Origin: Balneolaceae bacterium
GTDB lineage: Bacteria > Bacteroidota > Rhodothermia > Balneolales > Balneolaceae
Reading direction: 5' to 3'
DNA: 64,000 nucleotides
Assembly (NCBI GenBank): GCA_050117475.1
Contig: JASFMR010000004.1
Location: 274-64,273, forward strand
Part shown: in pieces, positions 1 through 64,000 of the stretch
How the letters are laid out: every line of letters begins with the position of its first letter
Position numbering within the stretch: the stretch's first letter is position 1
Position numbers and translations under genes: made by a program
The notes under the pieces: generated by a model
Database searches by the model: none
What the model was told of the DNA's origin: nothing
The model's input: only the letters and a program-made list of their open reading frames with translations

Positions 1-349
1 GCAAAGCTGCCTCGGCAGAATTAAGTCTTGCAGTAGAAATGGCCAACTGTCTTTCATCCAACAAAGTAGGTGCAGTTGGTTTAACACGGGCAACAATAGT
101 CCCAGAGCGAACATGGTCCCCCACTTCCAGGCCTATTCGCTGAACAGTTCCTGTTACCGGGACCGAAATAATATAACGGTCTTTGACCCTTGTCATACCT
201 TCCTCTTCTATTGTCAATTCCATTGAATTTCGGCTGGCTTTACCAGTATCAACCGTAATGGGATTGGGCCAGAAACCATAAGTCAGCCCTGCTGCTACTA
301 TCAAGGCGATTGTACTAATGCCCAACTGTTTTTTTCTCCTGGAGTCCAT
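1..349 (-). CDS. Efflux periplasmic adaptor (HlyD/MFP family), N-terminal part; runs off window edge
   Basis: Manual translation from ATG at 349: MDSRRKKQLGISTIALIVAAGLTYGFWPNPITVDTG...EEEGMTRVKDRYIISVPVTGTVQRIGLEVGDHV. TM anchor plus biotinyl/lipoyl-like segment; directly downstream of the ABC permease. Not in the ORF track because it is truncated. Confidence 0.85.
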   Translation of the reverse strand, partial: MDSRRKKQLGISTIALIVAAGLTYGFWPNPITVDTGKASRNSMELTIEEEGMTRVKDRYIISVPVTGTVQRIGLEVGDHVRSGTIVARVKPTAPTLLDERQLAISTARLNSAEAAL

Positions 350-353
350 TGAT

Positions 354-2717
354 TTATTCCCTGGTTTTAAGCACTTCGATGAGATTGAGTTTATTCAAAC
401 GTCTTCGCAAAACTACGCTAGACAATAACGCAGAAATAATAACAGTTAGCGCGGCCAGCGCATATGTAGTGGAACTAATATTCAAGGGTATCCGGTAGAG
501 GTCGGTTTGAAGAGACCAGATTATAAAAGCTGTTAGCGCCCATCCACAGGCCATTCCAACCGGAATAGCAGCCAAGACAACAAACCATAGCTCACCCAGC
601 AAGATGTATGATATTTCCCCTCGTGTAAAACCCAGCACTCGCAAACTTGCCAATTCGCGGTTGCGTTCTGAAAGAGAAATTCTGGCATTGTTATAAACAA
701 CACTGAAAGCCGTAGCAGCTGCAAAAAGTGAAACAAAAAATGCCATGATCAACCAAGTCTGAGCCGTAGATTCGTAAAATCTTTGTATAATGCCTTGAGT
801 CGATAAAATCTCTGCTACCCGGGGGCTTTCTTTTAATTCTCGGGTAATTCGCTCTTCGAATGACTTGTCAATATTCAGAAAAGCCCCGGATACCAAACCC
901 TTCTCCGGCAATACCCGGTCTAACTCTTCGAGGGACATGTAACCACTTAGCCCAAAGTATTGGTTCATGAATCCGGCAACGGGAAGGTCTAATGTACGAC
1001 GGCTATTCTCGAGGATTTCGACCCGCAACGTATCACCCGTCTGGAGGCCCAGTATGGTGCCCAGCCTTTGGGTCAGTACAATACCATATTCCGGAAGTGA
1101 CACCTCTTGCTGATTGGCATCAAGCAAAGGCTTGAGTTTTCGATCACGGGGATACGCTTGAATACCGGTTAAGTAAGTGCGATGCCCGAATCGCATTCGA
1201 ACAGGCAAAGACCGGTATTCTTCAGCATAATACACTCCTGGCATGCGTCTCAGCTCGGAAATGGCATGAGAAGAAACCGCATCTTCAAACGATACCGATA
1301 GATCGTAAGGCTGAGCCCGGCGAAACTCAACGTCAACGGCAAAATTTACTGAATCATGGCTCATCCTGCCTATCATAACCAGAGAGGCAGCAAATGCTAT
1401 CCCAATAATACTGAAAACCGCCTTCAGGCGATGTCGGCTTAACTGACGAAGGATCATCTTCGTAGGCTGATCAAGAAAATCAGCGAGTCCAATCTTTTCG
1501 AAGAAATTTTGTTTAAATATCTGAGGAGTTTCTGGAAGCATTCCTTGGGCCGGCGGCAAGACAACTGCACGTCTGACTGCAAAAATAACGCCCGCCAATG
1601 CCGCTCCAAAACTCACCAACACAGCAGCCAGCAACACCCTGGAATCAAGGTGAAACCGCAAAAAGGGAAACCGATAAAAATCCGCATAGACTCCTGCCAG
1701 CAATTTGCCCAAGTACATACCAAGGAACACGCCTCCCGTAAGTCCGATTATGACAATTACACTTACCATTTTTACGTAATGCCAACCGATTTCGGTGTTT
1801 GTGTAGCCAAAAGCTTTAAGAGTCGCTATCTGTCCCTGTTGCGTTTGTATCAGCCTGCCAATTACTACATTCAGAAGAAAGGCCGCCACTCCAAGAAATA
1901 TAGTTGGGATGATTGTAGCCATTTGCCGTAGTTGATTAAATTCTTCGCTGATATAGAAGTGAGACTGCTGGTCTTTTCGTCCGCTTGCTCCCAGCCCTCC
2001 ATAAGGTTCCAGGATATCATCGACCCGTTGGATGACCTCGGCCTCATTTGCCTGGTATGTCAGTGAAGCTGTTATATTGTTAAAAGCCCCTTGCATATCA
2101 TAGGCGGATTCAAGTGCAGAACGTCCCATCCAGATGATAGCAAAACGCTCGAAATCGGGGATAATAGATCCCGGATTGGCCTGGTAAATAAATTCAGGCG
2201 ACAGGCCAACACCCACCAGCTTAATTTCTTTTTTTCGACCGTTTATCACGGCGGTCATCCGATCACCCGTTGTTAAGTGGTGAGCCTGGACAAATGCATC
2301 CCCCACAACGACTTCATTTAATGAATAAGGAGCAGGCATACGGCCTTCGCGTAGATATAAACGGTTCAATACCGGTTCTCCCACGTCCGGAACTGAAATA
2401 ATGAGCCCCCTGATCGGTTCATCAAAGCCTGCAACATCGATATTGGCCCCGGCAAAGATACGTACTTCGATGCGATTTATGCCCGGAATTTCCCTGATCC
2501 GAGATGCTACATTACTGGGAGCCCTCTTAAGGGAAGCAAAGATATTTGAGAAATAGTATTCATTGTAATAGGCCCGCTGGGTGCTTCGCAAGGAATCAAG
2601 CGTACTCAATAACGTCACAAAAGTAGCCACACCACTTACAATCATGATAGCTATAACAAATACCATTGCCCTCATGTTGTTGAGATCCCGAAGCATTTTC
2701 CAGTTTATTGCTCTCAT
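354..2717 (-). CDS. ABC transporter permease, FtsX/MacB-like, duplicated (two periplasmic + two TM modules)
   Basis: 787 aa with two repeats of the FtsX-type signature (QGQIATLKAFGY; RELASLRVLGFTRGEI); follows the ABC ATPase. Confidence 0.9.
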   Translation of the reverse strand: MRAINWKMLRDLNNMRAMVFVIAIMIVSGVATFVTLLSTLDSLRSTQRAYYNEYYFSNIFASLKRAPSNVASRIREIPGINRIEVRIFAGANIDVAGFDEPIRGLIISVPDVGEPVLNRLYLREGRMPAPYSLNEVVVGDAFVQAHHLTTGDRMTAVINGRKKEIKLVGVGLSPEFIYQANPGSIIPDFERFAIIWMGRSALESAYDMQGAFNNITASLTYQANEAEVIQRVDDILEPYGGLGASGRKDQQSHFYISEEFNQLRQMATIIPTIFLGVAAFLLNVVIGRLIQTQQGQIATLKAFGYTNTEIGWHYVKMVSVIVIIGLTGGVFLGMYLGKLLAGVYADFYRFPFLRFHLDSRVLLAAVLVSFGAALAGVIFAVRRAVVLPPAQGMLPETPQIFKQNFFEKIGLADFLDQPTKMILRQLSRHRLKAVFSIIGIAFAASLVMIGRMSHDSVNFAVDVEFRRAQPYDLSVSFEDAVSSHAISELRRMPGVYYAEEYRSLPVRMRFGHRTYLTGIQAYPRDRKLKPLLDANQQEVSLPEYGIVLTQRLGTILGLQTGDTLRVEILENSRRTLDLPVAGFMNQYFGLSGYMSLEELDRVLPEKGLVSGAFLNIDKSFEERITRELKESPRVAEILSTQGIIQRFYESTAQTWLIMAFFVSLFAAATAFSVVYNNARISLSERNRELASLRVLGFTRGEISYILLGELWFVVLAAIPVGMACGWALTAFIIWSLQTDLYRIPLNISSTTYALAALTVIISALLSSVVLRRRLNKLNLIEVLKTRE

Positions 2718-2729
2718 AGGGTCATAGGG

Positions 2730-3467
2730 TTACCATACCAGCTCTTGTGGTGATTTTTTGGCCATATTGCGTTGTACGTCGGCAATCTTACCATCCAATA
2801 TCCGAATCACACGGTCTGCCATACCGGCTATCACTACATTATGAGTAATCAATACCGTACATGTGCCCAAAGTACGATTTACCCTCTCCAGTGCTTCAAG
2901 TACTACGATACCTGTCTTCGAATCGAGTGCACCGGTTGGTTCGTCACAAAGCAAAACCTCCGGATTCTTAGCTATGGCACGAGCAATAGCCACACGTTGC
3001 TGTTCCCCTCCCGACAATTGGGCCGGAAAATGATCCATGCGCTCCCCCAAACCCACGATTTTCAAAGCTTCTGCCGGGTCCATGGGGGCTTTGGCTATCT
3101 CAGTAACAATGGCAACATTTTCCCGGGCAGTAAGGCTTGGAATGAGATTATAAAACTGGAATACAAAACCAACATTTAACCGGCGATACTCGGTCAGTTC
3201 TCGGTCCCCCACATGCGTCAATTCCGTATCGTGATAATAGACACTACCCTCGCTGGCAGTATCCAAACCACCCAATATATTTAGCAAGGTCGACTTACCG
3301 CTACCGGACGGGCCCAGCATCACAACCAATTCGCCGGCATACAATTTAAGGTCTATTCCCCTTAGCGCCCGTACCTGAACCTCCCCCATTTGATAGACTT
3401 TCGTCAGTCCATGTGTAGAAAATATAACTCTGCTTTCTAAATTGGCCGTATTTTGTGGAGCCTTCAT
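2730..3467 (-). CDS. ABC transporter ATP-binding protein (LolD/MacB-like)
   Basis: Walker A GPSGSGKS, signature LSGGEQQR, Walker [13 protein letters not shown]-loop ITH. Confidence 0.95.
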
Positions 3468-3503
3468 GTTACATATGTTACAACCGATGTTGAAAGCGTA
3501 CTG

Positions 3504-3517
3504 TAAAGACTTCCCTA
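3504..3517. promoter_or_regulatory. Candidate NarL/LuxR-family response-regulator box TAAAGACTTCCCTA
   Basis: Right half is a perfect CCCTA; lies in the divergent intergenic region between the ABC operon and archease-rtcB. Confidence 0.5.
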
Positions 3518-3653
3518 AATGCTTTACCTGATAATAATTATAGTCATGTAGGTAAATTACTTACAGGCATCTTTATTAAGAAAGCTCTCTTTCATTTCAA
3601 AAAATTCATCCAGTAAGCCCCATTCAATAACCATGAAAATACTACAGGGGCAT

Positions 3654-3667
3654 CAGGAACTTACCTG
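3654..3667. promoter_or_regulatory. Candidate response-regulator box CAGGAACTTACCTG
   Basis: CAGG-N6-CCTG palindrome, same 14-bp geometry as the other boxes, same divergent intergenic region. Confidence 0.45.
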
Positions 3668-3872
3668 CTAAAGATCAATATTTTGTGAACTATTTTTGTA
3701 AAACAGTTTTTAGAGCACAGTTCAATATTGTACTAAGGTGCAAAAGTGAATAAACCAGGAAAAATAGCCGCTGGTTTCTTTTTGATCTTCCCTTGACGGG
3801 AACATCACAAGTGTGCTCCGGTCTATTTTAACGTTTTCATTCAACCTAAGATGAATAAATTGTGGGTCAGCT

Positions 3873-4292
3873 TTGACTAATTCTAGCGAACTTCTTACCC
3901 ATACCGCCGATGTCAGACTCCGGGTCAGTTCTGATTCCTTGCCCGGATTGTTTGAATTAAGTCTTAAAGGCTTAAATCAACTTCTGGTTAGAAATTTTAA
4001 CCAATCAACAGCTAAAGAACGTATCAGTGAATCAATTTCTATCGTTTCTCCTGATACTACCTCCCTCCTTATCGATTTTCTCTCCGAGGTGTTAACACTG
4101 TGCCACCTTCGCAAATCCATTTTCTATGAATTTTCAATTGGGAACATGTCGGACTGTACACTTTCAGCAGTCCTTCACGGGGCAAAGGTGGATGCATTTG
4201 ATAAAGACGTTAAAGCCGTGACTTACCATGAGGCTAATGTCCATATAAATAGTCACGGAGACTGGGAAACGATCATCATTTTTGATATTTAA
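3873..4292 (+). CDS. Archease (RtcB activator)
   Basis: Motifs HTADVRL and DVKAVTYH...IIFDI at the C-terminus; immediately upstream of rtcB; TTG start. Confidence 0.9.
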   Translation: MTNSSELLTHTADVRLRVSSDSLPGLFELSLKGLNQLLVRNFNQSTAKERISESISIVSPDTTSLLIDFLSEVLTLCHLRKSIFYEFSIGNMSDCTLSAVLHGAKVDAFDKDVKAVTYHEANVHINSHGDWETIIIFDI

Positions 4293-4303
4293 TCGTTTAG
4301 GCT

Positions 4304-5749
4304 ATGATTGAACAGGCTGAACTTATAAGGATTGACGAATGCCGTTGGGAAATTCCCAAAACTGTACGCAACGATATGCGGGTTCCGGCTTCTATCTTTG
4401 CTATAGAGCAACTCATCGAAGATATCCTTCAGGACCGAACCCTTGATCAACTTATGAATGTGGCTACTCTCCCGGGCATCCAAAAGACGGCCATTGTGAT
4501 GCCCGACGGCCATGAAGGATACGGCTTCCCCATTGGTGGAGTAGCTGCAATGGATATGAAAAAGGGTGTTATTTCGCCGGGCGGAATTGGTTATGACATA
4601 AATTGTGGAGTACGACTTCTTAAATCGGATGTCTCCTACAATGATATAAAACTTTCCATTGGAGAACTGGCCCACGAGATGTCGCGTATGATTCCTAAAG
4701 GGGTTGGCCGTGGCGGACGCCTGAACCTAACGACTGAAGAAATAGACCAGGTATTACACAATGGCGCTGAATGGGCTATAAAGAATGGTTACGGTATTGC
4801 AGAAGATCTGGAGCATATCGAGTCCAAAGGCCGGCTTGCAAACGCTGATCCTGCTGTTGTTTCCGAAAAAGCCAAACAACGGGGACATGACCAGCTTGGT
4901 ACTATCGGAGCAGGAAACCATTTTGTCGAAATCGACCGAGTAGAATCTATTTACGATTCTAATATTGCAGAAATATTTGGCCTGTTTCCAGAGCAGGTTG
5001 TTGTATTGATACATACCGGATCGCGTGGCTTGGGACATCAAATAGCAACGGATTATCTTCGCCGCTTTTTGAATGCAATGTCCTCATACGGCCTCGAGTT
5101 ACCTGACCGTGAATTAGCATGTGCCCCATTTAATTCGACCGATGGCCAAGAATATTTCAAGGCTATGTCAGCGGCAGCAAATTTCGCCTGGTGCAACCGT
5201 GAGGTCATCACCTGGGAAGTGCGGAAATCCTGGGAATATATCATTAAGCAGCCCGGAAAGAATTTAGAACTCCTTTATGATGTAGCCCATAATATCGCAA
5301 AACAGGAAACCCATCGTCTAGGTGATGATCAGAAGGAATTGATTGTTCACCGCAAGGGAGCCACACGTGCATTCGGCCCCGGCCATCCGGAGATTCCCGA
5401 AGATTATAAAAATGCAGGGCAACCGGTTCTCATTCCGGGAAGCATGGGAACATATTCCTATGTGCTGGCGGGAACAAATGAAAATATGGAGCTTTCGTTC
5501 GGATCCACCTGCCATGGAGCCGGGCGACGAATGTCTCGTACTGCCGCCAAGAAGGCCGTAGATGCTCCTACCCTAAAGAAAGAACTCTTGGCTAAGAACA
5601 TCGCAGTTGAGGCGGGATCATACGCCGGGCTTGCCGAAGAAGCTCCTATTGCATACAAAGACATTGATCTAGTAGTTGAAACCGTCCACCGGGCTAAACT
5701 AGCGACAAAAGTTGCTAGATTAAGGCCTGTCGGGGTTATAAAAGGATAA
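4304..5749 (+). CDS. rtcB: RNA ligase RtcB (archaeal/eukaryote-like, archease-associated)
   Basis: MPDGHEGYGFPIGG, DINCGVR, GNHFVE, HTGSRG, VHRKGA, PGSMG, HGAGR and EEAPIAYK all present. Confidence 0.97.
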   Translation: MIEQAELIRIDECRWEIPKTVRNDMRVPASIFAIEQLIEDILQDRTLDQLMNVATLPGIQKTAIVMPDGHEGYGFPIGGVAAMDMKKGVISPGGIGYDINCGVRLLKSDVSYNDIKLSIGELAHEMSRMIPKGVGRGGRLNLTTEEIDQVLHNGAEWAIKNGYGIAEDLEHIESKGRLANADPAVVSEKAKQRGHDQLGTIGAGNHFVEIDRVESIYDSNIAEIFGLFPEQVVVLIHTGSRGLGHQIATDYLRRFLNAMSSYGLELPDRELACAPFNSTDGQEYFKAMSAAANFAWCNREVITWEVRKSWEYIIKQPGKNLELLYDVAHNIAKQETHRLGDDQKELIVHRKGATRAFGPGHPEIPEDYKNAGQPVLIPGSMGTYSYVLAGTNENMELSFGSTCHGAGRRMSRTAAKKAVDAPTLKKELLAKNIAVEAGSYAGLAEEAPIAYKDIDLVVETVHRAKLATKVARLRPVGVIKG

Positions 5750-5752
5750 CCC

Positions 5753-6859
5753 GTGAAAAACATCCCTTTAACATTATTCTTATCCGGAGACGTAATGAGC
5801 GGCCGCGGTATCGACCAAGTGCTGCCCTATTCCGTCGACCCGCAATTATTTGAACCGCACATTAAAAATGCCAAACGATATGTGGAGTTCGCTGAAAATC
5901 ACTCTGGGACAATTCCCCGTAAAGTTGCCTACGACTACATTTGGGGGGAGGCCCTGAAAGAGCTCAACCGACAAAAACCCCAAGTAAAAATCATCAACCT
6001 GGAAACTTCTATTACCTCCAGCGATAACTGCTGGAATCAGAAAGATATCCATTATCGCATGCACCCTAAAAATGTGGATTTACTCGTAACCGCCGGCATA
6101 GATGTCTGCTTACTGGGAAATAACCATGTTATGGACTGGGGATATGACGGACTCACCGAGACTCTTGATATTCTGAGTGAAAAAAAAATTATGACGGCCG
6201 GGGCGGGTAAAAACGAAACTTCAGCTGCTAAACCGGCTATCATAGAAACGTCGAACGGACGTCTGCTTGTCTTTTCATATGCCACTCAAAGCGCCGGGAT
6301 TCCCACAAGTTGGAAAGCAGAAAGCAACAAAGCAGGGGTCAACTTACTGGAAGATACAGAAATAGAAGGCGTAAAAAAGGTTATTGATGACATCAGTTCA
6401 TTTTACAAGGATAGCGACCGGGTAATATTATCGATCCACTGGGGATCCAATTTTGGTTATGAAATCCCCCATTGGCAACGCGATTTTGCTCACCGCATAC
6501 TGGAAGAAGGTATTGTTGATATCATACACGGCCACTCCTCCCACCACCCCAAAGGAATAGAACTCTATAACGAGCGTTTAATTCTATATGGCTGCGGCGA
6601 CTTGATCAATGATTACGAAGGCATCAAAGGATATGAAGAGTATCGGGATGATCTTTCGCTGCTATATTTTCCCATATTGAGTGCATCCGGGGCGTTATTG
6701 TCTCTCATAATGACTCCGATGAATATCAACGGTTTTCGTTTGCGCAATGCCGTCGAGAAAGATATCCAATGGCTTGCAGACCGTTTAAACAGAGAATGCC
6801 GAAAATTAGAAACTTCCATTTTGAGAACAGATGACGGTCGTTTACAATTAAGCTGGTGA
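5753..6859 (+). CDS. CapA/PGA_cap family metallophosphoesterase-fold protein
   Basis: GDVM, NLET, NNHVMD, IHWG, GHSSHHP and YGCGD motifs; GTG start 3 bp after rtcB. Confidence 0.88.
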   Translation: MKNIPLTLFLSGDVMSGRGIDQVLPYSVDPQLFEPHIKNAKRYVEFAENHSGTIPRKVAYDYIWGEALKELNRQKPQVKIINLETSITSSDNCWNQKDIHYRMHPKNVDLLVTAGIDVCLLGNNHVMDWGYDGLTETLDILSEKKIMTAGAGKNETSAAKPAIIETSNGRLLVFSYATQSAGIPTSWKAESNKAGVNLLEDTEIEGVKKVIDDISSFYKDSDRVILSIHWGSNFGYEIPHWQRDFAHRILEEGIVDIIHGHSSHHPKGIELYNERLILYGCGDLINDYEGIKGYEEYRDDLSLLYFPILSASGALLSLIMTPMNINGFRLRNAVEKDIQWLADRLNRECRKLETSILRTDDGRLQLSW

Positions 6860-6878
6860 AAGATCAGCTTCTTCAATC

Positions 6879-8525
6879 CTAAAATTTCAATTTCCAAATG
6901 CCAGATGCCTCTGCAAGTTTTATTGCAGATTCGTGGGACATAGAATCGTAATAAGAAACAAACCGTTTGGTTTCCTTACTGTCATAAGGTGCCAGGTTTT
7001 TTGCCCATCTGAAACCAATCGGTTGATACCACAGTTCGACTTCGATATACAATGGCCCGGTAACTTTGCCCACGTCCACGATATAAGTAATGCTGTCCTT
7101 GCCTCCCGTAAAGTCACCATCCTTTCCCGCTCTGCCGTGTACGGCTATATCCTCTTCAGCAGTTGACTTATCGAACCCATCCGGTAGGATTCTGTTATCC
7201 TTGATAAACCTAACGGCTGTAAGCAAGCCTGTTGTTACCTCATCCCCGGGTCCTGCCATTATACTTTCGTAAATTTGTACCTGGTCCGGACTGTCAATCT
7301 GGGAATAATGCTGCTCAAACTTACCGGGATTATCATCATTATCATTTCCGACAATGGAACCATCCGGCCTTAGAGAACCTGATTCAAATAAAATATCCCC
7401 TGACTCATTTTTCACGGTGAAATGAATCCAGGTACGCCGTGACGGATAAGCCGTAGGTAATTTATGACCCGCAAGATTGTCAACGGATAAATACACCAAC
7501 AGTTTATTATTAACCAATTGCAGGGTATCGATTTCAAGGCGGGCAGCCTCATTCTGTAGATGTTCAATAGTCCTTAAAACACCATTTTCCATTTCTCTGG
7601 GTAGAGCTTGAACCCCCAGGTCATTTCTGTACCGATTAAGCATTTTCATCATGAAAAAATTTCCACCGAGAAATGTATGCCTCGAAACCTGTTTCCTTGG
7701 TTGCCCCATGACCGAAGATATGGACACTTCCTCCTTTACCGTAGGCATGTGGCATGACTGGCAACTTTGATTATCTTTGAAACTGCTATGGCGCCATTCG
7801 AGGTAAGGCACCTGTTCAGGTAATTCTCCGATCACTTCTCCATCCGGGCCCAGCGACTCTGTTATCAGGGTATGGCAGGTTGCACACAGTTCAGATGACT
7901 GAATATGCTTGGATTCAGCCTGTAAAAATCCCGAGGAGGAATGCATGATATTCGAAAGGCCGGGATCTACGGCATAAGGTCCATAAACTTCTCGCTGCCC
8001 CATCGGCTTCAAGCTGTCAATTACAAATCGGCCCACAAAACTCTCATAACTTCCCAGCTTTTCTTGTGTTATCTGATGACAACTTGTGCACGAGACCCCG
8101 TCAGCAGCTAATAAATCATTGCGATTAACGGCTCGATTAACCGGTAAATGGGCAAAAATCTTTGCTTTTTGCCCATTGTACTTTGCTTCATAGTGTGACA
8201 TGGGCATATGGCAAGTAGAACATTCATTTTCAATATGAGCTTGAGATTCAGGATGGTCGGTCACTTCACGGCGGACTGCCGCATGCCAATAGGGATCTCG
8301 CGCCGAATTGGCCATCATGGTTGTTCGCCAATCAATTCCAATGGAAACATCTTCTCCCCCCGATGTAATCAACCCATTATGACAACTCATGCATGCATCA
8401 GACGTTTGAAACAGTTGGTGATAAGAGCCGACTGTTGTGTTTGGGTTCATCCCGGGAGTTGACATACTTCCTATAAAAAGAACGATCGCCGGAAATGCTA
8501 ACAGAAGTAATAATCTTTTTACCAT
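6879..8525 (-). CDS. Secreted pentaheme c-type cytochrome
   Basis: Five CxxCH motifs (CMSCH, CSTCH, CTSCH, CATCH, CQSCH). Signal-like MVKRLLLLLAFPAIVLFIG starts at 8525; the track's extra 47 codons overlap the upstream gene. C-terminal heme-free domain contains GHKLPT. Confidence 0.85.
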   Translation of the reverse strand: MVKRLLLLLAFPAIVLFIGSMSTPGMNPNTTVGSYHQLFQTSDACMSCHNGLITSGGEDVSIGIDWRTTMMANSARDPYWHAAVRREVTDHPESQAHIENECSTCHMPMSHYEAKYNGQKAKIFAHLPVNRAVNRNDLLAADGVSCTSCHQITQEKLGSYESFVGRFVIDSLKPMGQREVYGPYAVDPGLSNIMHSSSGFLQAESKHIQSSELCATCHTLITESLGPDGEVIGELPEQVPYLEWRHSSFKDNQSCQSCHMPTVKEEVSISSVMGQPRKQVSRHTFLGGNFFMMKMLNRYRNDLGVQALPREMENGVLRTIEHLQNEAARLEIDTLQLVNNKLLVYLSVDNLAGHKLPTAYPSRRTWIHFTVKNESGDILFESGSLRPDGSIVGNDNDDNPGKFEQHYSQIDSPDQVQIYESIMAGPGDEVTTGLLTAVRFIKDNRILPDGFDKSTAEEDIAVHGRAGKDGDFTGGKDSITYIVDVGKVTGPLYIEVELWYQPIGFRWAKNLAPYDSKETKRFVSYYDSMSHESAIKLAEASGIWKLKF

Positions 8526-8562
8526 AAGAATCCTCGCATCATCATTAGCTGAATCAGTAAAC

Positions 8563-9726
8563 TTACCATCCCTCGAATAATCCCCCGTCAAACCAGTCCC
8601 AGAGAAAATATACCATGAGTTGGGTATCCCGTGACGGATCATCCAAAGGCATCCTAACCCCGACATTCAGCATAATATTTTGTCGTTTATTAAGCGTTAC
8701 CTGCATTTGTGGTACTATATCCCACTGGGTCTGTGCGCCGGATTCCAACTCCCGAGCCCCCAGAAACTCAACCATGGGCGACCACGTACGTCCCCACGCT
8801 CCCTGACTTATACTGCTGCCGATAAGCCCTCGCCAAAAGGCCTCCTCAGTTGCTTTATCTCTTAAAAGCGGCAACTCCATACCTCCCTGGAACTGAACAA
8901 AACTGTTCGCAGGCAGTATCTGCCCAAATGAAAGAAAAGGTTCAATGATCGTGGTACCTTTACCAAAGCCTGTCAGCCGGTCTCCGGTAGGCAAGATCAC
9001 TTCCCCGGTGACGCTGAATATGGTACCACTGCTGAAATTATGATATAAAGCGCGTTTAAAGCCTAGTGCCAAATCTCCCAGTTGGCCTCCATTCCAGTTT
9101 CCGCCGGGATCCTGTCGGAAACCAAAAGGCACTACTAATTCAAACTGGTTACGGGCACCAATACGTTTTTCATAAACAATTTTATTCATCACACTTCCTT
9201 CACCTTCAACATCGATAGAAGAACTCACTACAGCCTCATCTTCCGGGTATGCTTTTTCCGTTACAAGTGCTCTGGGTAAATTCAAATCGCCCCTCGGCCA
9301 GTCATCATCTGTACAGAAAGTGCGTATGTGTTCTATGACGGCTTCCAACTCTTCTTCACTTAGGGTTTCACCAAAAGCGGGCATGTCTTTGGCAAAGCCC
9401 CGTACGGGCCCTCCCTGGTGCGCAATGGCAATCCAATCCGCATCAGGCTCTCGTGTGGCAAAATTACAATCCGAAAGGTCAGGAAGCGGTGTAGCAAACC
9501 CCAATTGACTTTGGGATACGCCTCTTCCTCTAATCCCATGACATGCAGAACAAGCCTTCCGATACAGGAACTCACCCCTATTCGGTTCAGTAATTGTTGT
9601 ATCAGCACCCGTGTTCACAGAAAAAGAATGGGTAACGGTCGTTTGGTTTACTGCCGCAATAAGAAAAATACCAATTATCAATAAGATTGGCCCAAAGGTA
9701 TATACTCTACTATCTCTCATGATCAA
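8563..9726 (-). CDS. Monoheme cytochrome c fused to a predicted outer-membrane beta-barrel domain
   Basis: Signal peptide; class I cyt c domain (GEFLYRKACSACHG...DMPAF...LSEEELEAVIEHI). C-terminal ~230 aa has alternating amphipathic strands (GDLALGFKR, GEVILPTG, EPFLSFG) and an aromatic end (YFLWDWF...W). Barrel assignment is inference. Confidence 0.7.
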   Translation of the reverse strand: MIMRDSRVYTFGPILLIIGIFLIAAVNQTTVTHSFSVNTGADTTITEPNRGEFLYRKACSACHGIRGRGVSQSQLGFATPLPDLSDCNFATREPDADWIAIAHQGGPVRGFAKDMPAFGETLSEEELEAVIEHIRTFCTDDDWPRGDLNLPRALVTEKAYPEDEAVVSSSIDVEGEGSVMNKIVYEKRIGARNQFELVVPFGFRQDPGGNWNGGQLGDLALGFKRALYHNFSSGTIFSVTGEVILPTGDRLTGFGKGTTIIEPFLSFGQILPANSFVQFQGGMELPLLRDKATEEAFWRGLIGSSISQGAWGRTWSPMVEFLGARELESGAQTQWDIVPQMQVTLNKRQNIMLNVGVRMPLDDPSRDTQLMVYFLWDWFDGGLFEGW

Positions 9727-9784
9727 TGAACACGTTAAATAATAACTTTAAAGAATACTAAAGCTTATTCTTATTGAATAGTAA

Positions 9785-9820
9785 TAGGTTATCACCAACC
9801 GCATTGTAGGATTTTCCCTA
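9785..9820. promoter_or_regulatory. Tandem response-regulator boxes TAGGTTATCACCAA (9785-9798) and TAGGATTTTCCCTA (9807-9820)
   Basis: Two 14-bp TAGG-N6-CC(T/A)A sites 22 bp apart (about two helical turns), in the divergent promoter of the cytochrome operon. Confidence 0.6.
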
Positions 9821-9860
9821 ATCCTACCCATTACTGCCGACTTAAATCGGCCATCAGAAA

Positions 9861-9883
9861 CATGCCTTTGCAAAAAAGGCATG
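9861..9883. repeat. Inverted repeat CATGCCTTT-GCAAA-AAAGGCATG
   Basis: Perfect 9-bp arms in the same divergent intergenic region; function unknown. Confidence 0.5.
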
Positions 9884-9941
9884 GAATAAATAATGTATCT
9901 GTTTGTCATTTTTCACTCATATCCATTTAAAATTAGCATAA

Positions 9942-10355
9942 ATGAAGATAGACACCAGGTTATTGATGATATCCAGCGCTATCTTAATGGGCATGGCCGG
10001 ATTTGCATTCACTTTTTTCCCGGGGGAGATACTAACCTATTTAGGATTTCCGGCCTTCGAAATGGGAAGAATGTTTTTACAGATCACCGGTGCTTTGTAT
10101 TGGGGATTCTCCATTTTGAATTGGACAGCCCGAGCTATAATAATCGGAGGGATTTACAGCCGCCCCGTAGCCTTGGGAAATTTTCTTCACTTTACGGTAG
10201 TAACAATCATGTTACTAAAAATGATAGCCGGGGATCATACTTCGCCCATTATACTAATCGGCGGATTATTTTATGGTCTGTTTGCCATCTCTTTCGGGCT
10301 CGTGCTTTTTAGACACCCGGAACAAGCTGATTCATTCTCTGCAGACCGTAACTGA
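9942..10355 (+). CDS. Hypothetical inner-membrane protein (about 4 TM helices)
   Basis: 137 aa with four hydrophobic stretches; preferred over the overlapping frame 9893-10312. Confidence 0.7.
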   Translation: MKIDTRLLMISSAILMGMAGFAFTFFPGEILTYLGFPAFEMGRMFLQITGALYWGFSILNWTARAIIIGGIYSRPVALGNFLHFTVVTIMLLKMIAGDHTSPIILIGGLFYGLFAISFGLVLFRHPEQADSFSADRN

Positions 10356-10526
10356 AGATAGCGCTGTATATTAATGGCGTTACGTCACTCTTCCGTTGTA
10401 TCTCCTGCCACCCAGTGCCGCTATTTTTGTAAGTCTACCCATTACATCAATCTCAGTACAACGCCTATTGTACCAGGAATCACAAAATCATAATTAGACT
10501 AAAAGCATTAATCTTATGGTCTTATT

Positions 10527-10931
10527 ATGATTGACCCAGAACAAATCAAAACACCGTTTAGCGACAAGGATCTGAAATATTTCAAGAAATTGTTGCTGAA
10601 AAACAGGATTGAAGCCCAGGAAAAGCTTGATAAACTATGGGGTGCTCAAGTGAACCTGGAAGAAGCCGATGATGCCGATATCTCCTCAATAACACATCAT
10701 CTTGGAGATTTTGCGTCTGATGTGCAAGAAGAAGAAATGAATTACCAACTCATTGAACGACTGAGAGAATATATATTGCATATCAATGAAGCACTGGAAC
10801 GCATTGAGAAAAAGACCTACGGCATTTGCCTGGCCACAGGAAAACCCATAGCCAGGGGAAGGCTCGAAGCCGTACCGCATACAAGGTACAGTATTGAGGC
10901 CAAAAACAAAGGATTAGCAGAAGACACATAA
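10527..10931 (+). CDS. TraR/DksA family transcription regulator (single-Cys, likely Zn-free)
   Basis: Coiled coil with HHLGDFASD tip; C-terminal YGICLATGKPIARGRLEAVPHTRYSIEAK. Confidence 0.88.
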   Translation: MIDPEQIKTPFSDKDLKYFKKLLLKNRIEAQEKLDKLWGAQVNLEEADDADISSITHHLGDFASDVQEEEMNYQLIERLREYILHINEALERIEKKTYGICLATGKPIARGRLEAVPHTRYSIEAKNKGLAEDT

Positions 10932-10933
10932 CC

Positions 10934-11167
10934 ATGAAGAATCACCCATATGAACAGGATCCCGACCCGGTATTTCATGAACGTATTCATGTTCTGTCGG
11001 AACGAGGTTATCGCGGCTTTAAAATCACCAACAAACAACAGCATTGGGATGGCCTTAAAGTGACCGCATCGAACAATGCCGGTAAAATAGTAACCTCTGC
11101 AGGGAATACGGAACAGGAGGCCCTGAAGAAGCTGATCGACCAGATTGATTTGATTTTGGATCGGTGA
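10934..11167 (+). CDS. Small hypothetical protein (77 aa)
   Basis: Packed between dksA (2-bp gap) and the PRT gene (15-bp gap); C-terminus has a GNTEQEAL motif. Confidence 0.65.
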   Translation: MKNHPYEQDPDPVFHERIHVLSERGYRGFKITNKQQHWDGLKVTASNNAGKIVTSAGNTEQEALKKLIDQIDLILDR

Positions 11168-11182
11168 AAGTGAAATTGGAGA

Positions 11183-11845
11183 GTGATTATGTTTATCAAT
11201 AGAGAAGACGCAGGCAAAAAACTTGGTAAAGCACTTGATAAATATAAGTCAATGAATCCGATAATCCTGGCTATTCCGAGGGGGGGCATTGAAGTTGGTT
11301 TTTATGCCGCCAAACGGCTGGATTGTGATTTTGAACCAATCGTTATCCGCAAACTAGGATATCCCCAGCAACCTGAAGCAGCATTTGGAGCCGTAGCTGA
11401 GGATGGGAGCCTATACCTTGATCCCTGGTCAAATCAGTATTTGAGCAAGGAAATAATTGAGCGAGTAATTGGTGAAGAAAAGGAAGAAATACAAAGGCGA
11501 ATCAAAGCGTACAGACAAGGGCGCCGCCTACCCGACCTAAAAGACCGAGTAGTCATCTTAGTCGACGACGGTATTGCTTCTGGCGCTACAATATTTGCAG
11601 CATTGACGATGTGTCGCAAACATGAGCCTGAAAAACTTATTATTGCGGCCCCTGTATCCGGAAAAACGCGGCTCACCAAACTCAGCGCGAAAGCGGATGA
11701 ACTGGTCATACTCGAAAAAAGAGAACATTTTTTTGCCGTCTCCGAAGGTTACCGTGAATTCACCAATCTTTCGGATAGCCAAGTCCTTGAATTACTGAAA
11801 CAGTGGCAACAATATTCAAAAAAAGGCGTCCCCCCTGAACAGTAA
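11183..11845 (+). CDS. Phosphoribosyltransferase family protein (Rv0571c/Rv2030c N-domain-like)
   Basis: FINREDAG, LAIPRGG, IRKLGYPQQPEAAFGAV and PRPP loop VILVDDGIASGAT. Confidence 0.9.
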   Translation: MIMFINREDAGKKLGKALDKYKSMNPIILAIPRGGIEVGFYAAKRLDCDFEPIVIRKLGYPQQPEAAFGAVAEDGSLYLDPWSNQYLSKEIIERVIGEEKEEIQRRIKAYRQGRRLPDLKDRVVILVDDGIASGATIFAALTMCRKHEPEKLIIAAPVSGKTRLTKLSAKADELVILEKREHFFAVSEGYREFTNLSDSQVLELLKQWQQYSKKGVPPEQ

Positions 11846-11966
11846 GCATTTACCCCACACCCTTCTTATACCGGTACTTACAGGTAATAACAAAATTTAG
11901 CTCTCACCTATATTTTCAAAATCAGGCTACCCTGCATTATCCTTTAATAAAATGAGGAAAAGTATC

Positions 11967-13604
11967 ATGGCTCATAAAAAATTACTTTTTCAAACCGCCG
12001 CACGTGAAAAAATCCTAAGGGGGGCGACAGTCCTTTTTGACGCCATACGATTTACCCTGGGACCCAAGTCAAAATCCGTTTTGATCGAAAAAAAATGGGC
12101 CAAACCACTGGTTTGCAATGACGGGGTAACTATAGCAAAAGAAATAACCTTAAGAGATCCCGAGGAAAATCTTGGTGCACAGGTACTTAAAGAAGCTGCA
12201 GAACGGACCGGCGACTTAGTGGGTGATGGCACATCTACGTCAACCGTTTTGGCATATACCATCTTTTCTGAAGGTTTAAAAAACGTTGCTGCACGTGCCA
12301 GTTCAATAGAACTCAAACGGGGACTGGATCGGGGCCTGAAAGTAGCTGTGGAAGCGCTCAAAGAAATTTCACGCCCGGTAAAATCCCATAAAGAAAAAGT
12401 GCAGGTCGCCACCATCTCAGCTCATAATGACGCGACGATTGGGGAACTGGTTGCAGAAGCCATTGATAAGGTAGGCTCAGAGGGGGTTATAACGGTTGAG
12501 GAGGCCAAAGGAACTGAAACAATAGTTGAGATCGTCGAAGGAATGCAATTTGACCGGGGATATCTCTCCCCTTATTTCGTTACTGACAGTCAGAAAATGC
12601 AGGTGGAAATCGAAAACCCCTCCATCCTTCTTTACGATAAAAAAATAAGCTCACTAAACGACTTACTTCCTCTGCTGGAACAAGCAGCCAAACAACAGGT
12701 AAGTCTTGTTGTAATAGCAGAAGACGTTGATGGTGAAGCCCTTGCCAGCCTGGTAGTTAATAAACTTAGGGGCGTTTTATCGTGCGTCGCTGTCAAAGCA
12801 CCCGGTTTTGGAGACCGTAGAACCGCCATACTGGAGGATATTGCCCTTTTAACAGGTGGTCAATTGGTCTCAGAAGAAATGGGAATGAAACTGGAAAACG
12901 TAACCATCGAATCACTGGGTAAGGCTCAGCGCCTTATTGTGGATAAGGATACAACCACTATCATTGGTGGAGCAGGTGACAAAGAGGTCATTGATGGCCG
13001 TTGCAATGAGATTCGCATTCAAATGGAAAGGTCAACCTCCGACTATGATAAAGAGAAGCTTCAGGAAAGACTGGCCAAGTTGTCAGGAGGCGTCGGGGTC
13101 ATCCACGTTGGAGCCCCTTCAGAAACTGAACTTAAAAGCCGTAAAGAGGCTTTTGAAGATGCCATCAGCGCCACCAAAGCTGCTATAGAAGAAGGGATCG
13201 TCCCGGGTGCCGGCCTGGCCCTGCTGAGAACCATATCTGCTGTCACAGAAGAGGCTGTTCGTGCCGAAGGGGATGAAAAAACAGGTATTATGATCTTGCG
13301 AAGGGCCCTGGAAACCCCTGCCCGTCAAATAGCAGAAAATTCAGGCGCGGATGACGGCGTGGTCGTAGATAGAATGCTTGCCGGAGATGGTAACATCGGT
13401 TTTGACGCCTCGGTCAATCAATTCGTCGACCTTTTAAAAGCGGGAATCATTGACCCCACCAAAGTCGTGCGCATTGCCTTGGAAAATGCCGTTTCGGTGG
13501 CCGGTATATTACTTCTGACTGAAGCAACCATGACAGAAGTAGAAGAAAAGAAAATCCCGGTTCGGGAAAACGGTGCCCTTGAAGAGGAAGCCATGGAGTA
13601 TTGA
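11967..13604 (+). CDS. groEL: Chaperonin GroEL paralog (no adjacent groES, no GGM tail)
   Basis: [64 protein letters not shown]. Start set at MAHKK after a GAGG RBS. Confidence 0.93.
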
Positions 13605-13643
13605 TTGCTAAAAAGTATTTGCCGTAAACTTTTAAGAGGATAG

Positions 13644-15401
13644 TCATACCTTCACCATTTTTTTCTTGCCTCTCTTGCGGTCGCGGAATTTAACAATCTC
13701 ACCCCAGCTCATGGTATTTAAAACATTTTCCGAGATGCACCATGCCCTCCGGGCAATAGCGACACCAAGCTTCATATAATCAAAACTCATTAAGTCGTGG
13801 CTATCCGTACCGATGACCAACATGGCTCCCTCTTGCTGTGCCATACGGGCCCAGGAATCATTGAGGTCCATCCGCTGCGGTTGGGCATTAATCTCAAGCG
13901 CTGTTCCTGTCTTTATAGCTTTTTGAATAACAAGTTTTAAATCGACCGGGTATTCCTTTCGTTTACCGATCAGTCGACCGGTGGGATGGCTTATCGCATT
14001 TACATATGGATTTTCACACGCTTTAAGTATTCGCTGGGTATTATCCTCATTAAAACGGCTGTGAACAGAAGCAGTAACCCAGTCCAACTTAGATAAAAGT
14101 CCGTCATCAAAATCAAGCGAACCATCAGGCAGGATATCAACTTCTATCCCCGCTTTTATGAAATTGACTCCAAGCTTTTTGTTGGCGGCATCGATCTCTT
14201 CACGCTGCTTAATCACCTCCTCCTCGGTCAAACCACCGGCAATACGGGAGGTCTTGGAATGATCAGTAAGAATCAAATACTCATAAGGATAGTTTTCTTT
14301 TACATATTCGGACAACTCCTCAATACGATTCAGGCCATCCGACCAGTCGGAATGCATATGAAAATCACCCTTAATTTCTTTGCGTTCAATCAGTCTTGGT
14401 ATATTGTTATGCGCGGCTAATTCAATTTCTCCTTCATTTTCACGCATCTCGGGAGGGATCCAACTTAGGCCCAATTGTTTATACATACCCGCTTCGGTTT
14501 CGCCCGTAATCTTCTTATTACCGTCAATATCATATAGCCCATATTCGTTGATCTTATATCCCTTTTCTTTCGCAATCTTACGTAAATGTATGTTATGATC
14601 CTTTGAACCCGTAAAATACAACAGCGCTGCACCCCATTGATTTTCATTTACCAGGCGCAAATCAACCTGCCGGTTCTTCTGTTCAATTACTATGCTGGCT
14701 TTTGTGTTACCTCTTGCCAGCACTTTTTTAACGCCGGGCAATGAAGTAAAGAAGTTAAGTACCTTATCCCGGTCACCCTTACCGGCGGTTGCCAAAATAT
14801 CTATATCTCCGATCGTCTCTTTCATACGTCGAATACTGCCGGCAAATTCCAACTTTCGGATTTCTTTGCACTCAGACAGTGATGCTTGCAACTCCTCCAC
14901 AATCTCAAGGGCCTCTGCCAACAAAATACGCTTTGCTGACTTCCGAGCCTGCATAAGCCCCTGCCGAAGATTCTCGACGGTCTTCTGCCCAAAGCCTTTG
15001 AGCTCTTCCACCTCCCCGCTATCCAGGGCATCCAGCAAATCCTCCCGTGTATCGATGTGTAATTCCGAATGAAGCTTTTTCAAGGTCTCAGGCCCCATCC
15101 CCGGGATTTTTAAGAGCTCTACAAGATCTATGGGAATTTCTTTTTTCAACTCGTCATACTTTTTAATCTTACCGGTTTTAACATATTCACGGATCTTTGC
15201 TGCAATTCCCTCTCCAATGCCCTTAATGTCTTCCAGCTTGTCGTCTCCCATAAAATCGCGGATATCTTCGGTCAAATGATCCAATATACGCGCCGCGTTT
15301 TGGTAGGCAATAACGCGAAAACGATCTTTAGACCCATGAAAGCTGTAAATTGCCGCCATGTCATCAAATATCCTTGCCAATTCTTTGTTGATTTTATACA
15401 T
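13644..15401 (-). CDS. polX: DNA polymerase X with PHP (3'-5' exonuclease) domain
   Basis: HhH motifs; GSIRR..GDIDIL, VDLR, YFTGSK; PHP motifs HMHSDWSDG, TDHS, GIEVD, HPTGR, GTDSH. Confidence 0.95.
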   Translation of the reverse strand: MYKINKELARIFDDMAAIYSFHGSKDRFRVIAYQNAARILDHLTEDIRDFMGDDKLEDIKGIGEGIAAKIREYVKTGKIKKYDELKKEIPIDLVELLKIPGMGPETLKKLHSELHIDTREDLLDALDSGEVEELKGFGQKTVENLRQGLMQARKSAKRILLAEALEIVEELQASLSECKEIRKLEFAGSIRRMKETIGDIDILATAGKGDRDKVLNFFTSLPGVKKVLARGNTKASIVIEQKNRQVDLRLVNENQWGAALLYFTGSKDHNIHLRKIAKEKGYKINEYGLYDIDGNKKITGETEAGMYKQLGLSWIPPEMRENEGEIELAAHNNIPRLIERKEIKGDFHMHSDWSDGLNRIEELSEYVKENYPYEYLILTDHSKTSRIAGGLTEEEVIKQREEIDAANKKLGVNFIKAGIEVDILPDGSLDFDDGLLSKLDWVTASVHSRFNEDNTQRILKACENPYVNAISHPTGRLIGKRKEYPVDLKLVIQKAIKTGTALEINAQPQRMDLNDSWARMAQQEGAMLVIGTDSHDLMSFDYMKLGVAIARRAWCISENVLNTMSWGEIVKFRDRKRGKKKMVKV

Positions 15402-15420
15402 CTCTTTCTATCCAAATTAG

Positions 15421-16536
15421 TCAGTAGTTAATAGGCGACTTAAAAACCATAAACTCATTGATATTCGTCAAATCGATGGCTCCAAGCAGTCTCCCGTTTT
15501 CAATGACCGGGAAAAATGTTTTTTTACTTGAGTGTACCTTTCGATAGATATCTGCTAAGTCATCTGAAGCAGTCACGCTGTCAAAATCTTTAACCATGAC
15601 ATCCCTAACCCGTTGCCCGTTGTTTCGATGGCGCATCGATGACATCAAATCAGAATTGTACACAATCCCTACGGCCCGATGACCATCAGTAACAACAAAA
15701 TCTTTTTCTGCTCCATCCAAGATGGTATCAATAACATTATCCAATGAGTCTTCCGGATTTAGCAGGGTTATGTTTGTCATCATTGCGTCTCTCACTTTAT
15801 GCCCCCTTAGTAAGCTTAGCTGCTGTATAAGAATATTCTCACCCTGGGCCCCGAAAAATATGAAAACACCTATCAAAGCCAGAAATGGATTGTACAATAG
15901 TCCAAAGAAGAAAAATAAAAGCGCAACAAACTGCCCAAGCCGGGCTGCAACCTGGGTAGCACGCACACGTCCCATTCTCATCGCTAACAGAGCACGTAAG
16001 ATCCGTCCACCATCCATGGGGAATGCAGGAATGAAGTTAAAAGCAGCAAGCACAATGTTGGCATAGAATAAGAGAAAGAGAAAATTTCGGGATGATATTT
16101 CGCTAAAAAATTCCTGTATTTGTTGTTGATTAAGTCCCTGGAAGAAGTCAAATGGGATTACGATATACAAAAGCAAAGCGATAATAAGGTTTACCGCCGG
16201 ACCAGCCAGCGTTATAAACAATTCCTGCTTTGGATCATCCGGCATCTCTTCCAAGCTGGCGACTCCGCCGATGGGCAGAAGGGTAATCTTTTGGGTTTGG
16301 ATATTAAACCGTTGCGCAGTAAGCGCATGACCAAGTTCATGTAAGACAACGCAACCAAACAACACAACTACAAAGATAATATTCCAGAATATACCTGCTG
16401 TGCTTGTGCCGCTTAATACGCCGACAAATAAAACCCACACGATCAACAAAAAAAATGACCAGTGCACCTGAACTTTAATGCCTGCAACTTTTCCGAGAAG
16501 TAATGATCCTTTCATAAAACTGGTACCTGTTTTCAT
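15421..16536 (-). CDS. Site-2 (M50) membrane metalloprotease with C-terminal CBS pair
   Basis: [24 protein letters not shown]; tandem CBS domains (VRDAMM..., VRDVMV...). Confidence 0.92.
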
Positions 16537-16753
16537 ACCTGCTTTACAAATAATACATGCTTTATCACTTAAAACAGGTATGATCAGTTCTTGGATTTAT
16601 GTAGTACAGCTTATGATTTTCCTGTAGTATGTGCCCTTATCTTTATCAATAACAATTATTTAATTTTTTTTTGAAGTTTTATAGCGATTTTCCTTAAAAT
16701 TGATATATCAACCTATCACAACTACAAGAGAGTGCAGGTTAGGAGGAGCAAAT

Positions 16754-17095
16754 ATGATATTTACAAAAAATGCACAGTTCGATGACCAGAAAGTTCACCT
16801 AGTGAAGAATTTACTGGAAAAACTAATCGGTAAACCCAAAGACTATTGTCAAAATAAAGTAAAGACATTTGGGTTTGAGTTTCTGGACAATTGGGATGAC
16901 AAAGTTGGATTTGTGAAAGAAGATGACAAGGAAGAATTGATTTTGAGCCTCCAATTTCGAGAAGATGGGTGTTACTTTTATCAGCTCATTATTAAAAACT
17001 CTAACGAAAGTTGGATAGAGAGTCGAATTCTGGATTATAACAGAGTACGACGAAACGGTATTATAAACATAAATAACGGCAATATTACTAGTTGA
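16754..17095 (+). CDS. Hypothetical protein, AT-rich, opposite strand to neighbours
   Basis: AGGAGG RBS before ATG 16754; stop overlaps the end of mgtA by 8 bp; no recognisable family. Confidence 0.5.
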   Translation: MIFTKNAQFDDQKVHLVKNLLEKLIGKPKDYCQNKVKTFGFEFLDNWDDKVGFVKEDDKEELILSLQFREDGCYFYQLIIKNSNESWIESRILDYNRVRRNGIININNGNITS

Positions 17096-19661
17096 ATCCC
17101 TGCCCTGCCCCACGATGATAAAACAGTTTTTTTATAATCTCAGTGGCAATTACATACAAAATGCTGATAATAATAATGACCGTTATTAGAGAAAGAGGAA
17201 GAGGGATAAAGCCGGTGACGGATTGCATGGGAACGTAAGGCAAAACGAAGGAAAAAAGTAATACTGCCAATGCATTGACGACCAACATTCGGGCAGGTTT
17301 GGAATGAAAGAACCACCTCTTTGTCCGGATCACAAAGATAATTAGCACTTCTGTAAACAATGATTCAATAAACCAGGCTGTACGGAATTCTTCGGGCGAT
17401 ACCTGCAAAAGTAAAAGCAAAACACCAAATGTTAAAAAATCAAATAGTGTGCTCACCAGGCCGAAGATAATCATGAAATTTCGAATGAATCGAACCTTCC
17501 ACTTTGGAGGCAACAGAATAAATTCTTCATCCACAACGTCGTTGGCAAGTGACATTCCGGGAAGATCTGAAAGCAGGTTATTGAGTAAAATCTGTTTTGC
17601 AAGCAATGGTAAGAAAGGCAAAAATGCTGAAGCTGCAGCCATGCTTACCATATTTCCGAAATTGGCACTCGACGTAGTGAGGATATATTTCAACGTATTT
17701 ACGAAGGTGATTCGCCCCTCTCGAATCGTATCATATAACATCCCTAAATCGTGTTTCATGAGTACGAGATCGGCTGAATCTTTGGCTACGTCCACTGCCG
17801 AATCCACCGAGATACCCACATCTGCTTCATACAGAGCCATAGCGTCATTAATCCCATCTCCAAGGTAACCTACCACATAGCCCGCCCTTTTAAGCGCCCG
17901 GATAATACGTTCTTTCTGCTGGGGATCCAGTTCAACAAAAAGATCTGTTTTATGTACCCGCTGTAGCAGCGCCTCTTCACGTATCTGTTGAAGAACCTCA
18001 CCGGTTATCATTCTCTCATTTGAAAGCCCCACCTGTTTTGCAACGTGCTGGCTCACATATCGGTTGTCTCCGGTTAAAATTTTAAGTTGTACTCCCAACT
18101 TGCCCAGATCCTCCAGCACTGAACTCACCTGCTCTTTGGGAGCGTCATAAAACAATAAAAAACCGCAGAATAAAAAATTGTATTCATCGGCTTTGGATAA
18201 GGCCTTATGGTCCTTGGCAAGCTTTTTTTTAGCAACTCCCAGTACGCGGTACCCTTCTTTACTCCATTCTTTGTATTTGTTAGTAAGTAATTGTTTCCTT
18301 TCGTTTGTAAGAAGTAAAGTGTCATTCTCTCCTTCTACCGACGAACAAATAGCCAGAACCTGTTTAAAAGCTCCTTTTGAAATTAGCTCAATAACATTTG
18401 GATTTTGGGAATCTATTATAGCAACAGTAAGGCGCTTTCGTATAAAATCATAGGGAATTTCTCCCGTTTTGGTTACAGAAGAAAAATCATTTGCAATCTC
18501 TTTAGCCTTTTGGACCAAGGCATCATCCAATGGATTTTTAAGTCCTTGTTGAAAAGTTGAATTAAGACATGCCAGCCGCTCAACACTTGCAGATTCATTA
18601 CCTTCACTGTCTACCGACCGGTCGAGCTTTATTACTCCTTCGGTTAGTGTGCCGGTCTTATCAGTACAAAACACATCCATACTTCCGAAGGTCTCAATGG
18701 CATTCAACTTCTTGACCACAATGCCATGTTCAGCCATGCGATGAGCTCCATGTGAGAGTGTGATTGTGATAATTGCCGGCAGCAATTCCGGGGTCATCCC
18801 CACAGCTAAAGCAATAGCAAAAAGCAGGGATTCAAAGGTCGGTTTTTTATCAATGATATTGATGGAAAAGACCAGAACAACCAAGACGAGTATAATCTGT
18901 GTCAACAGATATGAAAACTGACGTATTCCCCTCTCAAAATCGTTTTCCGGCATTTCCAGTTGCAACTCGCTTGCAATACGTCCAACCTGCGAACGCGGCC
19001 CCGTCTCAGTTAAAAAAATCTTAGCTGTTCCGCTGCGAACTGATGTACCCATAAATACTGAATTAACAGCACGCTGTATAGGATCTTTTTCGTCTACGAT
19101 GCCCACTTTTTTTTCAACCGGGAAAGATTCGCCCGTCAGAGTCGCCTCACTTACAAAAAGATCTGTTGATTCCAGGATACGTCCGTCTGCTGGTATGAGG
19201 CTGCCAGCGGACAATAAGACAACATCACCGGGCACAAGTTCCGTTGAAGGTATTTCTACCGCCAATCCATCTCTTATTACTGTCGAATTAATACAGATCA
19301 AAGCCTTAAGCTTCTCAACAGCTTGCTTTGCACTGTGCTCCTGGCGAAAACTGATATAAGTGCTTACAAACACAATACCAAGGATAATAACTGCCTCAAA
19401 CCAATCATACATTAGTGCTGAAATGAGGGCGGCGATAATAAGAACAATCAGCAGTGGACTCTTAAACTGTTTAAGAAATAGTTTTACAACTGAAATGTGA
19501 GGTTTTTGAACAATTTCATTCCTCCCGTATTTTTGAATCCGCTGTTTAGCCTCTATATCACTTAAACCCCTTGGATTCGATTCGTACAGCCGGTAAAGTT
19601 CCTCAAACGACAAACTCCAAAACGGTCTCTTCCCCTCTTTGATATGTTTTGAGTATTTCAA
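17088..19661 (-). CDS. mgtA: Mg2+-translocating P-type ATPase (P3B)
   Basis: TGES, AVGMTPELLP (MgtA-type), DKTGT, KGA, TGDN, GDGIND, KQILLNNLL. Confidence 0.88.
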   Translation of the reverse strand: MKYSKHIKEGKRPFWSLSFEELYRLYESNPRGLSDIEAKQRIQKYGRNEIVQKPHISVVKLFLKQFKSPLLIVLIIAALISALMYDWFEAVIILGIVFVSTYISFRQEHSAKQAVEKLKALICINSTVIRDGLAVEIPSTELVPGDVVLLSAGSLIPADGRILESTDLFVSEATLTGESFPVEKKVGIVDEKDPIQRAVNSVFMGTSVRSGTAKIFLTETGPRSQVGRIASELQLEMPENDFERGIRQFSYLLTQIILVLVVLVFSINIIDKKPTFESLLFAIALAVGMTPELLPAIITITLSHGAHRMAEHGIVVKKLNAIETFGSMDVFCTDKTGTLTEGVIKLDRSVDSEGNESASVERLACLNSTFQQGLKNPLDDALVQKAKEIANDFSSVTKTGEIPYDFIRKRLTVAIIDSQNPNVIELISKGAFKQVLAICSSVEGENDTLLLTNERKQLLTNKYKEWSKEGYRVLGVAKKKLAKDHKALSKADEYNFLFCGFLLFYDAPKEQVSSVLEDLGKLGVQLKILTGDNRYVSQHVAKQVGLSNERMITGEVLQQIREEALLQRVHKTDLFVELDPQQKERIIRALKRAGYVVGYLGDGINDAMALYEADVGISVDSAVDVAKDSADLVLMKHDLGMLYDTIREGRITFVNTLKYILTTSSANFGNMVSMAAASAFLPFLPLLAKQILLNNLLSDLPGMSLANDVVDEEFILLPPKWKVRFIRNFMIIFGLVSTLFDFLTFGVLLLLLQVSPEEFRTAWFIESLFTEVLIIFVIRTKRWFFHSKPARMLVVNALAVLLFSFVLPYVPMQSVTGFIPLPLSLITVIIIISILYVIATEIIKKLFYHRGAGQGFN

Positions 19662-19753
19662 TATTGCAACCTGTCAATCTCCCAATGTTTTATACTCAGG
19701 TAAAATACAGAGACCGTAATTAATCAAAAAATCTATTATTACGTCAAAACTAC

Positions 19754-22444
19754 CTACCCTCTCAATAGTATTTTCCGAAATTGACCCAATATAAAAGGTA
19801 TCAGACTTATACTTCCCACTGTCAACCAACCCTGGAAATCCGGGCGGGAGATCTGAAGCACACTTGCTATGCCCGGCACATAAACAGCTATCATCAGCAA
19901 CCCTATACACAATAAAATAGCAACCCAGATATAAGGGTTCCGGTTGATATTGTTATCAATAAAATGGGATTTGTCACTCCGCATATTAAATACATGCCAG
20001 ATCTGTGCAAAAGCCAACGTCAGGAACGAGATTGTAACGGCATCTCCGGGTGGTAAACGCAGGTAATCCAATGCTACAAATAACGCTCCCAAAACAGAAA
20101 GAGTAATTATAAACCCATAAATGGCTACCCCCATCCATTGCGGGTTACCCAAAAGAGGCTGATCCGGTTCTCTGGGAGGCTGCAGCATGATTCCTTTTTC
20201 TCCTTCCCCTACTCCCAGTGCCAACGCCGGAAAAACATCCGTCACCAAATTAAGGAAAAGGATTTGAAGGGGAAGGATGGGTAAAGGAGTCCCCAGTATG
20301 GAGGCTAATCCAACAACCATCACTTCGCTGACGTTACAAGACATCAGGTAATAGATAAATCGTCGAATATTGCCAAAGATAATACGTCCCTGCTCTATAG
20401 CCTTGACAATGGTAGAAAAAGCATCATCAGTTAGAACCATATCCGCTGCTTCCCGGGCTACCTGTGTGCCTCGCTGCCCCATGGCTATTCCGATATCAGC
20501 CTTCTTTAGTGCCGGGGCATCGTTAACCCCATCACCGGTCATGGCGACTATTTGCCCGTTTTTTTGGTAAAATTCAATCAGGTCAAGTTTCTGGCGGGGA
20601 TTAATACGTGCAAAAATAGAGGCTCTCAACACATGCTGAGATTTATTTAGAGAAGCCTCAAGATCGGGATTGCCGGGTAAATCCGCACCATGAATAACAC
20701 CTGCCTCCCTATCGTCATAAATTCCTAATTCCCGTGCTATATACTTGGCAGTAGCTACTTGATCACCGGTAATCATGACCACTCGTATACCGGCTTTTCG
20801 ACAATCTTCGATAGCGGGTCTAACATCCTTTCTTGGCGGATCTGACATAGCGGCCAACCCTACAAATGAAAGATCCGTATATGGATTTCCCTTCGTGTCA
20901 CTAACTGATTTAACGGCAAGAGCGATCATACGAAGTCCTTGGGAAGCAAGCTTCTCGTTGAGTTGTTCCCAATCCGTCCGCTGTTGATCATCCAGTGCTC
21001 GGCTTCGGCCACTGACTATAACAGAATCACATTTTTTTAAAACTGAACCGGGAGCTCCCTTCACGTTGACCCGGAAGCTCCCTTCCCCCACTTGGTTCCA
21101 GGTTGCCATCATTTTGACATCTGCATCAAATGCCTCTTCCCGTGCCTCCGGATATTGCTGTATAAGTTCACTAAACTCAATGCCGCCTTTTCGTGCTGCA
21201 TTCAGCAGAGCGACCTCCAGGGGATCGCCTGTCCCGCCGTCCCCTTGATCAAAAAGAGCTGCATTGTTGCACAGGGTTCCAACTTCCAGGGCCAGACGTA
21301 GATCTTCATCGTCTGCTGTGCGAACTTGTCTGCCATTCATGGAAAAGGCGTGTTCCCCGTCCCCGACTTTAATTTCCTTTTGGGGAAGATAAAAATGTGT
21401 AATCGTCATCCTATTTTCGGTGAGAGTACCCGTTTTATCCGTACAAATAATACCAGTTGCACCCAGCGTCTCAACGGAAGATAAGCGGTTAATGAGCGCA
21501 TTTTTCCCCGCCATTATTTGAAGCCCTTTTGCCAGGGCTATTGTAGCAACGATAGGCAATCCCTCAGGTATTGCAGCCACCGCCAAAGCAATACCCGTTT
21601 CGACCATAAGGTAGAGGTTTTTTCCAGCTACTATTCCTGAAACAGCAACAAATATTGCAATTAATAATGTTATGGCTATCAATCGATAACCAAGTTTAGT
21701 TAAACGTTTTTCTAGAGGTGTCTGTTCTTCCCGGGCTTCTTCCACAAGTGAAGAAATCTGGCCCAGTTCCGTCCGTAAACCCGTACTTACAACTACGCCC
21801 TCCCCGGCTCCTCTCGTTACGGAAGTGCCTTTATACAGCATATCAGATCGTTCGGCCAGGATGGTATCCTCGGCCAGGGCCTCAATATGTTTTTCCACCG
21901 GCAGGCTTTCGCCCGTCAAAGGGGATTCGTCTGCCTGCATTTTTGAGCTTTCGATAATCCTAAGGTCGGCCGTGATTATGTCTCCTCCCTCAACAATGAC
22001 AACGTCACCGGGAACCAGTTCTTCGGCATCAACCTCCTTAACCGTGCCTTCTCTCCTTACCCGCGTTTTAACTTTACCAAGTTTAAAGAGGGCTTCCATC
22101 GAACGTACCGCCCGCAACTCTGTAAAGAAACCGATGAAACTATTGATTAAGATTACAACGGCAATAGCCCATCCATCAATATGTTCCCCGAGCCAAAAAG
22201 CAAAGAATGCCGCTATTATCAGTAGAAGGATTATAATGCTCTTAAACTGATCAATGAATATCGAGAGGAAGCTTCTCTTTTTGTGCTCTTTCAGCTGGTT
22301 CCGACCATATTCCTGAAGACGCTGATGCACTTCTCTATTTGTCAACCCTTGATCGGCATCCGACTTTATAAGATCCACCACCTCTTCCGCTTCAAGAGCC
22401 CACGGATGGGGTAAATCGGTCGCACTATTACTTTCTTTATTCAT
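19754..22444 (-). CDS. Cation-translocating P-type ATPase (P2A, Ca2+/CtpF-like)
   Basis: TGES, AVAAIPEGLP, DKTGT, MITGD, TGDGVNDAP, SCNVSE, QILFLNLVTDVFPALALG. Confidence 0.92.
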   Translation of the reverse strand: MNKESNSATDLPHPWALEAEEVVDLIKSDADQGLTNREVHQRLQEYGRNQLKEHKKRSFLSIFIDQFKSIIILLLIIAAFFAFWLGEHIDGWAIAVVILINSFIGFFTELRAVRSMEALFKLGKVKTRVRREGTVKEVDAEELVPGDVVIVEGGDIITADLRIIESSKMQADESPLTGESLPVEKHIEALAEDTILAERSDMLYKGTSVTRGAGEGVVVSTGLRTELGQISSLVEEAREEQTPLEKRLTKLGYRLIAITLLIAIFVAVSGIVAGKNLYLMVETGIALAVAAIPEGLPIVATIALAKGLQIMAGKNALINRLSSVETLGATGIICTDKTGTLTENRMTITHFYLPQKEIKVGDGEHAFSMNGRQVRTADDEDLRLALEVGTLCNNAALFDQGDGGTGDPLEVALLNAARKGGIEFSELIQQYPEAREEAFDADVKMMATWNQVGEGSFRVNVKGAPGSVLKKCDSVIVSGRSRALDDQQRTDWEQLNEKLASQGLRMIALAVKSVSDTKGNPYTDLSFVGLAAMSDPPRKDVRPAIEDCRKAGIRVVMITGDQVATAKYIARELGIYDDREAGVIHGADLPGNPDLEASLNKSQHVLRASIFARINPRQKLDLIEFYQKNGQIVAMTGDGVNDAPALKKADIGIAMGQRGTQVAREAADMVLTDDAFSTIVKAIEQGRIIFGNIRRFIYYLMSCNVSEVMVVGLASILGTPLPILPLQILFLNLVTDVFPALALGVGEGEKGIMLQPPREPDQPLLGNPQWMGVAIYGFIITLSVLGALFVALDYLRLPPGDAVTISFLTLAFAQIWHVFNMRSDKSHFIDNNINRNPYIWVAILLCIGLLMIAVYVPGIASVLQISRPDFQGWLTVGSISLIPFILGQFRKILLRG

Positions 22445-22522
22445 ATACCCCTTTATGAATGTTGAAAAGCTCTCTTGATATATTTTTATCTGATATTCTT
22501 AGTAACAGCCCGCATAAGCTTT

Positions 22523-23662
22523 TTATAAATCAAAAATATCCCCCATTACCGTGCCTTTATTTACCGACTGGGTACCAACAGCGGTTTTTTGGGTGCGTTG
22601 CATTATTTCATTAGCCAGTTCTTCGGGCGGGTAATACTCTCTTGTCAACCCATCCCTTATAACAGAAAGGGGAAGCTCTGGAGCTATTGCTGTTCGGGGA
22701 TGCTGTACAATAACTTGTCCGCCGCCTCGCTTAATCTCTTCTGCCCCGGCTAATCCATCTTGACCGCAACCGCTCATTAGGATGCCGAGTGTATGTTTGC
22801 CGTATACATGAACCGCTGAACGGAAGAGAATATCTATGGACGGCCGCATATTGTTTTCGCGAAGGCCTCGGTGGGTATTCAAAACATTCTGGTACCCTGC
22901 TTGACTAATTTCACAGTGATAGCCTCCGGGAGCAACCCATACGTCACCAGCTTCCAGAGCAACACCATTTGTAGCTTCCCTTACCATCAGGGAAGAATTG
23001 GCATCTAGCTTTTCAGCCAATATTTTTGTGAAGGTTCTGGGAAGGTGCTGAACGATAATGATAGGTACCCCCAGATCTTGCGGCAAATCTGACAACAATG
23101 TAAAGAGGCTTTTGACCCCACCTGTACAGCCGCCAATAACAACCACATCAGCCGGCTCACAGGCTTCCGGTTCTTCTGTTAAATGCTCAAACATTTTCTG
23201 GGGATGAATGAGTGATTGTAAAAAATCTTCATCTATATTTTGGCGTTCATGTATTTTGCTGGCGACCCTTATCAGAGGTTCAAGTCTTTTTCGAAGATGA
23301 CGTTCAGCAAACAAAATTAAATTCTTGTGCATAGGCTTGGTTACAAAATCCACCGCTCCGTACCGCAATGCGGTAATAACAGCTTCGCCACCTTCGGGAC
23401 TTCGGGGACTGATGACAACTACAGGCAGGGCAGGAAACTTTTTACGAAAATTACCTAATAGAGTCAATCCCCGGGATTCCATGTTGTCAATGCTTAAGAG
23501 AACGACATCCGGTTCTTCACGGCCAATTACCTCCTCAATATCGGCTGAATCGTCGGTTACCCATGTTGTATCCAGGTAATCATATTTATTTAAAATACTA
23601 GTTACAGCTCTGCGAACGAGGATATTATTATCAATAATCAGAACTTTGATATTACGATTCAT
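22523..23662 (-). CDS. cheB: CheB-like receiver-methylesterase protein with degenerate catalytic/phospho sites
   Basis: REC + CheB domains (VQHLP, DVWVAPGGYH, RPSIDILFRS, GQDG). Phospho-Asp position reads LLSID; nucleophile motif reads IGGCTGG. Start set at MNRNIK. Confidence 0.85.
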   Translation of the reverse strand: MNRNIKVLIIDNNILVRRAVTSILNKYDYLDTTWVTDDSADIEEVIGREEPDVVLLSIDNMESRGLTLLGNFRKKFPALPVVVISPRSPEGGEAVITALRYGAVDFVTKPMHKNLILFAERHLRKRLEPLIRVASKIHERQNIDEDFLQSLIHPQKMFEHLTEEPEACEPADVVVIGGCTGGVKSLFTLLSDLPQDLGVPIIIVQHLPRTFTKILAEKLDANSSLMVREATNGVALEAGDVWVAPGGYHCEISQAGYQNVLNTHRGLRENNMRPSIDILFRSAVHVYGKHTLGILMSGCGQDGLAGAEEIKRGGGQVIVQHPRTAIAPELPLSVIRDGLTREYYPPEELANEIMQRTQKTAVGTQSVNKGTVMGDIFDL

Positions 23663-23734
23663 ATAACTCTCCAATTTAAAACTTAACGTTCTCTCTGGAT
23701 ATTGAATGTCCCCGTCAAGCACCAACTAGTATAT

Positions 23735-23748
23735 ATAAAGCATCCCTA
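23735..23748. promoter_or_regulatory. Candidate half box ATAAAGCATCCCTA(CA)
   Basis: CCCTACA half-site upstream of cheB; the other half is weak. Confidence 0.35.
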
Positions 23749-23825
23749 CAAAACTGTACGTTCATCTATTCTATCTATGTAAGAGTTACTACTACATATT
23801 TACAATTAGAACACACTTATAGGAA

Positions 23826-26800
23826 CTAATGACTACCAACTATTATTTTGATTTTATGAGATTTCCCGTCTCTTTCCATCATCATTTTTACAGTTCCTTT
23901 TTTTACAACGATTTCTTTTCCATCCAAGGTTGCAGAGAGTGTGCCTTCCGATCGTTTTTGGGGATTTAAAACCTCAACATAATATTCCGTCTTGCCATCC
24001 AGCTCCCTGACGGCCATGCTATATCTCTTCCATTCTTTATAGATGAGGGGGGAAATTTGTAGCATATTATTTTTTTGAATATTTAATCCTAAAACAGATT
24101 CGATAATTACACGATACATCCAACCCGCCGATCCAGTGTACCAGGTCCATCCACCCACCCCTGTAAGCGGGTTCTCCCCGTAAATATCAGCTGCTACTGC
24201 ATAGGGCTCAACCAGGTAATGCTCAGCGTCGGCCTTTTCCAAAGCATGGTTTACCGGCAGAAGCATTTTTATGAGCTGCACCGCTCTTTCTCTGTTTCCC
24301 TTTTCGGCAAAGGCCTTAACCAGCCAGAGTGCAGCATGTGTATATTGCCCGCCATTCTCCCGGACCCCCGGGATATACCCTTTGATATATCCCGGATTTT
24401 GCTCTGTCTTATCAAAAGCCGGGGTTAATAGCCGTATGATGCCGTCAGTTTCTGAAACCAAAAGCTCATCCGCAGAGGACAATGCTTTCTTCGCTTTATC
24501 CGGCGTAGCCACCCCTGAAATGACCGACCAGGCTTGGGCAATCCCATCAATACGACATTCCATATTTTCCGATGATCCGATTGGTGTCCCATCGTCATAA
24601 AATGCACGACGATACCATTGACCATCCCACCCCTCTTTATTAAGATGCGTCTTCAAATTTTTCCGATAAGCCTGGTATTTTTCAACCCTCGCATCATCAT
24701 TGCGTTTTTTACACACAGGTATCATTTTTCCTAAAATATCATATAAGAAAAACCCAAGCCAGACACTCTCACCTTTGCCCCCGGTTCCAATATTATTCAT
24801 CCCGTCGTTCCAGTCCCCCGATCCGATTAGCGGCAATCCATGAATACCACTTGTAAGGGACCTGTCAATTGCACGACAACAATGTTCATATAGCGTAGCG
24901 CTTTCCGATGATACTTCTGGGATTAAATATGCTTCGTGTTCATCATCTTGCAACTGTCGGGCTTTTAAAAATCTAATATTTTCATCAAGGATATCCTCGT
25001 CACCTGTGTGATTGATATAAAAAGCCGTGACATAAGGCAACCATAACAAATCATCGGAAATACGGGATCTGATTCCCCTATCTGTGGGTGGATGCCACCA
25101 ATGTAAAACATCCCCTTCTAAGAACTGATGTCCCGCATGTAGCAGGATCTGGCTTCGGCTGAGATCGGGATCCAGGTAACAGGCAGCAGCAGCATCCTGA
25201 AGCTGATCTCGGAATCCAAAAGCTCCACTGGCTTGATAAAATCCTGACCGAGCCCACATACGGCAGGCAATATTTTGATATTGCAACCATCCATTTGCCA
25301 TAAAATTCAATTCAGGGACTGGAGATTGTACTTTAATGCGTCCCAATTTATTAGTCCAAAACTTCTTGACTTTTTCGAAGGAATCTCTAATGGTCCCTGA
25401 ATCCCGGTATTTAGAAATTATCTTTCTTGCTTCCTCTTCGTTTGTTGTTTCTCCCATATAAAAAAAGAAGTCGGCAGAACCACCGGAATCCAGTTTTGCG
25501 GTAGCCTTGATAGCGGCACAAGCCTCAAAGCCAACCCCGAATCGTTGTTCAAGGTCCGTAGCATATCCCAATGCCAAGGGATTTTTCATATTCCTGTTTC
25601 TACCAATAAATTCTGCCCGATCTGCCGTATAGGATTCGGATTCCATCTCCGCATTTGTGAAGATCCCAGTAAATCCTATACGTCCCGCAAATTCATTGTT
25701 AAAATAATTACGAGCAAATATTGTTTGGTTTTCCTCATCAAAAGCAGTGGTTAGATAACGGGTACTGTCCTCCCTGAAGATTCCCAATACCCAATCCAAA
25801 TAACGGAAAACAGAAAGGGTTTTTGGCATTAAATCAGTATTTACCAGTCTTAACCTGATAATTTTGATAGGATCATCTTTGTCAACCCACTTCGTGATCT
25901 CTTGTTCTATATTCAGTGTCTTACTGCGCCAAATGCTATAGCCAAAACCATGTCTAACTTCATGAAAATGACTTCCCGGTACCGGGCCCGGTGTCGGTGA
26001 CCAGAATAACTGTTGATCTTCATCACGAATATAAATCACTTCACCGGGCGGGTCCGTCACAGCGTCATTTGACCATGGTGTCAGCTTATTTTCCCGGCTG
26101 TTCCTGCTCCAGGTGAAGTCGGAACCGCTTTCGGAAGTGATGAAACCAAACTGAGGATTACTGATTACATTTATCCAAGGAGCAGGGGTATGGCTTAATT
26201 TCATTTTATCATCAGAATTCCGCCCAATCCGGATGACATATTCTGTGCCGGTATGGTTAAATCCACCATAACCATTATAGAACATTAGGTCAGAGTCATC
26301 AGGAATATCAACTTCGTGACTTTCAAATAAATTTATCGGGTCATACATTCTTTCCTGCTGCCAGGCTTCAACTTCGCGCAACGTAATCTGGTCCAGTTTC
26401 GGAAGCTTTCCTTTAAGAACAACCCTGGCAACCGTATCAATCAACGTCCGGTCTTCAGCCGACAACTGATCTGAACGCAGTAAAAATACTCGCCCTTTAT
26501 CCTGGTATCGGTGATGTTCCGAAGAAATCTGTACCTGTTGCATAATTGCTTCCTGTAGTTCATCTACATAGGAAGGAGGATGATCATTCATAAACACTAT
26601 ATCGACCCTGAGGCCTTTATGGCGCCAAAAAGCATGAGCTTTCAACAACAGAGCTACCTCTTTGATAAACTCAGTATCTTCAATGTGATAAACCAATATT
26701 GGGACATCCCCGGAAATGCCGTGCGTCCACAAATCCGATTGAAGCTTCCTGTTCTTTTGGAGTGTTCCTACGTCAGCCCTGAACCTTTCACAATTAAACA

Positions 26801-29800
26801 GTAAATAGCCACTCAAATTCTGGAAATAATGGGCCCGTTCCCCCGATAAACCGAGATGTTCAAGTTCTACACTGCCGTAAATGGAAGCCAGCTCGAAAAC
26901 CCGGTCTGTGGCATAAGGGTTGTCATAGCGATCTGCCATGGAAATGGCCTCATCCCTTGTCTTTTCCCAACCCAATCCAAAGGTTATATTCTTCTTTTGA
27001 CCGGGTTCCAATGTAACAATGCGCCGGATACTTAAAATAGGATCTCGAACATTGCCCACCATCCCACTAAGTTGAGCTCCCGGGTCCATGGCAGCCGGGC
27101 TTTCAAGCGATCTGTTCCGACCAATAAAATTACTGCGTTCTGTCTCTATTTGCAGGGCATTCTGAATATCTTCAATATCTTCACTGGCAATAGTATGTAC
27201 CAACCATTGAGACTCTTCATCCTTTCCGCGAGGCCGCCGTTTTGCCAATACCGCATGATGTTCTTTGATATATTCAGTCTGAACAAAAAGGTTCGAAAAA
27301 GCAGTATGGGCCCGATCAGCCTCAAAATCATTAAGGGCTACCTCGGCAAAACTGGTAAGCTCAATTTTTCGAACACGATCCGAATAATTAGTCAGGGTGA
27401 TCTTCCGCAATTCAATGTCATCTTCCGGAGAAACGCATACCTCCATAAATGATTCTATCCACTCATCTACGCGGGCATACTGCACCTTGCCGGCATGGTA
27501 CCAGCTATCGTAACGGTCGGCCTGGCGTTTGACCGGCTGATGGCCAATCGACCAGTATTCTCCGCTCTCCAGATCTCTGACGTAGAAAAACTTTCCATAG
27601 GGGTCCTGAACAACATCGGAACGCCAACGGGTCAGCATGGTGTCATTGTAATATGAATAGCCCGTGCCTGTATGGGTGAGTACTGTGGAATAACGACCGT
27701 TGGATAGGATATGGGTCCTGGGCGGAGTAGCATTCAGACCATCGATACCGGCGTGGTCTACAGAAAGTTCCACTTTCTTTTCTTCAGCAGGCTCCAGCTC
27801 AACATCAATCGGCCGTGGTTCTTTTATTGGGATACCTCTCGGGATTCGTTCCTGAAGCAATAATTCACAAGCCTGAACGAGCGGATGGGAGTGAAATAAG
27901 TGTTGTATAAAATTATCCCTCAACACATTTGCTAATGCGAGCAGGCTCATGCCCTGGTGATGAGCCATATACATTTTGACGATCGCTCTCTTGTCATTGC
28001 CATTGTTATTCAGGCGCCCGGGCGTATAATCAACAGCCTCGTAAAACCCATTAGGCCCAAAGGCTCCCTCCTCCTTAAGTTTTCTCAAGTTTTTGAGCGC
28101 ATCCACAGGCTGGATCATCATAGCCAGCATACCGGCATATGGAGCAACAACATAATCCTCAGCAAGTCCACGACGAAGGCCAAGCCCGGGTGCACCAAAC
28201 GCACGGTATTGATAATGTAACTCCAAGCTTAAAATGTTATACCCGCTCTCAGAAAATCCCCAGGGCCTACGACGCAAATTACCGTAATCTTTTTGCCATT
28301 TAACAACCTGTTCATAGGTGTGACTAAGCAATGTTTTATCATACCGTGACATAAAAAGAAGCGGCATGAGGTATTCAAAGATCGTACCTCCCCATGATAA
28401 TAAGATCTCATTTTTCTCAATACTGGTTAGCCTCCTGCTCAACCGAAACCAGTGTTCCGGCGGCACATCCCCCTTTGCAATGGCTATAAAAGAAGCAAGC
28501 CGGGCTTCACTGGCCAACAGGTCATAAGTACCTTTATCCTGCATAGCATGTTCAACGTTGAACCCAATACTGAAGAGCTCTCTTTCTGAGTTGTAGACAA
28601 GCTTGAAATCCATCTCCTCAACCATAGTGCGACAAATCGATGCAAGGTTTTCAACCTTGCGAAGCTTGCTTTCCATAGGCTTAATAGCCCTTAGAAAATT
28701 AATTTCTACATCCGAAGTACCGGAAGGTTCCGTCGTTTGCCCATTCTTTGACAGATAATCCCTGATTTCCTGGAGCTGATTGTCGATCTGAATGCATGGA
28801 CGATTAAACCAGTCTTTCCATTCACCATATTTTAAATCTTCGAACTCATCCTGTAAGATACTAAGGTTTATCTCTCCCAGTTCTTTAGCTTTAGGATGCA
28901 ATTTATTCAACGCATTTTGCCAGTCCGAGATATCTTCCGGAGCTTCTTTAGGCAGAACATCTTTTACATTTTCCAGTTTCTGGGTAAGCAGTTCGTGTAA
29001 TTTTTTATACCCGCCCAAGTCATCCAGCTCTTTCACGAGTTCTTCCAGAACAAAGACCGTTTGGTCGAGGCCATCCCAAAATACAGGATTGAGCCAGCGT
29101 TTTTGGCCTATTTGTTGTAAGAATCTTTGTACAACAAGTAGAGAAGCCGCCAAATTTCCCGAATCAACGGTAGAAACATAGTTTGGACTTAATATGGCTC
29201 CTAGCCTGGTACTATACCAGTTATAAAAATGTCCCCGGTAACGATCCAGCATCAGCATGGCATTCAACGTATTTTCAAGCCGTTCAATCATATCGGTAAG
29301 TGTGATATAACCCATCTCGTATGCCGTAGGAATCGAAACCAGGGCTAAACCTATATTCGTTGGTGAAGTTCGTCCGACGGGACCTATATATGGATCTTCC
29401 TGTACATTGTCTGGAGGAAGCCACGAATGTTCCTCATTCATATACTGCTCGAAAAAGTGCCAGGTACGCCTGGCATAACCTTTTAATTCTGACAAATCTT
29501 TGGGCTTTAGTTCTTTACCATTTTTATCTGGTTCTTTTTCGAGGTAGTATGCCACATAAGGTGTCACAACCCAGCCTATACAAACCGGAATTGCAATAAA
29601 TAATACAGGGTCATCATAAACAGCCACCAAAAACAAGGACAAGCCCGCCCAAAAGATGTTTGCCCACATGCTGATCCAGTAATTCCATAATGAAGTGCTT
29701 ATTTGTTGCTCCACCTGAGTTGCAGTAGTCCATTCGAGAAGCTTCTTATGACTGAAGAACATCCGGTAAAGAGTCCGGAAAATGGCATCCAGAGAGATAT

Positions 29801-32465
29801 AAGCTTGGTGCGGCAAGAACAGGAAACTGGTAACCGATTGCAACGTATTGGTCTTAAGATCAGCTCGCAGTTTTTCAAAATAAAGTTTCCATCCTACCCT
29901 TTTAGGTCTCCGGAAAACGTCGGTAGAGAAACTGGAATAAATCGGGAATGCGACAACACCGAAAACGGCAAGCGTCCAAACGATTGCAGAACCCGGCAAT
30001 AAGATCCAGCCAAATAGCAAGAAAAGGAGAATGCCTACCGGATTCAAGGACCTACGCAGGTTGTCAAATATTTTCCAGCGGGATATTACGTTAATCGGAT
30101 TCGATTTTTTTTGTCCATCCGGGCCGGTAACTTTGCCCCATAGCCAGGATAAAATTTGCCAATCCCCCCTGATCCACCGGTGTTGACGCTTAGAGTAACT
30201 AAGGTAGGTTGTCGGATAGTCATCAAATAATTCAATATCAGTGAGCAATGCCGATCGCAAGTATGTGCTTTCCAGCAAATCGTGTGATAATATTGCGTTC
30301 TCCGGAAAACGATCGCCAATAACCTCATCAAAGATGTGCACATCATAGATCCCTTTACCGGTATAAACTCCTTCCCCGAACAAGTCCTGGTATACATCTG
30401 AGACCGCTGTTGTATAGGGATCCAGCCCTACGTTGCCGGAGAACACCCGGGCAAATAACGTTTTGTTGGCAGATTTAGGCGGAATCGATATACGAGGCTG
30501 AAATATGCCATACCCGCGTTTTACAAAATGGTTGGATTCATCTAACTCGGGCCGGTTTAAGGGGTGTGCTGCGGCACCGATAAGAGTCTTTGCACTGCCC
30601 GGAGGCAATTTGGTATCGGCATCGAGTGTAATTACGAAATTTATGGAATGCACCCGGATCGAATTTAAAAACTGATCATTAAGTGTAATGAAGCTGTTCT
30701 CAGCTGATGGGTTAATCAAAAGCCGATTGAATTCTTCAATTTTACCGCGTTTGCGTTCCCAACCCATCCAGGCCTCTTCTCCCGGATTCCAAAGACGTTT
30801 GCGGTGAAACAGTAAAAACTTATCTCCATAATTGCTATGATACCGGTTATTCAAAAGGTTAACCTGGTTTTGCGCTTCCTGCAAAATCGACTCATCTGAA
30901 TCCATATGCTCACTGGAGGCATCATGAAAATCGGAAAGAAGTGCAAATTGTAAAGAGTCATTTGCATTGGCCAAGGCTCGTATTTCAAGTTGTTCAAACT
31001 GTTGCTCCACATCCTCACTCGAATTAAAAAGCGTCGGTACCACCACGATAGTACGGTATTCATCGGGGATCTCATTCTCGAACTCCAGTTTTGGAAGTAT
31101 ACGAGGGGGTACAAGAAATGATATAATCCGGTTTGAGGAAACAATGGATAAATCAAGAGCCGGCAAGATAGCAGCCAGTATCGTCAGGACAATAAACCAA
31201 GTTTCCTGGAAAAAGAGATTGGTAAATAAACCGGCAATAACGAGCAAAGTCGCCAAGTGCAAAATGATAATAGAAAAATATGTCCCTGGATGTTTTTCTG
31301 CTTTTTGCATCAGCCATTCATCCAGAGGCATTTTATAACCGAGTTTTTTAGCCAGCTCATGGTACCCCTCATCAATTAAATAATAGCCGATATGCATCTT
31401 CTTACCGGTTTGGACGGTACCATTTTGGGCTGCACTCTCTGCCATCATCAGGGCCTGTTCAGCGACTTCCTGCTCACTGTATCTCGAGTGAGAACTTAAC
31501 TTTTCAACACGCTTGCGGTATGTATCACGCGTATTGAAATCCATATGAGCATACTTATCAGCGGGATCAAAACGAAGGATGCGTTCCACGACTGAACAAG
31601 TTTCCACAAAGTCTGACCAATCCGTTTCGGAAACATCCCGCAGTGATGAGATGGCATTTTGTATACTCAGGTGTAGCCGTGATGTCTGCTGAGCCCGATC
31701 CCTCAGCTGCTCTTCGAGAGTGGTATCCCACCTGGAAAATTTATAATCGAACCATCGACGCTCAGTCTCCGTAAGCATGCCTTTCACCTGTAGACGCTGG
31801 GCCAGTATGATAAGAAAACGAGTAGTATCATGCTGTTGATCCACAATCTCGGAAAGCTTTCTGAGCAAATACCCCGGTTCCTCAGTCTCCGCACTGATTT
31901 TTTCTTTAAGTATTTTATCTATCTCATCTTGAATCTGTCGATCATAAAGCAGCTTTTCCGCACGTTCTGAAAGGCGGACAATCAATGCCAGCCTATTCAT
32001 CAATGGAACCGACCACATCTCAGCCAGGTTTAATGTGTCAATCTCCTGGTAAGCTTTAATAGCCGTAATCGTATTATCCTGGTCAATAATATTATCGCTG
32101 ATGGCGGCCAGCATCTGTACAATTTCGTAAGTCCGGGGATAGCCTCGGTACTCACCCTGCGTAAGCCGGGGTAATTTTTTATAATAATCTTCGGGAAGAT
32201 CTTCTTTTAGCTGAACGATCTGTTCCTGTATGATATAAAAGTTATCAATGATCCATTCAGCGGCAGAACTTAATTCGCGGTTTTGCTTGGCAGCCCGTGC
32301 CAAGACCCGGTATGCCTCGGTAAGTATAGATTTGGAATCTGATAAAACCGCATCAATAGATTGCAACGGTTTTTGCTCCAAAGTAGCTTGCTGTAAATGG
32401 GCAAGCTGTCTGATCTCCTCTTGTAAATATTGTTTATTATAATGTACTTGTGTTCCTGTCGGCAT
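23826..32465 (-). CDS. ndvB: Cyclic beta-1,2-glucan synthase (Cgs/NdvB/ChvB-type; GT84 + GH94 domains)
   Basis: 2879 aa; GWERKRGK, ITLDADT, ILSHDLLE, RWIRGDWQ, RTSPTNIG, YDLLASEAR, MAHHQGM; C-terminal GH94 GAFGFRDQLQD, GDWNDGM, ENGGQYTH. Confidence 0.9.
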   Translation of the reverse strand: MPTGTQVHYNKQYLQEEIRQLAHLQQATLEQKPLQSIDAVLSDSKSILTEAYRVLARAAKQNRELSSAAEWIIDNFYIIQEQIVQLKEDLPEDYYKKLPRLTQGEYRGYPRTYEIVQMLAAISDNIIDQDNTITAIKAYQEIDTLNLAEMWSVPLMNRLALIVRLSERAEKLLYDRQIQDEIDKILKEKISAETEEPGYLLRKLSEIVDQQHDTTRFLIILAQRLQVKGMLTETERRWFDYKFSRWDTTLEEQLRDRAQQTSRLHLSIQNAISSLRDVSETDWSDFVETCSVVERILRFDPADKYAHMDFNTRDTYRKRVEKLSSHSRYSEQEVAEQALMMAESAAQNGTVQTGKKMHIGYYLIDEGYHELAKKLGYKMPLDEWLMQKAEKHPGTYFSIIILHLATLLVIAGLFTNLFFQETWFIVLTILAAILPALDLSIVSSNRIISFLVPPRILPKLEFENEIPDEYRTIVVVPTLFNSSEDVEQQFEQLEIRALANANDSLQFALLSDFHDASSEHMDSDESILQEAQNQVNLLNNRYHSNYGDKFLLFHRKRLWNPGEEAWMGWERKRGKIEEFNRLLINPSAENSFITLNDQFLNSIRVHSINFVITLDADTKLPPGSAKTLIGAAAHPLNRPELDESNHFVKRGYGIFQPRISIPPKSANKTLFARVFSGNVGLDPYTTAVSDVYQDLFGEGVYTGKGIYDVHIFDEVIGDRFPENAILSHDLLESTYLRSALLTDIELFDDYPTTYLSYSKRQHRWIRGDWQILSWLWGKVTGPDGQKKSNPINVISRWKIFDNLRRSLNPVGILLFLLFGWILLPGSAIVWTLAVFGVVAFPIYSSFSTDVFRRPKRVGWKLYFEKLRADLKTNTLQSVTSFLFLPHQAYISLDAIFRTLYRMFFSHKKLLEWTTATQVEQQISTSLWNYWISMWANIFWAGLSLFLVAVYDDPVLFIAIPVCIGWVVTPYVAYYLEKEPDKNGKELKPKDLSELKGYARRTWHFFEQYMNEEHSWLPPDNVQEDPYIGPVGRTSPTNIGLALVSIPTAYEMGYITLTDMIERLENTLNAMLMLDRYRGHFYNWYSTRLGAILSPNYVSTVDSGNLAASLLVVQRFLQQIGQKRWLNPVFWDGLDQTVFVLEELVKELDDLGGYKKLHELLTQKLENVKDVLPKEAPEDISDWQNALNKLHPKAKELGEINLSILQDEFEDLKYGEWKDWFNRPCIQIDNQLQEIRDYLSKNGQTTEPSGTSDVEINFLRAIKPMESKLRKVENLASICRTMVEEMDFKLVYNSERELFSIGFNVEHAMQDKGTYDLLASEARLASFIAIAKGDVPPEHWFRLSRRLTSIEKNEILLSWGGTIFEYLMPLLFMSRYDKTLLSHTYEQVVKWQKDYGNLRRRPWGFSESGYNILSLELHYQYRAFGAPGLGLRRGLAEDYVVAPYAGMLAMMIQPVDALKNLRKLKEEGAFGPNGFYEAVDYTPGRLNNNGNDKRAIVKMYMAHHQGMSLLALANVLRDNFIQHLFHSHPLVQACELLLQERIPRGIPIKEPRPIDVELEPAEEKKVELSVDHAGIDGLNATPPRTHILSNGRYSTVLTHTGTGYSYYNDTMLTRWRSDVVQDPYGKFFYVRDLESGEYWSIGHQPVKRQADRYDSWYHAGKVQYARVDEWIESFMEVCVSPEDDIELRKITLTNYSDRVRKIELTSFAEVALNDFEADRAHTAFSNLFVQTEYIKEHHAVLAKRRPRGKDEESQWLVHTIASEDIEDIQNALQIETERSNFIGRNRSLESPAAMDPGAQLSGMVGNVRDPILSIRRIVTLEPGQKKNITFGLGWEKTRDEAISMADRYDNPYATDRVFELASIYGSVELEHLGLSGERAHYFQNLSGYLLFNCERFRADVGTLQKNRKLQSDLWTHGISGDVPILVYHIEDTEFIKEVALLLKAHAFWRHKGLRVDIVFMNDHPPSYVDELQEAIMQQVQISSEHHRYQDKGRVFLLRSDQLSAEDRTLIDTVARVVLKGKLPKLDQITLREVEAWQQERMYDPINLFESHEVDIPDDSDLMFYNGYGGFNHTGTEYVIRIGRNSDDKMKLSHTPAPWINVISNPQFGFITSESGSDFTWSRNSRENKLTPWSNDAVTDPPGEVIYIRDEDQQLFWSPTPGPVPGSHFHEVRHGFGYSIWRSKTLNIEQEITKWVDKDDPIKIIRLRLVNTDLMPKTLSVFRYLDWVLGIFREDSTRYLTTAFDEENQTIFARNYFNNEFAGRIGFTGIFTNAEMESESYTADRAEFIGRNRNMKNPLALGYATDLEQRFGVGFEACAAIKATAKLDSGGSADFFFYMGETTNEEEARKIISKYRDSGTIRDSFEKVKKFWTNKLGRIKVQSPVPELNFMANGWLQYQNIACRMWARSGFYQASGAFGFRDQLQDAAAACYLDPDLSRSQILLHAGHQFLEGDVLHWWHPPTDRGIRSRISDDLLWLPYVTAFYINHTGDEDILDENIRFLKARQLQDDEHEAYLIPEVSSESATLYEHCCRAIDRSLTSGIHGLPLIGSGDWNDGMNNIGTGGKGESVWLGFFLYDILGKMIPVCKKRNDDARVEKYQAYRKNLKTHLNKEGWDGQWYRRAFYDDGTPIGSSENMECRIDGIAQAWSVISGVATPDKAKKALSSADELLVSETDGIIRLLTPAFDKTEQNPGYIKGYIPGVRENGGQYTHAALWLVKAFAEKGNRERAVQLIKMLLPVNHALEKADAEHYLVEPYAVAADIYGENPLTGVGGWTWYTGSAGWMYRVIIESVLGLNIQKNNMLQISPLIYKEWKRYSMAVRELDGKTEYYVEVLNPQKRSEGTLSATLDGKEIVVKKGTVKMMMERDGKSHKIKIIVGSH

Positions 32466-32561
32466 ATCTCCTGTCCAATTTTGAAACCAACCGGACAGAA
32501 ATAGATTTATTCAAGATAAATCTGATCTAATATTTCCGCCGATTTTAAAATTCAGATGTCC

Positions 32562-32888
32562 TTAACGGATATCGATGATGTTTTTTTCTCCACTCTTTTG
32601 CGTTATTTGCATACCCGTTACCCAGCCGTTTTCCACTTCCTCTACATATATCTCTTCGGGATGTGATATCAGGTGCTCCATCTTGTCAATTTGAATCTCC
32701 AGCAAGTCACTCTTGGGATCATAGGTTATGCCTTTTAACGGGGTCCAACTCATCTCGGTCTGTGCCCCTAAAGTTTCAGACAGAATCTGAATTTCGATAT
32801 ACTCTGGCTGTTCATCTTTTAAAAACTTCATAGAAAAGCTGTCGAAGTATTGCTTCCACTCTTTTTTGTCAATTTTTTTAGTTGCCAT
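32562..32888 (-). CDS. DUF5335 family protein
   Basis: Pattern W..YFD.FS...GAQ.E..W.PL.GITYDPK.D.LEI......HLI..P.EIYV, recognised from memory. Confidence 0.75.
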   Translation of the reverse strand: MATKKIDKKEWKQYFDSFSMKFLKDEQPEYIEIQILSETLGAQTEMSWTPLKGITYDPKSDLLEIQIDKMEHLISHPEEIYVEEVENGWVTGMQITQKSGEKNIIDIR

Positions 32889-32959
32889 ATTACGCCCTCT
32901 GCGATTTTAAAGGTAGATTTTACAATCCAATATTTGAAAAAACTGCTCATGTTTACCTA

Positions 32960-32973
32960 CGGGAGATATCCCA
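32960..32973. promoter_or_regulatory. Candidate response-regulator box CGGGAGATATCCCA
   Basis: Core GGGAGATATCCC is nearly identical to GGGAGATGTCCC upstream of hsp20; about 75 bp upstream of the DUF5335 gene. Confidence 0.55.
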
Positions 32974-33099
32974 CTCTGATGACGGGTAATACACTACAAA
33001 TCTGTAGATGAGTCACCCATTAGAATTTTTCTGTCCAACTATCGGATCATTTGATTCCTTATTATAACAGTTAGCCTCTGAATCATACTCCTATTATCA

Positions 33100-35697
33100 T
33101 CAGCTTTTTTGTAAAAGTATTTTGTGCGTCAGAATCTTAATGGCATCGTTGACGAAAAACCATGCTAAAGAATATCCCCAGATAAACAAGGCATATAACC
33201 AGCCGATAGGTGTAACCAGTAATCCGTAAACGGCAATAATGGTCCCAAGGATCTCTGTCCCGAAAGTAGCCCCAAATAACAATGGAGACGGAAATGGACG
33301 CTTCCAAAACCAACTTTCCGATCGCGTGATATAAACGGTACTGTGGCCAGCTATGATTAATTTCAGAAACAGGAATGTTTGAATGACACCTTCCGAAAAT
33401 CCCATTTCCCTGAGGATAAAAAAGAGTAAAAAAGAAGCTATCAACCCTGCTACACCCAAAATGCTAGATATCGTTAACAAATCATTCATCTGCCAGCGAA
33501 CCGGTTTCTCATGTACTTTAGTATTATCGTAGGCAATAGCCAAAATTGGGATATCATTGAGAAGAGCCAACAGAATAATCATCAAGGCGGTGATTGGATA
33601 AAAATTAAAAACAATGATTGACAGGGTCATGAACAGGATAATCCGAATCGTTTCCGCAATACGAAATGTTGCATAACTCCTCATTCGGGCAAAAGTGATT
33701 CGGGCCTGCTTAATAGCCTCATTTATGACGGATAGGCCAGGAGCAGTTAGGATGATATCTGCCGCCGACCGGGCGGCATCCGTGGCATTGGATACCGCGA
33801 AGCCGCAATCTGCTTTTTTAAGTGCGGGAGCATCATTCACGCCATCGCCGGTCATACCAACGATATGCCCTCCTTTTTGCAGAGTATCCACAATACGGTA
33901 TTTATCTTCCGGAACTACCTCTGCATAAATATCAACTTCCTCAATCATCTCAATAATTGCCGACTCGTGGGTATGGATGAACTCACGTTCCAATAGACGT
34001 GTATCATAAAGTGACCTAACATCCTCCATTACCTTAGATGCAAAACTCCGGGCCTCTTTAAGAGAGACCTCGCCTCTCAATCTCTTATATATCGCCGCTG
34101 ATAGCGTTTCGACTAATTTTAGCAGCTCATTGGAAGCAGCACCTGACAATTGGGCGGATCTGATGGTGCGTTGCTCCAATCCAAGCATATTCCCAATTTC
34201 TTTGGCAATAGCCAGGTTATCACCGGTCACCATCTTAACTTTTACACCCATTTGTTGCATCTCCTCAATTACCTCTCTTGAATCCTCGCGAGGGGGATCA
34301 TAGAGTGGAATCAACCCAACCAATTGTAATGGCCCTTCACGTTCTTTTCTACCCACAGCCAGCGTCCGGTATCCTTTAGAAGCCAGCTGATCCACCCTCT
34401 CATTGAAACTATTTGACTGTCCTTCCTCTAGTTCTGCCATCTTCTCGAGTACCTGTGCCGCCCCTTTCAAGGCCCAAAAGCGTTCACCGTCTCTTTCCAC
34501 CTCGGCCTCCGTATGCTTTCCAACCGGGTCAAATGGTTTAAAGCTGACCTGCTTATAGTTTTTCCATCGTACATTCGGGAGATTTTCCTGAAGATAGTTA
34601 AAGATAGGCTGCTCGATGGGATCGTTATTTTCCTCGCGTGAGGCCAATGCTGCATAAAGAAATAAATCTTCTTCCCTAAATCCGTTCAACAATACGGGCT
34701 CAGCCACACGCATCTCATTTTTTGTCAATGTCCCGGTTTTGTCGCAACAAAAGATATCGGCTCCAGCAAGCTCTTCAATAGCCGTTAATTGTGAGACAAT
34801 GGCTTTCTTACGTGCCAATTTCATTGCCCCCACCGCCATTGTTACCGATAATACGGCCGGAAGAGCAACGGGGATAGCAGCCACCGAAAGAACCAGTGCA
34901 AAACGACTGATCTCCAGAAATGGTTCATGCCTGAACAAAGCAATCATAATGATAAGAATCACCAATGCTATGGTTACCAATATCAGAAAATTTCCTATTC
35001 TGATTACCATTTCCTGGAAATGACTTCGCTTTTCCCGCTGGGCTTCGGCTACAAGTTCTACGACTGTTGAGAAGTTTGTATTCATGCCGGTATTAACCAC
35101 TACCGCCAGCATCTCACCCTGTTTGATAACGGTATTACCATACGCTACCTCTCCTTTTTTCTTATTGACCGGCATAGATTCGCCCGTTAATACGGCTTGA
35201 TCCACTAATAAATAGTCGCCATCCAACAATACCACATCGGCAGGAATAATATTTCCAATACGAATCTTGATAATATCCCCCGGCACCAATTCACGTACCG
35301 GGACCTGCGAAAACTGTCCTGATCGCAATACTGTCACATTTTTTGCCAGCCTTTGCTTCAACGCCTGGAGTGCATCCAGGGCGCGACCTTCCTGAAAAAA
35401 ATCCAAGCCCGCATTGACAACCAGCATTACCAGGATGATGAAAAAGTCGTCCCATTTCTCCACTACGGCCGATAGGATGGCAGCCACTTCAATCATCCAG
35501 GGGATTGGCCCCCAGAATCTGCGCAACAGACGATGCCACAAAGCTTCTTCTTTCTCTTCTATCTCGTTAAAACCAAACTGTTCACGTCTCTTTTCAACTT
35601 CTTGTTCTGAAAGGCCTTTATTGCGCTCAACCTCTAATTGGGTCAAAGTCTCATTAACCGGGCTCCCTTTATATTCATCCGTTTGTTTAGTATCCAT
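33100..35697 (-). CDS. Plasma-membrane-type H+-exporting P-type ATPase (P3A)
   Basis: FWGPIPWMIEVAA, VAAIPVALP, DKTGT, KGA, M5 IAETIR (Arg) and M6 ALLND (Asp), AIAYD. Confidence 0.9.
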   Translation of the reverse strand: MDTKQTDEYKGSPVNETLTQLEVERNKGLSEQEVEKRREQFGFNEIEEKEEALWHRLLRRFWGPIPWMIEVAAILSAVVEKWDDFFIILVMLVVNAGLDFFQEGRALDALQALKQRLAKNVTVLRSGQFSQVPVRELVPGDIIKIRIGNIIPADVVLLDGDYLLVDQAVLTGESMPVNKKKGEVAYGNTVIKQGEMLAVVVNTGMNTNFSTVVELVAEAQREKRSHFQEMVIRIGNFLILVTIALVILIIMIALFRHEPFLEISRFALVLSVAAIPVALPAVLSVTMAVGAMKLARKKAIVSQLTAIEELAGADIFCCDKTGTLTKNEMRVAEPVLLNGFREEDLFLYAALASREENNDPIEQPIFNYLQENLPNVRWKNYKQVSFKPFDPVGKHTEAEVERDGERFWALKGAAQVLEKMAELEEGQSNSFNERVDQLASKGYRTLAVGRKEREGPLQLVGLIPLYDPPREDSREVIEEMQQMGVKVKMVTGDNLAIAKEIGNMLGLEQRTIRSAQLSGAASNELLKLVETLSAAIYKRLRGEVSLKEARSFASKVMEDVRSLYDTRLLEREFIHTHESAIIEMIEEVDIYAEVVPEDKYRIVDTLQKGGHIVGMTGDGVNDAPALKKADCGFAVSNATDAARSAADIILTAPGLSVINEAIKQARITFARMRSYATFRIAETIRIILFMTLSIIVFNFYPITALMIILLALLNDIPILAIAYDNTKVHEKPVRWQMNDLLTISSILGVAGLIASFLLFFILREMGFSEGVIQTFLFLKLIIAGHSTVYITRSESWFWKRPFPSPLLFGATFGTEILGTIIAVYGLLVTPIGWLYALFIWGYSLAWFFVNDAIKILTHKILLQKS

Positions 35698-35818
35698 GCT
35701 TTTTACCTATTGCGTATCAATCAAAATATAAACCAGGCTAAAATTACCTCCGCAATGCTTAATTGCAGCCACTTACAGATTTCCAGAAATAAACTGTAGG
35801 ATACCACCATAAGTCACC

Positions 35819-36916
35819 CTATTCCTCTTCTCCCGCATTTCCGGAATCTCCCTCCCTCTCTTGGTTGTTATTTTTAGCACTCCCCAACATTAATCCATAA
35901 GGCTTTAATGGCTCTAGGGTATCAAAAATGGCCTTGATCACTCCAATCATAGGTAAAAAAAGCACCATTCCCGATATTCCCCAAATGCTTGAACCTGCAA
36001 AAATGGCAATCAAGGCTGCCAGGGGATTCACCTTCACCCTGGTCCCGACCAAAAACGGAGTGATGAAATTATTTTCCAAAAACTGGATAAACCATAAGGA
36101 AACCAAAAGGGACAACGGGTAAAATAAGGAAGACGTAGTTGCCAAGGCATATAAAAAAACAACCAACGAGCTAATTATTACGCCGATGTAGGGAACCAAG
36201 TTGAATATGGCAAGCAATACCGCAAAGAAAAATGCATAACGGATCCCCAAGATAATTAGCACAATATAAAATAATGCACCAATGATTACGGTAACAAGCA
36301 GCATTCCAGATAAGTATTGCTGGACAATGCTGTTTATTTCTCCCAAAAGAGATGATGCCTGTTTTTGATATTTTTGTTCAATACGAAGGAATGCATCAAA
36401 AAATAAATCCCGATAATAGAGCATGAAATAAACATACAAGGGAATAACGGTAATTAATGTTATCGCCTGGAAAATGGTAAAGAGTGCATTTCTTATCTGT
36501 AAAAGAGAGGCGTTGATCATGCCTGAGATAGAAGTGGCAATCTGTCGTGAAAACATTTCATGCGTCACCCCCCACCGGGTCTCTGTATATTTTTGCAAAT
36601 ATTCTCCCCACTGATCCAGTCTCCGGGTTAATGACGGGACATCTTCCAGGATTCCCACCACCTGAACGGAGAGCAGATAGAATATAAATCCAAGCAAAAA
36701 TATTGCTAAAATTAAAACCATGATGATAGCTACCGGGCGAGGCACTTTCTTTTGTTCAAACCACTGAACCACGGGTAGTATTAACAGGGCTATCAATAGC
36801 GACCATGCCAATGGGAGTAGTATTGCCTGGGCCATCACCAAAGAATAGATCGTGAGCACTGCAATCAATAAAACCGCAGCAAAACCGGTGATATTTGTAT
36901 AATCGGTGCGTATCAT
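35819..36916 (-). CDS. AI-2E (PerM) family transporter
   Basis: Multi-TM; FNLVPYIG, IQFLENNFITP, WGISGMVLFLP; ATGA overlap with atpG. Confidence 0.9.
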   Translation of the reverse strand: MIRTDYTNITGFAAVLLIAVLTIYSLVMAQAILLPLAWSLLIALLILPVVQWFEQKKVPRPVAIIMVLILAIFLLGFIFYLLSVQVVGILEDVPSLTRRLDQWGEYLQKYTETRWGVTHEMFSRQIATSISGMINASLLQIRNALFTIFQAITLITVIPLYVYFMLYYRDLFFDAFLRIEQKYQKQASSLLGEINSIVQQYLSGMLLVTVIIGALFYIVLIILGIRYAFFFAVLLAIFNLVPYIGVIISSLVVFLYALATTSSLFYPLSLLVSLWFIQFLENNFITPFLVGTRVKVNPLAALIAIFAGSSIWGISGMVLFLPMIGVIKAIFDTLEPLKPYGLMLGSAKNNNQEREGDSGNAGEEE

Positions 36917-37815
36917 TTTATGCCCTCATCCTTTCTCAATACTTCATAGCTCCCTATAATATCCAGGATTTCTTCCGTGATATTAATCTGGCGCTGGCTG
37001 TGGTATCTTTTTTTGAGGTCGACCAGTTTCTCTTCAATTTTCTTTTCAGCTACCTGCATCGCCGCCAACCGGCTATTATTTTCCGCAGAGAGGGATTCGG
37101 AAAATGCTTTATATATCGAAACAAAAAGCAATTGTTTTATAAGTGCCGGGAAAAGCCTTTCTACGGCCATGGTATATTTTGGCAGGGTGTGACTATCCCA
37201 CGTCTTATTGGCCAACGTGCTCAGCCAATTGGTATCGACTGGAAGAAGCTGTTGCTGAAACGGAGAATACTGTGAATTGGATATCGGATGGTTGTAAAAT
37301 AAATAAATCCGTTGAAACCCCTCATCAGAATACCACTGCTGAATATTCACAACCAGCGACTGTACGGTTTCATTAATAGCCTCTATTGTACTTGGTACCT
37401 CAAATTGATGGTTGACCTTCCATCCAATGCGTTCCAGACCCGGCATAATGCGATTGCCAATTGCAACAACTTTTTCGGGATCACGCAAGTAGTCTTCGTA
37501 CCAATGGTTTTTTACATAGTTTGTCAATACCTCATTAAAACTCCCACACATCGGCTGGCCAGAACCAAACACCAAGACTACCCTTTTTATTGGATCCTTT
37601 GTCTTGGGAGGCTGCAAGAGTGCACTCACATTCGGCTGTCTTTTTAACATAATGCGGAGCCCCTGTTCTATGGTTTCGAAATAGCCTGTTATCGATTCCA
37701 CTGCATCCTCGTACTGACTAATACTGACTGCCGCCAGTACTTTCATTGTTTTAACTATCGAATGTAAGTCTTTGGCAGACTTTAATTTACGTTCAACAAC
37801 ATCAATCCTCTGCAT
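36913..37815 (-). CDS. atpG: N-ATPase gamma subunit
   Basis: [41 protein letters not shown]. Confidence 0.93.
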
Positions 37816-39343
37816 AATCCTTAACGTTTGTCGGCTCGAGTGCTTGTTTAATGATCTCAGTCATTCGATCCCGTTCGGCCTCTGTTAATGCATCACCGTG
37901 TTCAATTTTTTTGGCGACATCTCTGAGCTCTTTTTTAGTTAATTCGGAAATAACTTTTTTTGCTATGGGTATGCGGCTAATCTCAATATCATCCATGAAT
38001 CCGTTAGTTACCGCAACTAACTCCAGAATCTGCTGTGTAACGGAATGCGGATTAAATTGCTTCTGTTTTAGCATCTCTCTGATCCGTCGCCCTCGTTCAA
38101 TAATTTTCTTGGTTTCCACATCCAATCGAGCACCAAAACGAACAAAGGCTTCCAATTCCTGGAACTGGGTATAGGAAAGGCGCAAATCCTTGGTGACATA
38201 CCTGTAATAGGGAAGCTGTGCAGCCCCTCCCACCCGTGATACAGATATTCCCACATCAACAGCGGGTAAAATATCTTTTTGGAATAGATCCGGTGACAGA
38301 TAAACCTGGCCATCAGTAATTGAAATCAGATTGGTAGGAATAAATGCGGCAATATTTTGGCCTTCGGTCTCAATAATTGGTAAGGCAGTTAGAGAACCAC
38401 CCCCAAACTCCGGCTTAAGGTGTGTAGCTCGTTCCAGCAGCCGGGCGTGAATGTAAAAAATATCCCCGGGATAAGCTTCCCGCCCTGGAGGACGGCGCAT
38501 AAGTAAAGCCAGTTCCCGGTAAGCTCGTGCATGCCAGGTAAGATCATCATAAACTATAAGAACATCGCGCCCCTGTTCCATAAAATATTCCCCAATGCTT
38601 GTGGCGGCATAGGGCGCAATGAATTGAATTCCGGCGGGAGTATTTCCTGTGGCAGAAACAATTATGGTATGTTCCAAAGCTTCATATTGTCTCAGGTCGC
38701 TGACAATCTTTGACATTTCAGCATTCTCTTTCCCAATTCCGCAGTAGATACATATAACACCCGTATTGCGCTGATTAATAATCGTATCCAGTGCGATAGC
38801 CGTTTTTCCTGTTTGACGATCTCCAAAGATTAACTCACGCTGTCCCCGGCCAATTGGTATCAGGGCATCAATCGTTTTTATCCCCGTTTGCAGTGGGACT
38901 TCAACCGGGGCCCGTTGCATAATTGATGGAGCAGGCCGCTCGATGGGATAATGAATTTTACTATGAATTGCCCCTTTGTCATCGAGCGGACGTCCCAGCG
39001 GATCGATGATCCGCCCCAGCATAATTTCCCCCACCGGAACATCCAGGACTCTTCCCGAACGTGACGCTTCATCCCCGGCCTTGATCTTTTTTGAATCGTC
39101 GAGCAAGATTACCCCCACTGATTCTGGATCCAGGTTATAAGCCATACCCGCTATATTATTCGGAAAATAAACCAGCTCTTCTGCCCCAACTTTTGGCAAC
39201 CCATCAACAATAGCAATCCCTTCGCCTACCGATAACACCGTTCCAGTCTCTGCCATGTGCAAATGGTCTTTCCGGGTCGAAACAAGCCGGCCAAGGCCAT
39301 CCAGGGTATCGGGAATAACATGATATAAAATGGATTTTGACAT
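37802..39343 (-). CDS. atpA: N-ATPase alpha subunit
   Basis: [30 protein letters not shown]. Confidence 0.96.
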
Positions 39344-39352
39344 AGTGCACCT

Positions 39353-40144
39353 TCATTTAAACTCAGGCAATTTTCCAGCCGTTGACTGTTCGCTGAAAAA
39401 GTCTGTCATATTACTACGCAGTGAATCCAGATATCTTTTTAGATTCCATCCGATACACCACCCCCCAACCCGGATTTCCATTCCGAAAGCAAGTTCATCA
39501 GAAATATTGAACTCACATTCAAGATCACGGCCCGAAATGCCGCGAAGTAAATCCGTCAACTGGTGTTTTTGTTGACCGTCCAATTCAAATGAACTATAAA
39601 TCTCTGCCCGATTTATCTGCAGTTCCTCAATGGTTTCTTTTAACCGTTTCCTGTCTTTGTCATCAAGTGTTCTCAGTTTCTCAAAAAATATAGCTGCTGT
39701 TTGTTCCTGCAAGCCGCGATCAGTAAGGTCAATCAGTATATTTTTAACCAAGTCTATAATCTGCTCTCCCGTTTCCTGCTTCAACTGTGTAAGAAAAGCA
39801 TCCTTTTCACCTTGAATGGCTTCCTCCCATCGCTTTTTAATGCCCGCTATTTCCTCACGAATTTCTTTCATCATCTCATTCTGCTGCAAATCAGCCTCCT
39901 CTCTGGCTTGTTCCAGAAGCTTCGATTTCCGGGATTCTATATCTTTCACTTTTTGATCAAATTCATGCTCCTTTTGTTCTGCTTCCACTTTCTTCAGACG
40001 GGCCTCCTCCAGCTCAGAAGCAATTTTCTTCTCTCGTTCATCCATAGCATGGATAATCGGTTTATATAAAAATCGATGCAATAGCCAGATCAAAACCAGA
40101 AAATTGATAATCTGGGCTACGAATGTGAACCAATCAATCTGCAC
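39353..40144 (-). CDS. atpF: N-ATPase b subunit (extended; delta-like C-terminus)
   Basis: MQIDWFTFVAQIINFLVL, long coiled coil, C-terminal GMEIRVGG; no separate delta gene; GTG start. Confidence 0.92.
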   Translation of the reverse strand: MQIDWFTFVAQIINFLVLIWLLHRFLYKPIIHAMDEREKKIASELEEARLKKVEAEQKEHEFDQKVKDIESRKSKLLEQAREEADLQQNEMMKEIREEIAGIKKRWEEAIQGEKDAFLTQLKQETGEQIIDLVKNILIDLTDRGLQEQTAAIFFEKLRTLDDKDRKRLKETIEELQINRAEIYSSFELDGQQKHQLTDLLRGISGRDLECEFNISDELAFGMEIRVGGWCIGWNLKRYLDSLRSNMTDFFSEQSTAGKLPEFK

Positions 40145-40145
40145 G

Positions 40146-40424
40146 TTAGCCTCCGCTTAGTTGAATAACATAGTCCCAAAAAGGGTTGGCAAAAATGAGA
40201 ATCAGCGATACCACAAAACAGTAAATAGCCGTTGATTCCACCATAGCAAGCCCCACGAAGAGTGTCCGGGTAATCGTCGCAGATTCATCCGGCTGTTGCG
40301 CAATAGCTATCAATGCCTGCGATAAAGCCCGCCCCTCTCCCAATGCTGGACCAATTGAGCCGACAGCAATTGTTACTCCCGAAACGATAATCGATACCAT
40401 TCCAATAATACTTACAGCGTCCAT
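40146..40424 (-). CDS. atpE: N-ATPase c subunit with E30/E63-S64-T65-Y68 ion-binding set
   Basis: GPALGEG...QQP...MVESTAIY...FANPF. Confidence 0.95.
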   Translation of the reverse strand: MDAVSIIGMVSIIVSGVTIAVGSIGPALGEGRALSQALIAIAQQPDESATITRTLFVGLAMVESTAIYCFVVSLILIFANPFWDYVIQLSGG

Positions 40425-40467
40425 AATCTTGAGTGTTTAATAATTATTATTATTGATTATTACTTTT

Positions 40468-41172
40468 TTACTCTCCTTGTCCCTCTATTACCTCTTCAAG
40501 TTCATGTTGATGAACCCGCTGGCCTGAAGCGATATAAACCAAAGCAAGGATTGAAAATACATATGCTTGAATTACCCCAATCAAAAGCCCGAATGCCTGA
40601 ACGAAAATTGGGAAGAATAGTGGAGCCAAACTTAGAAGAATAGCCACAATCAAGCTTCCGCTCATCATATTTCCAAACAGGCGAATTGCCAAAGCAATAG
40701 TACGGGAAAGTTCACCAATTATATTAAATGGCAGCATTAACAACGAGGGTTTCGTATAATGCGCCATATAAGCCCGTACCCCTTGTTGTGAAATTCCAAA
40801 AACAGGTACCGCAACAAATACACAAAATGCCAAAGCTGTCGTTGTTGATAATGAGGTCGTTGGTGCACTGATTCCGGGAATCACATCAACCACATTTGAA
40901 CCCAGGATGAATAGAAAAAGAGTCCCAATGAATGGGAGATAACGCCTGGGATTCTGCCTGCTGGCTTCACGGATTTGATCCTGTATCATCGTCACAAGCA
41001 CTTCAAGTATATTTTGCCAGCGGCTCATACTTATTCCCGTACTCAACCGACGACTTATAAGCCAGGAACCGATAACAAGCACTCCCATAACGACCCAGCT
41101 GTATACCAGCGTTGCATTAATCCGGATAAACTCCCACTCCCAGAAGATGATATGATCAGTCGTTATTTCCAT
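40468..41172 (-). CDS. atpB: N-ATPase a subunit
   Basis: PTTSLSTT, LPFNIIGELSRT, LAIRLFGN (essential Arg), IQAYVF. Confidence 0.94.
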   Translation of the reverse strand: MEITTDHIIFWEWEFIRINATLVYSWVVMGVLVIGSWLISRRLSTGISMSRWQNILEVLVTMIQDQIREASRQNPRRYLPFIGTLFLFILGSNVVDVIPGISAPTTSLSTTTALAFCVFVAVPVFGISQQGVRAYMAHYTKPSLLMLPFNIIGELSRTIALAIRLFGNMMSGSLIVAILLSLAPLFFPIFVQAFGLLIGVIQAYVFSILALVYIASGQRVHQHELEEVIEGQGE

Positions 41173-41275
41173 ATATATTTTCTTGACAAATCAGTTACTT
41201 ATATAATCAAAGTACTCATTTTTTTAATTTATATTAGCTAAATCACTTATACACATAAACTTAATATCTGTGCCG

Positions 41276-43810
41276 CTATTCCGGCACCCATTTAATTACG
41301 GCTTTGGTAATTGGCAAGGCCAGGGCAAATCCCACAATACATCCCACAATCAATACGCCCCACTCTTTTAGGCCCAGCGGATCAACATAAAAGAAATCAT
41401 TCACGGGCGAATAAATGATAAAAACCTGCAGTACCAGGGAGCCAAACAATGAAACCAACAACCATTTATTAGAGAACCAGCTCAATTTTTCCTGGTACCG
41501 GATCGTGGCTATTCGAACAAATTCGTACAATACAAAAGCTGTGAACAGCACACTTCGCGCCAATTCGGCATCATACTGCTTAACAAAAAAGTATGAAAGC
41601 AAAAGCATTATTGTCTTTACAACACCTATCAAGCCAATCAACCATCCCAGTTGACGGTTGATTACCGGCTCATTTATTTTTCGGGGCCCTTTTCTCATGA
41701 TATCATCGGCCGGTGGGTCTACCCCCAGTGCCAGAGCAACCAAGCCATCGGTAAGCAAGTTAATCCAGAGTAATTGTACCGGTAAAAGAATGGGTTCATG
41801 CAATGAGAAAAGAAGAGTTGACGTAAATATAACGGCCACTTCAGCAAAATTACAGGTCAAAAGGTAATTGATAAACTTCCTGATATTATTAAAAATGGCG
41901 CGCCCTTCCTTCACAGCGTCCCTGATTGTACTGAAATTGTCATCCAGCAGTACAATATCACTAGCCTGCTTGGCAACCTCAGTACCTTTTTTCCCCATTG
42001 AGATTCCCACACTGGCTTTTTTGATTGCGAGTGCATCATTCACCCCATCGCCGGTCATTGCTACATTATGTTTTTTTTCTAAAATTTCCAGGATTCTGAG
42101 TTTGTGAAAGGGATTGGTACGAGCGAAAATGTTTACGTTATGATCCAATCGTACTTCAAGTTCTTTATCCTCCATTTCATCGAGTTCTGTGCCATCAATA
42201 ACTCCATTACTTTCTAAACCAACCTGTTTGGCGATCGCTTTTGCGGTCATCGGGTTGTCCCCCGTTATCATAATAACCCTGATACCGGCCGTATTACACT
42301 CTTCAATAGCATCACGGGCCTCAGACCTGGGCGGATCGATCATAGCCTGTAATCCGATCCACACCAAGTTTTCCTCAATACCGTCTACCGAAATCTCAGT
42401 GGGTTTAAAAGCAAAACCCAACACTCGGAGGGCATCAGAAGCCAACAGTTCATTCTCTTCCAGTATGGAATGTTTTGATTCTTCTGTGAGATCTGAAATT
42501 TCTCCATTGTGCAAGATACGGTTACATTTCTCCAATAAAATTTCAGGGGCCCCTTTTGCAAAAACAGTATACTTATCGCTGGCATCTTCCATAACCACGC
42601 TCATCATCTTTCTTTGGGAGCTAAAGGATACCTCATTAACTTTTCTGTAATTCTGGAAAACCCGTTTGGCAAGGTACTGTTCACTTACTTTTCGTAAAGC
42701 GATCTCGGTCTGTTCACCGAAGTAGGTGGTTTTTCCATTTCCGTCTGTTTCGGTTGACGTGTTATTGCACAAAATTCCACACTTCAACAGCAATTCACCG
42801 GTTTGATCTTTACTCAACTCCTCATTGGATACTTCAATCTCCCGACCATTGTAAAATAATTTTACCACCGTCATTTCATTCTCAGTGATCGTACCGGTTT
42901 TATCTGCACAGATCACATCAACCGCTCCCACCGACTCCACGATTGACAGCTTTCGGATAAGTGCATTTTTCTTCACCATCAAGTTGGCGCCTACAGCCAA
43001 TGCCAAAACCACGACCGCAGGCAGACCTTCAGGGATCGCAGCTACAGCCAATGAAATAGCCGTCAGCAAAGAATTGTAGAACCCAAATTTGAAAAAACCT
43101 ATGACTGCAATAACGATCCCGATCAACAGGGTGAGAAGAGATATTTTCTTTCCCAACTCGGCCAATTCCTCCTGGAATGGTGTTTTTTGCTCTCCCATCT
43201 CCTGCAGGCGGGAAGCGACTTCTCCAATTCGGGTATTCATGCCCGTTTTTTCTACGTGTACTTTTGCATTTCCCCCGGTGACATAAGTGTTAGCAAACAC
43301 GGCATCATCATCTTCTTTTCGAATCGCTCTGGATTCGCCGGTCAATACCGATTCATCGACCTCCAAATGGAATGTTTCCACCAACCGGCCATCCGCTGTA
43401 ATCATATCCCCCGTCTCCAGGATCAACAAATCATCCGGAACAACCTCGGTAGATGAGATTTTCATTTCTCTGCCGTCCCGTATGACCCTTGCTTGCGGAG
43501 CTGCCATCTCCTGTAGCGCTTCAATTGTTTTCTCTGCCTCATAATCCTGGATGAATCCGAAAATACCAGACAACAATACGATGACAAGAATTAAAACAGC
43601 ATCTATGGTATTCGACTCCTGGCCGGGTAAATAGCCGATAGCCAACGAAATGATTGCGGCAGCAATTAGCACCAGTATGAGCGGTGAGGTAAATTGAGAC
43701 AGCAGAATTCTTAGAGGATGCACTTTAGTAGTGCGCACCAGTTCATTACGGCCATACTCCTGTAATCGTTTTTGTGCTTCCTGTACTGTTAAACCGGGTT
43801 GCTGTTTCAT
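41276..43810 (-). CDS. Cation-translocating P-type ATPase (P2-type) inside the N-ATPase operon
   Basis: TGES, AVAAIPEGLP, DKTGT, KGAPE, TGDGVND, NFAE, QLLWINLLTD. Start 43810 overlaps the antiporter stop (ATGA). Confidence 0.92.
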   Translation of the reverse strand: MKQQPGLTVQEAQKRLQEYGRNELVRTTKVHPLRILLSQFTSPLILVLIAAAIISLAIGYLPGQESNTIDAVLILVIVLLSGIFGFIQDYEAEKTIEALQEMAAPQARVIRDGREMKISSTEVVPDDLLILETGDMITADGRLVETFHLEVDESVLTGESRAIRKEDDDAVFANTYVTGGNAKVHVEKTGMNTRIGEVASRLQEMGEQKTPFQEELAELGKKISLLTLLIGIVIAVIGFFKFGFYNSLLTAISLAVAAIPEGLPAVVVLALAVGANLMVKKNALIRKLSIVESVGAVDVICADKTGTITENEMTVVKLFYNGREIEVSNEELSKDQTGELLLKCGILCNNTSTETDGNGKTTYFGEQTEIALRKVSEQYLAKRVFQNYRKVNEVSFSSQRKMMSVVMEDASDKYTVFAKGAPEILLEKCNRILHNGEISDLTEESKHSILEENELLASDALRVLGFAFKPTEISVDGIEENLVWIGLQAMIDPPRSEARDAIEECNTAGIRVIMITGDNPMTAKAIAKQVGLESNGVIDGTELDEMEDKELEVRLDHNVNIFARTNPFHKLRILEILEKKHNVAMTGDGVNDALAIKKASVGISMGKKGTEVAKQASDIVLLDDNFSTIRDAVKEGRAIFNNIRKFINYLLTCNFAEVAVIFTSTLLFSLHEPILLPVQLLWINLLTDGLVALALGVDPPADDIMRKGPRKINEPVINRQLGWLIGLIGVVKTIMLLLSYFFVKQYDAELARSVLFTAFVLYEFVRIATIRYQEKLSWFSNKWLLVSLFGSLVLQVFIIYSPVNDFFYVDPLGLKEWGVLIVGCIVGFALALPITKAVIKWVPE

Positions 43811-44985
43811 CTTAAATGGGCTTCCGGTTTCAAGGCTATATTCCATTTTACGAGCAGGTTTGCAAATAATGGCGGTATTATAAATTTGAATAAAATACTC
43901 GAAGCGATAAGCACCGAAAACAGTTCATTTCCGATCAACCTATTCTGGTAAAGCACGGTAACAATCACGATGCTGGTGCTAAACCTTACCGACAGCGCAA
44001 TTCCCATAAGCAGGGCTTTCTTCCTCCCCATCTCTTTTCGTGCCGTTATCCAGCTGCCCAGCATCTTGGCAAAACCGGAGATCAGAATGACGAATACAAC
44101 CAGGAGTACGTTAGTTGCCAGGTATGTCATGTTCATTTCCATTCCGATATTCAGAAAAAAGATAGGAGCCAAGAAACCAAATGTAAGCAGTTTGGTATGA
44201 GTCGATAACAGCTGAAACTGTTTTTTATCAACAAAATATTTCGTAACCAGTCCGGCCAAAATTGCTGCCAGCGCTTCCATACCCGCCATTTCGCCAATCC
44301 CGATGTAGACAAAGAAGATGATCAACATAAAACATACTATGATTCCACTATAGTCGGGTAATTTAATCTTCGGGATAAACCGTTTTACGGTGAATAGAAG
44401 GCCAGTAAGTATGATGAGCAGAAAAAAAGCAATCACTTCTGTCCCAAGCCTGGTGTGGATATCACCTTTTATCCCTAATAAGACACTCAACCAAACCAGT
44501 GCTGTAAGCTCCAAAATATCATCAAGCGTAGCGATGCCGATAATCGCTTGTCCCAGTTTAGTGTGTATAATGTTGAATTCATCAAGTATCGGCACTAATA
44601 TTGCTTCTCCAACAGTCCCAAACGACATAGCAACCAATGTTGCTGTGGGCCAAGGGGTGCCAAAAACGTAATGGATGAACAGGCTTCCAAAAAATGTTGC
44701 CAACGCAATCGTCAGCAAGGTTGTTGTAACAATAAGTTTTCCCAACCTCCTGATTTCTTCCAAATCTATCTCCAGGCCGATGATAAAAAGCAGAAAATAC
44801 ATCCCCAGATCAGATAAAAAAATAAATGAGGGATCCACATTTATCGAAGGGATTGGATTATAAACAGCCAGGCCGGCTCCAATCAGAAGAGCGGCAAATA
44901 TCCAAGGAACCCTTACCTTTTCGATGAGCGGTCCAATTAAAAATGACAATAGAAAAAAAGCCCCTAAAAATAGAAAGAAGATCAT
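43807..44985 (-). CDS. Cation:proton antiporter (CPA2/Kef-like, no KTN domain) inside the N-ATPase operon
   Basis: About 12 TM; FLLFIIGLEID, IATLDDILEL, FLAPIFFLNIG, GFAKMLG; AGGAGG RBS. Confidence 0.88.
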   Translation of the reverse strand: MIFFLFLGAFFLLSFLIGPLIEKVRVPWIFAALLIGAGLAVYNPIPSINVDPSFIFLSDLGMYFLLFIIGLEIDLEEIRRLGKLIVTTTLLTIALATFFGSLFIHYVFGTPWPTATLVAMSFGTVGEAILVPILDEFNIIHTKLGQAIIGIATLDDILELTALVWLSVLLGIKGDIHTRLGTEVIAFFLLIILTGLLFTVKRFIPKIKLPDYSGIIVCFMLIIFFVYIGIGEMAGMEALAAILAGLVTKYFVDKKQFQLLSTHTKLLTFGFLAPIFFLNIGMEMNMTYLATNVLLVVFVILISGFAKMLGSWITARKEMGRKKALLMGIALSVRFSTSIVIVTVLYQNRLIGNELFSVLIASSILFKFIIPPLFANLLVKWNIALKPEAHLR

Positions 44986-45033
44986 ATCCTATCCTCCTTT
45001 CTAATGGATATGTTCAGTGCCCTTTTCATAAGC

Positions 45034-45348
45034 TCAAATTACCTGCGATTTATTGCTCACTGTCCTCGTGATTACCGTTCGACTTATCAAAAAACCAACC
45101 AAGGCAACTGCCAATGCCTGCCACTGGTGCACCATCTGTAACAAAAGAAAGAACCCAGAGACAACAACAGTTGTACGCAATAAAAAACTTAAAATAAATA
45201 GTAGGTGATAAGATTTACTCTTTGCTGTAAAATGTTTTATAGTTAACCAAAGACCGCCGAAATAAAACGATCCCAGTAGCACCCCTGTTATCAAGCTGAT
45301 TATTATCATTGTTGTTGTGCTCATAAAAAACCTCATTATTTCATTCAC
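45034..45348 (-). CDS. atpR: N-ATPase AtpR subunit
   Basis: GVLLGSFYFGGLWLT...SFLLR pattern; position after atpQ; GTG start. Confidence 0.85.
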   Translation of the reverse strand: MNEIMRFFMSTTTMIIISLITGVLLGSFYFGGLWLTIKHFTAKSKSYHLLFILSFLLRTTVVVSGFFLLLQMVHQWQALAVALVGFLISRTVITRTVSNKSQVI

Positions 45349-45653
45349 TCAATTTCTTTCCCTTCCTGCTTCACCCAATACCAGGCATTCAAACAACCTA
45401 TGGCAATACCTATTACCAATAGCATCAGTGTCCATGAATACTGGCTTTCTGTATTCGAATCGATCCAAATCCCCAGAGCCAGGAACAAAAGCGTAGGAAT
45501 TGCTACCGACCATCCTACAAGTCCGAACATTCCGATTCCAAACCATATGCCTTTTTGTGATTCACGCCTGGCTTTCAGTCTGCGTTTGGATTTATCTCTT
45601 ACGTGCTCCTCAAAACGTTTTTCCTGATCTTCAGATGATTTTTTATCGACCAT
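45345..45653 (-). CDS. atpQ: N-ATPase AtpQ (AtpZ/AtpI-like) subunit
   Basis: GIGMFGLVGWSVAIPT...LGIWID...GCLNAWYWV; start set at MVDKK. Confidence 0.88.
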   Translation of the reverse strand: MVDKKSSEDQEKRFEEHVRDKSKRRLKARRESQKGIWFGIGMFGLVGWSVAIPTLLFLALGIWIDSNTESQYSWTLMLLVIGIAIGCLNAWYWVKQEGKEIE

Positions 45654-45660
45654 GGCCGCC

Positions 45661-47492
<1,832 letters not shown>

Positions 47493-47504
47493 CTATTGCT
47501 GGAA

Positions 47505-49916
47505 TTAAGCATTCGCCGGCTGTAATTTTTTTTCAATTTTATTAACCTCGTTTATCACATTAATGACACTATCCGGATTCAATGAAATCGAATCAATTCC
47601 CGCCTTTACAAGAAAACTTGCATATGTAGGGTCATCACTGGGGGCCTGGCCGCAAAAACCGATTTTTATGCCTGCCTCATGAACTCTTTTTATAACATCT
47701 TTAATGGCGGTCTTGACAGCGTCATTATGCTCATCAAACAGGTAAGCCAATTCAGCGGAATCACGGTCTACTCCCAAAATTAGCTGCGTCAGATCATTTG
47801 AACCAATTGAGAATCCGTCAAAATAGCGGGCAAAATCTTCTGCCAATATCACGTTAGCCGGAATTTCGCACATCATGTAGACCTGGAGTCCGTTTTGTCC
47901 CCGTTTTAAGCCATTGACTGCCATTTCTTCGAGCACTTTACGAGCTTCATCGACAGTTCTGCAGAATGGAATCATGACAATAATGTTATCAAGCCCAATT
48001 TCCTCACGAACCATTTTGAGAGCCCGACATTCAAGGGCAAAACCTTCACGATATCCCTCGCTGTAATAACGGCAGGCTCCTCTCCATCCAAGCATGGGAT
48101 TTTGTTCAAGAGGTTCAAAGGCAGCACCACCAATTAGGTTTGCATATTCATTCGTTTTGAAATCGCTTGTGCGAACAATCACCGGTTGAGGATATTGTGA
48201 TGCGGCTATCTTTGAAATTCCACGCGCCAGTTCTTCAACAAAGAAAATGGTCTTATCATCATAATGATGTGTCAACTTGCGGATTTTTTCACGCTCGTGC
48301 TCATCAAGAACCTTTTCGAAATGTATAAGTGCCATAGGATGGGCTTTTATATGCTGGCTGATAATAAATTCCATCCGCGCCAGCCCTACCCCTTTTACCG
48401 GGAGCTTCCACCATTTGAAGGCAGATTCCGGTGCGGCCAGGTTAAGCATAATATTTGTTTTGGGTACCGAAAGCTTCTCCAGGTTAATCTCCTGCACTTC
48501 ATATTTGAGCTTGCCCTCATAAACTTTCCCTTCATCACCTTCGGAACAAGAAATAGTTATTTCCTGCCCATCTTTTAACAAGGTTGTTCCGTTATGGGTG
48601 CCCACTATGGCGGGAATTCCCAACTCACGACTTACAATAGCGGCGTGACAAGTTCGCCCCCCCGAATCCGTTACTATTCCGGCGGCTTTTTTAATGTAGG
48701 GAACCCAGTCGGGTTCCGTCATTTGCGTCACCAAAATATTTTCACTGGTAATGGACTGTAGATCATCAACTTTAGTAATTTTTTTAACAGCACCGGCAAC
48801 AACACTGCTGCCAATGCTTAGTCCCGTTAGTAAAACCTTGGCATCACCATGCAACAGTCGATAATTTTTGAACGTGAAATCACTTTCAGCGGAATGCACG
48901 GTTTCCGGACGGGCCTGTACGATATAGAGATCCTGTGAGTCCTGCCCTTTTACCCACTCTATATCCATCGGGCGTCCATAATGATCCTCAATACGTTTAG
49001 CCCAGATAGCCAATTGGAGAATTTCGCCTTCATCGAGCACAAAAGAAGCACGTTCTTCTGCGGTGGTAGGGACATTCCGGGTTCGGCCATCCTCATCAGA
49101 CGCATAAACCATTTTTTGTTCTTTATCACCCAATTTCTTTTCCAGGATTGGAAATTTGCCATTCTTATCAAGCAAAGGCTTGAATACAACAAATTGATCT
49201 GGATTTACAACCCCCCTGACCACATTTTCTCCCAACCCCCAGGAGCCATTGATGACCACAACATCGCGGAATCCGCTTTCTGTATCTAAGGTAAACATCA
49301 CGCCCGAGCTGGTATTATCAGATCTGATCATCTTTTGAACGCCAATGGAAAGCCCCACATCAAGGTGGCCAAACCCCTTCTCTTCACGATATACTATTGC
49401 GCGTGCGGTAAACAAAGAAGCGAAACATTTTTTACATGCTTTAAGTAATTCCTCTTCGCCCCTGACATTGAGATATGTCTCTTGTAAACCGGCAAAGCTG
49501 GCAGTAGGTAAGTCCTCGGCGGTAGCACTGCTTCGTACAGCTACATCCACATTAATGATATCATATTCTACACAAAGTCTAGAATAGGCGTCCCTGATAC
49601 TCTGGGCCATAGAAATAGGAAAAATACCATTTGAAATCAGTTTTCTAATGGCCCTGCCACCCTCTTCAATAGTTATGTCATTTTTCTTAATCTTTTTTAG
49701 ATAATTTCTTATTGGATCTTCTAACTTATTGTATTCCAAATATTTATGGTATGCATAGGCAGTCGTAGCAAAGCCTTTTGGGATATTGATTCCTTTTGGT
49801 GACAAATGTTTTAGCATTTCACCAAGCGAGGCATTCTTGCCTCCTACCTCACTAACATTATTGTTATCTACTTCTTGTAGCCATCGTACAAATGGATTAC
49901 GCGTAAATTCCATCAT
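47505..49916 (-). CDS. ppsA: Phosphoenolpyruvate synthase (pyruvate, water dikinase)
   Basis: VGGKNASLGEM, AVRSSATAED, QARPETV, phospho-His GGRTCHAAI, ENPMLG-like EQNPMLGWRG, GSNDLTQ. Confidence 0.95.
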   Translation of the reverse strand: MMEFTRNPFVRWLQEVDNNNVSEVGGKNASLGEMLKHLSPKGINIPKGFATTAYAYHKYLEYNKLEDPIRNYLKKIKKNDITIEEGGRAIRKLISNGIFPISMAQSIRDAYSRLCVEYDIINVDVAVRSSATAEDLPTASFAGLQETYLNVRGEEELLKACKKCFASLFTARAIVYREEKGFGHLDVGLSIGVQKMIRSDNTSSGVMFTLDTESGFRDVVVINGSWGLGENVVRGVVNPDQFVVFKPLLDKNGKFPILEKKLGDKEQKMVYASDEDGRTRNVPTTAEERASFVLDEGEILQLAIWAKRIEDHYGRPMDIEWVKGQDSQDLYIVQARPETVHSAESDFTFKNYRLLHGDAKVLLTGLSIGSSVVAGAVKKITKVDDLQSITSENILVTQMTEPDWVPYIKKAAGIVTDSGGRTCHAAIVSRELGIPAIVGTHNGTTLLKDGQEITISCSEGDEGKVYEGKLKYEVQEINLEKLSVPKTNIMLNLAAPESAFKWWKLPVKGVGLARMEFIISQHIKAHPMALIHFEKVLDEHEREKIRKLTHHYDDKTIFFVEELARGISKIAASQYPQPVIVRTSDFKTNEYANLIGGAAFEPLEQNPMLGWRGACRYYSEGYREGFALECRALKMVREEIGLDNIIVMIPFCRTVDEARKVLEEMAVNGLKRGQNGLQVYMMCEIPANVILAEDFARYFDGFSIGSNDLTQLILGVDRDSAELAYLFDEHNDAVKTAIKDVIKRVHEAGIKIGFCGQAPSDDPTYASFLVKAGIDSISLNPDSVINVINEVNKIEKKLQPANA

Positions 49917-49935
49917 CGTCGCTCACCTTCTAAGA

Positions 49936-50685
49936 TTATTTAATCACATATCCGCCGTCAACAAGTAAAGAATGTCCCGTAATGAATGATGCTTCATCAG
50001 AAGCAAGCCAAACTACGGCATTTGCTATCTCTTCAGCTTTGCCCAATCTACCTATGGGATGAAGGGCTATTATAGATTTTTTCGTATCTGGATCAGTGGT
50101 TATACCGGCGCGGTCCAGCATTGGCGTATCGATGAACCCGGGACAGACGGCGTTTATTCGGATGTTTTGTTTAGCATAATCCAAGGCGGCAGCTTTCGTC
50201 AAGCCAATAAGGCCGTGCTTTGCGGCTACATAACCCGGGGCTTGCTCAAAAGCCACTTGACCCAATATGGAAGACATGTTAATTATTGAACCGCCATGTT
50301 CTATCATTTGGGGTATTTCATATTTCATACACAGCCATTGGCCTCTCAGATTTACATTCATAACCCGATCCCACTCATCAATGGTATAATCAGCCGTTAG
50401 CGCTGTTGTTCCTTCAATGCCCGCGTTGTTGCAGGCCACATCCAATCTGCCGAATTCTTGAATTATTTTGTTAATCATTCCTTTGACCTCATCTGCATGA
50501 GCGATATCGCAGGTTAAAGCCAGTGCCTCTCCCCCCTCGTTGGTAATTTCATCTTCAACTTCATACAGATCATCGTCATTAAGATCACAGATAACTGTCC
50601 TATATCCTTTTTGCGCAAATTTTAGAGCCGTTTGTTTTCCAATTCCAGATGATGCTCCTGTAACCAAAGCCACTCTCTTTTCCAT
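49936..50685 (-). CDS. Short-chain dehydrogenase/reductase (glucose-1-DH-like)
   Basis: TGASSGIG, NNAG, YVAAKHG, AVCPG, VDGG. Confidence 0.92.
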   Translation of the reverse strand: MEKRVALVTGASSGIGKQTALKFAQKGYRTVICDLNDDDLYEVEDEITNEGGEALALTCDIAHADEVKGMINKIIQEFGRLDVACNNAGIEGTTALTADYTIDEWDRVMNVNLRGQWLCMKYEIPQMIEHGGSIINMSSILGQVAFEQAPGYVAAKHGLIGLTKAAALDYAKQNIRINAVCPGFIDTPMLDRAGITTDPDTKKSIIALHPIGRLGKAEEIANAVVWLASDEASFITGHSLLVDGGYVIK

Positions 50686-50711
50686 TTCAGACCTCTTCGT
50701 GTCAAATAGTT

Positions 50712-50740
50712 AAAGGAACCGCATCAGATGCGGTTCCTTT
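50712..50740. terminator. Probable intrinsic terminator downstream of hsp20
   Basis: Perfect inverted repeat AAAGGAACCGCATC-A-GATGCGGTTCCTTT with A/T-rich ends. Confidence 0.75.
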
Positions 50741-50767
50741 TCATCGTAAAGATGAACTCTAACTCAA

Positions 50768-51220
50768 TTAGTCAATAGCTACTGTTTTACGCTTGCTCTT
50801 CTCGGCTTTAGGAATATTTACCTTGAGCACACCATCTTTAAATGTTGCTTTGATTTTTTCATCGGTAATAGCTGCGGGCAACATGAAGGAGCGCTTGAAG
50901 GAGCCGAAATAACGTTCGCTGCGTAAATAACCTTCACGTTCTTCTTTTTTTTCTTCTTTTCTTTCTCCTTCAATAGTCAAAACATTATCATGATAGTTGA
51001 TCTGGATATCTTTCTTTGTCAACCCCGGAAGATCTACGTCAACAATATATTCATTGTCTGTTTCGACCATATCAGCTTTTGGAGACCAGAATCCTATTTC
51101 GGTTTCTGGTTCTTCAAATCTCCAGGAAAACGGAATGAGATCATTAAAAATCCGATCCATTTCTCTCCTTAGATTGGTTACTGCAGTTGTACTGCTGGGG
51201 TATTTTACTAACGACTTCAT
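50768..51220 (-). CDS. Hsp20/alpha-crystallin small heat-shock protein
   Basis: DMVET, DLPGL.K.DI, LTIEGER, ERYFGSFKRSF.LP, A.FKDGVL. Confidence 0.95.
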   Translation of the reverse strand: MKSLVKYPSSTTAVTNLRREMDRIFNDLIPFSWRFEEPETEIGFWSPKADMVETDNEYIVDVDLPGLTKKDIQINYHDNVLTIEGERKEEKKEEREGYLRSERYFGSFKRSFMLPAAITDEKIKATFKDGVLKVNIPKAEKSKRKTVAID

Positions 51221-51258
51221 GATACTACATCCTCTTTTTTCTTAAGTTTCTATGAATA

Positions 51259-51272
51259 AGGGAGATGTCCCT
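51259..51272. promoter_or_regulatory. Candidate response-regulator box AGGGAGATGTCCCT
   Basis: Part of the 16-bp near-palindrome AAGGG-AGATGT-CCCTT, about 40 bp upstream of hsp20. Confidence 0.55.
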
Positions 51273-51356
51273 TTTGTTCAAAACTTAATCCAGCCAAGCC
51301 TTTAGCTATGCAGTATGTTCCTTTTGAAGCCTGTAATCAAAAATGGGTATTCCAAT

Positions 51357-51371
51357 TAGGAAATATCCCTA
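51357..51371. promoter_or_regulatory. Candidate box TAGGAAATATCCCTA(CA)
   Basis: Both half-sites present but the spacer is one base longer (15 bp); upstream of hsp20. Confidence 0.45.
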
Positions 51372-51385
51372 CATCCTAAACCACA

Positions 51386-52057
51386 TCAAAAAGTGCCAGA
51401 ATGCTCATTTTCGACCCATTTTACAGCATGCACCATCAACTCCGTAGCATTCTCAAGATTCAGTTTGGTTTTTATACGCGCCCGATACGACTCAACTGTT
51501 TTAACAGAGAGATGAAGCTTTTCGGCAATTTCTCTTGTGCTGTTACCCTTGCCGGTTAATTCAAAAACTTCGAGTTCACGGTCACTCAACAACTCAATGG
51601 GAGATTCCATAACATCTTTCTGTCCCCTGGCCATACCCATCAGCAGGCGTTCACTAACCTCTTCGCTAACATAAATTCCGCCATGCAATACCTTTTTGGC
51701 GGCCTTGAGAAGTACTTCGCCGGCTTCCAGTTTCATCACATACCCTTTAGCCCCAGCCCTGATGACACGTTCGGCATAAAGTGATTCGTCATGACGTGAG
51801 ACAACCAGGATTTTAATATCTTCTTTCTGAGCAACTAGGTGTTTAACCAACTCTAGTCCACTCATGCCGGGAAGGGATACATCAACCAATATCAAATCAG
51901 GTTTATATTCGTCAAGTTTTTGTATAAGCTCCTCAGCACGATCGAGCTGAGCTATCACATCAAATCCCGGTTCGGAATCCAACGTCATGGCCAATCCCTT
52001 TCTCATGATGGGATGATCATCCACAATTACTATTCTCTTTTTAAAATTATCTGCCAT
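51386..52057 (-). CDS. NarL/FixJ-family response regulator (REC + LuxR HTH)
   Basis: VIVDDHPIMR, LVDVSLP (phospho-Asp), GYVMK; LSDRELEV...SVKTVESYR. Confidence 0.95.
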   Translation of the reverse strand: MADNFKKRIVIVDDHPIMRKGLAMTLDSEPGFDVIAQLDRAEELIQKLDEYKPDLILVDVSLPGMSGLELVKHLVAQKEDIKILVVSRHDESLYAERVIRAGAKGYVMKLEAGEVLLKAAKKVLHGGIYVSEEVSERLLMGMARGQKDVMESPIELLSDRELEVFELTGKGNSTREIAEKLHLSVKTVESYRARIKTKLNLENATELMVHAVKWVENEHSGTF

Positions 52058-52068
52058 TGTAATGTCCT

Positions 52069-53463
52069 TTAAATGTTATCTGATGGTATCTCGCATATTA
52101 CATGTGTCTGGTTATCAATTTCCTCAATGGAAAATTGTCCAGACATCATATTTGAACGGTATCCCATGATACGGACTCCCATTCCTTTAGCCTGTTCATT
52201 ATCTTTTGAATTGGAAAATCCAATTCCGTCGTCGATGATTTCGAGTTTAATGATATCCTTAGCTGAACTAAGTATAATTTTAATGTTTTCAGCCTTTCCA
52301 TGTTTGACAGCATTACTTACAGCCTCTTGAGCTATTCGGTATAAGTTCAATACTGTCATAGAGTTATATATTTTAATATCCGAATTATTAGTAAAATTAC
52401 AATTTACTCTAAAAAACTTTCGGGCCTGTGCACTGAGACTTTTTAAAGCTACATTAAGCCCTTCCTCGACATCCACATGTATCAACCCATGGGCAAGGGC
52501 TTTGGCATATTCATCCGCTTCCTTAATCAGATCCGAGACTTCTTGCACCTCATCTGCTCCAGGGATCCCGTTGGATTTTAGTTTTCGAGCTAAATTCTGG
52601 CTTATAAGCCCGATGCCAGTGAGCATTTGTCCCAGTCCGTCGTGCAGATCCTGCCCTATACTTCTTCGCTCTTCTTCAGACACACGAAGTATTTCCTGCT
52701 CCAATCTTCGCCGGTCTGTGATATCATTGATAACACCTGTAAATATCCTGCTCGTATTCCATTTGACCTCGCTAACCGAGAGTTCCAATGGAAAAATAGT
52801 CCCATCTTTTCTAATGCCTGTCATTTCTCTCCGGAGGCCGATAATATGATTTTCCCCAGTCTCGATATATCGCCGAACATAATCATCATGATTCGACCGG
52901 TGCGGCTCCGGCATCAAGATATGCACACTTTTGCCGATGACCTCTTCTTCATCATATCCAAATATTTTTGAAGCGGCCTGGTTAAAACTTAGAATTTGCC
53001 CATTCTCATCAGCAGTTACTATACCGTCAACTGTTGTTTCTAATATTGCCTGTGCCCGAGCTTTATTTTCTTCCAGCTCCGATTCAATCTCCTTTAAATG
53101 TTGAATATCATAGGAAGAAGCAATGATCGCCATAATATCTCCATCAGCATTTTTAAGTGGCTTTGTATGAAGATCAATCCAGACTATGGATCCATCTTTG
53201 GTAATACTCTTCCATTGTGCATCGATATTTTTACCATTTTTTAACCGCTCAAGATCAAATTCCAATTTATCTTTTGCAAAAGAAGGATAAATCTTTGAAA
53301 TAGGTTGATTAATCATTTCTTCTTTTGAATATCCGAATACCTTTTTACTGGCATTATTCCAATAGATGACGGTTCCATCAGGATCAACAACGATCACACT
53401 CTGAGAAATTTTCTCAAGAATTTCATGCTCGTCTAAAACGTCTTTGCTTATCATATTTTTCAT
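52069..53463 (-). CDS. Cytoplasmic PAS-PAS histidine kinase with FixL-like heme-PAS and HisKA_3 domain
   Basis: Second PAS ILMPEPHRSNHDDY...HIIGLRREMTGIRKDG aligns with the FixL heme PAS (proximal His and distal Arg kept); QDLHDGLGQ; QEAVSNAVKH, DDGIGF; no TM helix. Confidence 0.88.
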   Translation of the reverse strand: MKNMISKDVLDEHEILEKISQSVIVVDPDGTVIYWNNASKKVFGYSKEEMINQPISKIYPSFAKDKLEFDLERLKNGKNIDAQWKSITKDGSIVWIDLHTKPLKNADGDIMAIIASSYDIQHLKEIESELEENKARAQAILETTVDGIVTADENGQILSFNQAASKIFGYDEEEVIGKSVHILMPEPHRSNHDDYVRRYIETGENHIIGLRREMTGIRKDGTIFPLELSVSEVKWNTSRIFTGVINDITDRRRLEQEILRVSEEERRSIGQDLHDGLGQMLTGIGLISQNLARKLKSNGIPGADEVQEVSDLIKEADEYAKALAHGLIHVDVEEGLNVALKSLSAQARKFFRVNCNFTNNSDIKIYNSMTVLNLYRIAQEAVSNAVKHGKAENIKIILSSAKDIIKLEIIDDGIGFSNSKDNEQAKGMGVRIMGYRSNMMSGQFSIEEIDNQTHVICEIPSDNI

Positions 53464-53580
53464 TCCATCCCATTAAAAGATAGTACACTGAAACAGCTAA
53501 AAAGTCACCTTCTCCTGTCTCTTTCAATAATACTGAAAACATCTAATGTAACTTCTTAAGAAAGACCCTTACATTGCTGT

Positions 53581-53594
53581 AGTGGAATCCCCTA
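53581..53594. promoter_or_regulatory. Candidate box AGTGGAATCCCCTA upstream of the kinase
   Basis: Reverse complement TAGGGGATTCCACT has a perfect TAGGG half; possible autoregulation. Confidence 0.45.
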
Positions 53595-53616
53595 TATGGG
53601 TTATTTTACAGTGCCA

Positions 53617-53655
53617 GATAGAAAAAGATTGGGGATGAGCTGCCCACTCATCCCC
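53617..53655 (-). terminator. Probable intrinsic terminator (minus strand)
   Basis: GGGGATGAG-CTGCCCA-CTCATCCCC 9-bp stem followed on the minus strand by AATCTTTTTCT. Confidence 0.7.
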
Positions 53656-53892
53656 TGGCGCATTACTTCAAAGCATCTCCCCTTAAAATAACTCTGAAGT
53701 AACTCATTAAGCCTAACTTCTCTCTCTTAAGTCAAAAACCAATTCATACTAAGTTAATTTATTTATTATCCTCTTTGGTTATAAAACATGTTTAAATAAA
53801 ATGAATGATATCAAAATTTTTCACCCACCTAATTTGTGGTAATTTAGACTTAATCAATGTGGGGAAATCTATTATATACTCCAATTTGAACA

Positions 53893-53914
53893 GGGATGAG
53901 TTTTCACCCATCCC
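53893..53914. repeat. Second hairpin related to the 53631 stem
   Basis: GGGATGAGT-TTTC-ACCCATCCC; shares GGGATGAG...CATCCCC with the hairpin about 260 bp away. Confidence 0.5.
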
Positions 53915-53998
53915 CGTATTCACTCCAAAGTGTCTCCCCTAACCAACTTTGAAGCAAATATTTTGTTACTCTTTTCATGTAATCTCGCCAATCGGCTT

Positions 53999-54874
53999 TC
54001 AATTCAAGCGAAGTTGCCATCCAATGCCAAACACAAAATCTGCCGAAGACTCAGAGAGTCCAAACGAAGCATTTCCTGAAATTGAATTGCTTGCATTAAT
54101 AGCATAATTAACACCGCCCCCCACATTAAGGGGAGGATCGGTATCCGTGATAATCCTTGTCATACCATTAAGTGAACCCAGTAACATCCATTTACCGGAG
54201 CTGAAAGATTTACCGATGCCCGCTCCATAACTTAATGCATCACTCAGAGCTAGGTCCGGCATATCTCCAAACCACCAATACATGAGATTTAGCATGAGAA
54301 ACCAGCTTTTCAGACGCTGGGTGAATGCTGTTCCCAGCCCTCCATCCCAGGCGCCGGTGCCGTATCCGCGATCAGGATCGGCAAGTGGAATCTTGATATT
54401 ACCCATAAGGCGGAGATTGGTAGCACTGTTTATTTTCGTCCTGTTAATTATTGAAATTCCGGCCGAAACCGTTGGATCACTAAAGCTGGAACGGCTGAAG
54501 GAAGCCGTATCAGGAATATCAATCTGGCGACGCCCTCTTCTTCCGCTACCCATCCCCGTAGTAGCCCCTTGTTTTCCAACGGACCCATGCTGAGGCCCGC
54601 CGGTTGGCAGATAACCTGATTGTGAATAAGATATCCATGGGCTATTTTGAATGACAAATGGCACTGTTATTCCCAAGCTGTATTGCTTGTTCTGCAAAGT
54701 TATTCCATTTATAAGATAAAAGCTGTATGTGGGCTCTGTGAAGTAATAAGAACCACCCGCATATTGCATATTTCCGGAATAAGTAAGCTCCTGTGCATAT
54801 AGCGGATACATGTACAAACTCCCAGTTACGAAAGACAGTAAAAGTGATCGGATATAAAAACCGGGGTGCGACAT
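53999..54874 (-). CDS. Putative outer-membrane beta-barrel (MetA-pathway/COG4313-like 'transporter')
   Basis: Signal peptide (…MYPLYA/QE), amphipathic strands, GNIKIPLAD...GYGTGAWDGG, C-terminal FVFGIGWQLRLN. Confidence 0.65.
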   Translation of the reverse strand: MSHPGFYIRSLLLSFVTGSLYMYPLYAQELTYSGNMQYAGGSYYFTEPTYSFYLINGITLQNKQYSLGITVPFVIQNSPWISYSQSGYLPTGGPQHGSVGKQGATTGMGSGRRGRRQIDIPDTASFSRSSFSDPTVSAGISIINRTKINSATNLRLMGNIKIPLADPDRGYGTGAWDGGLGTAFTQRLKSWFLMLNLMYWWFGDMPDLALSDALSYGAGIGKSFSSGKWMLLGSLNGMTRIITDTDPPLNVGGGVNYAINASNSISGNASFGLSESSADFVFGIGWQLRLN

Positions 54875-54895
54875 TTTATTATTTGATGCTAAATT

Positions 54896-55369
54896 TTACT
54901 GTTCTGACTGAGCCGGCTGATGTTCGCGAAGTCGTTTATTGATTCGTTCCATCGCTTGTACAGCCTCGTCCATCTGGTTGGTCATAGCGCTCAGATGTTC
55001 ACGTAATCGGTCCATATCTCTTTTCATATCCCGGTCTTGCATCATCTGTTGATCCTGTAGCATCTGGTTACAACGTTCTGCAGAGTTTTTCATATTCTGA
55101 AGCATTAAACCCATATTCTCGCCCATCTGATGCATTTGCTGGTATTGATTTCGCATCTGCTCATCCTGAGTTCGTTGCATCATCTGGTTCATTTCCTGGT
55201 TCATTGCCTGTGTACGCTGCATCAAGTTGGTCATATGTTGCATCATATCCTGCATTTGCTTCATCTGTTGCTGCATTTGCTGTTGCTGCTGCCCTTGTTG
55301 GGAAAAAGCCGTTCCGGCAGCTACAAAGAATGCGACAAATAAGGTCACAAGTGTTTTTATTTTCTTCAT
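54896..55369 (-). CDS. Secreted Met/Gln-rich helical protein
   Basis: Signal MKKIKTLVTLFVAFFVAAGTAFS from ATG 55369; by hand count the 134-aa mature chain has 25 Met and 35 Gln. Confidence 0.8.
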   Translation of the reverse strand: MKKIKTLVTLFVAFFVAAGTAFSQQGQQQQQMQQQMKQMQDMMQHMTNLMQRTQAMNQEMNQMMQRTQDEQMRNQYQQMHQMGENMGLMLQNMKNSAERCNQMLQDQQMMQDRDMKRDMDRLREHLSAMTNQMDEAVQAMERINKRLREHQPAQSEQ

Positions 55370-55481
55370 GTTATTCTCCAATATTTTTCCATTGACAGCT
55401 AAACGAATGTTACATAATGCATACAACGTAATTGAAGCTATTTTTACTACGGTTTTTGTAATTCATTGGGAAATAAGGATG

Positions 55482-55525
55482 TAGGGATATACATGACATA
55501 TCTAACAATGGCATAGATTTCCTTA
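55482..55525. promoter_or_regulatory. Pair of oppositely oriented candidate boxes TAGGGATATACATG (55482-55495) and CATAGATTTCCTTA (55512-55525)
   Basis: Each has one good half-site; they resemble each other as inverted copies (TARGGAWATMYATG); divergent promoter. Confidence 0.4.
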
Positions 55526-55601
55526 CGCGAAATAGTTGATAACGCTTACATCATTATTTCGGCGGATTAATGAGTTTAAAAAGTAAATCAATTGTTTTGC
55601 T

Positions 55602-56258
55602 ATGTATGAGATCATTCACCAACTACCATTCAACGGCTTTCAGGTAAGATCAATATTATCGCTTCCTACCGATGCAAAGAGTTTGATTATTTTCTCGCAT
55701 ACGGGGAGCGGGGGAGAAGTAACTCCTCTCGAAAAAGAGATGGCCAAACATCTTCAGAAAGAAGGGTTTGCTACATTGATGTATGATTTTCTGCATCAGT
55801 ATGAGAAAGGATACAAAATTGATATTGATGTCCTGAGTCGTGGATTAGTGACTTCTACACTTTGGTTGCATGATCATTCCGAATATAACCTGTTCAAAAT
55901 AGGGTATTTCGGGGTGGGAACGGGGGCTGCTTCTGCTCTAAAGACCGCTGCACAACTGGAATCTATCATCAGCGGAGTGGTTTCACTCAGTGGAAGAACT
56001 GACCTCGTACATCATGAACTATCGCTGGTAAAATGTCCAGTGTTGCTAATAGCTGGTGAACTTGACTTTCAAGGAGTCAAAATGAACCAAAAAGCTTTGA
56101 AAAAATTGGGAGGGCCAAAGCAATTAGCTGTTATTTCAGGGGCCTCTCACTTATTCGAGGAAAGCAAAAAGCTAGAGGAAGCAAAACATATTACAGGTAG
56201 TTGGTTTCATAAATTTCTTCCTACAACACCCAAAGGTAAATGGTTACAGCATAAATGA
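55602..56258 (+). CDS. Dienelactone-hydrolase-like alpha/beta hydrolase with degenerate nucleophile elbow
   Basis: GYFGVGTGAASAL (family usually GYFGASTGAAAAL), VSLSGRTDL, LLIAGELD, GASHLFEE. Confidence 0.8.
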   Translation: MYEIIHQLPFNGFQVRSILSLPTDAKSLIIFSHTGSGGEVTPLEKEMAKHLQKEGFATLMYDFLHQYEKGYKIDIDVLSRGLVTSTLWLHDHSEYNLFKIGYFGVGTGAASALKTAAQLESIISGVVSLSGRTDLVHHELSLVKCPVLLIAGELDFQGVKMNQKALKKLGGPKQLAVISGASHLFEESKKLEEAKHITGSWFHKFLPTTPKGKWLQHK

Positions 56259-56261
56259 GGA

Positions 56262-56762
56262 TTGAGAATGACTAAAAAGAAGAAAGGACATACTTTTAAA
56301 CAGGAACGGCTACGTATATTTAAAGAGAAGCGCATCGATACCTATTTGGAGCGGCAAAAGTATCCCGATCCTACCATTTGTATCAAATGCGGCGCTCTTT
56401 ATAAAGAAGGCCGATGGACTTGGGATGATTTGCCGGAAATAGCCCATGAAGCTGTTTGCCCGGCTTGTCAACGCATAGCAGACGATTATCCCGGTGGTAT
56501 CATAGAATTAAAAGGTGAATTTCTGGATGAACATAAAGATGAGATTCTAAATCTCGTCCGAAATATTAGCAGCCTTGAACAGTCTCGACATCCCTTGGAA
56601 AGGCTTATGGAAATTACCGACACATCCGAATCCATCATCATAAAAACAACGGGTATGCATGCAGCGCGGCGCATAGGGGGAGCCATCCACGATGCCTACC
56701 AGGGCGACATTGATTATAATTATGATGCTGAGAATTATGTTCGTATTACTTGGCACCGATAA
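56262..56762 (+). CDS. BCAM0308-like protein (CxxC...CxxC)
   Basis: PTICIKCGA...GRWTW...CPACQRI.D.YPGG..EL.G.FL..H..EI...HPLER.M...ARRIG.AI..AY.G; pattern recalled for the lxa-locus BCAM0308 family. Confidence 0.75.
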   Translation: MRMTKKKKGHTFKQERLRIFKEKRIDTYLERQKYPDPTICIKCGALYKEGRWTWDDLPEIAHEAVCPACQRIADDYPGGIIELKGEFLDEHKDEILNLVRNISSLEQSRHPLERLMEITDTSESIIIKTTGMHAARRIGGAIHDAYQGDIDYNYDAENYVRITWHR

Positions 56763-56765
56763 TGT

Positions 56766-57521
56766 TTAAGCTGTGAGCTTATCAAGCATATTGTCAACCC
56801 AGATGGGATCTACCTTTCTAAGGCGTTGCTTTTTGAGATTCTCCCTCATGATGCGATTTACGACAGGATGTTTTTCTTTTATCCACCGCTCGATTTTGCC
56901 CTTCCCTTTTTCAGGCATTTCAGCCGCTGCAACACTCCAGCAATAGCTTAATCCCTTGCGGAGCACTTCGTAAGCATCGTCCTTTTTATCATCAAAAGCA
57001 ATCATTGAAGCAGTCGCCCAGTCAAGGAATTCAAAGACATGGTCTTTAACCTCAACATCCCGAAGAATATCCGGCTCGCAAAATCCGGCTATGACCGCAC
57101 GCTGCTCCAGTAACGATCCCTCAATCCATGACCGTGCATACTTAAGCAGTCGCTTGCTATTTTTTCGGCCAATCGTTTGCAAAGCCATCGCCACGGCCTC
57201 TCGTACCCGCCATCTGGGGTCATTAGCTCGCTTTCTAAGTTGTCTTAAAAGCCCGCCATCGTGATAATGAGCAAGATATTCCCCAAATCCCAATACGCCA
57301 CAAAAAACCAAGAACACCTCGGGAGTATTTTCAGGGGCTTCTTCGGGATCCAACCGAACATATTTTTTGAAATCCATTAATGTAGCCGTTTCAGCAAAAG
57401 CACGAGCCAATTCTAAATTCCCGCGCTGGCCCGGCAGTCCGGAATACTTCATTAGAAACTCTTCCCAGTTTTTGGGTGATAAATGAAGCAGCTCTTTTTT
57501 ATAACTCCCTATTTTATTCAA
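56766..57521 (-). CDS. HEAT-repeat protein
   Basis: SGLPGQRGNLELA, ANDPRWRVREAVAMALQ; helical repeat character. Confidence 0.65.
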   Translation of the reverse strand: MNKIGSYKKELLHLSPKNWEEFLMKYSGLPGQRGNLELARAFAETATLMDFKKYVRLDPEEAPENTPEVFLVFCGVLGFGEYLAHYHDGGLLRQLRKRANDPRWRVREAVAMALQTIGRKNSKRLLKYARSWIEGSLLEQRAVIAGFCEPDILRDVEVKDHVFEFLDWATASMIAFDDKKDDAYEVLRKGLSYCWSVAAAEMPEKGKGKIERWIKEKHPVVNRIMRENLKKQRLRKVDPIWVDNMLDKLTA

Positions 57522-57583
57522 AATACTCCCCCATCTTTATGATTATTACCAACAGGATAGTATTTATTCTGCTAAAATATTAT

Positions 57584-57597
57584 CAGGGAAAACCCTA
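57584..57597. promoter_or_regulatory. Response-regulator box CAGGGAAAACCCTA(CA)
   Basis: One mismatch from TAGGG-N4-CCCTA; about 65 bp upstream of the HEAT gene; rightmost box found. Confidence 0.6.
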
Positions 57598-57714
57598 CAA
57601 TCACCAATTTTAAAACATTTTGGTTATTTTGAGATGAACTTGGGGGAAATGCAATCTTATGCTTAACTTCTCATTTAACGAGAGTAAAATTCCTATTAAC
57701 ATACCGATTTCAGA

Positions 57715-58614
57715 TTGAATTTAGCTGATTTTTCACAGGCAGTAGCTGTAGACCAAGTTGGCGTGGAAGAGCGGGTGGCTCGGCTCAATAAGCGCAGTAT
57801 CAAGAAAGAGTCAAAGATCCAGGGACTGACGATGGCCTTGAGCATGGTAGATTTAACAACCCTTGAAGGCATGGATACCCCGGGTAAAGTCATCCAGCTT
57901 TGTCAAAAGGCCAAAGAGCCCTACATCGGTCTCCCCGATTTGCCATCGGTTGCCGCTGTATGTGTCTACCCACGTATGGTATGCGCTGCACACAAGGCTT
58001 TGCGCGGTACGGGGATTAATGTTGCCAGCGTAGCTACGGCTTTCCCAAGTGGAATGACCTCCCTAGAAAATAAACTGGAAGAAACTCATCAAGTCGTCGA
58101 AGACGGCGCTGATGAAGTTGATATGGTAATTTCGCGTGGAGAATTTCTAAAAGGTAACTATTCTTATGTATACGATGAAATTTCTGCTGTTAAAGAAGCC
58201 TGTGGTGATGCTCATTTAAAAGTAATTTTGGAGACCGGAGAACTTCAAACCTACGAGAATGTCCGCAAGGCAAGTGACTTGGCTATGCATGCCGGAGCAG
58301 ATTTTATTAAAACATCCACGGGTAAAGTGAACCCTGCCGCAACACAACCGGTAACACTGGTAATGCTGGAGGCTATTCGTGATTTTTATTATAACACGGG
58401 TCGGAAAGTCGGTATGAAACCCGCAGGAGGTATTCGCAAGGCCAAACAAGCCCTACAGTACCTGGTCCTCGTTAAGGAAACATTGGGAACGGATTGGCTA
58501 ACTCCCCAATATTTTCGGTTTGGGGCCAGTTCCCTGGCCAATGATTTGCTAATGCAAATTGTCAAACAAAAAACCGGCGTCTATCAAAGTGCCGACTATT
58601 TTTCTAATGATTGA
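57715..58614 (+). CDS. deoC: Deoxyribose-phosphate aldolase
   Basis: DLTTLEG.DT, VCVYP, VASVATAFP, DEVDMVI, LKVILETGEL, FIKTSTGK, KPAGG, RFGASSL; TTG start. Confidence 0.95.
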   Translation: MNLADFSQAVAVDQVGVEERVARLNKRSIKKESKIQGLTMALSMVDLTTLEGMDTPGKVIQLCQKAKEPYIGLPDLPSVAAVCVYPRMVCAAHKALRGTGINVASVATAFPSGMTSLENKLEETHQVVEDGADEVDMVISRGEFLKGNYSYVYDEISAVKEACGDAHLKVILETGELQTYENVRKASDLAMHAGADFIKTSTGKVNPAATQPVTLVMLEAIRDFYYNTGRKVGMKPAGGIRKAKQALQYLVLVKETLGTDWLTPQYFRFGASSLANDLLMQIVKQKTGVYQSADYFSND

Positions 58615-58682
58615 CATATAACAATCTTCAAATTCTCACCGTCACAATAGTGAAATCCAAGTTGTAAAAAACCCACTCTAAT

Positions 58683-60203
58683 ATGGCTGACGATCAAAAA
58701 ACTGCTGAACCCATCGAGGAGAAACCTTACAAACCCTCCTCTCCCACATCCAAACTTAATTTTGACGGTTTTTGGGATTATGATGAAGCCCCGGAAAGCA
58801 CCGATCACGCAGAGATCAGGGAACAGTATGAGCTCTTTATCGATGGAAAGTTCGTAACCCCTGAAAAAGGGCGATATTTCGTTTCTGTGAACCCGGCTAC
58901 AGAAGAAAATATAACAACTTTCGCCGAAGCTACCCAGCAGGATATCGATAAAGCAGTTAAGGCAGCCAGAAAAGCTTTTGAAGGCCCCTGGTCAACAATG
59001 GCAGCCAAAGAACGGGGCAAATATATTTACCGCCTGGCACGTTTAATTCAGGAACGAGCACGTGAGTTTGCAGTACTGGAATCAATGGACGGCGGTAAAC
59101 CGATCCGGGAGTCACGCGATGTAGACATCCCTCTGGCGGCAGCCCATTTCTTTTATTATGCCGGATGGGCAGACAAACTAGACTATGCCTTTCCGGGCAG
59201 AAAAGCGGAGCCGCTTGGAGTGGCAGGACAAATCATCCCCTGGAACTTTCCACTGCTCATGTTAGCCTGGAAAATTGCTCCGGCCCTGGCAACGGGTAAT
59301 ACCGTAGTGCTAAAACCTGCTGAGACTACGTCATTGACCGCACTGAAATTTGCAGAACTTTGTCGGGATGCCGGGTTACCTGACGGTGTTGTAAATATTG
59401 TCACAGGTGCCGGCCAGACAGGATCACTTATTGTCAACCATGATGATATAGACAAGATCGCTTTTACCGGGTCAACAGAAGTCGGCAAGATTATCAAAAA
59501 ATCACTGGCGGGTACCGAAAAGAAATACACGCTTGAACTGGGTGGTAAGGGTCCCAATATTATCTTTGAAGATGCCCCTATCAACCAAGCCGTTGAGGGC
59601 ATCATCAATGCCATTTTCTTTAACCAGGGGCATGTTTGCTGTGCAGGATCCCGCCTTTTCGTACAGGAAGGAATTGCTGACAATGTGGTTCAAAAACTGC
59701 GCGATCGGATGGAGACACTTATCGTCGGAAACCCTTTGGACAAAAATACCGATATAGGGGCCATAAACTCCGAACAACAATTTGAAAAGATCAATAAATA
59801 TTTGGAAATAGGGGTTAATGAAGGAGCAGAGATGTATCAGAGCTCCTGCGATATCCCTGAAAAAGGGTACTTTTGCCGCCCTACCCTATTCACTAATGTC
59901 GGGCAATCAAACCGGATTGTGCAAGAAGAAATTTTTGGTCCCGTCTTGACGATTCAAACCTTTCGCACTGCAGAGGAAGGTATCAAAAAAGCTAATAACA
60001 CGCCTTATGGACTAGCCGGCGGTGTTTGGACTGACAAAGGATCCAAGATTTTCAAAGTTGGCGGTAGAATTCGCAATGGGGTCGTTTGGGCCAACACCTA
60101 TAACCAGTTTGATCCCACCTCTCCGTTCGGCGGATATAAAGAGAGCGGCGAAGGCCGGGAAGGCGGCTTACAAGGCTTGTATCCCTATGTCAAATTGCAA
60201 TAA
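58683..60203 (+). CDS. Aldehyde dehydrogenase (catalytic subunit)
   Basis: PWNFP, KPAE, FTGS, LELGGK, FFNQGHVCCAG (catalytic Cys), EEIFGPV, PFGGYKESG. Confidence 0.95.
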   Translation: MADDQKTAEPIEEKPYKPSSPTSKLNFDGFWDYDEAPESTDHAEIREQYELFIDGKFVTPEKGRYFVSVNPATEENITTFAEATQQDIDKAVKAARKAFEGPWSTMAAKERGKYIYRLARLIQERAREFAVLESMDGGKPIRESRDVDIPLAAAHFFYYAGWADKLDYAFPGRKAEPLGVAGQIIPWNFPLLMLAWKIAPALATGNTVVLKPAETTSLTALKFAELCRDAGLPDGVVNIVTGAGQTGSLIVNHDDIDKIAFTGSTEVGKIIKKSLAGTEKKYTLELGGKGPNIIFEDAPINQAVEGIINAIFFNQGHVCCAGSRLFVQEGIADNVVQKLRDRMETLIVGNPLDKNTDIGAINSEQQFEKINKYLEIGVNEGAEMYQSSCDIPEKGYFCRPTLFTNVGQSNRIVQEEIFGPVLTIQTFRTAEEGIKKANNTPYGLAGGVWTDKGSKIFKVGGRIRNGVVWANTYNQFDPTSPFGGYKESGEGREGGLQGLYPYVKLQ

Positions 60204-60259
60204 TTAATCCGAATTCGGTACATTCGAATCCATGGTAACCGGTTCAAAAATTTATTCCC

Positions 60260-61129
60260 ATGACAGATCGCATTGAGGTTTTAAAAACGTACAAGATATA
60301 CATCGGCGGCAACTTTCCACGAACCGAATCTGGACGCTATTATAAAGTTTATGATAGCGATGAAGAAATTCTTGCCAATGCATGCCGTTGCTCGCGTAAG
60401 GACCTGCGTAATGCTGTCGTTGAAGCGCGGAATGCTGTTGAGGGTTGGAGTGGTCGCACTGCTTACAACCGAGGACAGATTCTTTACCGCATCGCAGAGA
60501 TGCTCGAAACCCGAAAGACACAGTTCATCGAAGAGCTCGAAACTGTTGGCTACAAAACAAAGAAGGCTACTTCAGAAGTCGAAGCCACCATCGACAGGCT
60601 GATCTATTACGCTGGCTGGTCGGATAAATATCAGCAAGTCTTTGGAACGGTAAACCCGGTGGCCAGCTCACATTTCAACTTTTCGATGCCGGAACCAATG
60701 GGAATCGTAAATATCTGGGCACCGGAAGATAGTCCGCTTTTAGGGTTGGTATCGGTTGTCGCACCCGTTATTGTGGGAGGCAATACCTGCGTAGTTCTTG
60801 CTTCCGAGAAATATCCCTTGAGTGCAATAAGCTTTGCAGAAGTACTCAATTCCTCAGATGTTCCGGGCGGAGTCGTGAACATTCTTACCGGTTACCGTTC
60901 AGAGCTAATGGAACATATGACAACACACAAGGACGTAAATGCTTTTTTCTACACTGACAGTTCAGTAGGTAAGGAAACAAGGAAACAAATTGATGAGAAT
61001 GCTACTTTAAACTTAAAACGCGTGGTACGGGATAAGATTGAAGACTGGTCTAAAAGTGATACACAGTCTCCCTATTTTATTACGAACTTTCAGGAAACAA
61101 AAACGACTTGGCACCCTGTTGGACTTTAA
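60260..61129 (+). CDS. Truncated aldehyde dehydrogenase paralog (NAD-binding domain only)
   Basis: 289 aa; N-terminal ALDH homology to VVNILTG; lacks ELGGK, the catalytic Cys and EEIFGP; ends FQETKTTWHPVGL. Confidence 0.85.
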   Translation: MTDRIEVLKTYKIYIGGNFPRTESGRYYKVYDSDEEILANACRCSRKDLRNAVVEARNAVEGWSGRTAYNRGQILYRIAEMLETRKTQFIEELETVGYKTKKATSEVEATIDRLIYYAGWSDKYQQVFGTVNPVASSHFNFSMPEPMGIVNIWAPEDSPLLGLVSVVAPVIVGGNTCVVLASEKYPLSAISFAEVLNSSDVPGGVVNILTGYRSELMEHMTTHKDVNAFFYTDSSVGKETRKQIDENATLNLKRVVRDKIEDWSKSDTQSPYFITNFQETKTTWHPVGL

Positions 61130-61132
61130 TTT

Positions 61133-61744
61133 ATGAGTTTACACTATCGAAATCTTTTTTACACATTCATTGTAATCACCATAGTCATCTCGACAGCCTG
61201 TAGCACTACCAAGAAAGTGGCTGATGATTCAGGATCCAGGCGTGAAGACTCTATTCGGGTAGCAAGGGAAAGTATGAGCGATTTACAACTGATGCTCGAT
61301 AACAATCGTAGCGAGTTAAGTGATGTTTATGCTACTCAGCGCCAGGATATGCCTTCTGTATTTTTAAAGAAAAGCTCCAGTGACGAATCCATCAATAGCG
61401 ACCCCTTCGATGGGTATCGGATTCAAATAATTTCAACCAAGAATGTACAGTTGGCTGATTCGGTAGCAAATGCATTCAGGGTTTGGTCAGATACAACCAT
61501 TGTCGGCTATTCAGCCAAGGCATATGTGTTCTTCAAACAACCATTTTATAAAGTTCACGTCGGGGATTTTCATAACCGGGATAAGGCAGATGACTTCACT
61601 CAATTAGTGAAACATAATTATCCGGATGCATGGGTGGTGCATGACCGTATTGACCCTTCCAACATGCCGGCTGATACTACTTCCTTCTCAATCATCAAAC
61701 CCGGTGAAAAGAAAGAGGTTAAGTCCGGCAGTATTCAAAAATAA
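61133..61744 (+). CDS. SPOR-domain lipoprotein
   Basis: Lipobox ISTAC; GYRIQIIS...FKQPFYKVHVGDF...YPDAWVV. Confidence 0.85.
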   Translation: MSLHYRNLFYTFIVITIVISTACSTTKKVADDSGSRREDSIRVARESMSDLQLMLDNNRSELSDVYATQRQDMPSVFLKKSSSDESINSDPFDGYRIQIISTKNVQLADSVANAFRVWSDTTIVGYSAKAYVFFKQPFYKVHVGDFHNRDKADDFTQLVKHNYPDAWVVHDRIDPSNMPADTTSFSIIKPGEKKEVKSGSIQK

Positions 61745-61860
61745 ATGGACGTCCTTAAAATTAGGTAGCCCTTCCCATCCCGATATTATAACCTAATACA
61801 TCCCGTAGCTAGAATTGCCTTAGAAAAATAATCGATGGGCAATACGATTGAGTATTTCAA

Positions 61861-62955
61861 TTATACATTAAACCGGAAAAGCATTACATCGCCATCCTGT
61901 ACAGTATAATCTTTACCTTCCTGGCGCATCTTACCGGCGTCTTTAACCGCCTTTTCGGACCCCAAATCTTTATAAGTTTCAAAACCGACAGTCTCTGCCC
62001 GGATAAAACCGCGTTCGAAGTCAGTGTGGATAACGCCGGCTGCCTGTGGAGCTTTGGTTCCTTTTTTGATCGTCCATGCCCGAACTTCTTTGGGCCCAGC
62101 AGTAAAATAAGTAATGAGTCCCAGCTCTTTATAAGCCGCCCTGATTAGTCGTTCCAGTCCGGCACTTTCAACGCCCAGCTCGTGTAGAAACATTTGCTTT
62201 TCTTCATCATCCAGCTGAGCAATTTCTTCTTCAATCTTAGCACAAAAAGTTACGACCTCGTCGTCAAATTTTGAGGCTATTTCTTTTACTTTATTAACCC
62301 ATTCGTTACCGGAGTCCAGGTCCTCCTCGGAGACATTGCAAGCATAAAGCACCGGTTTGTCCGACAACAGGAAAAGATCTCGATAAGCTTTTCGCTCTTC
62401 CCCATCCACTTTAAAGGTTCGCGCAGCATTCCCATTTTCAAGGTGCTCTTTCAGTTTTTTGACGACTTCGAATTGCTGAATAATCTTTTTATCACCGCTC
62501 TTGGCATCCTTCTGGAGATTCGAAAGCCGTTTTTCTACCGACTCCAAGTCCTTTAGTATCAATTCGTCCTCTATAATGTGGATATCACGTTCCGGGTCTA
62601 CATTACCTTCAACGTGAATAACATTCTCGTCGTCAAAACAGCGGACCACATGAACAATCAGATCTACTTCCCGGATGTGGGAAAGAAAAGCATTGCCCTT
62701 CCCTTTTCCTTCGGAAGCCCCTTTTACTAAACCGGCGATATCAACGAACTCAACACTCGTAGGGATCTTCTTCTTGGATTGTACGATTTCATAAAGATCA
62801 TCCAGCCGTTTATCCGGTACCGGGACCACACCGATGTTGGGATCTATTGTACAAAAGGGAAAGTTCGCCGCATCGGCTCCGGCATCACTTAATGCATTAA
62901 AAAGTGTTGACTTACCCACATTGGGCAGTCCTACAATTCCACAGCGTAAGCTCAT
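61861..62955 (-). CDS. ychF: Redox-regulated ATPase YchF
   Basis: GIVGLPNVGKST, NFPFCTIDPN, DIAGLV, GVIHTDFERGFI, DGDVMLFRFNV. Confidence 0.97.
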   Translation of the reverse strand: MSLRCGIVGLPNVGKSTLFNALSDAGADAANFPFCTIDPNIGVVPVPDKRLDDLYEIVQSKKKIPTSVEFVDIAGLVKGASEGKGKGNAFLSHIREVDLIVHVVRCFDDENVIHVEGNVDPERDIHIIEDELILKDLESVEKRLSNLQKDAKSGDKKIIQQFEVVKKLKEHLENGNAARTFKVDGEERKAYRDLFLLSDKPVLYACNVSEEDLDSGNEWVNKVKEIASKFDDEVVTFCAKIEEEIAQLDDEEKQMFLHELGVESAGLERLIRAAYKELGLITYFTAGPKEVRAWTIKKGTKAPQAAGVIHTDFERGFIRAETVGFETYKDLGSEKAVKDAGKMRQEGKDYTVQDGDVMLFRFNV

Positions 62956-62994
62956 TTTTTAAAATCAGTTTAATACTTAAAATTAATTTTTTTC

Positions 62995-63663
62995 CTATCT
63001 GTCAAGGCATACCTGCTGAATAAACTCCCCTTCGGGTAAAACAGCAGCAGTAAGCTTTCCATACCCCACCCGATCATAGACGCAGCCCGTATCAATCCCA
63101 ATCATATGGTCTTTTACAAGGGGACGAGGACGAGGTGTATGCCCGAAAATTACTGTTTTTTCCCAGGGAGTTTCAAAAGCATTAAGATGTGATCGCTCCC
63201 ACAAAAACTCTCGTATTTCATCTTCGTCCTGGAGGCTTTCTTCTATCGTTTTGGTAGGTGACAGTCCGGCGTGAACAAAAAAATAATCCTCCGTTTCGTA
63301 GTACAGTTTTGTACTTTTATAAAAGTTCAGGTGCTCTTCGGATATACTTACTGATTTACCGTCCGAGCCGTACGATTTTAACGTTGAACGCCCTCCATTC
63401 ATCATCCAGAGATTAAATTCGCCGCGAGTTACTGCGTCCAAAAGCATTTGCTCATGATTACCACGCAAAAAAACAGCATCGACTTCATTACCGAAAGCTA
63501 TCAACCGCTCAACCACTTTTTGGGAATCAGGTCCCCGGTCAATATAATCTCCAACAAATACAAATTGTCGATCATAATAAGGCTCCAGTTTTTTGAGCAA
63601 CATTTCCATCGACTTATAACAGCCATGAATATCGCCAATAGCTATAAATTGTTGAATACTCAC
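62995..63663 (-). CDS. Metallophosphoesterase (PPP/ApaH-like Ser/Thr phosphatase)
   Basis: GDIHG, GDYIDRG, GNHE, VHAG, FGHTP, IDTG. Confidence 0.92.
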   Translation of the reverse strand: MSIQQFIAIGDIHGCYKSMEMLLKKLEPYYDRQFVFVGDYIDRGPDSQKVVERLIAFGNEVDAVFLRGNHEQMLLDAVTRGEFNLWMMNGGRSTLKSYGSDGKSVSISEEHLNFYKSTKLYYETEDYFFVHAGLSPTKTIEESLQDEDEIREFLWERSHLNAFETPWEKTVIFGHTPRPRPLVKDHMIGIDTGCVYDRVGYGKLTAAVLPEGEFIQQVCLDR

Positions 63664-63675
63664 TATGTAAATAGT

Positions 63676-64000
63676 CTAAGAATTAAGGGATGATTCAATA
63701 AGGCCTCTCCCTTTCTTATTAATGCGGTTATCTTTTTGGAGTTGCTCCAGGGCTGAATCCAGAATCCCGTTAACAAAATTGCCTGATTTTTGAGTGGAAT
63801 ATCTCTTAGCGATTTCGATCGCCTCATTTATCGTCACTTTGGTGGGAATGTTTTCAAAGAATAAAAATTCTGCAATGGCCATACGTAATATGAGTCTGTC
63901 AATGGTAGTGAGCCTATCTATGCGCCAATTTTTAATATGGGTCTGGATAATCTTATCCAAATCCTCTTGTTTGTTGACAACTCTCAAAAACAATCGTTCG
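63676..64000 (-). CDS. nusB: Transcription antitermination factor NusB (5' end beyond window)
   Basis: NWRIDRL..IDR.ILR, PTKVTINEAIEIAKRYS, FVNGILD. Confidence 0.93.
   Translation of the reverse strand, partial: ERLFLRVVNKQEDLDKIIQTHIKNWRIDRLTTIDRLILRMAIAEFLFFENIPTKVTINEAIEIAKRYSTQKSGNFVNGILDSALEQLQKDNRINKKGRGLIESSLNS

What the first reader, a model, noticed from the sequence alone, without database searches (positions are those of the whole stretch)
1..57597. Clustered low-oxygen/dormancy island: a DosR/lxa-like regulon packed into one >57-kb locus
Seen: the island carries archease + RtcB, CapA, a PRT, a DLH-like hydrolase, an M50-CBS protease, a P2-type ATPase, Hsp20, a heme-sensor kinase with NarL-type regulator, and a BCAM0308-like protein. 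Established (from memory): the M. tuberculosis DosR regulon includes Rv2630/Rv2631 (archease/RtcB), Rv0574c (CapA), Rv0571c/Rv2030c (PRT), Rv2625c (M50-CBS), ctpF, hspX and DosS/DosR. BCAM0308 lies in the Burkholderia cenocepacia low-oxygen-activated (lxa) locus. Inference: this is an equivalent regulon in an unrelated phylum, physically clustered with its own sensor and extended by N-ATPase, cyclic glucan synthase, PolX, GroEL and cytochromes. The island ends where core genes (deoC...nusB) begin. I am not aware of such a locus being described in this lineage.
Basis: partly seen in the sequence, partly recalled or inferred. Interest (0 to 1): 0.88.

Follow-up and report, generated by a model that had tools for sequence, protein, structure and literature searches.

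The report
Bacteroidota oxygen-sensor stress regulon island
An uncultured Bacteroidota bacterium keeps about 40 survival genes (ion pumps, chaperones, RNA and DNA repair) next to a haem-based oxygen sensor, with one shared 19-base docking site in front of most gene blocks; it is a new variant of the low-oxygen survival programmes known from tuberculosis bacilli and Burkholderia.

Summary

New here is a 19-bp palindrome, TGTAGGG-N5-CCCTACA. It lies 60-150 bp upstream of about 10 of the island's roughly 15 transcription units. Six of the genome's 17 strongest sites fall in this 1.9% of the genome. The site recurs upstream of orthologous genes in sister species. It follows the kinase/regulator pair into other families, and it marks the RtcB-archease-CapA-PRT-DLH-BCAM0308 operon where that operon is unlinked.

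So a locally clustered regulon is well supported in silico. Its regulator is probably the NarL-type protein, and low oxygen is the inferred signal.

It is not a DosR orthologue system. The sensor is PAS-haem rather than GAF-haem, the operator differs, and the window holds no USPs or nitroreductases. Gene content also varies: RtcB is in 3 of 25 congeners, and the N-ATPase is in 8 of 25, near the regulator wherever contigs allow the check.

The island runs past the window's left end, and other contigs carry further sites.

Verdict: a new variant of a known kind.

The parts
2..3467 (-). MacAB-type efflux operon: ABC ATPase (2730-3467), FtsX/MacB permease (354-2717) and the C-terminal end of a membrane-fusion protein (2-349, cut by the window and contig end)
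   Evidence: Pfam. The proteins are 65%, 39% and 42% identical to ABC, FtsX and MFP of an lxa-like locus in a GC-70% organism (L060). The operator lies 89 bp upstream of the ABC start.
3547..3565 (.). Operator TGTAGGTAAATTACTTACA (23.6 bits) between ABC and archease
   Evidence: exact match to TGTARG-N7-CYTACA
3873..6859 (+). archease-RtcB-CapA operon
   Evidence: Pfam. The orthologous operon in G001 (DLH-BCAM0308-archease-RtcB-CapA-PRT) lies on another contig than the regulator and still has the operator upstream. RtcB is in only 3 of 25 congeners.
6879..9726 (-). cytochrome c (8563-9726) and multihaem cytochrome (6879-8666)
   Evidence: Pfam. The site here is weak (9805, 9.5 bits), but G012 has two strong sites (20.3 and 18.9 bits) upstream of the orthologues.
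9893..13604 (+). Unknown ORF, DksA/TraR-type zinc-finger protein (10527-10931), small ORF (10934-11167), phosphoribosyltransferase (11183-11845) and a second GroEL (11952-13604)
   Evidence: Pfam/NCBIfam. Sites at 10428 (11.6 bits, conserved upstream of PRT in G001) and 11841 (11.4 bits). The housekeeping GroEL is on contig C77.
13644..16536 (-). M50-CBS metalloprotease (15421-16536) and PolX (13644-15401)
   Evidence: Pfam; site at 16680 (12.4 bits)
17088..22444 (-). P-type ATPase 1 (Mg type IIIB, 17088-19661) and P-type ATPase 2 (P2A-like, 19754-22444)
   Evidence: ATPase 2 is part of the conserved core in relatives and is 55% identical to the ATPase beside BCAM0308 and DUF5335 in a Rhodothermales contig. 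No operator was found directly upstream.
22523..32888 (-). Core block: DUF5335 (32562-32888), 2879-aa GH94 cyclic beta-glucan synthase-like protein (23826-32465) and CheB-like REC-methylesterase (22523-23725)
   Evidence: Pfam. The block is syntenic in all relatives examined. Sites at 32980 (12.0 bits) and 23778 (16.4 bits). DUF5335 co-occurs with the regulator (Fisher p=0.0045).
33100..36916 (-). H+-type (IIIA) P-ATPase 3 (33100-35697) and AI-2E family transporter (35819-36916)
   Evidence: No strong operator. In G012 the AI-2E orthologue has a site upstream.
36913..47471 (-). N-ATPase operon atpD-C-Q-R-[Na/H exchanger 43807-44985 + P2B ATPase 41276-43846]-atpB-E(40146-40424)-F-A-G
   Evidence: Pfam. 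The c subunit carries ESTAIY. The canonical F-ATPase is elsewhere. The two-gene insert is absent in G001, G012 and G016. N-ATPase is in 8 of 25 congeners, 5.7-7 kb from the regulator wherever the contig allows.
47505..50685 (-). PEP synthase (47505-49916) and SDR (49936-50685)
   Evidence: The order Hsp20-(SDR)-PpsA-N-ATPase is conserved in G001, G012 and G016. No operator of their own; a hairpin follows hsp20.
50768..51220 (-). Hsp20 / alpha-crystallin
   Evidence: Pfam. It lies directly downstream of the regulator in all congeners examined.
51260..51373 (.). hsp20 promoter region with the operator ATTAGGAAATATCCCTACA (51355-51373, 17.2 bits) and a proximal palindrome GGGAGATGTCCC (51260-51271)
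   Evidence: Conserved in six genomes; PWM
51386..53463 (-). Two-component system: FixL-type haem-PAS / HisKA_3 kinase (52069-53463) and REC-GerE (NarL/FixJ-type) regulator (51386-52057)
   Evidence: Pfam; PDB searches. The regulator has orthologues in 19 of 24 congeners and in 4 of 16 genomes of other families of the order. Kinase homologues are in 23 of 251 Bacteroidota genomes.
53578..53876 (.). Two operators upstream of the kinase gene: TGTAGTGGAATCCCCTATA (53578-53596, 22.4 bits) and 53858-53876 (15.0 bits); predicted autoregulation
   Evidence: A site at the same place matches the exact pattern in G002, G004, G005, G006, G013 and G023 and scores by PWM in G001, G012, G016 and G022.
53999..55426 (-). 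Met/Gln-rich secreted protein (54896-55426) and MetA-type outer-membrane barrel (53999-54874)
   Evidence: Pfam. Site at 55480 (17.3 bits), 63 bp upstream. The orthologues in G012 have sites.
55480..55498 (.). Operator TGTAGGGATATACATGACA in the divergent MQ-rich / DLH promoter region
55602..56762 (+). DLH-like hydrolase (55602-56258) and BCAM0308-family protein (56262-56762)
   Evidence: Pfam; NCBIfam NF040826, 204 bits. The same pair heads the RtcB operon in G001.
56766..57599 (-). HEAT-repeat protein (56766-57521) and the operator TATCAGGGAAAACCCTACA (57581-57599, 17.8 bits) in the spacer to deoC; this is the right border of the island
   Evidence: The site is conserved in G004 (22.0 bits), G011 (17.5) and G022 (17.5). 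It lies 69 bp from the HEAT start and 125 bp from the deoC start.

Best explanation
The window holds most of a flexible stress-survival island of a Bacteroidota MAG. The island works as one regulon.

Proposed mechanism:
1. A soluble kinase with a FixL-type haem-PAS domain and a HisKA_3 transmitter senses O2, and possibly NO or CO.
2. By analogy with FixL, it phosphorylates the adjacent NarL/FixJ-type regulator when O2 is scarce.
3. The regulator dimer binds a 19-bp palindrome, TGTAGGG-N5-CCCTACA, centred 60-150 bp upstream of start codons.
4. Binding activates its own operon and about ten further transcription units.

Outputs:
- Protein protection: Hsp20, a second GroEL, an M50-CBS protease.
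- RNA and DNA repair: RtcB with archease, PolX.
- A DksA-like factor.
- ATP-driven ion homeostasis when respiration fails: a Na+ N-ATPase, four P-type ATPases, a Na+/H+ exchanger.
- Envelope functions: a cyclic glucan synthase, CapA, a MacB-type efflux system, cytochromes.
- PEP synthase.

What is shown: the gene content, the haem-pocket residues, the motif with its enrichment and conservation, and its linkage to the regulator.

What is inferred: that this regulator binds the motif, that it activates, and that low O2 is the signal.
For: Gene families.

Haem-PAS: E 1.7e-34 to 3.3e-33 against the FixL structures 8JS5 and 1D06, with the ILMPEP.R..HD.Y..RY and HIIG..R segments kept.

Motif, found first upstream of hsp20 in six genomes:
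- With a PWM built only from relatives' sites, 6 of the 17 genome hits at 16 bits or more lie in the window. All six are intergenic. Expected 0.32, Poisson 1e-6.
- Relatives show strong sites upstream of orthologous HK, hsp20, DUF5335, cytochrome c, OMP, MQ-rich/BCAM0308, AI-2E and HEAT genes. G012 has about 14 sites at 15 bits or more in 48 kb, against a background of about 0.4 per 75 kb.
- The exact pattern TGTARG-N7-CYTACA gives 39 hits in the 20 genomes of the genus that have the regulator, against 17 for the reversed control. In regulator-less genomes it gives 4 hits in 6 genomes against 3. At least 14 hits lie within 50 kb of the regulator gene (p about 2e-11), and six lie directly upstream of the kinase.
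- In three other families of the order, the HK-RR pair is followed by near-perfect sites of 22.9-26.5 bits. Sites also lie beside the kinase in another genus and in another family of the class.
- In G001 the unlinked RtcB operon keeps the operator.

Co-occurrence: N-ATPase is found only in genomes with the regulator and is adjacent to it. DUF5335 co-occurs with the regulator.

Further sites in this genome precede an Hsp20 paralogue, a paralogous MFP-ABC-FtsX operon, an MMPL/bactofilin-like operon and an Acs-E1-E2 operon.

Low-O2 context:
- BCAM0308 family membership.
- The MacB-type ABC system is homologous to one in an lxa-like locus that also has USPs, PhaC, hemerythrin and Crp.
- lxa ABC transporter, Hsp20 and cation-ATPase genes are induced 15-240-fold at 6% O2 in B. 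cenocepacia (PMC3721108).
- G012's island carries three USPs behind operators.
Against:
- Binding of the regulator to the motif is inferred from linkage only.
- The motif was first spotted by eye, and the first PWM contained window sites. This was mitigated by PWM2, the exact-pattern test and the reversed control.
- Several units have no detectable site: the SDR-PpsA-N-ATPase stretch and P-ATPases 1-3. Their membership rests on conserved adjacency.
- Some window sites are weak, at 9.5-12.4 bits.
- This genome's USP genes have no good upstream site.
- Several strong sites outside the window precede genes with no obvious stress role: an FGGY kinase, DUF6544 and a PreT-like protein.
- The direction of signalling (kinase on when deoxy) is borrowed from FixL. 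Other haem sensors are activated by O2.
- Much of the cargo (Na+ and H+ pumps, Mg/K transport in relatives, cyclic glucan) would fit an ionic or osmotic stress programme equally well.
Confidence: 0.66

Rival explanations
1. It is an ion, osmotic or energy-stress island rather than a low-oxygen one. The regulon exists, but its physiological trigger is salt, alkaline pH, cation limitation or energy depletion. The haem-PAS kinase would report redox or energy state, or its ligand-bound form would be the active one.
For: The cargo is dominated by a Na+ N-ATPase with an ESTAIY c subunit, a Na+/H+ exchanger, and H+, Mg2+ and Ca2+-type P-ATPases. It also has an AI-2E transporter and a cyclic beta-glucan synthase, whose products are known osmoprotectants. 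G012 adds Kup, MgtC and a P1B ATPase. Published proposals for N-ATPases concern salt and pH homeostasis (PMC6688271).
Against: The only sensor in the conserved core is a close FixL haem-PAS homologue with the O2-pocket residues kept. BCAM0308, the MacB-type ABC system, Hsp20 and USPs (in G012) match loci that are experimentally induced by low O2. The two readings are compatible if ion pumping is the response to respiratory failure.
Confidence: 0.17
2. It is a chance or merely physical neighbourhood: a variable chromosomal region where accessory stress genes accumulate without common control. The palindrome would be bound by some other factor, or would be a local repeat.
For: Gene content differs strongly between species. 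RtcB is in 3 of 25 congeners, including one genome (85% complete) in which no regulator orthologue was found. Several units lack a site. The first motif search was by eye.
Against: Sites are conserved upstream of orthologous genes in rearranged islands. The exact-pattern test has a reversed control and clusters around the regulator. The motif follows the HK-RR pair across families. The unlinked RtcB operon keeps the site. The regulator is the only DNA-binding protein of the conserved core.
Confidence: 0.07
3. It is a true orthologue of the mycobacterial DosRST system and regulon, inherited or transferred as a unit.
For: The regulator's best solved relative is M. tuberculosis DevR (3C3W, 101 bits). 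Both kinases have HisKA_3 transmitters. Both operators are palindromes with GGG/CCC cores. Eight to nine gene families are shared at family level, per the published DosR list (PMC5309233).
Against: DevR leads VraR and NarL by only about 10 bits. Recognition-helix residues K182 and N183 of DosR are E and S here (their role as DNA contacts is from my memory). The sensor is PAS-haem, not GAF-haem. The operator spacing is GGG-N5-CCC against GGG-N8-CCC. The hallmark DosR cargo is absent.
Confidence: 0.05

Closest known systems
Low-oxygen-activated (lxa) locus of Burkholderia cenocepacia J2315 (BCAM0275a-BCAM0323; Sass et al. 2013, PMC3721108)
   Same: Both are large, about 50-gene chromosomal clusters of stress and maintenance genes fronted by one repeated palindromic motif at many intergenic points, with further co-regulated loci elsewhere and incomplete synteny between species. 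Shared families: BCAM0308, Hsp20, a cation P-type ATPase, an ABC/MFP/OMP transport system, cytochrome c, a Zn protease and two-component systems inside the locus.
   Different: The lxa motif is Anr/FNR-type (TGA-N6-TCA) and CRP-family regulators are implicated. Here the motif is TGTAGGG-N5-CCCTACA, with a FixL-PAS/HisKA_3 kinase and a NarL-type regulator, and no Crp gene in the island. lxa is rich in USPs, PHA synthesis, class II RNR, and alcohol and acetate metabolism, all absent from this window. This island adds an N-ATPase, three further P-ATPases, RtcB with archease, CapA, PRT, PolX, GroEL and a cyclic glucan synthase.
DosR/DevR dormancy regulon of Mycobacterium tuberculosis (DosS/DosT-DosR)
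   Same: A haem-based gas-sensor kinase with a HisKA_3 transmitter and a NarL-family regulator. A palindromic operator with GGG/CCC cores, often in two copies per promoter. Autoregulation. Family-level overlap of cargo: RtcB (Rv2631), CapA-like (Rv0574c), PRT (Rv0571c), M50 protease Rip3 (Rv2625c), a P-type ATPase (Rv1997) and alpha-crystallin (Rv2031c) (PMC5309233). Archease as Rv2630 is from my memory.
   Different: Haem sits in GAF domains in DosS/T and in a FixL-type PAS here. The operator spacing and two recognition residues differ. The DosR genes are scattered in nine blocks, whereas here they are mostly one island. There are no USPs, nitroreductases, NarK2/NarX, NrdZ, Tgs1 or ferredoxin in this window.
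FixL-FixJ oxygen-sensing systems of rhizobia and Caulobacter
   Same: The haem-PAS domain is about 50% identical, with pocket residues kept and a PAS-A/PAS-B arrangement as in B. japonicum FixL. The partner is a REC plus LuxR/GerE-type HTH regulator.
   Different: The transmitter is HisKA_3 (DesK/NarX/DosS type), not HisKA. The regulator appears to control a large cargo directly through its own operator rather than through FixK, although a Crp-like gene lies behind one operator on contig C91. The lineage is Bacteroidota.
N-ATPase (Dibrova, Galperin and Mulkidjanian 2010)
   Same: AtpR and AtpQ, the atpDCQRBEFAG order, an ESTxxY c subunit, and presence in addition to the normal F-ATPase.
   Different: The operon is interrupted by a Na+/H+ exchanger and a P2B ATPase in this species only. 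In this genus it is always tied to the oxygen-sensor regulator, a context not described for N-ATPases as far as I could find.

Membership tests
M. tuberculosis DosR regulon (orthologous system) | NarL-family response regulator of the DosR type | tested here: inconclusive
   REC+GerE architecture. The best PDB hit is DevR 3C3W at 101 bits, but VraR scores 92 and NarL 89. K179 is kept, while K182 is E and N183 is S.
M. tuberculosis DosR regulon (orthologous system) | Haem-GAF sensor kinases (DosS/DosT) | tested here: not met
   The kinase has two PAS domains and no GAF. PAS-B is FixL-like. Only the HisKA_3/HATPase part resembles DosT.
M. tuberculosis DosR regulon (orthologous system) | DosR box TTSGGGACTWWAGTCCCSAA (recalled from Park et al. 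2003) | tested here: not met
   The operator here is TGTAGGG-N5-CCCTACA, so the GGG/CCC cores are 5 nt apart rather than 8.
M. tuberculosis DosR regulon (orthologous system) | Cargo: USPs, HspX, nitroreductases, NarK2, NrdZ, Tgs1, CtpF, Rv2625c, Rv2630/31, Rv0571c-0574c | tested here: inconclusive
   Eight to nine families are shared at Pfam level. USP, nitroreductase, NarK2, NrdZ and Tgs1 are absent from the window. USPs occur in G012's island. Reciprocal best hits were not possible because no M. tuberculosis proteome was at hand.
M. tuberculosis DosR regulon (orthologous system) | Induction by hypoxia, NO or CO, dependent on the regulator | not testable with these tools
Burkholderia lxa-type low-oxygen locus | BCAM0308-family protein | tested here: met
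   NF040826 lxa_BCAM0308, 203.9 bits, cut-off 100
Burkholderia lxa-type low-oxygen locus | Large cluster with one motif repeated at many intergenic points, plus co-regulated loci elsewhere | tested here: met
   About 12 sites in the window and more on contigs C128, C48, C78, C16, C131 and C91
Burkholderia lxa-type low-oxygen locus | Anr/FNR-type motif TGA-N6-TCA with CRP-family regulators | tested here: not met
   The palindrome is different and the window has no Crp/Fnr gene.
Burkholderia lxa-type low-oxygen locus | Multiple USPs, PHA synthesis, class II RNR | tested here: not met
   None is in the window. This genome's USPs lack good sites.
FixL/FixJ | Haem-binding PAS with proximal His and distal Arg | tested here: met
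   Alignment to 8JS5, 1D06 and 1DP6 with the ILMPEPHRSNHDDYVRRY and HIIGLRR segments conserved. Haem binding itself was not tested.
FixL/FixJ | HisKA (PF00512) transmitter | tested here: not met
   HisKA_3 PF07730, with DesK-like hits
FixL/FixJ | FixJ to FixK cascade | tested here: inconclusive
   The regulator scores 60 bits to FixJ 5XSO. A Crp-like cNMP-binding protein lies behind a 19.8-bit site on C91.
N-ATPase | atpDCQRBEFAG with AtpR and AtpQ, an ESTxxY c subunit, and presence in addition to an F-ATPase | tested here: met
   PF12966 and PF09527; c subunit 40146-40424 with ESTAIY; canonical atp genes on C24 and C25. The gene order is interrupted by two inserted genes.

The most novel reading that the evidence does not exclude
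A horizontally shared 'respiration-failure toolkit' exists across bacterial phyla. Its parts include BCAM0308, a MacB-type ABC system, DUF5335 with a P2-ATPase, Hsp20, and RtcB-archease-CapA-PRT-DLH. Each lineage wires it to a different oxygen sensor. In this Bacteroidota order the wiring is a previously undescribed direct circuit: a FixL-haem-PAS/HisKA_3 kinase, a NarL-type regulator and the TGTAGGG-N5-CCCTACA operator.

Within this circuit the N-ATPase would be an oxygen-regulated, ATP-driven Na+ pump. It would keep the membrane energised when respiration stops, which would give N-ATPases a defined physiological role. RtcB, archease, CapA, PRT, DLH and BCAM0308 would form one functional RNA or nucleotide repair module, the same module that is split over Rv0571c-0574c and Rv2630-2631 in M. 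tuberculosis.
Probability: 0.35. Interest if true: 0.75.

Novelty: new variant of a known kind. Interest (0 to 1): 0.55.

Why it matters
- The gene sets studied as the tuberculosis 'dormancy regulon' and the Burkholderia lxa locus recur, clustered with their own sensor, in environmental Bacteroidota. The regulator, sensor and operator are different there. This argues for a widely shared survival toolkit that is rewired repeatedly.
- The island gives a concrete, testable operator and a candidate regulator for a phylum in which I found no published oxygen-sensing two-component regulon.
- The strict linkage of the N-ATPase to an oxygen-sensor regulator in 8 of 8 genomes offers a testable physiological role for an enzyme class whose function is still debated.
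- The single-operon form DLH-BCAM0308-archease-RtcB-CapA-PRT suggests that several uncharacterised DosR-regulon proteins act together.

Tried and rejected
- **Simple patterns.** GGGA-N4-TCCC and its spacing variants showed no useful enrichment genome-wide. The wider TGTAGGG-N5-CCCTACA palindrome was needed.
- **Naming the organism.** The one genome-contig scan, with the kinase as query, returned only a weak planctomycete hit. Encoding contigs are unnamed metagenome records. The phylum was inferred from 11 SusD hits.
- **RNA families.** An Rfam scan of the window found nothing.
- **USPs in this genome.** Ten Usp hits, none with a convincing upstream operator.
- **PF09527 as an N-ATPase marker.** It also hits the AtpI of the normal F-ATPase. 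Only the second, longer hit per genome was counted.
- **Lxa supplement.** Supplementary tables of the lxa paper were not held, so BCAM0308's own expression value could not be read.
- **Mobile-element reading rejected.** GC is flat, and there is no tRNA, integrase or transposase.
- **DosR orthology rejected.** See the rival explanations.
- **Operators in other phyla.** The BCAM0308 contexts from other phyla contain no site at 12 bits or more. The operator is lineage-specific.

Full report
**1. What is in the window**

Six-frame ORFs were scanned against Pfam and NCBIfam.

- On the + strand: archease-RtcB-CapA (3873-6859).
- On the - strand: a cytochrome c and a multihaem cytochrome (6879-9726).
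- On the + strand: an unknown ORF, a DksA/TraR-type protein, a PRT and a GroEL (9893-13604).
- On the - strand: M50-CBS protease and PolX (13644-16536).
- A long - strand run from 17088 to 55426 follows. In map order it holds:
  - a Mg-type (IIIB) and a P2A-like P-ATPase;
  - a CheB-like REC-methylesterase;
  - a 2879-aa GH94 cyclic-glucan-synthase-like protein;
  - DUF5335;
  - an H+-type (IIIA) P-ATPase and an AI-2E transporter;
  - an N-ATPase operon with AtpR and AtpQ, interrupted by a Na+/H+ exchanger and a P2B ATPase;
  - PEP synthase, an SDR and Hsp20;
  - a REC-GerE regulator and a PAS-PAS-HisKA_3 kinase;
  - a MetA-type outer-membrane barrel and a Met/Gln-rich protein.
- On the + strand: a DLH-like hydrolase and a 166-aa protein. 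The latter is a clear member of NCBIfam NF040826 'lxa_BCAM0308' (204 bits, cut-off 100).
- On the - strand: a HEAT-repeat protein.
- From 57715 onward: deoC, two aldehyde-dehydrogenase genes, SPOR, ychF, a metallophosphoesterase and nusB.

The window has no Usp domain, no tRNA and no integrase, and GC is flat near 44%. GroEL, PolX, Hsp20 and the ATPase are second copies. The N-ATPase c subunit (40146-40424) carries the ESTxxY Na+ signature (motif as quoted in PMC6688271).

The genome is a 145-contig MAG, and the window is nearly all of contig C4. Eleven SusD/RagB hits place it in Bacteroidota.

**2. The sensor and the regulator**

The kinase's second PAS domain matches the haem domains of B. 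japonicum and S. meliloti FixL at E 1e-33 to 1e-34. The proximal-histidine segment (ILMPEPHRSNHDDYVRRY) and the distal-arginine segment (HIIGLRR) are conserved. The transmitter resembles DesK, that is, HisKA_3.

The regulator is REC plus a LuxR/GerE helix-turn-helix. Its best solved relative is M. tuberculosis DevR (101 bits), but VraR and NarL follow at 88-92 bits and FixJ at 60. Of the three residues I recall as DosR's DNA contacts, K179 is kept. K182 is E and N183 is S. The pair is therefore a hybrid: a FixL-type input, a DosS/NarX-type transmitter and a NarL/FixJ-type output.

**3. A shared operator**

The hsp20 upstream regions of six congeners were aligned by eye. They share ATGTAGGG...CCCTA, part of a 19-bp palindrome TGTAGGG-N5-CCCTACA.

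The first matrix contained window sites, so a second matrix (PWM2) was rebuilt from the 27 sites found in relatives only. With PWM2 the whole genome has 17 hits at 16 bits or more. Six of them lie in the window, which is 1.9% of the genome. The expectation is 0.32 (Poisson 1e-6), and all six are intergenic.

Window sites by position:

| Site | Location | Bits |
|---|---|---|
| 3547 | ABC / archease spacer | 23.6 |
| 9805 | cytochrome c / unknown ORF spacer | 9.5 |
| 10428 | upstream of dksA-like | 11.6 |
| 11841 | upstream of groEL | 11.4 |
| 16680 | upstream of M50-CBS | 12.4 |
| 23778 | upstream of cheB-like | 16.4 |
| 32980 | upstream of DUF5335 | 12.0 |
| 51355 | upstream of hsp20 | 17.2 |
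| 53578 | upstream of the kinase | 22.4 |
| 53858 | upstream of the kinase | 15.0 |
| 55480 | MQ-rich / DLH spacer | 17.3 |
| 57581 | HEAT / deoC spacer | 17.8 |

Site centres lie mostly 62-153 bp from the start codon of the nearest downstream gene. The distal kinase site and the archease side of the 3547 site lie further away.

No site was found in front of SDR-PpsA-N-ATPase or P-ATPases 1-3.

**4. Independent support from relatives**

In 75-kb regions around the regulator orthologue of five congeners, strong sites lie upstream of the orthologous kinase, for example G004 with TGTAGGGAATTTCCTTACA at 24.1 bits. Strong sites also precede hsp20, DUF5335, cytochrome c, the OMP, MQ-rich/BCAM0308, AI-2E and HEAT/deoC. 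G012 has about 14 sites at 15 bits or more in 48 kb, against a background of about 0.4 per 75 kb.

An exact-pattern search (TGTARG-N7-CYTACA) was run over 41 genomes with the reversed pattern as control.
- The 20 genomes of the genus that have the regulator gave 39 hits, against 17 for the control.
- The six regulator-less genomes gave 4 hits, against 3.
- At least 14 hits lie within 50 kb of the regulator gene (p about 2e-11).
- Six hits lie directly upstream of the kinase gene.

In three other families of the order, the kinase-regulator pair (50-59% identity) is followed at once by near-perfect sites of 22.9-26.5 bits. Sites also lie next to kinase homologues in another genus and in another family of the class. 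One congener has a kinase homologue but no regulator orthologue, and it has no site nearby.

In G001 the operon DLH-BCAM0308-archease-RtcB-CapA-PRT lies on a different contig from the regulator and still carries the operator. That includes a site conserved with window position 10428.

**5. The island is flexible and larger than the window**

Three close relatives have only a 17-20 kb version: P2 ATPase, CheB-like, glucan synthase, DUF5335, a P-ATPase, Hsp20, RR, HK and HEAT. It sits against the same deoC-nusB flank.

- RtcB occurs in 3 of 25 congeners.
- DUF5335 co-occurs with the regulator (17/3/1/5, Fisher p=0.0045).
- The N-ATPase occurs in 8 of 25 congeners, never without the regulator. 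It lies 5.7-7 kb from the regulator wherever the contig allows the check.
- G012's island adds three USPs, Kup, MgtC, a P1B ATPase, DUF892, a flavodoxin and an MMPL protein. Operators lie next to several of these, including all three USPs.

In this genome the first ORFs of the window (MFP fragment, FtsX, ABC) sit behind the strongest operator. They are 42%, 39% and 65% identical to the MacB-type system of an lxa-like locus from a GC-70% organism. That locus also has USPs, hemerythrin, BCAM0308, PhaC, a Crp regulator and a PAS-HisKA_3/NarL pair.

Contigs C48 and C128 are joined by a 127-bp overlap. They carry a bactofilin-like/MMPL operon and DUF1761 behind sites of 23.6 and 14.6 bits. This block adjoins the island in the sister species.

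Further sites in this genome precede an Hsp20 paralogue (C16), a paralogous MFP-ABC-FtsX operon and an Acs-E1-E2 operon (C78), an SRPBCC protein (C131/C138) and a Crp-like protein (C91). The left border is therefore not in the window, and the regulon is not confined to the island.

**6. Mechanism**

The best-supported reading is a direct two-component circuit. The haem-PAS kinase reports O2. By analogy with FixL it is active when deoxy. The NarL-type regulator binds the palindrome as a dimer and activates its own operon and the cargo.

The cargo fits survival of an aerobe whose respiration fails:
- chaperones and a membrane protease;
- RNA and DNA repair;
- a DksA-like factor;
- ATP-driven Na+, H+, Mg2+ and Ca2+ pumps to hold ion gradients;
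- envelope remodelling;
- PEP synthase.

Shown: the families, the pocket residues, the operator with its enrichment, conservation and linkage to the regulator, and the co-occurrence patterns. Inferred: who binds the operator, the sign of regulation, and the signal. An ionic or osmotic trigger cannot be excluded, although it is compatible with the same circuit.

**7. Comparison with known systems**

The B. cenocepacia lxa locus has 50 genes and an Anr-type motif at 17 intergenic points, and is induced at 6% O2 (PMC3721108). It is the closest in anatomy and shares BCAM0308, Hsp20, a P-ATPase, ABC transport and cytochrome c. Its authors already noted the overlap with the DosR regulon.

The DosR regulon shares RtcB, CapA-like, PRT, Rip3-type protease, CtpF and HspX families (PMC5309233), as well as the HisKA_3/NarL logic. 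The sensor domain, operator and hallmark cargo differ, so this system is analogous rather than orthologous.

I found no paper describing such a circuit in Bacteroidota, or a haem-PAS/HisKA_3 oxygen regulon.

Unchecked notes from this scan list similar dormancy-like islands in a Brevundimonas, an acidobacterium, a flavobacterium (FNR-type box), a methylotroph (FixLJ with its own operator), Binataceae and a Roseobacter. These are leads only, but they show the theme recurs, which tempers novelty.

**8. Verdict**

It is a new variant of a known kind.

The most interesting specifics are three. The first is the new operator. The second is the strict coupling of the N-ATPase to the oxygen-sensor regulator. 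The third is the single-operon form of genes that are split between two DosR blocks in M. tuberculosis.

Noticed in passing
window 41276-44985: The Na+/H+ exchanger and P2B ATPase between atpR and atpB are specific to this species. In G001, G012 and G016, atpR and atpB are adjacent. The same insert is in a metagenome contig of the same species (L033).
   Followed up: partly
window 53464-53998: The 535-bp spacer between the OMP gene and the kinase gene holds two related elements of about 75 nt. Each has a GC-rich hairpin (GGGGATGAG...CTCATCCCC). On the - strand, one is followed by a T-run, like a terminator. There is no Rfam match and no other copy in the genome.
   Followed up: partly
window 10934-11167 (+): An unannotated 77-aa ORF lies between the DksA-like gene and the PRT gene. 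It was missed by the 100-aa ORF list.
   Followed up: no
window 2730-3467 vs L060:14077-14769: The ABC ATPase is 65% identical to that of an lxa-like locus in a GC-70% organism. This is far more than expected between phyla and may reflect horizontal transfer of the MacB-type module.
   Followed up: partly
L058 (Rhodothermales-like contig) 10001-14315: BCAM0308, a P2 ATPase (55% identical to window ATPase 2), DUF5335 (47%) and a cytochrome c form one co-directional block. This suggests a conserved four-gene module of unknown function.
   Followed up: no
genome contig C91:9027-10492: A 19.8-bit operator precedes small ORFs and a Crp-like cNMP-binding protein. This may be a FixK-like second tier of the circuit.
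   Followed up: no
window 60260-61129: A 289-aa ORF covers only the N-terminal half of the aldehyde dehydrogenase fold. It is 81-83% conserved at full length in three sister species, so it is probably a real short protein rather than a pseudogene.
   Followed up: no
window 22523-23725: A CheB-like REC-methylesterase, with no other chemotaxis gene in the window, is a constant member of the core next to the giant glucan synthase in all relatives examined.
   Followed up: no
genome contigs C131/C138 and C48/C128: These contig pairs overlap by exactly 127 bp at their ends, so they are adjacent in the chromosome. An MMPL gene spans the C48/C128 junction.
   Followed up: yes

What the first reader, a model, noticed from the sequence alone, without database searches (positions are those of the whole stretch)
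3504..57597. Recurrent TAGGG-N4-CCCTA-like palindrome marking island promoters (predicted regulon box)
Seen, all intergenic: 3504 TAAAGACTTCCCTA, 3654 CAGGAACTTACCTG, 9785 TAGGTTATCACCAA, 9807 TAGGATTTTCCCTA, 23735 (half), 32960 CGGGAGATATCCCA, 51259 AGGGAGATGTCCCT, 51357 TAGGAAATATCCCTA (15 bp), 53581 AGTGGAATCCCCTA, 55482/55512 pair, 57584 CAGGGAAAACCCTA. Several half-sites extend to TGTAGG/CCTACA. I saw none in the spacers of the core genes right of 57.7 kb, though those spacers are short. Established (from memory, verify): NarL-family regulators bind 14-bp palindromes of this geometry, e.g. the staphylococcal O2-responsive NreC box TAGGG-N4-CCCTA and the RcsB box. Inference: binding site of the regulator at 51386-52057. 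Sites were picked by eye, so selection bias is possible.
Basis: partly seen in the sequence, partly recalled or inferred. Interest (0 to 1): 0.75.

Follow-up and report, generated by a model that had tools for sequence, protein, structure and literature searches.

The report
Operator box of an oxygen-sensor regulon

Summary
A regulon box exists, but not with the geometry in the title. Alignment of orthologous promoters gives a 19-bp palindrome, TGTARGG-N5-CCYTACA (core TAGGG-N5-CCCTA, 15 bp). It is not TAGGG-N4-CCCTA.

- **Spacing:** in 80 loci holding orthologues of the regulator (Balneolales and Rhodothermales), N5 gives 61 hits. N4 gives 8 and every other spacing gives 5 or fewer.
- **Window:** all 9 N5 hits are intergenic.
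- **Density:** box density in window spacers is 20-40 times that of spacers in the rest of the genome.
eight of twelve lie on elements conserved in orthologous promoters (3504, 9785, 9807, 32960, 51357, 53581, 55482, 57584). Position 51259 is instead the tip of a 5'-UTR RNA stem-loop of the HSP20 mRNA. Position 3654 is unsupported, and 23735 and 55512 are doubtful. The strongest sites at 3547 and 23778 were missed.
- **Architecture:** a full site lies 4 bp upstream of a second, weaker site. The outer half of that second site (CTTACA/CGTACA) occupies the -35 position.
- **Link to the regulator:** the box precedes the kinase-regulator operon in nearly all relatives. It is absent from a relative that kept the kinase and neighbouring genes but lost the regulator.

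The kinase carries a FixL-type heme-PAS domain. I file this as a new member of a known kind. No binding or expression data exist.

The parts
51386..52057 (-). NarL/FixJ-type response regulator (receiver + GerE HTH), the proposed box-binding protein
   Evidence: Pfam Response_reg 3.8e-27 and GerE 4e-17. Best solved relative is DevR/DosR 3c3w, E 6e-28. Recognition helix is SVKTVESYRARIK, nearly invariant in 77 of 80 orthologous loci.
52069..53463 (-). Soluble PAS-PAS-HisKA_3-HATPase kinase. Its second PAS is of FixL heme type.
   Evidence: Pfam. FixL heme-PAS structures match at E 1e-33 to 1e-34, with the ILMPEP..R..HD.Y and IIG..R motifs aligned.
51355..51373 (-).
   Evidence: Gap-free conservation in 20 relatives. 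Top genome hit of a matrix that excluded the own genome's site (24.9 bits).
51332..51350 (-). HSP20 promoter, site 2. Only its outer half ATTACA (51332-51337) is conserved. It sits in the -35 position, 16 nt before TACTGC.
   Evidence: CTTACA/CCTACA/ATTACA at fixed offset 37-42 in 20 relatives. TACA ends at offset 42 in 15 of 62 strong sites of distant loci, against 3 or fewer at any other offset.
53578..53596 (-). Implies autoregulation.
   Evidence: Score 22.1, the best in the genome. A full 19-bp palindrome lies at the same place in six relatives. 20 of 62 strong sites in distant loci lie just upstream of the kinase gene.
53555..53573 (-). Kinase-regulator promoter, site 2: TGTAAGGGTCTTTCTTAAG, 4 nt after site 1
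   Evidence: A TGTARGG half-site follows site 1 after 3-4 nt in all seven genomes compared.
57581..57599 (-).
   Evidence: Conserved as TGTAGGATTTTCCCTTATA or TGTAAGGGAATCCCTTATA in six relatives. Absent upstream of the DeoC-family gene in three genomes that lack the regulator.
23755..23796 (-). CheB-like/P-type ATPase operon promoter. Site 1 is TGTAGTAGTAACTCTTACA (23778-23796). Site 2 ends in CGTACA (23755-23760), 17 nt before TATATA.
Evidence: Conserved in six relatives with CGTACA and a TATATA-like -10 at fixed spacing. Score 17.0.
3501..3565 (-). ABC-transporter (2730-3467) promoter: three phased 19-mers at 3547-3565, 3524-3542 and 3501-3519.
   Evidence: Site 1 scores 20.7. Sites 1 and 3 (GGGAnGTnnnTACA) are conserved in six orthologous promoters.
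9782..9823 (-).
   Evidence: GATAGGGAAAACCCCTACA (22.7) and related boxes lie at the same place in orthologous promoters of seven other genomes. Site 2 (GGT..ACCCATTAC) is shared with two of them. The window's own left half is slipped by 1 bp (score 10.8).
32957..32998 (-).
   Evidence: The same two blocks at the same spacing in five or six relatives. Matrix scores are low (8.5 and -3.8), so this rests on conservation only.
55457..55498 (.). Divergent promoter region of the 176-aa gene (minus strand) and the DLH-family gene (plus strand). Toward the minus-strand gene, ATTACA lies in the -35 position.
   Evidence: Score 14.6. A box about 105-120 nt upstream of DLH orthologues in three other genomes, each followed by CTTACA/CGTACA at offset 37-42.
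53835..53876 (-). Box TGTGGGGAAATCTATTATA plus ACCACA in the -35 position, upstream of a conserved small-RNA-like element
   Evidence: Score 16.9, intergenic. Not tested by orthology.
10428..10446 (+). Candidate box upstream of the DksA/TraR-like gene
   Evidence: Half-site sum 13.5, intergenic. Full matrix score only 9.5. Unverified.
11841..11882 (+). Candidate tandem upstream of the second GroEL paralogue: AGTAAGCATTTACCCCACA, 4 nt, then a site ending in CTTACA
   Evidence: Canonical architecture. Score 11.0. One orthologue carries a weak hit (13.2). Unverified.
16600..16641 (-). Candidate tandem upstream of the M50-CBS peptidase gene
   Evidence: Architecture ends in ACTACA. Conserved only in the very close relative G019. 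In other relatives the gene has no promoter of its own.
51242..51288 (-). NOT a box: nested stem-loop in the HSP20 5' UTR.
   Evidence: Separate folds of 17 orthologous UTRs each place a hairpin here. Loop length runs from 2 to 9 nt and the outer-stem sequences differ between clades. The window's own z-score is only -1.66. RNAalifold on a MAFFT alignment found nothing.

Best explanation
The motif is the operator of the two-component system encoded at 51386-53463.

Proposed mechanism:
1. The soluble kinase senses oxygen through a FixL-type heme-PAS domain and phosphorylates the NarL-type regulator.
2. Regulator dimers bind a 19-bp palindrome, TGTARGG-N5-CCYTACA.
3. In most target promoters a strong upstream site is followed after 4 bp by a weaker site. 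If the hexamer at offsets 37-42 is the -35 element, the upstream site is centred near -62.
4. The promoter-proximal half of the weaker site (CTTACA/CGTACA/ATTACA) takes the place of the -35 hexamer. Two dimers on the same face of the helix could then recruit RNA polymerase (class I plus class II activation).

Targets in the window:
- the system's own operon
- the HSP20 gene
- the CheB-like/P-type ATPase operon
- the DUF5335/giant-protein operon
- an ABC transporter
- a cytochrome operon
- the HEAT-like gene
- the DLH / Met-Gln-rich protein pair

Further targets lie on other contigs, including a second HSP20 and a second PAS-HisKA_3 kinase.

Shown here: the motif, its spacing, its conservation, its promoter position, and its co-occurrence with the regulator.
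Inferred, not shown: that the regulator binds it, that it activates rather than represses, and that low oxygen is the signal.
For: Motif and spacing:
- Gap-free conservation of the box in 20 orthologous HSP20 promoters.
- Conservation in the kinase, HEAT-like, CheB-like and DUF5335 promoters of six relatives.
- Conservation in ABC and DLH promoters and in cytochrome promoters.
- The spacing test gives N5 = 61 against N4 = 8 in 80 independent loci.

Not chance:
- 21 genome hits against about 4 in the null.
- The seven best genome hits are all intergenic.
- Window spacers are enriched 20-40 fold over other spacers.
- TGTAG/CTACA is the top 5-mer in an unbiased comparison of window spacers with other spacers: 16 against 5.35, uncorrected P 1.5e-4.

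Link to the regulator:
- 77 hits at score >=13 in 478 kb around regulator orthologues, against 4 after shuffling.
- The hits concentrate just upstream of the kinase gene and just downstream of the regulator gene, and avoid the coding parts.
- The recognition helix is nearly invariant.
- In G021 no regulator orthologue was found at E <=1e-40. Its HEAT-like, kinase and giant genes are kept, and there is no box in 11 kb.
- Genus members without the regulator lack the island's HSP20 orthologue and have no box near their HSP20 paralogues.

Architecture:
- TACA ends at offset 42 in 15 of 62 distant sites, against 3 or fewer elsewhere.
- A -10-like hexamer lies 16-18 nt after that hexamer.

Sensor:
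- FixL heme-PAS match at E 1e-33.
Against: - There are no binding, expression or transcription-start data.
- The genome has six other GerE-type proteins, and one of them could share the box.
- The matrix was trained on orthologues of four window promoters, so four window hits are not independent.
- Within the window alone, word enrichment is only marginal after multiple-test correction.
- Some conserved elements are in an N4 register (ABC site 3, and the window's own copy of the cytochrome site). Binding geometry may therefore be more flexible than one consensus suggests.
- The -35/-10 assignments assume sigma-70-like promoters in a lineage related to Bacteroidota, where promoter rules differ.
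- Many island genes have no box of their own (N-ATPase, PEP synthase, archease-RtcB, two P-type ATPases).
Confidence: 0.78

Rival explanations
1. The box is real, but another transcription factor binds it: one of the six other GerE/LuxR-type proteins of the genome, or an unrelated protein. The neighbouring regulator has a different site.
For: Seven GerE-domain proteins in the genome. Weaker box-like palindromes lie near two of them (C25:26603 and C43:20762). Nobody has shown binding.
Against: The box tracks this regulator's orthologues across two orders, at the kinase promoter and just downstream of the regulator gene. No box was found in the 11-kb retained region of the one genome that lost only the regulator and its nearest genes. 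No close paralogue of the regulator exists in this genome at E <=1e-40.
Confidence: 0.1
2. The regulator binds the box but acts mainly as a repressor, or responds to a signal other than oxygen (redox state, NO or CO).
For: The direction of regulation and the signal are inferred only. Heme-PAS sensors also respond to NO and CO. The box in the HEAT-like promoter lacks the second site in the -35 position.
Against: The full site lies about 40 bp upstream of a -35-position half-site in at least six promoters, which is the usual layout of activators. The gene content (HSP20, P-type ATPases, M50-CBS, PRTase, DLH, archease-RtcB) parallels genes induced by DosR in mycobacteria. That parallel is drawn from my memory of the DosR regulon.
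Confidence: 0.1
3. The listed palindromes are chance matches picked by eye in AT-rich spacers.
For: 3654, 23735 and 55512 look like chance.
Against: Positional conservation in orthologous promoters of up to 20 genomes, the sharp spacing optimum, and the genome-wide excess over null models.
Confidence: 0.01

Closest known systems
DosR/DevR with DosS/DosT and the dormancy regulon of Mycobacterium tuberculosis
   Same: - NarL-type regulator; DevR is the best solved relative (3c3w, E 6e-28).
- HisKA_3 kinase with a heme sensor domain.
- Autoregulated operon next to an HSP20 gene.
- A second sensor kinase elsewhere in the genome.
- G-rich palindromic box.
- Overlapping gene content: HSP20, P-type ATPase, M50-CBS, PRTase, DLH, archease/RtcB (DosR regulon membership recalled from memory).
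- Tandem strong-plus-weak sites with the proximal one over -35 (DevR promoter layout recalled from memory).
   Different: - The sensor is a FixL-type heme-PAS, not heme-GAF.
- The box is 19 bp with GGG-N5-CCC. The DosR box is 20 bp with GGG-N8-CCC (TTSGGGACTWWAGTCCCSAA, from memory).
- Of the DNA-contacting residues K179, K182 and N183 (from memory), only the first is kept here; the others are E and S.
- Different phylum.
NreBC of staphylococci (NreC box TAGGG-N4-CCCTA, consensus from memory; 'GC rich palindromic region' in PMC8139620)
   Same: Oxygen-responsive PAS/HisKA_3 kinase with a NarL-type regulator. The TAGGG/CCCTA half-sites are identical.
   Different: The spacing is N5, not N4 (61 against 8 hits). 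NreB senses oxygen through an Fe-S cluster, not heme. The target genes differ: nitrate respiration there, stress and ion-pump genes here.
GacA/UvrY box TGTAAG-N6-CTTACA (PMC8523701)
   Same: The outer half-site TGTAAG/CTTACA is the same as TGTARG/CYTACA here. The recognition helix resembles GacA's KTVxSYR (GacA helix from memory).
   Different: This box is 1 bp longer (19 against 18 bp) and needs the extra G/C. GacA drives Csr/Rsm small RNAs and pairs with a hybrid membrane kinase.
lxa low-oxygen-activated locus of Burkholderia cenocepacia (PMC3721108)
   Same: A large clustered low-oxygen locus with HSP20, a cation ATPase and two-component systems, marked by a recurring promoter motif at 17 intergenic points.
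   Different: The lxa motif is Anr/FNR-like, TGA-N6-TCA. It is bound by a CRP-family protein, not by a NarL-type regulator.
FixL/FixJ of rhizobia
   Same: The heme-PAS oxygen sensor domain is clearly homologous (E 1e-33). The regulator has a GerE-type HTH.
   Different: The transmitter here is HisKA_3, as in NarX, DesK and DosS. FixJ is a weaker match to the regulator (E 3.5e-15, against 6e-28 for DevR).

Membership tests
NarL/FixJ (GerE-HTH) response regulators with palindromic operators | Receiver domain plus C-terminal GerE helix-turn-helix | tested here: met
   Pfam Response_reg 3.8e-27 and GerE 4e-17.
NarL/FixJ (GerE-HTH) response regulators with palindromic operators | Inverted-repeat operator in target promoters, including the regulator's own operon | tested here: met
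   A 19-bp palindrome conserved upstream of the kinase-regulator operon in six relatives and in many of 80 distant loci.
NarL/FixJ (GerE-HTH) response regulators with palindromic operators | Physical binding of the phosphorylated regulator to the box | not testable with these tools
   Needs EMSA, footprinting or ChIP.
NreC box (TAGGG-N4-CCCTA) | TAGGG / CCCTA half-sites | tested here: met
   Matrix columns 3-7 read T A R G G.
NreC box (TAGGG-N4-CCCTA) | 4-bp spacer (14-bp palindrome) | tested here: not met
N5 gives 61 hits against 8 for N4 in 80 loci, and 9 against 1 in the window.
DosR/DevR box | 20-bp palindrome with GGGAC-N4-GTCCC (consensus from memory) | tested here: not met
   Here the geometry is GGG-N5-CCC with flanking TGTA/TACA.
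DosR/DevR box | Recognition-helix residues K179, K182 and N183 (from memory) | tested here: not met
   Alignment to 3c3w shows K kept, K182 replaced by E, and N183 replaced by S.
GacA/UvrY box | TGTAAG-N6-CTTACA, 18 bp (PMC8523701) | tested here: not met
   The half-site matches, but the frame here is 19 bp. The 18-bp frame corresponds to the N4 class, which is a minority.
lxa / Anr-FNR motif | TGA-N6-TCA (PMC3721108) | tested here: not met
   The consensus TGTARGG-N5-CCYTACA has no TGA-N6-TCA core.
FixL-type heme-PAS oxygen sensors (for the partner kinase) | Heme-PAS with proximal His and distal Arg motifs | tested here: met
   E 3e-33 to FixL 1d06, with ILMPEPhRsnHDdYvrRY and IIGlrR aligned. 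Heme binding itself was not tested.

The most novel reading that the evidence does not exclude
Balneolota and Rhodothermota (including Salinibacter and Rhodothermus relatives) share an ancient low-oxygen regulon that has not been described. In it a FixL-type heme-PAS domain is wired to a HisKA_3 kinase and a DosR-like regulator. The regulator reads an odd-spaced 19-bp operator in a fixed class I plus class II tandem layout. The regulon would be a convergent counterpart of the mycobacterial dormancy regulon. In this Fodinibius it has grown into a >50-kb island and may include a small RNA and an HSP20 5'-UTR RNA switch.
Probability: 0.45. Interest if true: 0.6.

Novelty: new member of a known kind. 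Interest (0 to 1): 0.48.

Why it matters
This gives a testable regulatory code for an uncharacterised two-component system that is conserved across two orders of halophilic and thermophilic bacteria related to Bacteroidota. Almost no transcription-factor sites are known in these lineages.

With the box, the low-oxygen/stress regulon can be read directly from any of these genomes. It separates directly controlled operons from genes that merely sit in the island. It also offers a natural comparison with DosR, NreC and GacA for how a 1-bp change in half-site spacing is accommodated by GerE-type dimers.

Tried and rejected
not enriched.
- **Exact 4-mer and 3-mer palindromic dyads, window spacers against other spacers:** nothing found, because the sites are too degenerate.
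- **Simple IUPAC pattern counts:** too few real sites have 1 mismatch or fewer, so I dropped a genome-by-genome pattern census.
- **Sigma-54 reading of the conserved TTGCA block in the HSP20 promoter:** rejected by inspecting the alignment. No GG lies at the required distance.
- **51259 as a box:** rejected. Loop length varies from 2 to 9 nt and the element sits inside a larger stem-loop.
- **RNAalifold on a MAFFT alignment of the UTRs:** no structure found. I judge the alignment to be at fault.
- **Rfam on 50600-57800 and 3400-3950:** no significant family.
- **Orthology test of 9807 through the 139-aa gene:** that gene is unique to this genome. The test succeeded through the cytochrome gene instead.
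- **M50 and GroEL-paralogue promoters:** no informative orthologous promoters.
- **Literature searches for the box, or for DosR-like systems in these phyla:** nothing found.

Full report
**Context.** The window is contig C4:274-64273 of a 3.37-Mb draft genome with 44% G+C. Relatives with 82-85% identical regulator proteins are named Fodinibius/Aliifodinibius, family Balneolaceae.

Pfam annotation shows the following genes:
- a soluble PAS-PAS-HisKA_3 kinase (52069-53463) and a NarL-type regulator (51386-52057)
- HSP20
- four P-type ATPases
- an N-ATPase operon
- PEP synthase
- a second GroEL paralogue
- an M50-CBS peptidase
- PRTase
- a DLH-family hydrolase
- archease-RtcB
- cytochromes
- a CheB-like protein
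- a 2879-aa protein

From my memory of the DosR regulon, this content resembles it. An earlier first-stage note on this genome said the same.

**The observation.** The consensus in the title fails a simple test. TAGGGN4CCCTA with up to 2 mismatches occurs 13 times in the window against 20.2 expected. By eye the list also mixes registers: GGG-N4-CCC, GGG-N6-CCC, and one 15-mer.

**What the sequence shows.** I took the spacer between the regulator gene and the HSP20 gene from 20 relatives. All align without gaps. The conserved layout is:
1. TGTAGGGAnATnnCCTA
2. about 20 nt of variable sequence
3. C(T/C)TACA at offset 37-42
4. TAYTGCA

The same box recurs in six relatives at orthologous positions:
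- **Kinase gene.** A full palindrome such as TGTAGGGAATATCCCCACA lies upstream, followed after 3-4 nt by another TGTARGG.
- **HEAT-like / DeoC-family spacer.** The box lies between the two genes.
- **CheB-like gene.** Upstream lies TGTAGnn-N5-nCTTACA, then 4 nt, then a block ending in CGTACA exactly 17 nt before a TATATA-like hexamer.
- **DUF5335 gene.** The box is present upstream in degenerate form.

Further orthologous promoters confirm three more cases:
- the ABC transporter, with three phased 19-mers
- the DLH gene
- the cytochrome operon

The consensus is TGTARGG-N5-CCYTACA.

**Spacing.** I scored the two half-sites separately and combined them at spacers of 0 to 11. The 80 loci fetched by regulator homology from Balneolales and Rhodothermales give 61 hits at N5, 8 at N4 and 5 or fewer elsewhere. 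The window gives 9 at N5, all intergenic, and 0-1 elsewhere. The core is therefore TAGGG-N5-CCCTA. That is one base longer than the NreC box (from memory) and than the GacA box TGTAAG-N6-CTTACA (PMC8523701).

**Statistics.**
- A symmetric 19-bp matrix built only from relatives gives 21 genome hits at score >=16, against 3-6 in five order-3 Markov genomes. At score >=20 it gives 5 against 0.
- The seven best hits are all intergenic.
- Window spacers (4.6 kb) hold 7 hits at score >=14, against 0.19 expected from the density in the other 343 kb of spacers. Four of these seven are orthologous to training sites. The other three (3547, 53858, 55480) are independent, and two of them were then confirmed by their own orthologues.
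- An unbiased word count ranks TGTAG/CTACA first among 5-mers (16 against 5.35). That is only marginal after correction. The decisive evidence is conservation, not within-window counting.

**Promoter architecture.** In the window, the HSP20, CheB-like, GroEL-paralogue, M50, 176-aa and 53858 promoters share one layout. It is a 19-mer, 4 nt, then a second 19-mer whose last six bases read ATTACA, CGTACA, CTTACA, ACTACA or ACCACA. In the 62 strongest sites of the 80 distant loci, TACA ends at offset 42 in 15 cases and at no other offset more than 3 times. A -10-like hexamer follows 16-18 nt later. If those hexamers are the -35 and -10 elements, the strong site is centred near -62 and the weak site overlaps -35. 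That is the classic layout of an activator.

**Who binds it.** The regulator has a receiver and a GerE HTH.
- Its best solved relative is DevR/DosR, but two of the three DNA-contacting residues I recall for DosR differ. This fits a different box.
- Its recognition helix, S(V/I)KTVESYRARIK, is nearly invariant in the 80 orthologous loci.
- In those loci the box hits number 77 against 4 after shuffling. They cluster just upstream of the kinase gene (20 of 62) and just downstream of the regulator gene (17 of 62).
- Genome G021 is 99% complete and has no regulator orthologue at E <=1e-40. It keeps the HEAT-like gene, the kinase gene and the giant gene in the same order. It lacks the regulator, HSP20 and DUF5335, and it has no box at score >=10 in 11 kb.
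- The other genus members that lack the regulator have only 34-40% identical HSP20 paralogues, with no box nearby. They also have no box upstream of the DeoC-family gene.

Six other GerE-type proteins exist in the genome, so a different binder is not excluded.

**Signal.** The kinase's second PAS matches FixL heme-PAS structures at E 1e-33, with the proximal-His and distal-Arg motifs aligned. This agrees with an earlier first-stage note. Oxygen sensing is inferred, not shown.

**Extent of the regulon.** In relatives the island is only about 17 kb. Its order is HEAT-like, kinase, regulator, HSP20, (P-type ATPase), DUF5335, giant protein, CheB-like, P-type ATPase. The N-ATPase, PEP synthase, archease-RtcB and other genes are additions in this genome, and most have no box of their own.

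Strong boxes also lie outside the window, upstream of the following genes:
- a second HSP20
- a second PAS-HisKA_3 kinase, a parallel to the DosS/DosT pair
- a PAS-HisKA_2 kinase
- an FGGY kinase
- an SRPBCC protein
- DUF6544
- DUF1761
- Kup
- an AMP-dependent ligase

- **Supported (8):** 3504, 9785, 9807, 32960, 51357, 53581, 55482, 57584.
- **Rejected (1):** 51259. It is the tip of a nested stem-loop in the HSP20 5' UTR. Orthologues keep a hairpin there with loops of 2-9 nt and different outer-stem sequences. The single-sequence z-score is modest at -1.66.
- **Unsupported (1):** 3654.
- **Doubtful (2):** 23735 and 55512.

**Comparison with known systems.**
- The Burkholderia lxa motif is Anr-type, TGA-N6-TCA (PMC3721108), and is unrelated.
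- The DosR, NreC and GacA boxes share G-rich or TGTAAG half-sites but differ in spacing.
- I found no paper describing this box, or a DosR-like system, in Balneolota or Rhodothermota. That search covers open-access text only.

**Verdict.** This is a real operator of a NarL-family regulator that has not been characterised. I file it as a new member of a known kind.

Noticed in passing
window 51242-51288 (minus strand): The HSP20 mRNA leader folds into a nested stem-loop. Orthologues in 17 relatives keep a hairpin at the same place, with different stem sequences. In several of them an upstream CCTTC can pair with the GAAGG of the ribosome-binding region. It could be an RNA thermometer or a stabiliser.
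   Followed up: partly
window 53622-53702 and 53888-53947 (minus strand): An element of about 80 nt (hairpin CTTCAGAG..CTTTGAAG followed by a GC-rich terminator hairpin and a T-run) is conserved upstream of the kinase promoter in at least five relatives. This genome has two diverged copies there and none elsewhere. There is no Rfam match. The box at 53858 lies upstream of the first copy, so it may be a regulon small RNA.
   Followed up: partly
window 3711-3830: A 125-nt non-coding block upstream of archease-rtcB is 82% identical in the closest relative, while the flanking spacer is not alignable. It ends in a terminator-like hairpin (AACCAGG..CTGGTT followed by a T-rich stretch) on the plus strand. 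No significant Rfam match.
   Followed up: partly
L218 (G021:C14:13000-24000): A natural deletion variant. This same-genus genome keeps the HEAT-like gene, the kinase (48% identical) and the giant protein in order. It lacks the regulator, HSP20 and DUF5335, and has no box.
   Followed up: yes
G000 C9:35940-37703 (L045:5940-7703, minus strand): A second soluble PAS-PAS-PAS-HisKA_3 kinase is preceded by a box (AATAATGGAAATCCCTACA, score 16.5). No second regulator orthologue was found. This resembles the DosS/DosT pair of mycobacteria.
   Followed up: partly
G000 C16:45023-45478 (L044:12023-12478, minus strand): A second HSP20 gene carries a box that differs from the island HSP20 box at a single base (ATTAGGAAATATTCCTACA).
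   Followed up: partly
window 10932-11182 (plus strand): The 251-bp 'spacer' between the DksA/TraR-like gene and the PRTase gene appears to hold an open frame. By eye it starts at ATGAAGAATCACCC and is about 75 codons long. It was below the ORF-list cut-off.
   Followed up: no
window 11952-13604: The island's Cpn60 gene is a second GroEL paralogue, 55% identical to the housekeeping copy on C77. Orthologues occur in only two of 40 relatives.
   Followed up: partly
G000 C78 (L047): Three boxes (scores 15.1-16.2) lie on one 18-kb contig, together with a DLH paralogue, an AMP-dependent ligase, DUF72 and an HlyD-family gene. This may be a second cluster of the regulon.
   Followed up: partly

Follow-up and report, generated by a model that had tools for sequence, protein, structure and literature searches.

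We propose, with moderate confidence, that two adjacent genes of a Balneolaceae bacterium encode a c-type cytochrome module of two obligate subunits, held by a beta-barrel on the periplasmic side of the outer membrane (OM). The first gene (gene 1) fuses a monoheme cytochrome c to a 12-stranded OM barrel, and the second (gene 2) encodes a pentaheme cytochrome with a large heme-free domain. Both open reading frames lie on the minus strand of the window, by which we mean the whole 64,000-nucleotide stretch of DNA that was analysed. The features on which the argument draws are these:

9806..9883, minus strand: leader/promoter region in which three hairpins follow one another (inverted repeats I3 and I5; fold z = -3.4)
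8563..9726, minus strand: gene 1, cytochrome c/12-stranded OM barrel fusion, 387 aa from TTG 9726
9646..9726, minus strand: gene 1 signal peptide, approximately residues 1-27, a basic N-region followed by a hydrophobic helix at residues 7-27
9307..9588, minus strand: class I cytochrome c domain of gene 1, residues 47-140, from Pfam PF13442, PDB sequence matches and invariant columns
9238..9306, minus strand: acidic, proline-rich linker DDWPRGDLNLPRALVTEKAYPED of gene 1, residues 141-163, near-invariant (column entropy 0.66 bits)
8566..9237, minus strand: 12-stranded OM beta-barrel of gene 1, residues 164-387, from AF2 (pLDDT >90), Foldseek and strand-face conservation
6879..8525, minus strand: gene 2, pentaheme cytochrome, 548 aa from the realistic start MVKRLLLL..., from the ORF, Pfam, AF2, Foldseek and a profile
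7656..8411, minus strand: five-heme domain of gene 2, approximately residues 39-290, with CxxCH at 45-49, 102-106, 146-150, 214-218 and 255-259
6882..7544, minus strand: heme-free Ig-like/beta-sandwich domain of gene 2, residues 328-548, starting with NLAGHKLPTAYPSRR, strand-rich (AF2 pLDDT ~90)

The association of the two genes is not a matter of chance, since in 80 of 83 loci spread over many phyla the gene 1 homolog is followed directly, on its own strand, by a gene 2 homolog. In the window, 37 nt separate the gene 1 stop from the realistic gene 2 start at 8525, and the two-gene operon proposed in an earlier, sequence-only reading of this DNA is borne out as a two-gene unit by the conserved adjacency. 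This obligate arrangement suggests that the two products may be in physical contact. Three apparent fusions (P0268, P0275 and P0389) were considered as Rosetta-stone proteins and rejected, being frameshifted read-through from gene 1 into gene 2. The unit appears to stand alone: ORF clustering of 80 loci found no recurrent third neighbour, its output consisting of a few ABC permeases and, in GC-rich genomes, of artefactual antisense ORFs, and no domain was enriched among 132 flanking proteins tallied by Pfam.

Gene 1 probably begins at ATG 9720 rather than at TTG 9726, because the alignments of its homologs begin there. Canonical cleavable signal peptides with AxA sites are found in gene 1 homologs of other phyla (e.g. 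L067 and P0359). The sole CxxCH of gene 1 is CSACH (C59-H63, nt 9538-9552), and the surrounding domain matches Cytochrome_CBB3 (PF13442, 1.2e-10) and Cytochrom_C (1.5e-6) in Pfam and small c552/c6-type cytochromes in a PDB sequence search. Among 50 gene 1 homologs M115 (in DMPAFG), C87 and C138 are invariant, and M115 is the likely sixth heme ligand. The signal peptide, single CxxCH, methionine in DMPAF and two extra cysteines picked out by the sequence-only reading are all confirmed. In the search for kinship with Cyc2, Pfam and NCBIfam matched gene 1 to generic cytochrome c models only. The linker that follows the heme domain has the second-lowest column entropy in the protein. It is predicted by AF2 as coil with three prolines and no helix, with pLDDT >90 over residues 151-163, and we regard it as a candidate barrel plug or docking element.

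The remainder of gene 1 is a barrel. The C-terminal region, suspected from its amphipathic strands to be one, is modelled as 12 strands and not as a soluble non-barrel fold. Foldseek matched it to FapF (2.4e-10) and to the COG4313 channel 4rl8 (5.9e-6, target TM-score 0.60), with further matches to NanC, KdgM, the beta-domains of autotransporters (BrkA, Hbp, AaaA) and intimin/invasin. Phenol_MetA_deg (PF13557) scored below its gathering threshold on gene 1 itself (17.9 against a cut-off of 22 bits, E 0.0033, residues 178-265), and a precomputed PF13557 match is on record for several gene 1 homologs. The guess of a small COG4313-type barrel, distinct from that of Cyc2, therefore proved sound. 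FapF and the COG4313 channels (5o65/5o68, 4rl8), its best structural matches, are likewise built of 12 strands, and their lumen is plugged or lined by an N-terminal segment, as that of gene 1 may be by the linker. They carry no fused cytochrome, and sequence identity is 12-14%; neither a fap operon nor aromatic-degradation genes were found beside the pair.

The pattern of conservation in the barrel is instructive. Its strands alternate between a variable hydrophobic face and a conserved polar face, as measured by column entropy, and the presumed outer loops are short and variable (~1.9-2.7 bits), with the exception of L3 (1.18 bits). The lowest-entropy elements of gene 1 are the C-terminal tail (0.39 bits), the turns T5 (0.58) and T1 (0.60), and the linker, and the protein ends ...LFEGW within an invariant tail, DWFDGG-FEGW. 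Conservation in the barrel protein thus favours the lumen and the elements on the periplasmic side, which are the turns, the linker and the C-terminal tail.

Cyc2 is the fused monoheme cytochrome-porin of Fe(II) oxidisers, and gene 1 resembles it in that one polypeptide carries, after a signal peptide, an N-terminal heme domain with one CxxCH and then a C-terminal OM barrel. On this model the module would be a solute oxidase or reductase, in which Fe(II), for example, enters the channel from outside and meets the tethered heme at the periplasmic mouth, with the pentaheme protein as acceptor or capacitor. The polar, highly conserved lumen fits such a function, as do gene 1 paralogs that occur without any pentaheme, from which it follows that the fusion can function alone or with other partners. 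We nonetheless consider a Cyc2-like enzyme unlikely. The gene 1 barrel is of the 12-stranded FapF/COG4313 type, whereas Cyc2, which we set apart by description, is predicted to have about 16 strands, wide enough to admit the heme region, and MtrB has 26. Furthermore, the lumen may be plugged by the near-invariant linker, general porins already let small ions cross, and most carriers are heterotrophs living in soil and saline sediment, in which the module is an accessory pair. Gene 1 also differs from Cyc2 in having a complete class I cytochrome c (~95 aa, including a Met ligand and two paired cysteines) as its heme domain, in its obligate pentaheme partner gene, and in being carried by bacteria that are not iron oxidisers.

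The product of gene 2 has its own distinctive layout. All five CxxCH motifs, already counted from the sequence, are invariant among homologs, and the heme-free stretch past the last of them measures 289 aa, slightly longer than the ~270 first estimated. H207, H283, H354, H406, M71 and M194 are candidate distal ligands conserved in both gene 2 subfamilies, so that all five hemes could be six-coordinate; with enough conserved His and Met to ligate each of them, there is no sequence sign of a catalytic heme. A further Arg/Lys-rich set (R85, R86, R298, R300, K453) is conserved in the barrel-partnered pentahemes only, and may face the acidic linker and tail of gene 1. Identities as NrfA, NrfB, c554, MtrC and MauG were tried and rejected, each being a sub-threshold motif match; NrfA in particular is contradicted by the motifs, which are all CxxCH with no CxxCK, and Cytochrom_C552 (PF02335) gave E 0.45.

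The only significant structural match to gene 2 is 5ze8, the low-potential pentaheme cytochrome c552 of Thermochromatium tepidum, found by Foldseek (1.3e-11) and by a family profile (8.8e-5) that aligns at NLAGHKLPTAYPSRR. Both proteins combine five hemes with an Ig-like domain, and they share H-x2-PT-x-P-x-R where the sandwich begins, although their identity is 14% and gene 2 is >110 aa longer with a larger sandwich domain. We know of no barrel partner for T. tepidum c552. As far as its description goes, the same layout recurs in MccSep (ExtKL), the periplasmic polysulfide reductase of Geobacter sulfurreducens, in which an alpha-helical cap with five c-hemes sits on a C-terminal Ig-like stem and catalysis requires a heme-ligating Cys239 and Sec/Cys325 (bioRxiv 10.1101/2025.11.18.688581). 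MccSep-type chemistry can be rejected for gene 2, which has no cysteine beyond its CxxCH motifs, whose homologs conserve only the ten cysteines of these motifs and whose ORF has no in-frame TGA that could encode Sec.

The location of the pentaheme protein bears directly on how the module might work. A sister clade of gene 2 carries a type IX secretion system (T9SS) sorting domain and occurs without gene 1, and Por_Secre_tail is present in the gene 2 paralogs at L087 and L091; these sister-clade proteins presumably work outside the cell, raising the possibility of extracellular chemistry for the whole pentaheme family. The T9SS-tagged and barrel-partnered pentahemes have complementary distributions. 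In gene 2 itself Pfam found no Por_Secre_tail at E up to 1. The genome has a T9SS (SprA), and the T2SS markers GspG and GspL are absent from it; with no T2SS markers in the genome and no sorting domain of its own, gene 2 has no recognisable export route here. The identity of the variant partner at L074 as a cupredoxin was considered and rejected, as it was suggested by a motif only and Pfam gave no cupredoxin match.

These observations weigh on the idea of a true OM electron conduit, in which the barrel-cytochrome fusion would provide the wiring for a pentaheme located outside the cell. The very likely surface location of the T9SS-tagged paralogs speaks for such a conduit, as does a weak Pfam likeness of gene 2 to the heme domains of MtrC/MtrF. 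We judge it improbable, because the heme domain cannot fit inside a 12-stranded barrel, a single heme on one side would leave a gap of ~3 nm lacking any cofactor, the outer loops are short and variable, and gene 2 has no recognisable route to the surface. The sequence-only reading had envisaged an OM electron-transfer system of this kind. Its barrel and its two-gene unit stand, but its conduit is disfavoured by the small barrel, by conservation on the periplasmic side and by the missing export route.

Slightly less probable again is an autotransporter-like display, in which the cytochrome c would be a passenger exported through its own barrel to anchor an exported pentaheme at the surface, the barrel fusion doing the job of the T9SS anchor in the sister clade. 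The order of signal peptide, passenger, linker and 12-stranded C-terminal barrel is that of a type Va autotransporter, the barrel fold resembles BrkA and Hbp among the Foldseek matches given above, and the complementary distributions of the two pentaheme types would be explained. However, gene 1 has no Pfam autotransporter domain and its proline-rich linker is not predicted to be helical, a narrow pore would have to let through both the covalently bound heme and two invariant cysteines separated by 51 residues, conservation sits on the periplasmic turns, and the pentaheme would still need a means of export.

Other systems in which cytochrome genes adjoin an OM barrel gene were also compared. 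In MtrCAB and Pcc, barrels of 20-26 strands enclose a multiheme wire, whereas the heme domain of gene 1 presumably lies outside its 12-stranded barrel and the partner is a five-heme protein with a bulky sandwich domain. The suggestion that this system is distinct from both Cyc2 and MtrAB is supported. In Verrucomicrobia, the porin-multiheme cytochrome pairs combine an octaheme cytochrome with a porin for which at least 20 transmembrane segments are predicted, and constitute a different system. PtdA-PtdB, compared by description only, has the gene order reversed relative to this pair, its PtdB is described as a porin only, and the ptdABCDEFG cluster has five more genes than this stand-alone pair (bioRxiv 10.1101/2023.11.21.568154).

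We are now able to outline how a periplasmic, barrel-anchored module could operate. The gene 1 product (subunit A) would be exported by Sec and lose its signal peptide, and its FapF/COG4313-type barrel would insert into the OM, leaving the His/Met class I heme domain in the periplasm, stapled by Cys87-Cys138. The acidic linker would tether this domain to the barrel and probably pack into or against the polar, conserved lumen. The gene 2 product (subunit B), a periplasmic protein whose five hemes sit in a helical cap and whose other part is an Ig-like beta-sandwich, would dock on A at the C-terminal tail, the linker and the turns T1 and T5. Electrons could then move between the heme chain of B and the single heme of A. 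As the pair is not linked to a quinol dehydrogenase of its own, the heme of A would in turn exchange electrons with the general pool of cytochrome c in the periplasm. Besides holding the complex under the OM, the barrel would probably let a small solute or redox substrate pass to or from the complex, with metal ions, a redox shuttle and small species of sulfur, nitrogen or oxygen as the candidates. We infer the periplasmic orientation, the direction of electron flow and the channel function in this scheme.

Control of the unit may lie in the region upstream of gene 1, where short hairpins or palindromes follow one another at 9861-9883, ~9838-9853 (recognised by eye) and 9806-9827. Only one of these is conserved in relatives (L084, L085 and L086), namely the palindrome TAGGGAAAATCCTA (TAGG-N6-CCTA, 9807-9820), which has no other exact copy within the window and is a candidate operator. 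No direct repeats were found upstream of gene 1, nor did any Rfam family match the region; the tandem regulator boxes reported from the sequence are thus weakly supported, by the consecutive hairpins and the conserved palindrome but not by repeats. Redox sensing or signalling by a device switched on at low O2, also suggested earlier, could draw on that palindrome and on a cbb3-type oxidase-like ORF, recognised by motif, in the same genome. We regard this as very improbable: induction at low O2 finds no FNR/CRP-type site upstream of gene 1, and sensing finds no signalling output domain in either protein and no conserved regulator nearby.

The module is both widespread and patchy. Loci with the pair occur in Balneolota, Rhodothermota, Gemmatimonadota, Acidobacteriota, Methylomirabilota, Krumholzibacteriota and Myxococcota (at least six phyla), with 52-71% identity across phyla for both proteins; at least 540 species-level genomes carry the module, its proteins number in the thousands in metagenomes, and its bearers are bacteria of soil, sediment and saline habitats. 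Within its own family the pair is found in 5 of 61 genomes. Co-occurrence with the large multiheme cluster of this genome, on contig C48, was considered and rejected, the overlap within the family being confined to this genome. Product names in public records are limited to 'c-type cytochrome', 'cytochrome c554 and c-prime' and 'hypothetical protein', and our literature searches found no published description of the cytochrome-barrel fusion with its pentaheme.

More generally, and more tentatively, it is possible that the pair and the T9SS-tagged sister clade together form a very widespread, unrecognised family of OM or cell-surface heme proteins with an unassigned redox reaction, ranging over Acidobacteriota, Gemmatimonadota, Balneolota, Rhodothermota, Ignavibacteria, Calditrichota and KSB1. 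If so, T9SS lineages would place the pentaheme outside the cell and others would dock it under a 12-stranded channel with a tethered cytochrome c, in the form of a patchy, possibly mobile two-gene cassette, and the reaction, in soils and sediments, would act on a substrate outside the cell or close to the membrane. Multiheme cytochromes for which export by the T9SS is predicted are rare, and the sister clade would be one such case. OM cytochrome systems are known from a few model organisms (Cyc2, Mtr, Pcc), and the present construction, a small FapF/COG4313-type barrel with its own cytochrome c and a c552/MccSep-type pentaheme, differs from all three. Acidobacteriota and Gemmatimonadota rank with the most abundant bacteria of soils, and little is known of their redox chemistry in the periplasm and outside the cell; assignment of a substrate would give models of electron flow in soils and sediments one more reaction. 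Finally, the module is directly testable in cultured carriers, which include Fodinibius sediminis DSM 21194, F. salsisoli, Rhodohalobacter mucosus, Longibacter salinarum and a Gracilimonas sp.

Gene 1 and gene 2 are two minus-strand ORFs in head-to-tail order, and the two-gene unit of cytochrome-barrel fusion and pentaheme cytochrome described in the sequence-only reading is confirmed. On balance, we favour a model in which the pair forms an outer-membrane-anchored, periplasm-facing two-subunit cytochrome module, its barrel acting as the anchor and probably also letting small solutes through. The features of the locus are as follows.

8563-9726, minus strand: gene 1, from the ORF list, start TTG
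Gene 1, N-terminus: signal sequence, basic and hydrophobic
Gene 1, after the signal sequence: variable, low-confidence spacer
Gene 1, class I cytochrome c domain (Pfam Cytochrome_CBB3, 1.2e-10; Cytochrom_C, 1.5e-6)
Gene 1, residues 141-163: near-invariant 23-residue linker between the cytochrome c domain and the C-terminal region
Gene 1, C-terminal region: 224 residues
6879-8525, minus strand: gene 2, pentaheme cytochrome (most plausible start)
9806-9883: three tandem hairpins (fold z = -3.4) ahead of gene 1, in the divergent intergenic region

Homolog alignments of gene 1 begin at the ATG at 9720, two codons past the listed TTG. Its heme motif, CSACH, occupies residues 59-63 and the usual Met lies within DMPAFG; the motif, M115 and two extra cysteines, Cys87 and Cys138, are invariant across 50 homologs. 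An AlphaFold2 model built from a 50-sequence alignment has a mean pLDDT of 81, rising above 90 across residues 151-380, and DSSP assigns 12 strands to it. Foldseek searches of the PDB returned FapF first (2.4e-10) and the COG4313 channel 4rl8 second (5.9e-6), followed by NanC, KdgM and the beta-domains of autotransporters and intimin, all of them 12-stranded barrels; a Pfam match to PF13557 fell below threshold. Because both the strand count and these matches indicate a small barrel, the earlier proposal of a MetA/COG4313-type rather than Cyc2-like barrel is borne out by the model. The strongest rival to our reading is a Cyc2-like oxidase acting on a solute. Heme domain and barrel are both kept in all full-length gene 1 relatives, down to 32% identity.

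The same strand count bears on the conduit question. MtrB has 26 strands and Cyc2 about 16, and a heme domain cannot fit inside a 12-stranded barrel, so a heme wire through the outer membrane, as first proposed for this pair, is unlikely; we place it second among the alternatives. Membrane side was judged from conservation (column entropy in bits), under the usual convention that short connections are the periplasmic turns. The hydrophobic face of the strands is variable and the polar face conserved, an alternation characteristic of barrels that are embedded in a membrane and have a functional lumen. The presumed outer loops are short, at 5-14 residues, and vary more than any other part of the protein (about 1.9-2.7 bits, except for the third loop, L3, at 1.18). 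Conservation is strongest in the linker (0.66), in the presumed periplasmic turns T1 and T5 (each near 0.6) and in the tail, the 11 residues that follow the last strand (0.39), which together with the conserved polar face places the constrained surfaces towards the lumen and periplasm. Autotransporter-like display of the gene 1 heme domain on the cell surface, ranked third, is opposed by the covalently bound heme and by the invariant Cys pair, 51 residues apart; a role as a sensor ranks last.

The most plausible start of gene 2 is at 8525 (MVKRLLLL...), 37 nt past the gene 1 stop; the product then has 548 residues, and its five invariant CxxCH motifs all lie within the first 259; no conserved Cys was found outside these motifs among the homologs compared. 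The C-terminal half of its AlphaFold2 model is confident (pLDDT about 90), and the heme domain is weaker, as expected since the model lacks hemes. The sole significant Foldseek match is 5ze8 (1.3e-11), a low-potential cytochrome c552 with five hemes from Thermochromatium tepidum; the gene 2 family profile also reaches this entry from sequence (8.8e-5), the matching segment being the motif NLAGHKLPTAYPSRR with which the sandwich domain opens. Gene 2 and 5ze8 share their layout, in which a helical cap with five hemes sits on an Ig-like stem, with that described for MccSep/ExtKL, a polysulfide reductase of Geobacter that contains selenocysteine (10.1101/2025.11.18.688581), but the Cys and Sec required by MccSep are missing from gene 2. 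H207, H283, H354, H406, M71 and M194 are kept in both gene 2 subfamilies, and H91 and H246 chiefly in the form partnered with gene 1. These conserved residues are sufficient that all five hemes could be six-coordinate, and comparison of conserved ligands across both subfamilies discerned no catalytic heme.

By elimination, the gene 2 product would stay in the periplasm: searches of the window's genome (estimated completeness 100%) for GspG and GspL, markers of the T2SS, found nothing, the T9SS is represented by a strong hit to its translocon SprA, and Pfam detected no T9SS sorting domain in gene 2. Stand-alone gene 2 paralogs in other Bacteroidota genomes (33-39% identity, 630-660 aa; L087-L094) do end in such a domain (Por_Secre_tail, 2.3e-8 and 1.2e-5) and have housekeeping genes, recF and dciA among them, as neighbours. 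Numerous relatives, annotated by name as T9SS sorting-domain proteins, occur in Ignavibacteria, Calditrichota and KSB1, and the paralogs are predicted to be cell-surface multiheme cytochromes. Because these paralogs branch as a clade of their own in the gene 2 tree and their genomes hold no gene 1 relative, we distinguish two forms of gene 2, one predicted to be surface-exported and one barrel-partnered. Arg and Lys abound among the residues that only the partnered form conserves, and the linker and tail of gene 1 are acidic; we hypothesise that the former dock on the latter. Gene 1 likewise has paralogs without any pentaheme (30-37% identity). In three genomes of a single family, hence not independent cases (L096-L098), such a paralog (about 34-36%) is followed by a TlpA/AhpC-like redoxin of the AhpC/TSA type (L096 and L098 were the two checked for it) together with a full-length DsbD, an arrangement that may point to cytochrome maturation or a thiol-linked function.

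Relatives of each gene number in the thousands, and when one genome per species was scanned, at least 540 genomes had a gene 1 relative. The best 80 of these share 52-71% identity and are spread over Balneolota, Rhodothermota, Gemmatimonadota, several orders of Acidobacteriota, Methylomirabilota, Krumholzibacteriota and Myxococcota. A gene 2 homolog directly follows gene 1 on the same strand in 80 of 83 loci, the exceptions being a contig end, a BON-domain gene and a 252-aa secreted protein. As no other conserved neighbour was found in the flanks of the compared loci, the pair is a self-contained two-gene cassette. A literature search found no published description of it. The 252-aa protein, from a Gemmatimonadota MAG (L074:2609-3364), carries a C-x2-H-x2-M motif (HNVH ... 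C-D-I-H-G-W-M) resembling a type-1 copper site, with no cupredoxin match in Pfam. Three library proteins that appeared to be gene 1-gene 2 fusions (P0268, P0275 and P0389; 560-735 aa) proved to be frameshifted translations from error-rich assemblies.

The module is accessory. Gene 1 relatives occur in 12 of 301 sampled genomes of the window's phylum, only two of which hold a close gene 2 (two of the 5 genomes sampled from the window's own genus); at E < 1e-190 the fusion is present in 5 of 61 genomes of the family, and species of one genus differ. In the gene 2 tree Balneolota form a single clade, and Acidobacteriota are interleaved with Gemmatimonadota on a short, unresolved backbone. This patchy distribution, the tree and the random neighbourhoods fit repeated loss with some horizontal transfer. 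Three module-bearing contigs (L037, L082 and L059) are labelled Bifidobacteriaceae, Eubacteriales or Desulfohalobiaceae; L037 and L082 fall within Acidobacteriota clades and are therefore probably mis-binned MAG contigs.

Upstream of gene 1, where tandem regulator boxes were noted earlier, no direct repeats were found; the three hairpins lie there. Nor was any FNR/CRP-like site found in this region, leaving the suggested low-O2 induction unsupported. The first hairpin (9861-9883) looks like a minus-strand intrinsic terminator, yet no minus-strand gene ends there. The palindrome TAGGGAAAATCCTA at 9807-9820 is kept in three related loci.

A separate candidate porin-cytochrome cluster lies outside the window on another contig of the same genome (C48:15-7437, minus strand), and its composition recalls the ptd cluster.

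Fe-S/FAD-type oxidoreductase-like protein, 443 aa
Strand-rich protein, 550 aa, C-terminus ...SIWRSF
447-aa protein with 16 CxxCH
577-aa protein with 20 CxxCH
TPR-like protein and multi-pass membrane protein

It is rare (3 of 61 genomes of the family) and overlaps with the pentaheme module only in the window's own genome. The largest ORF of the window, at 23826-32465 on the minus strand, encodes 2879 aa.
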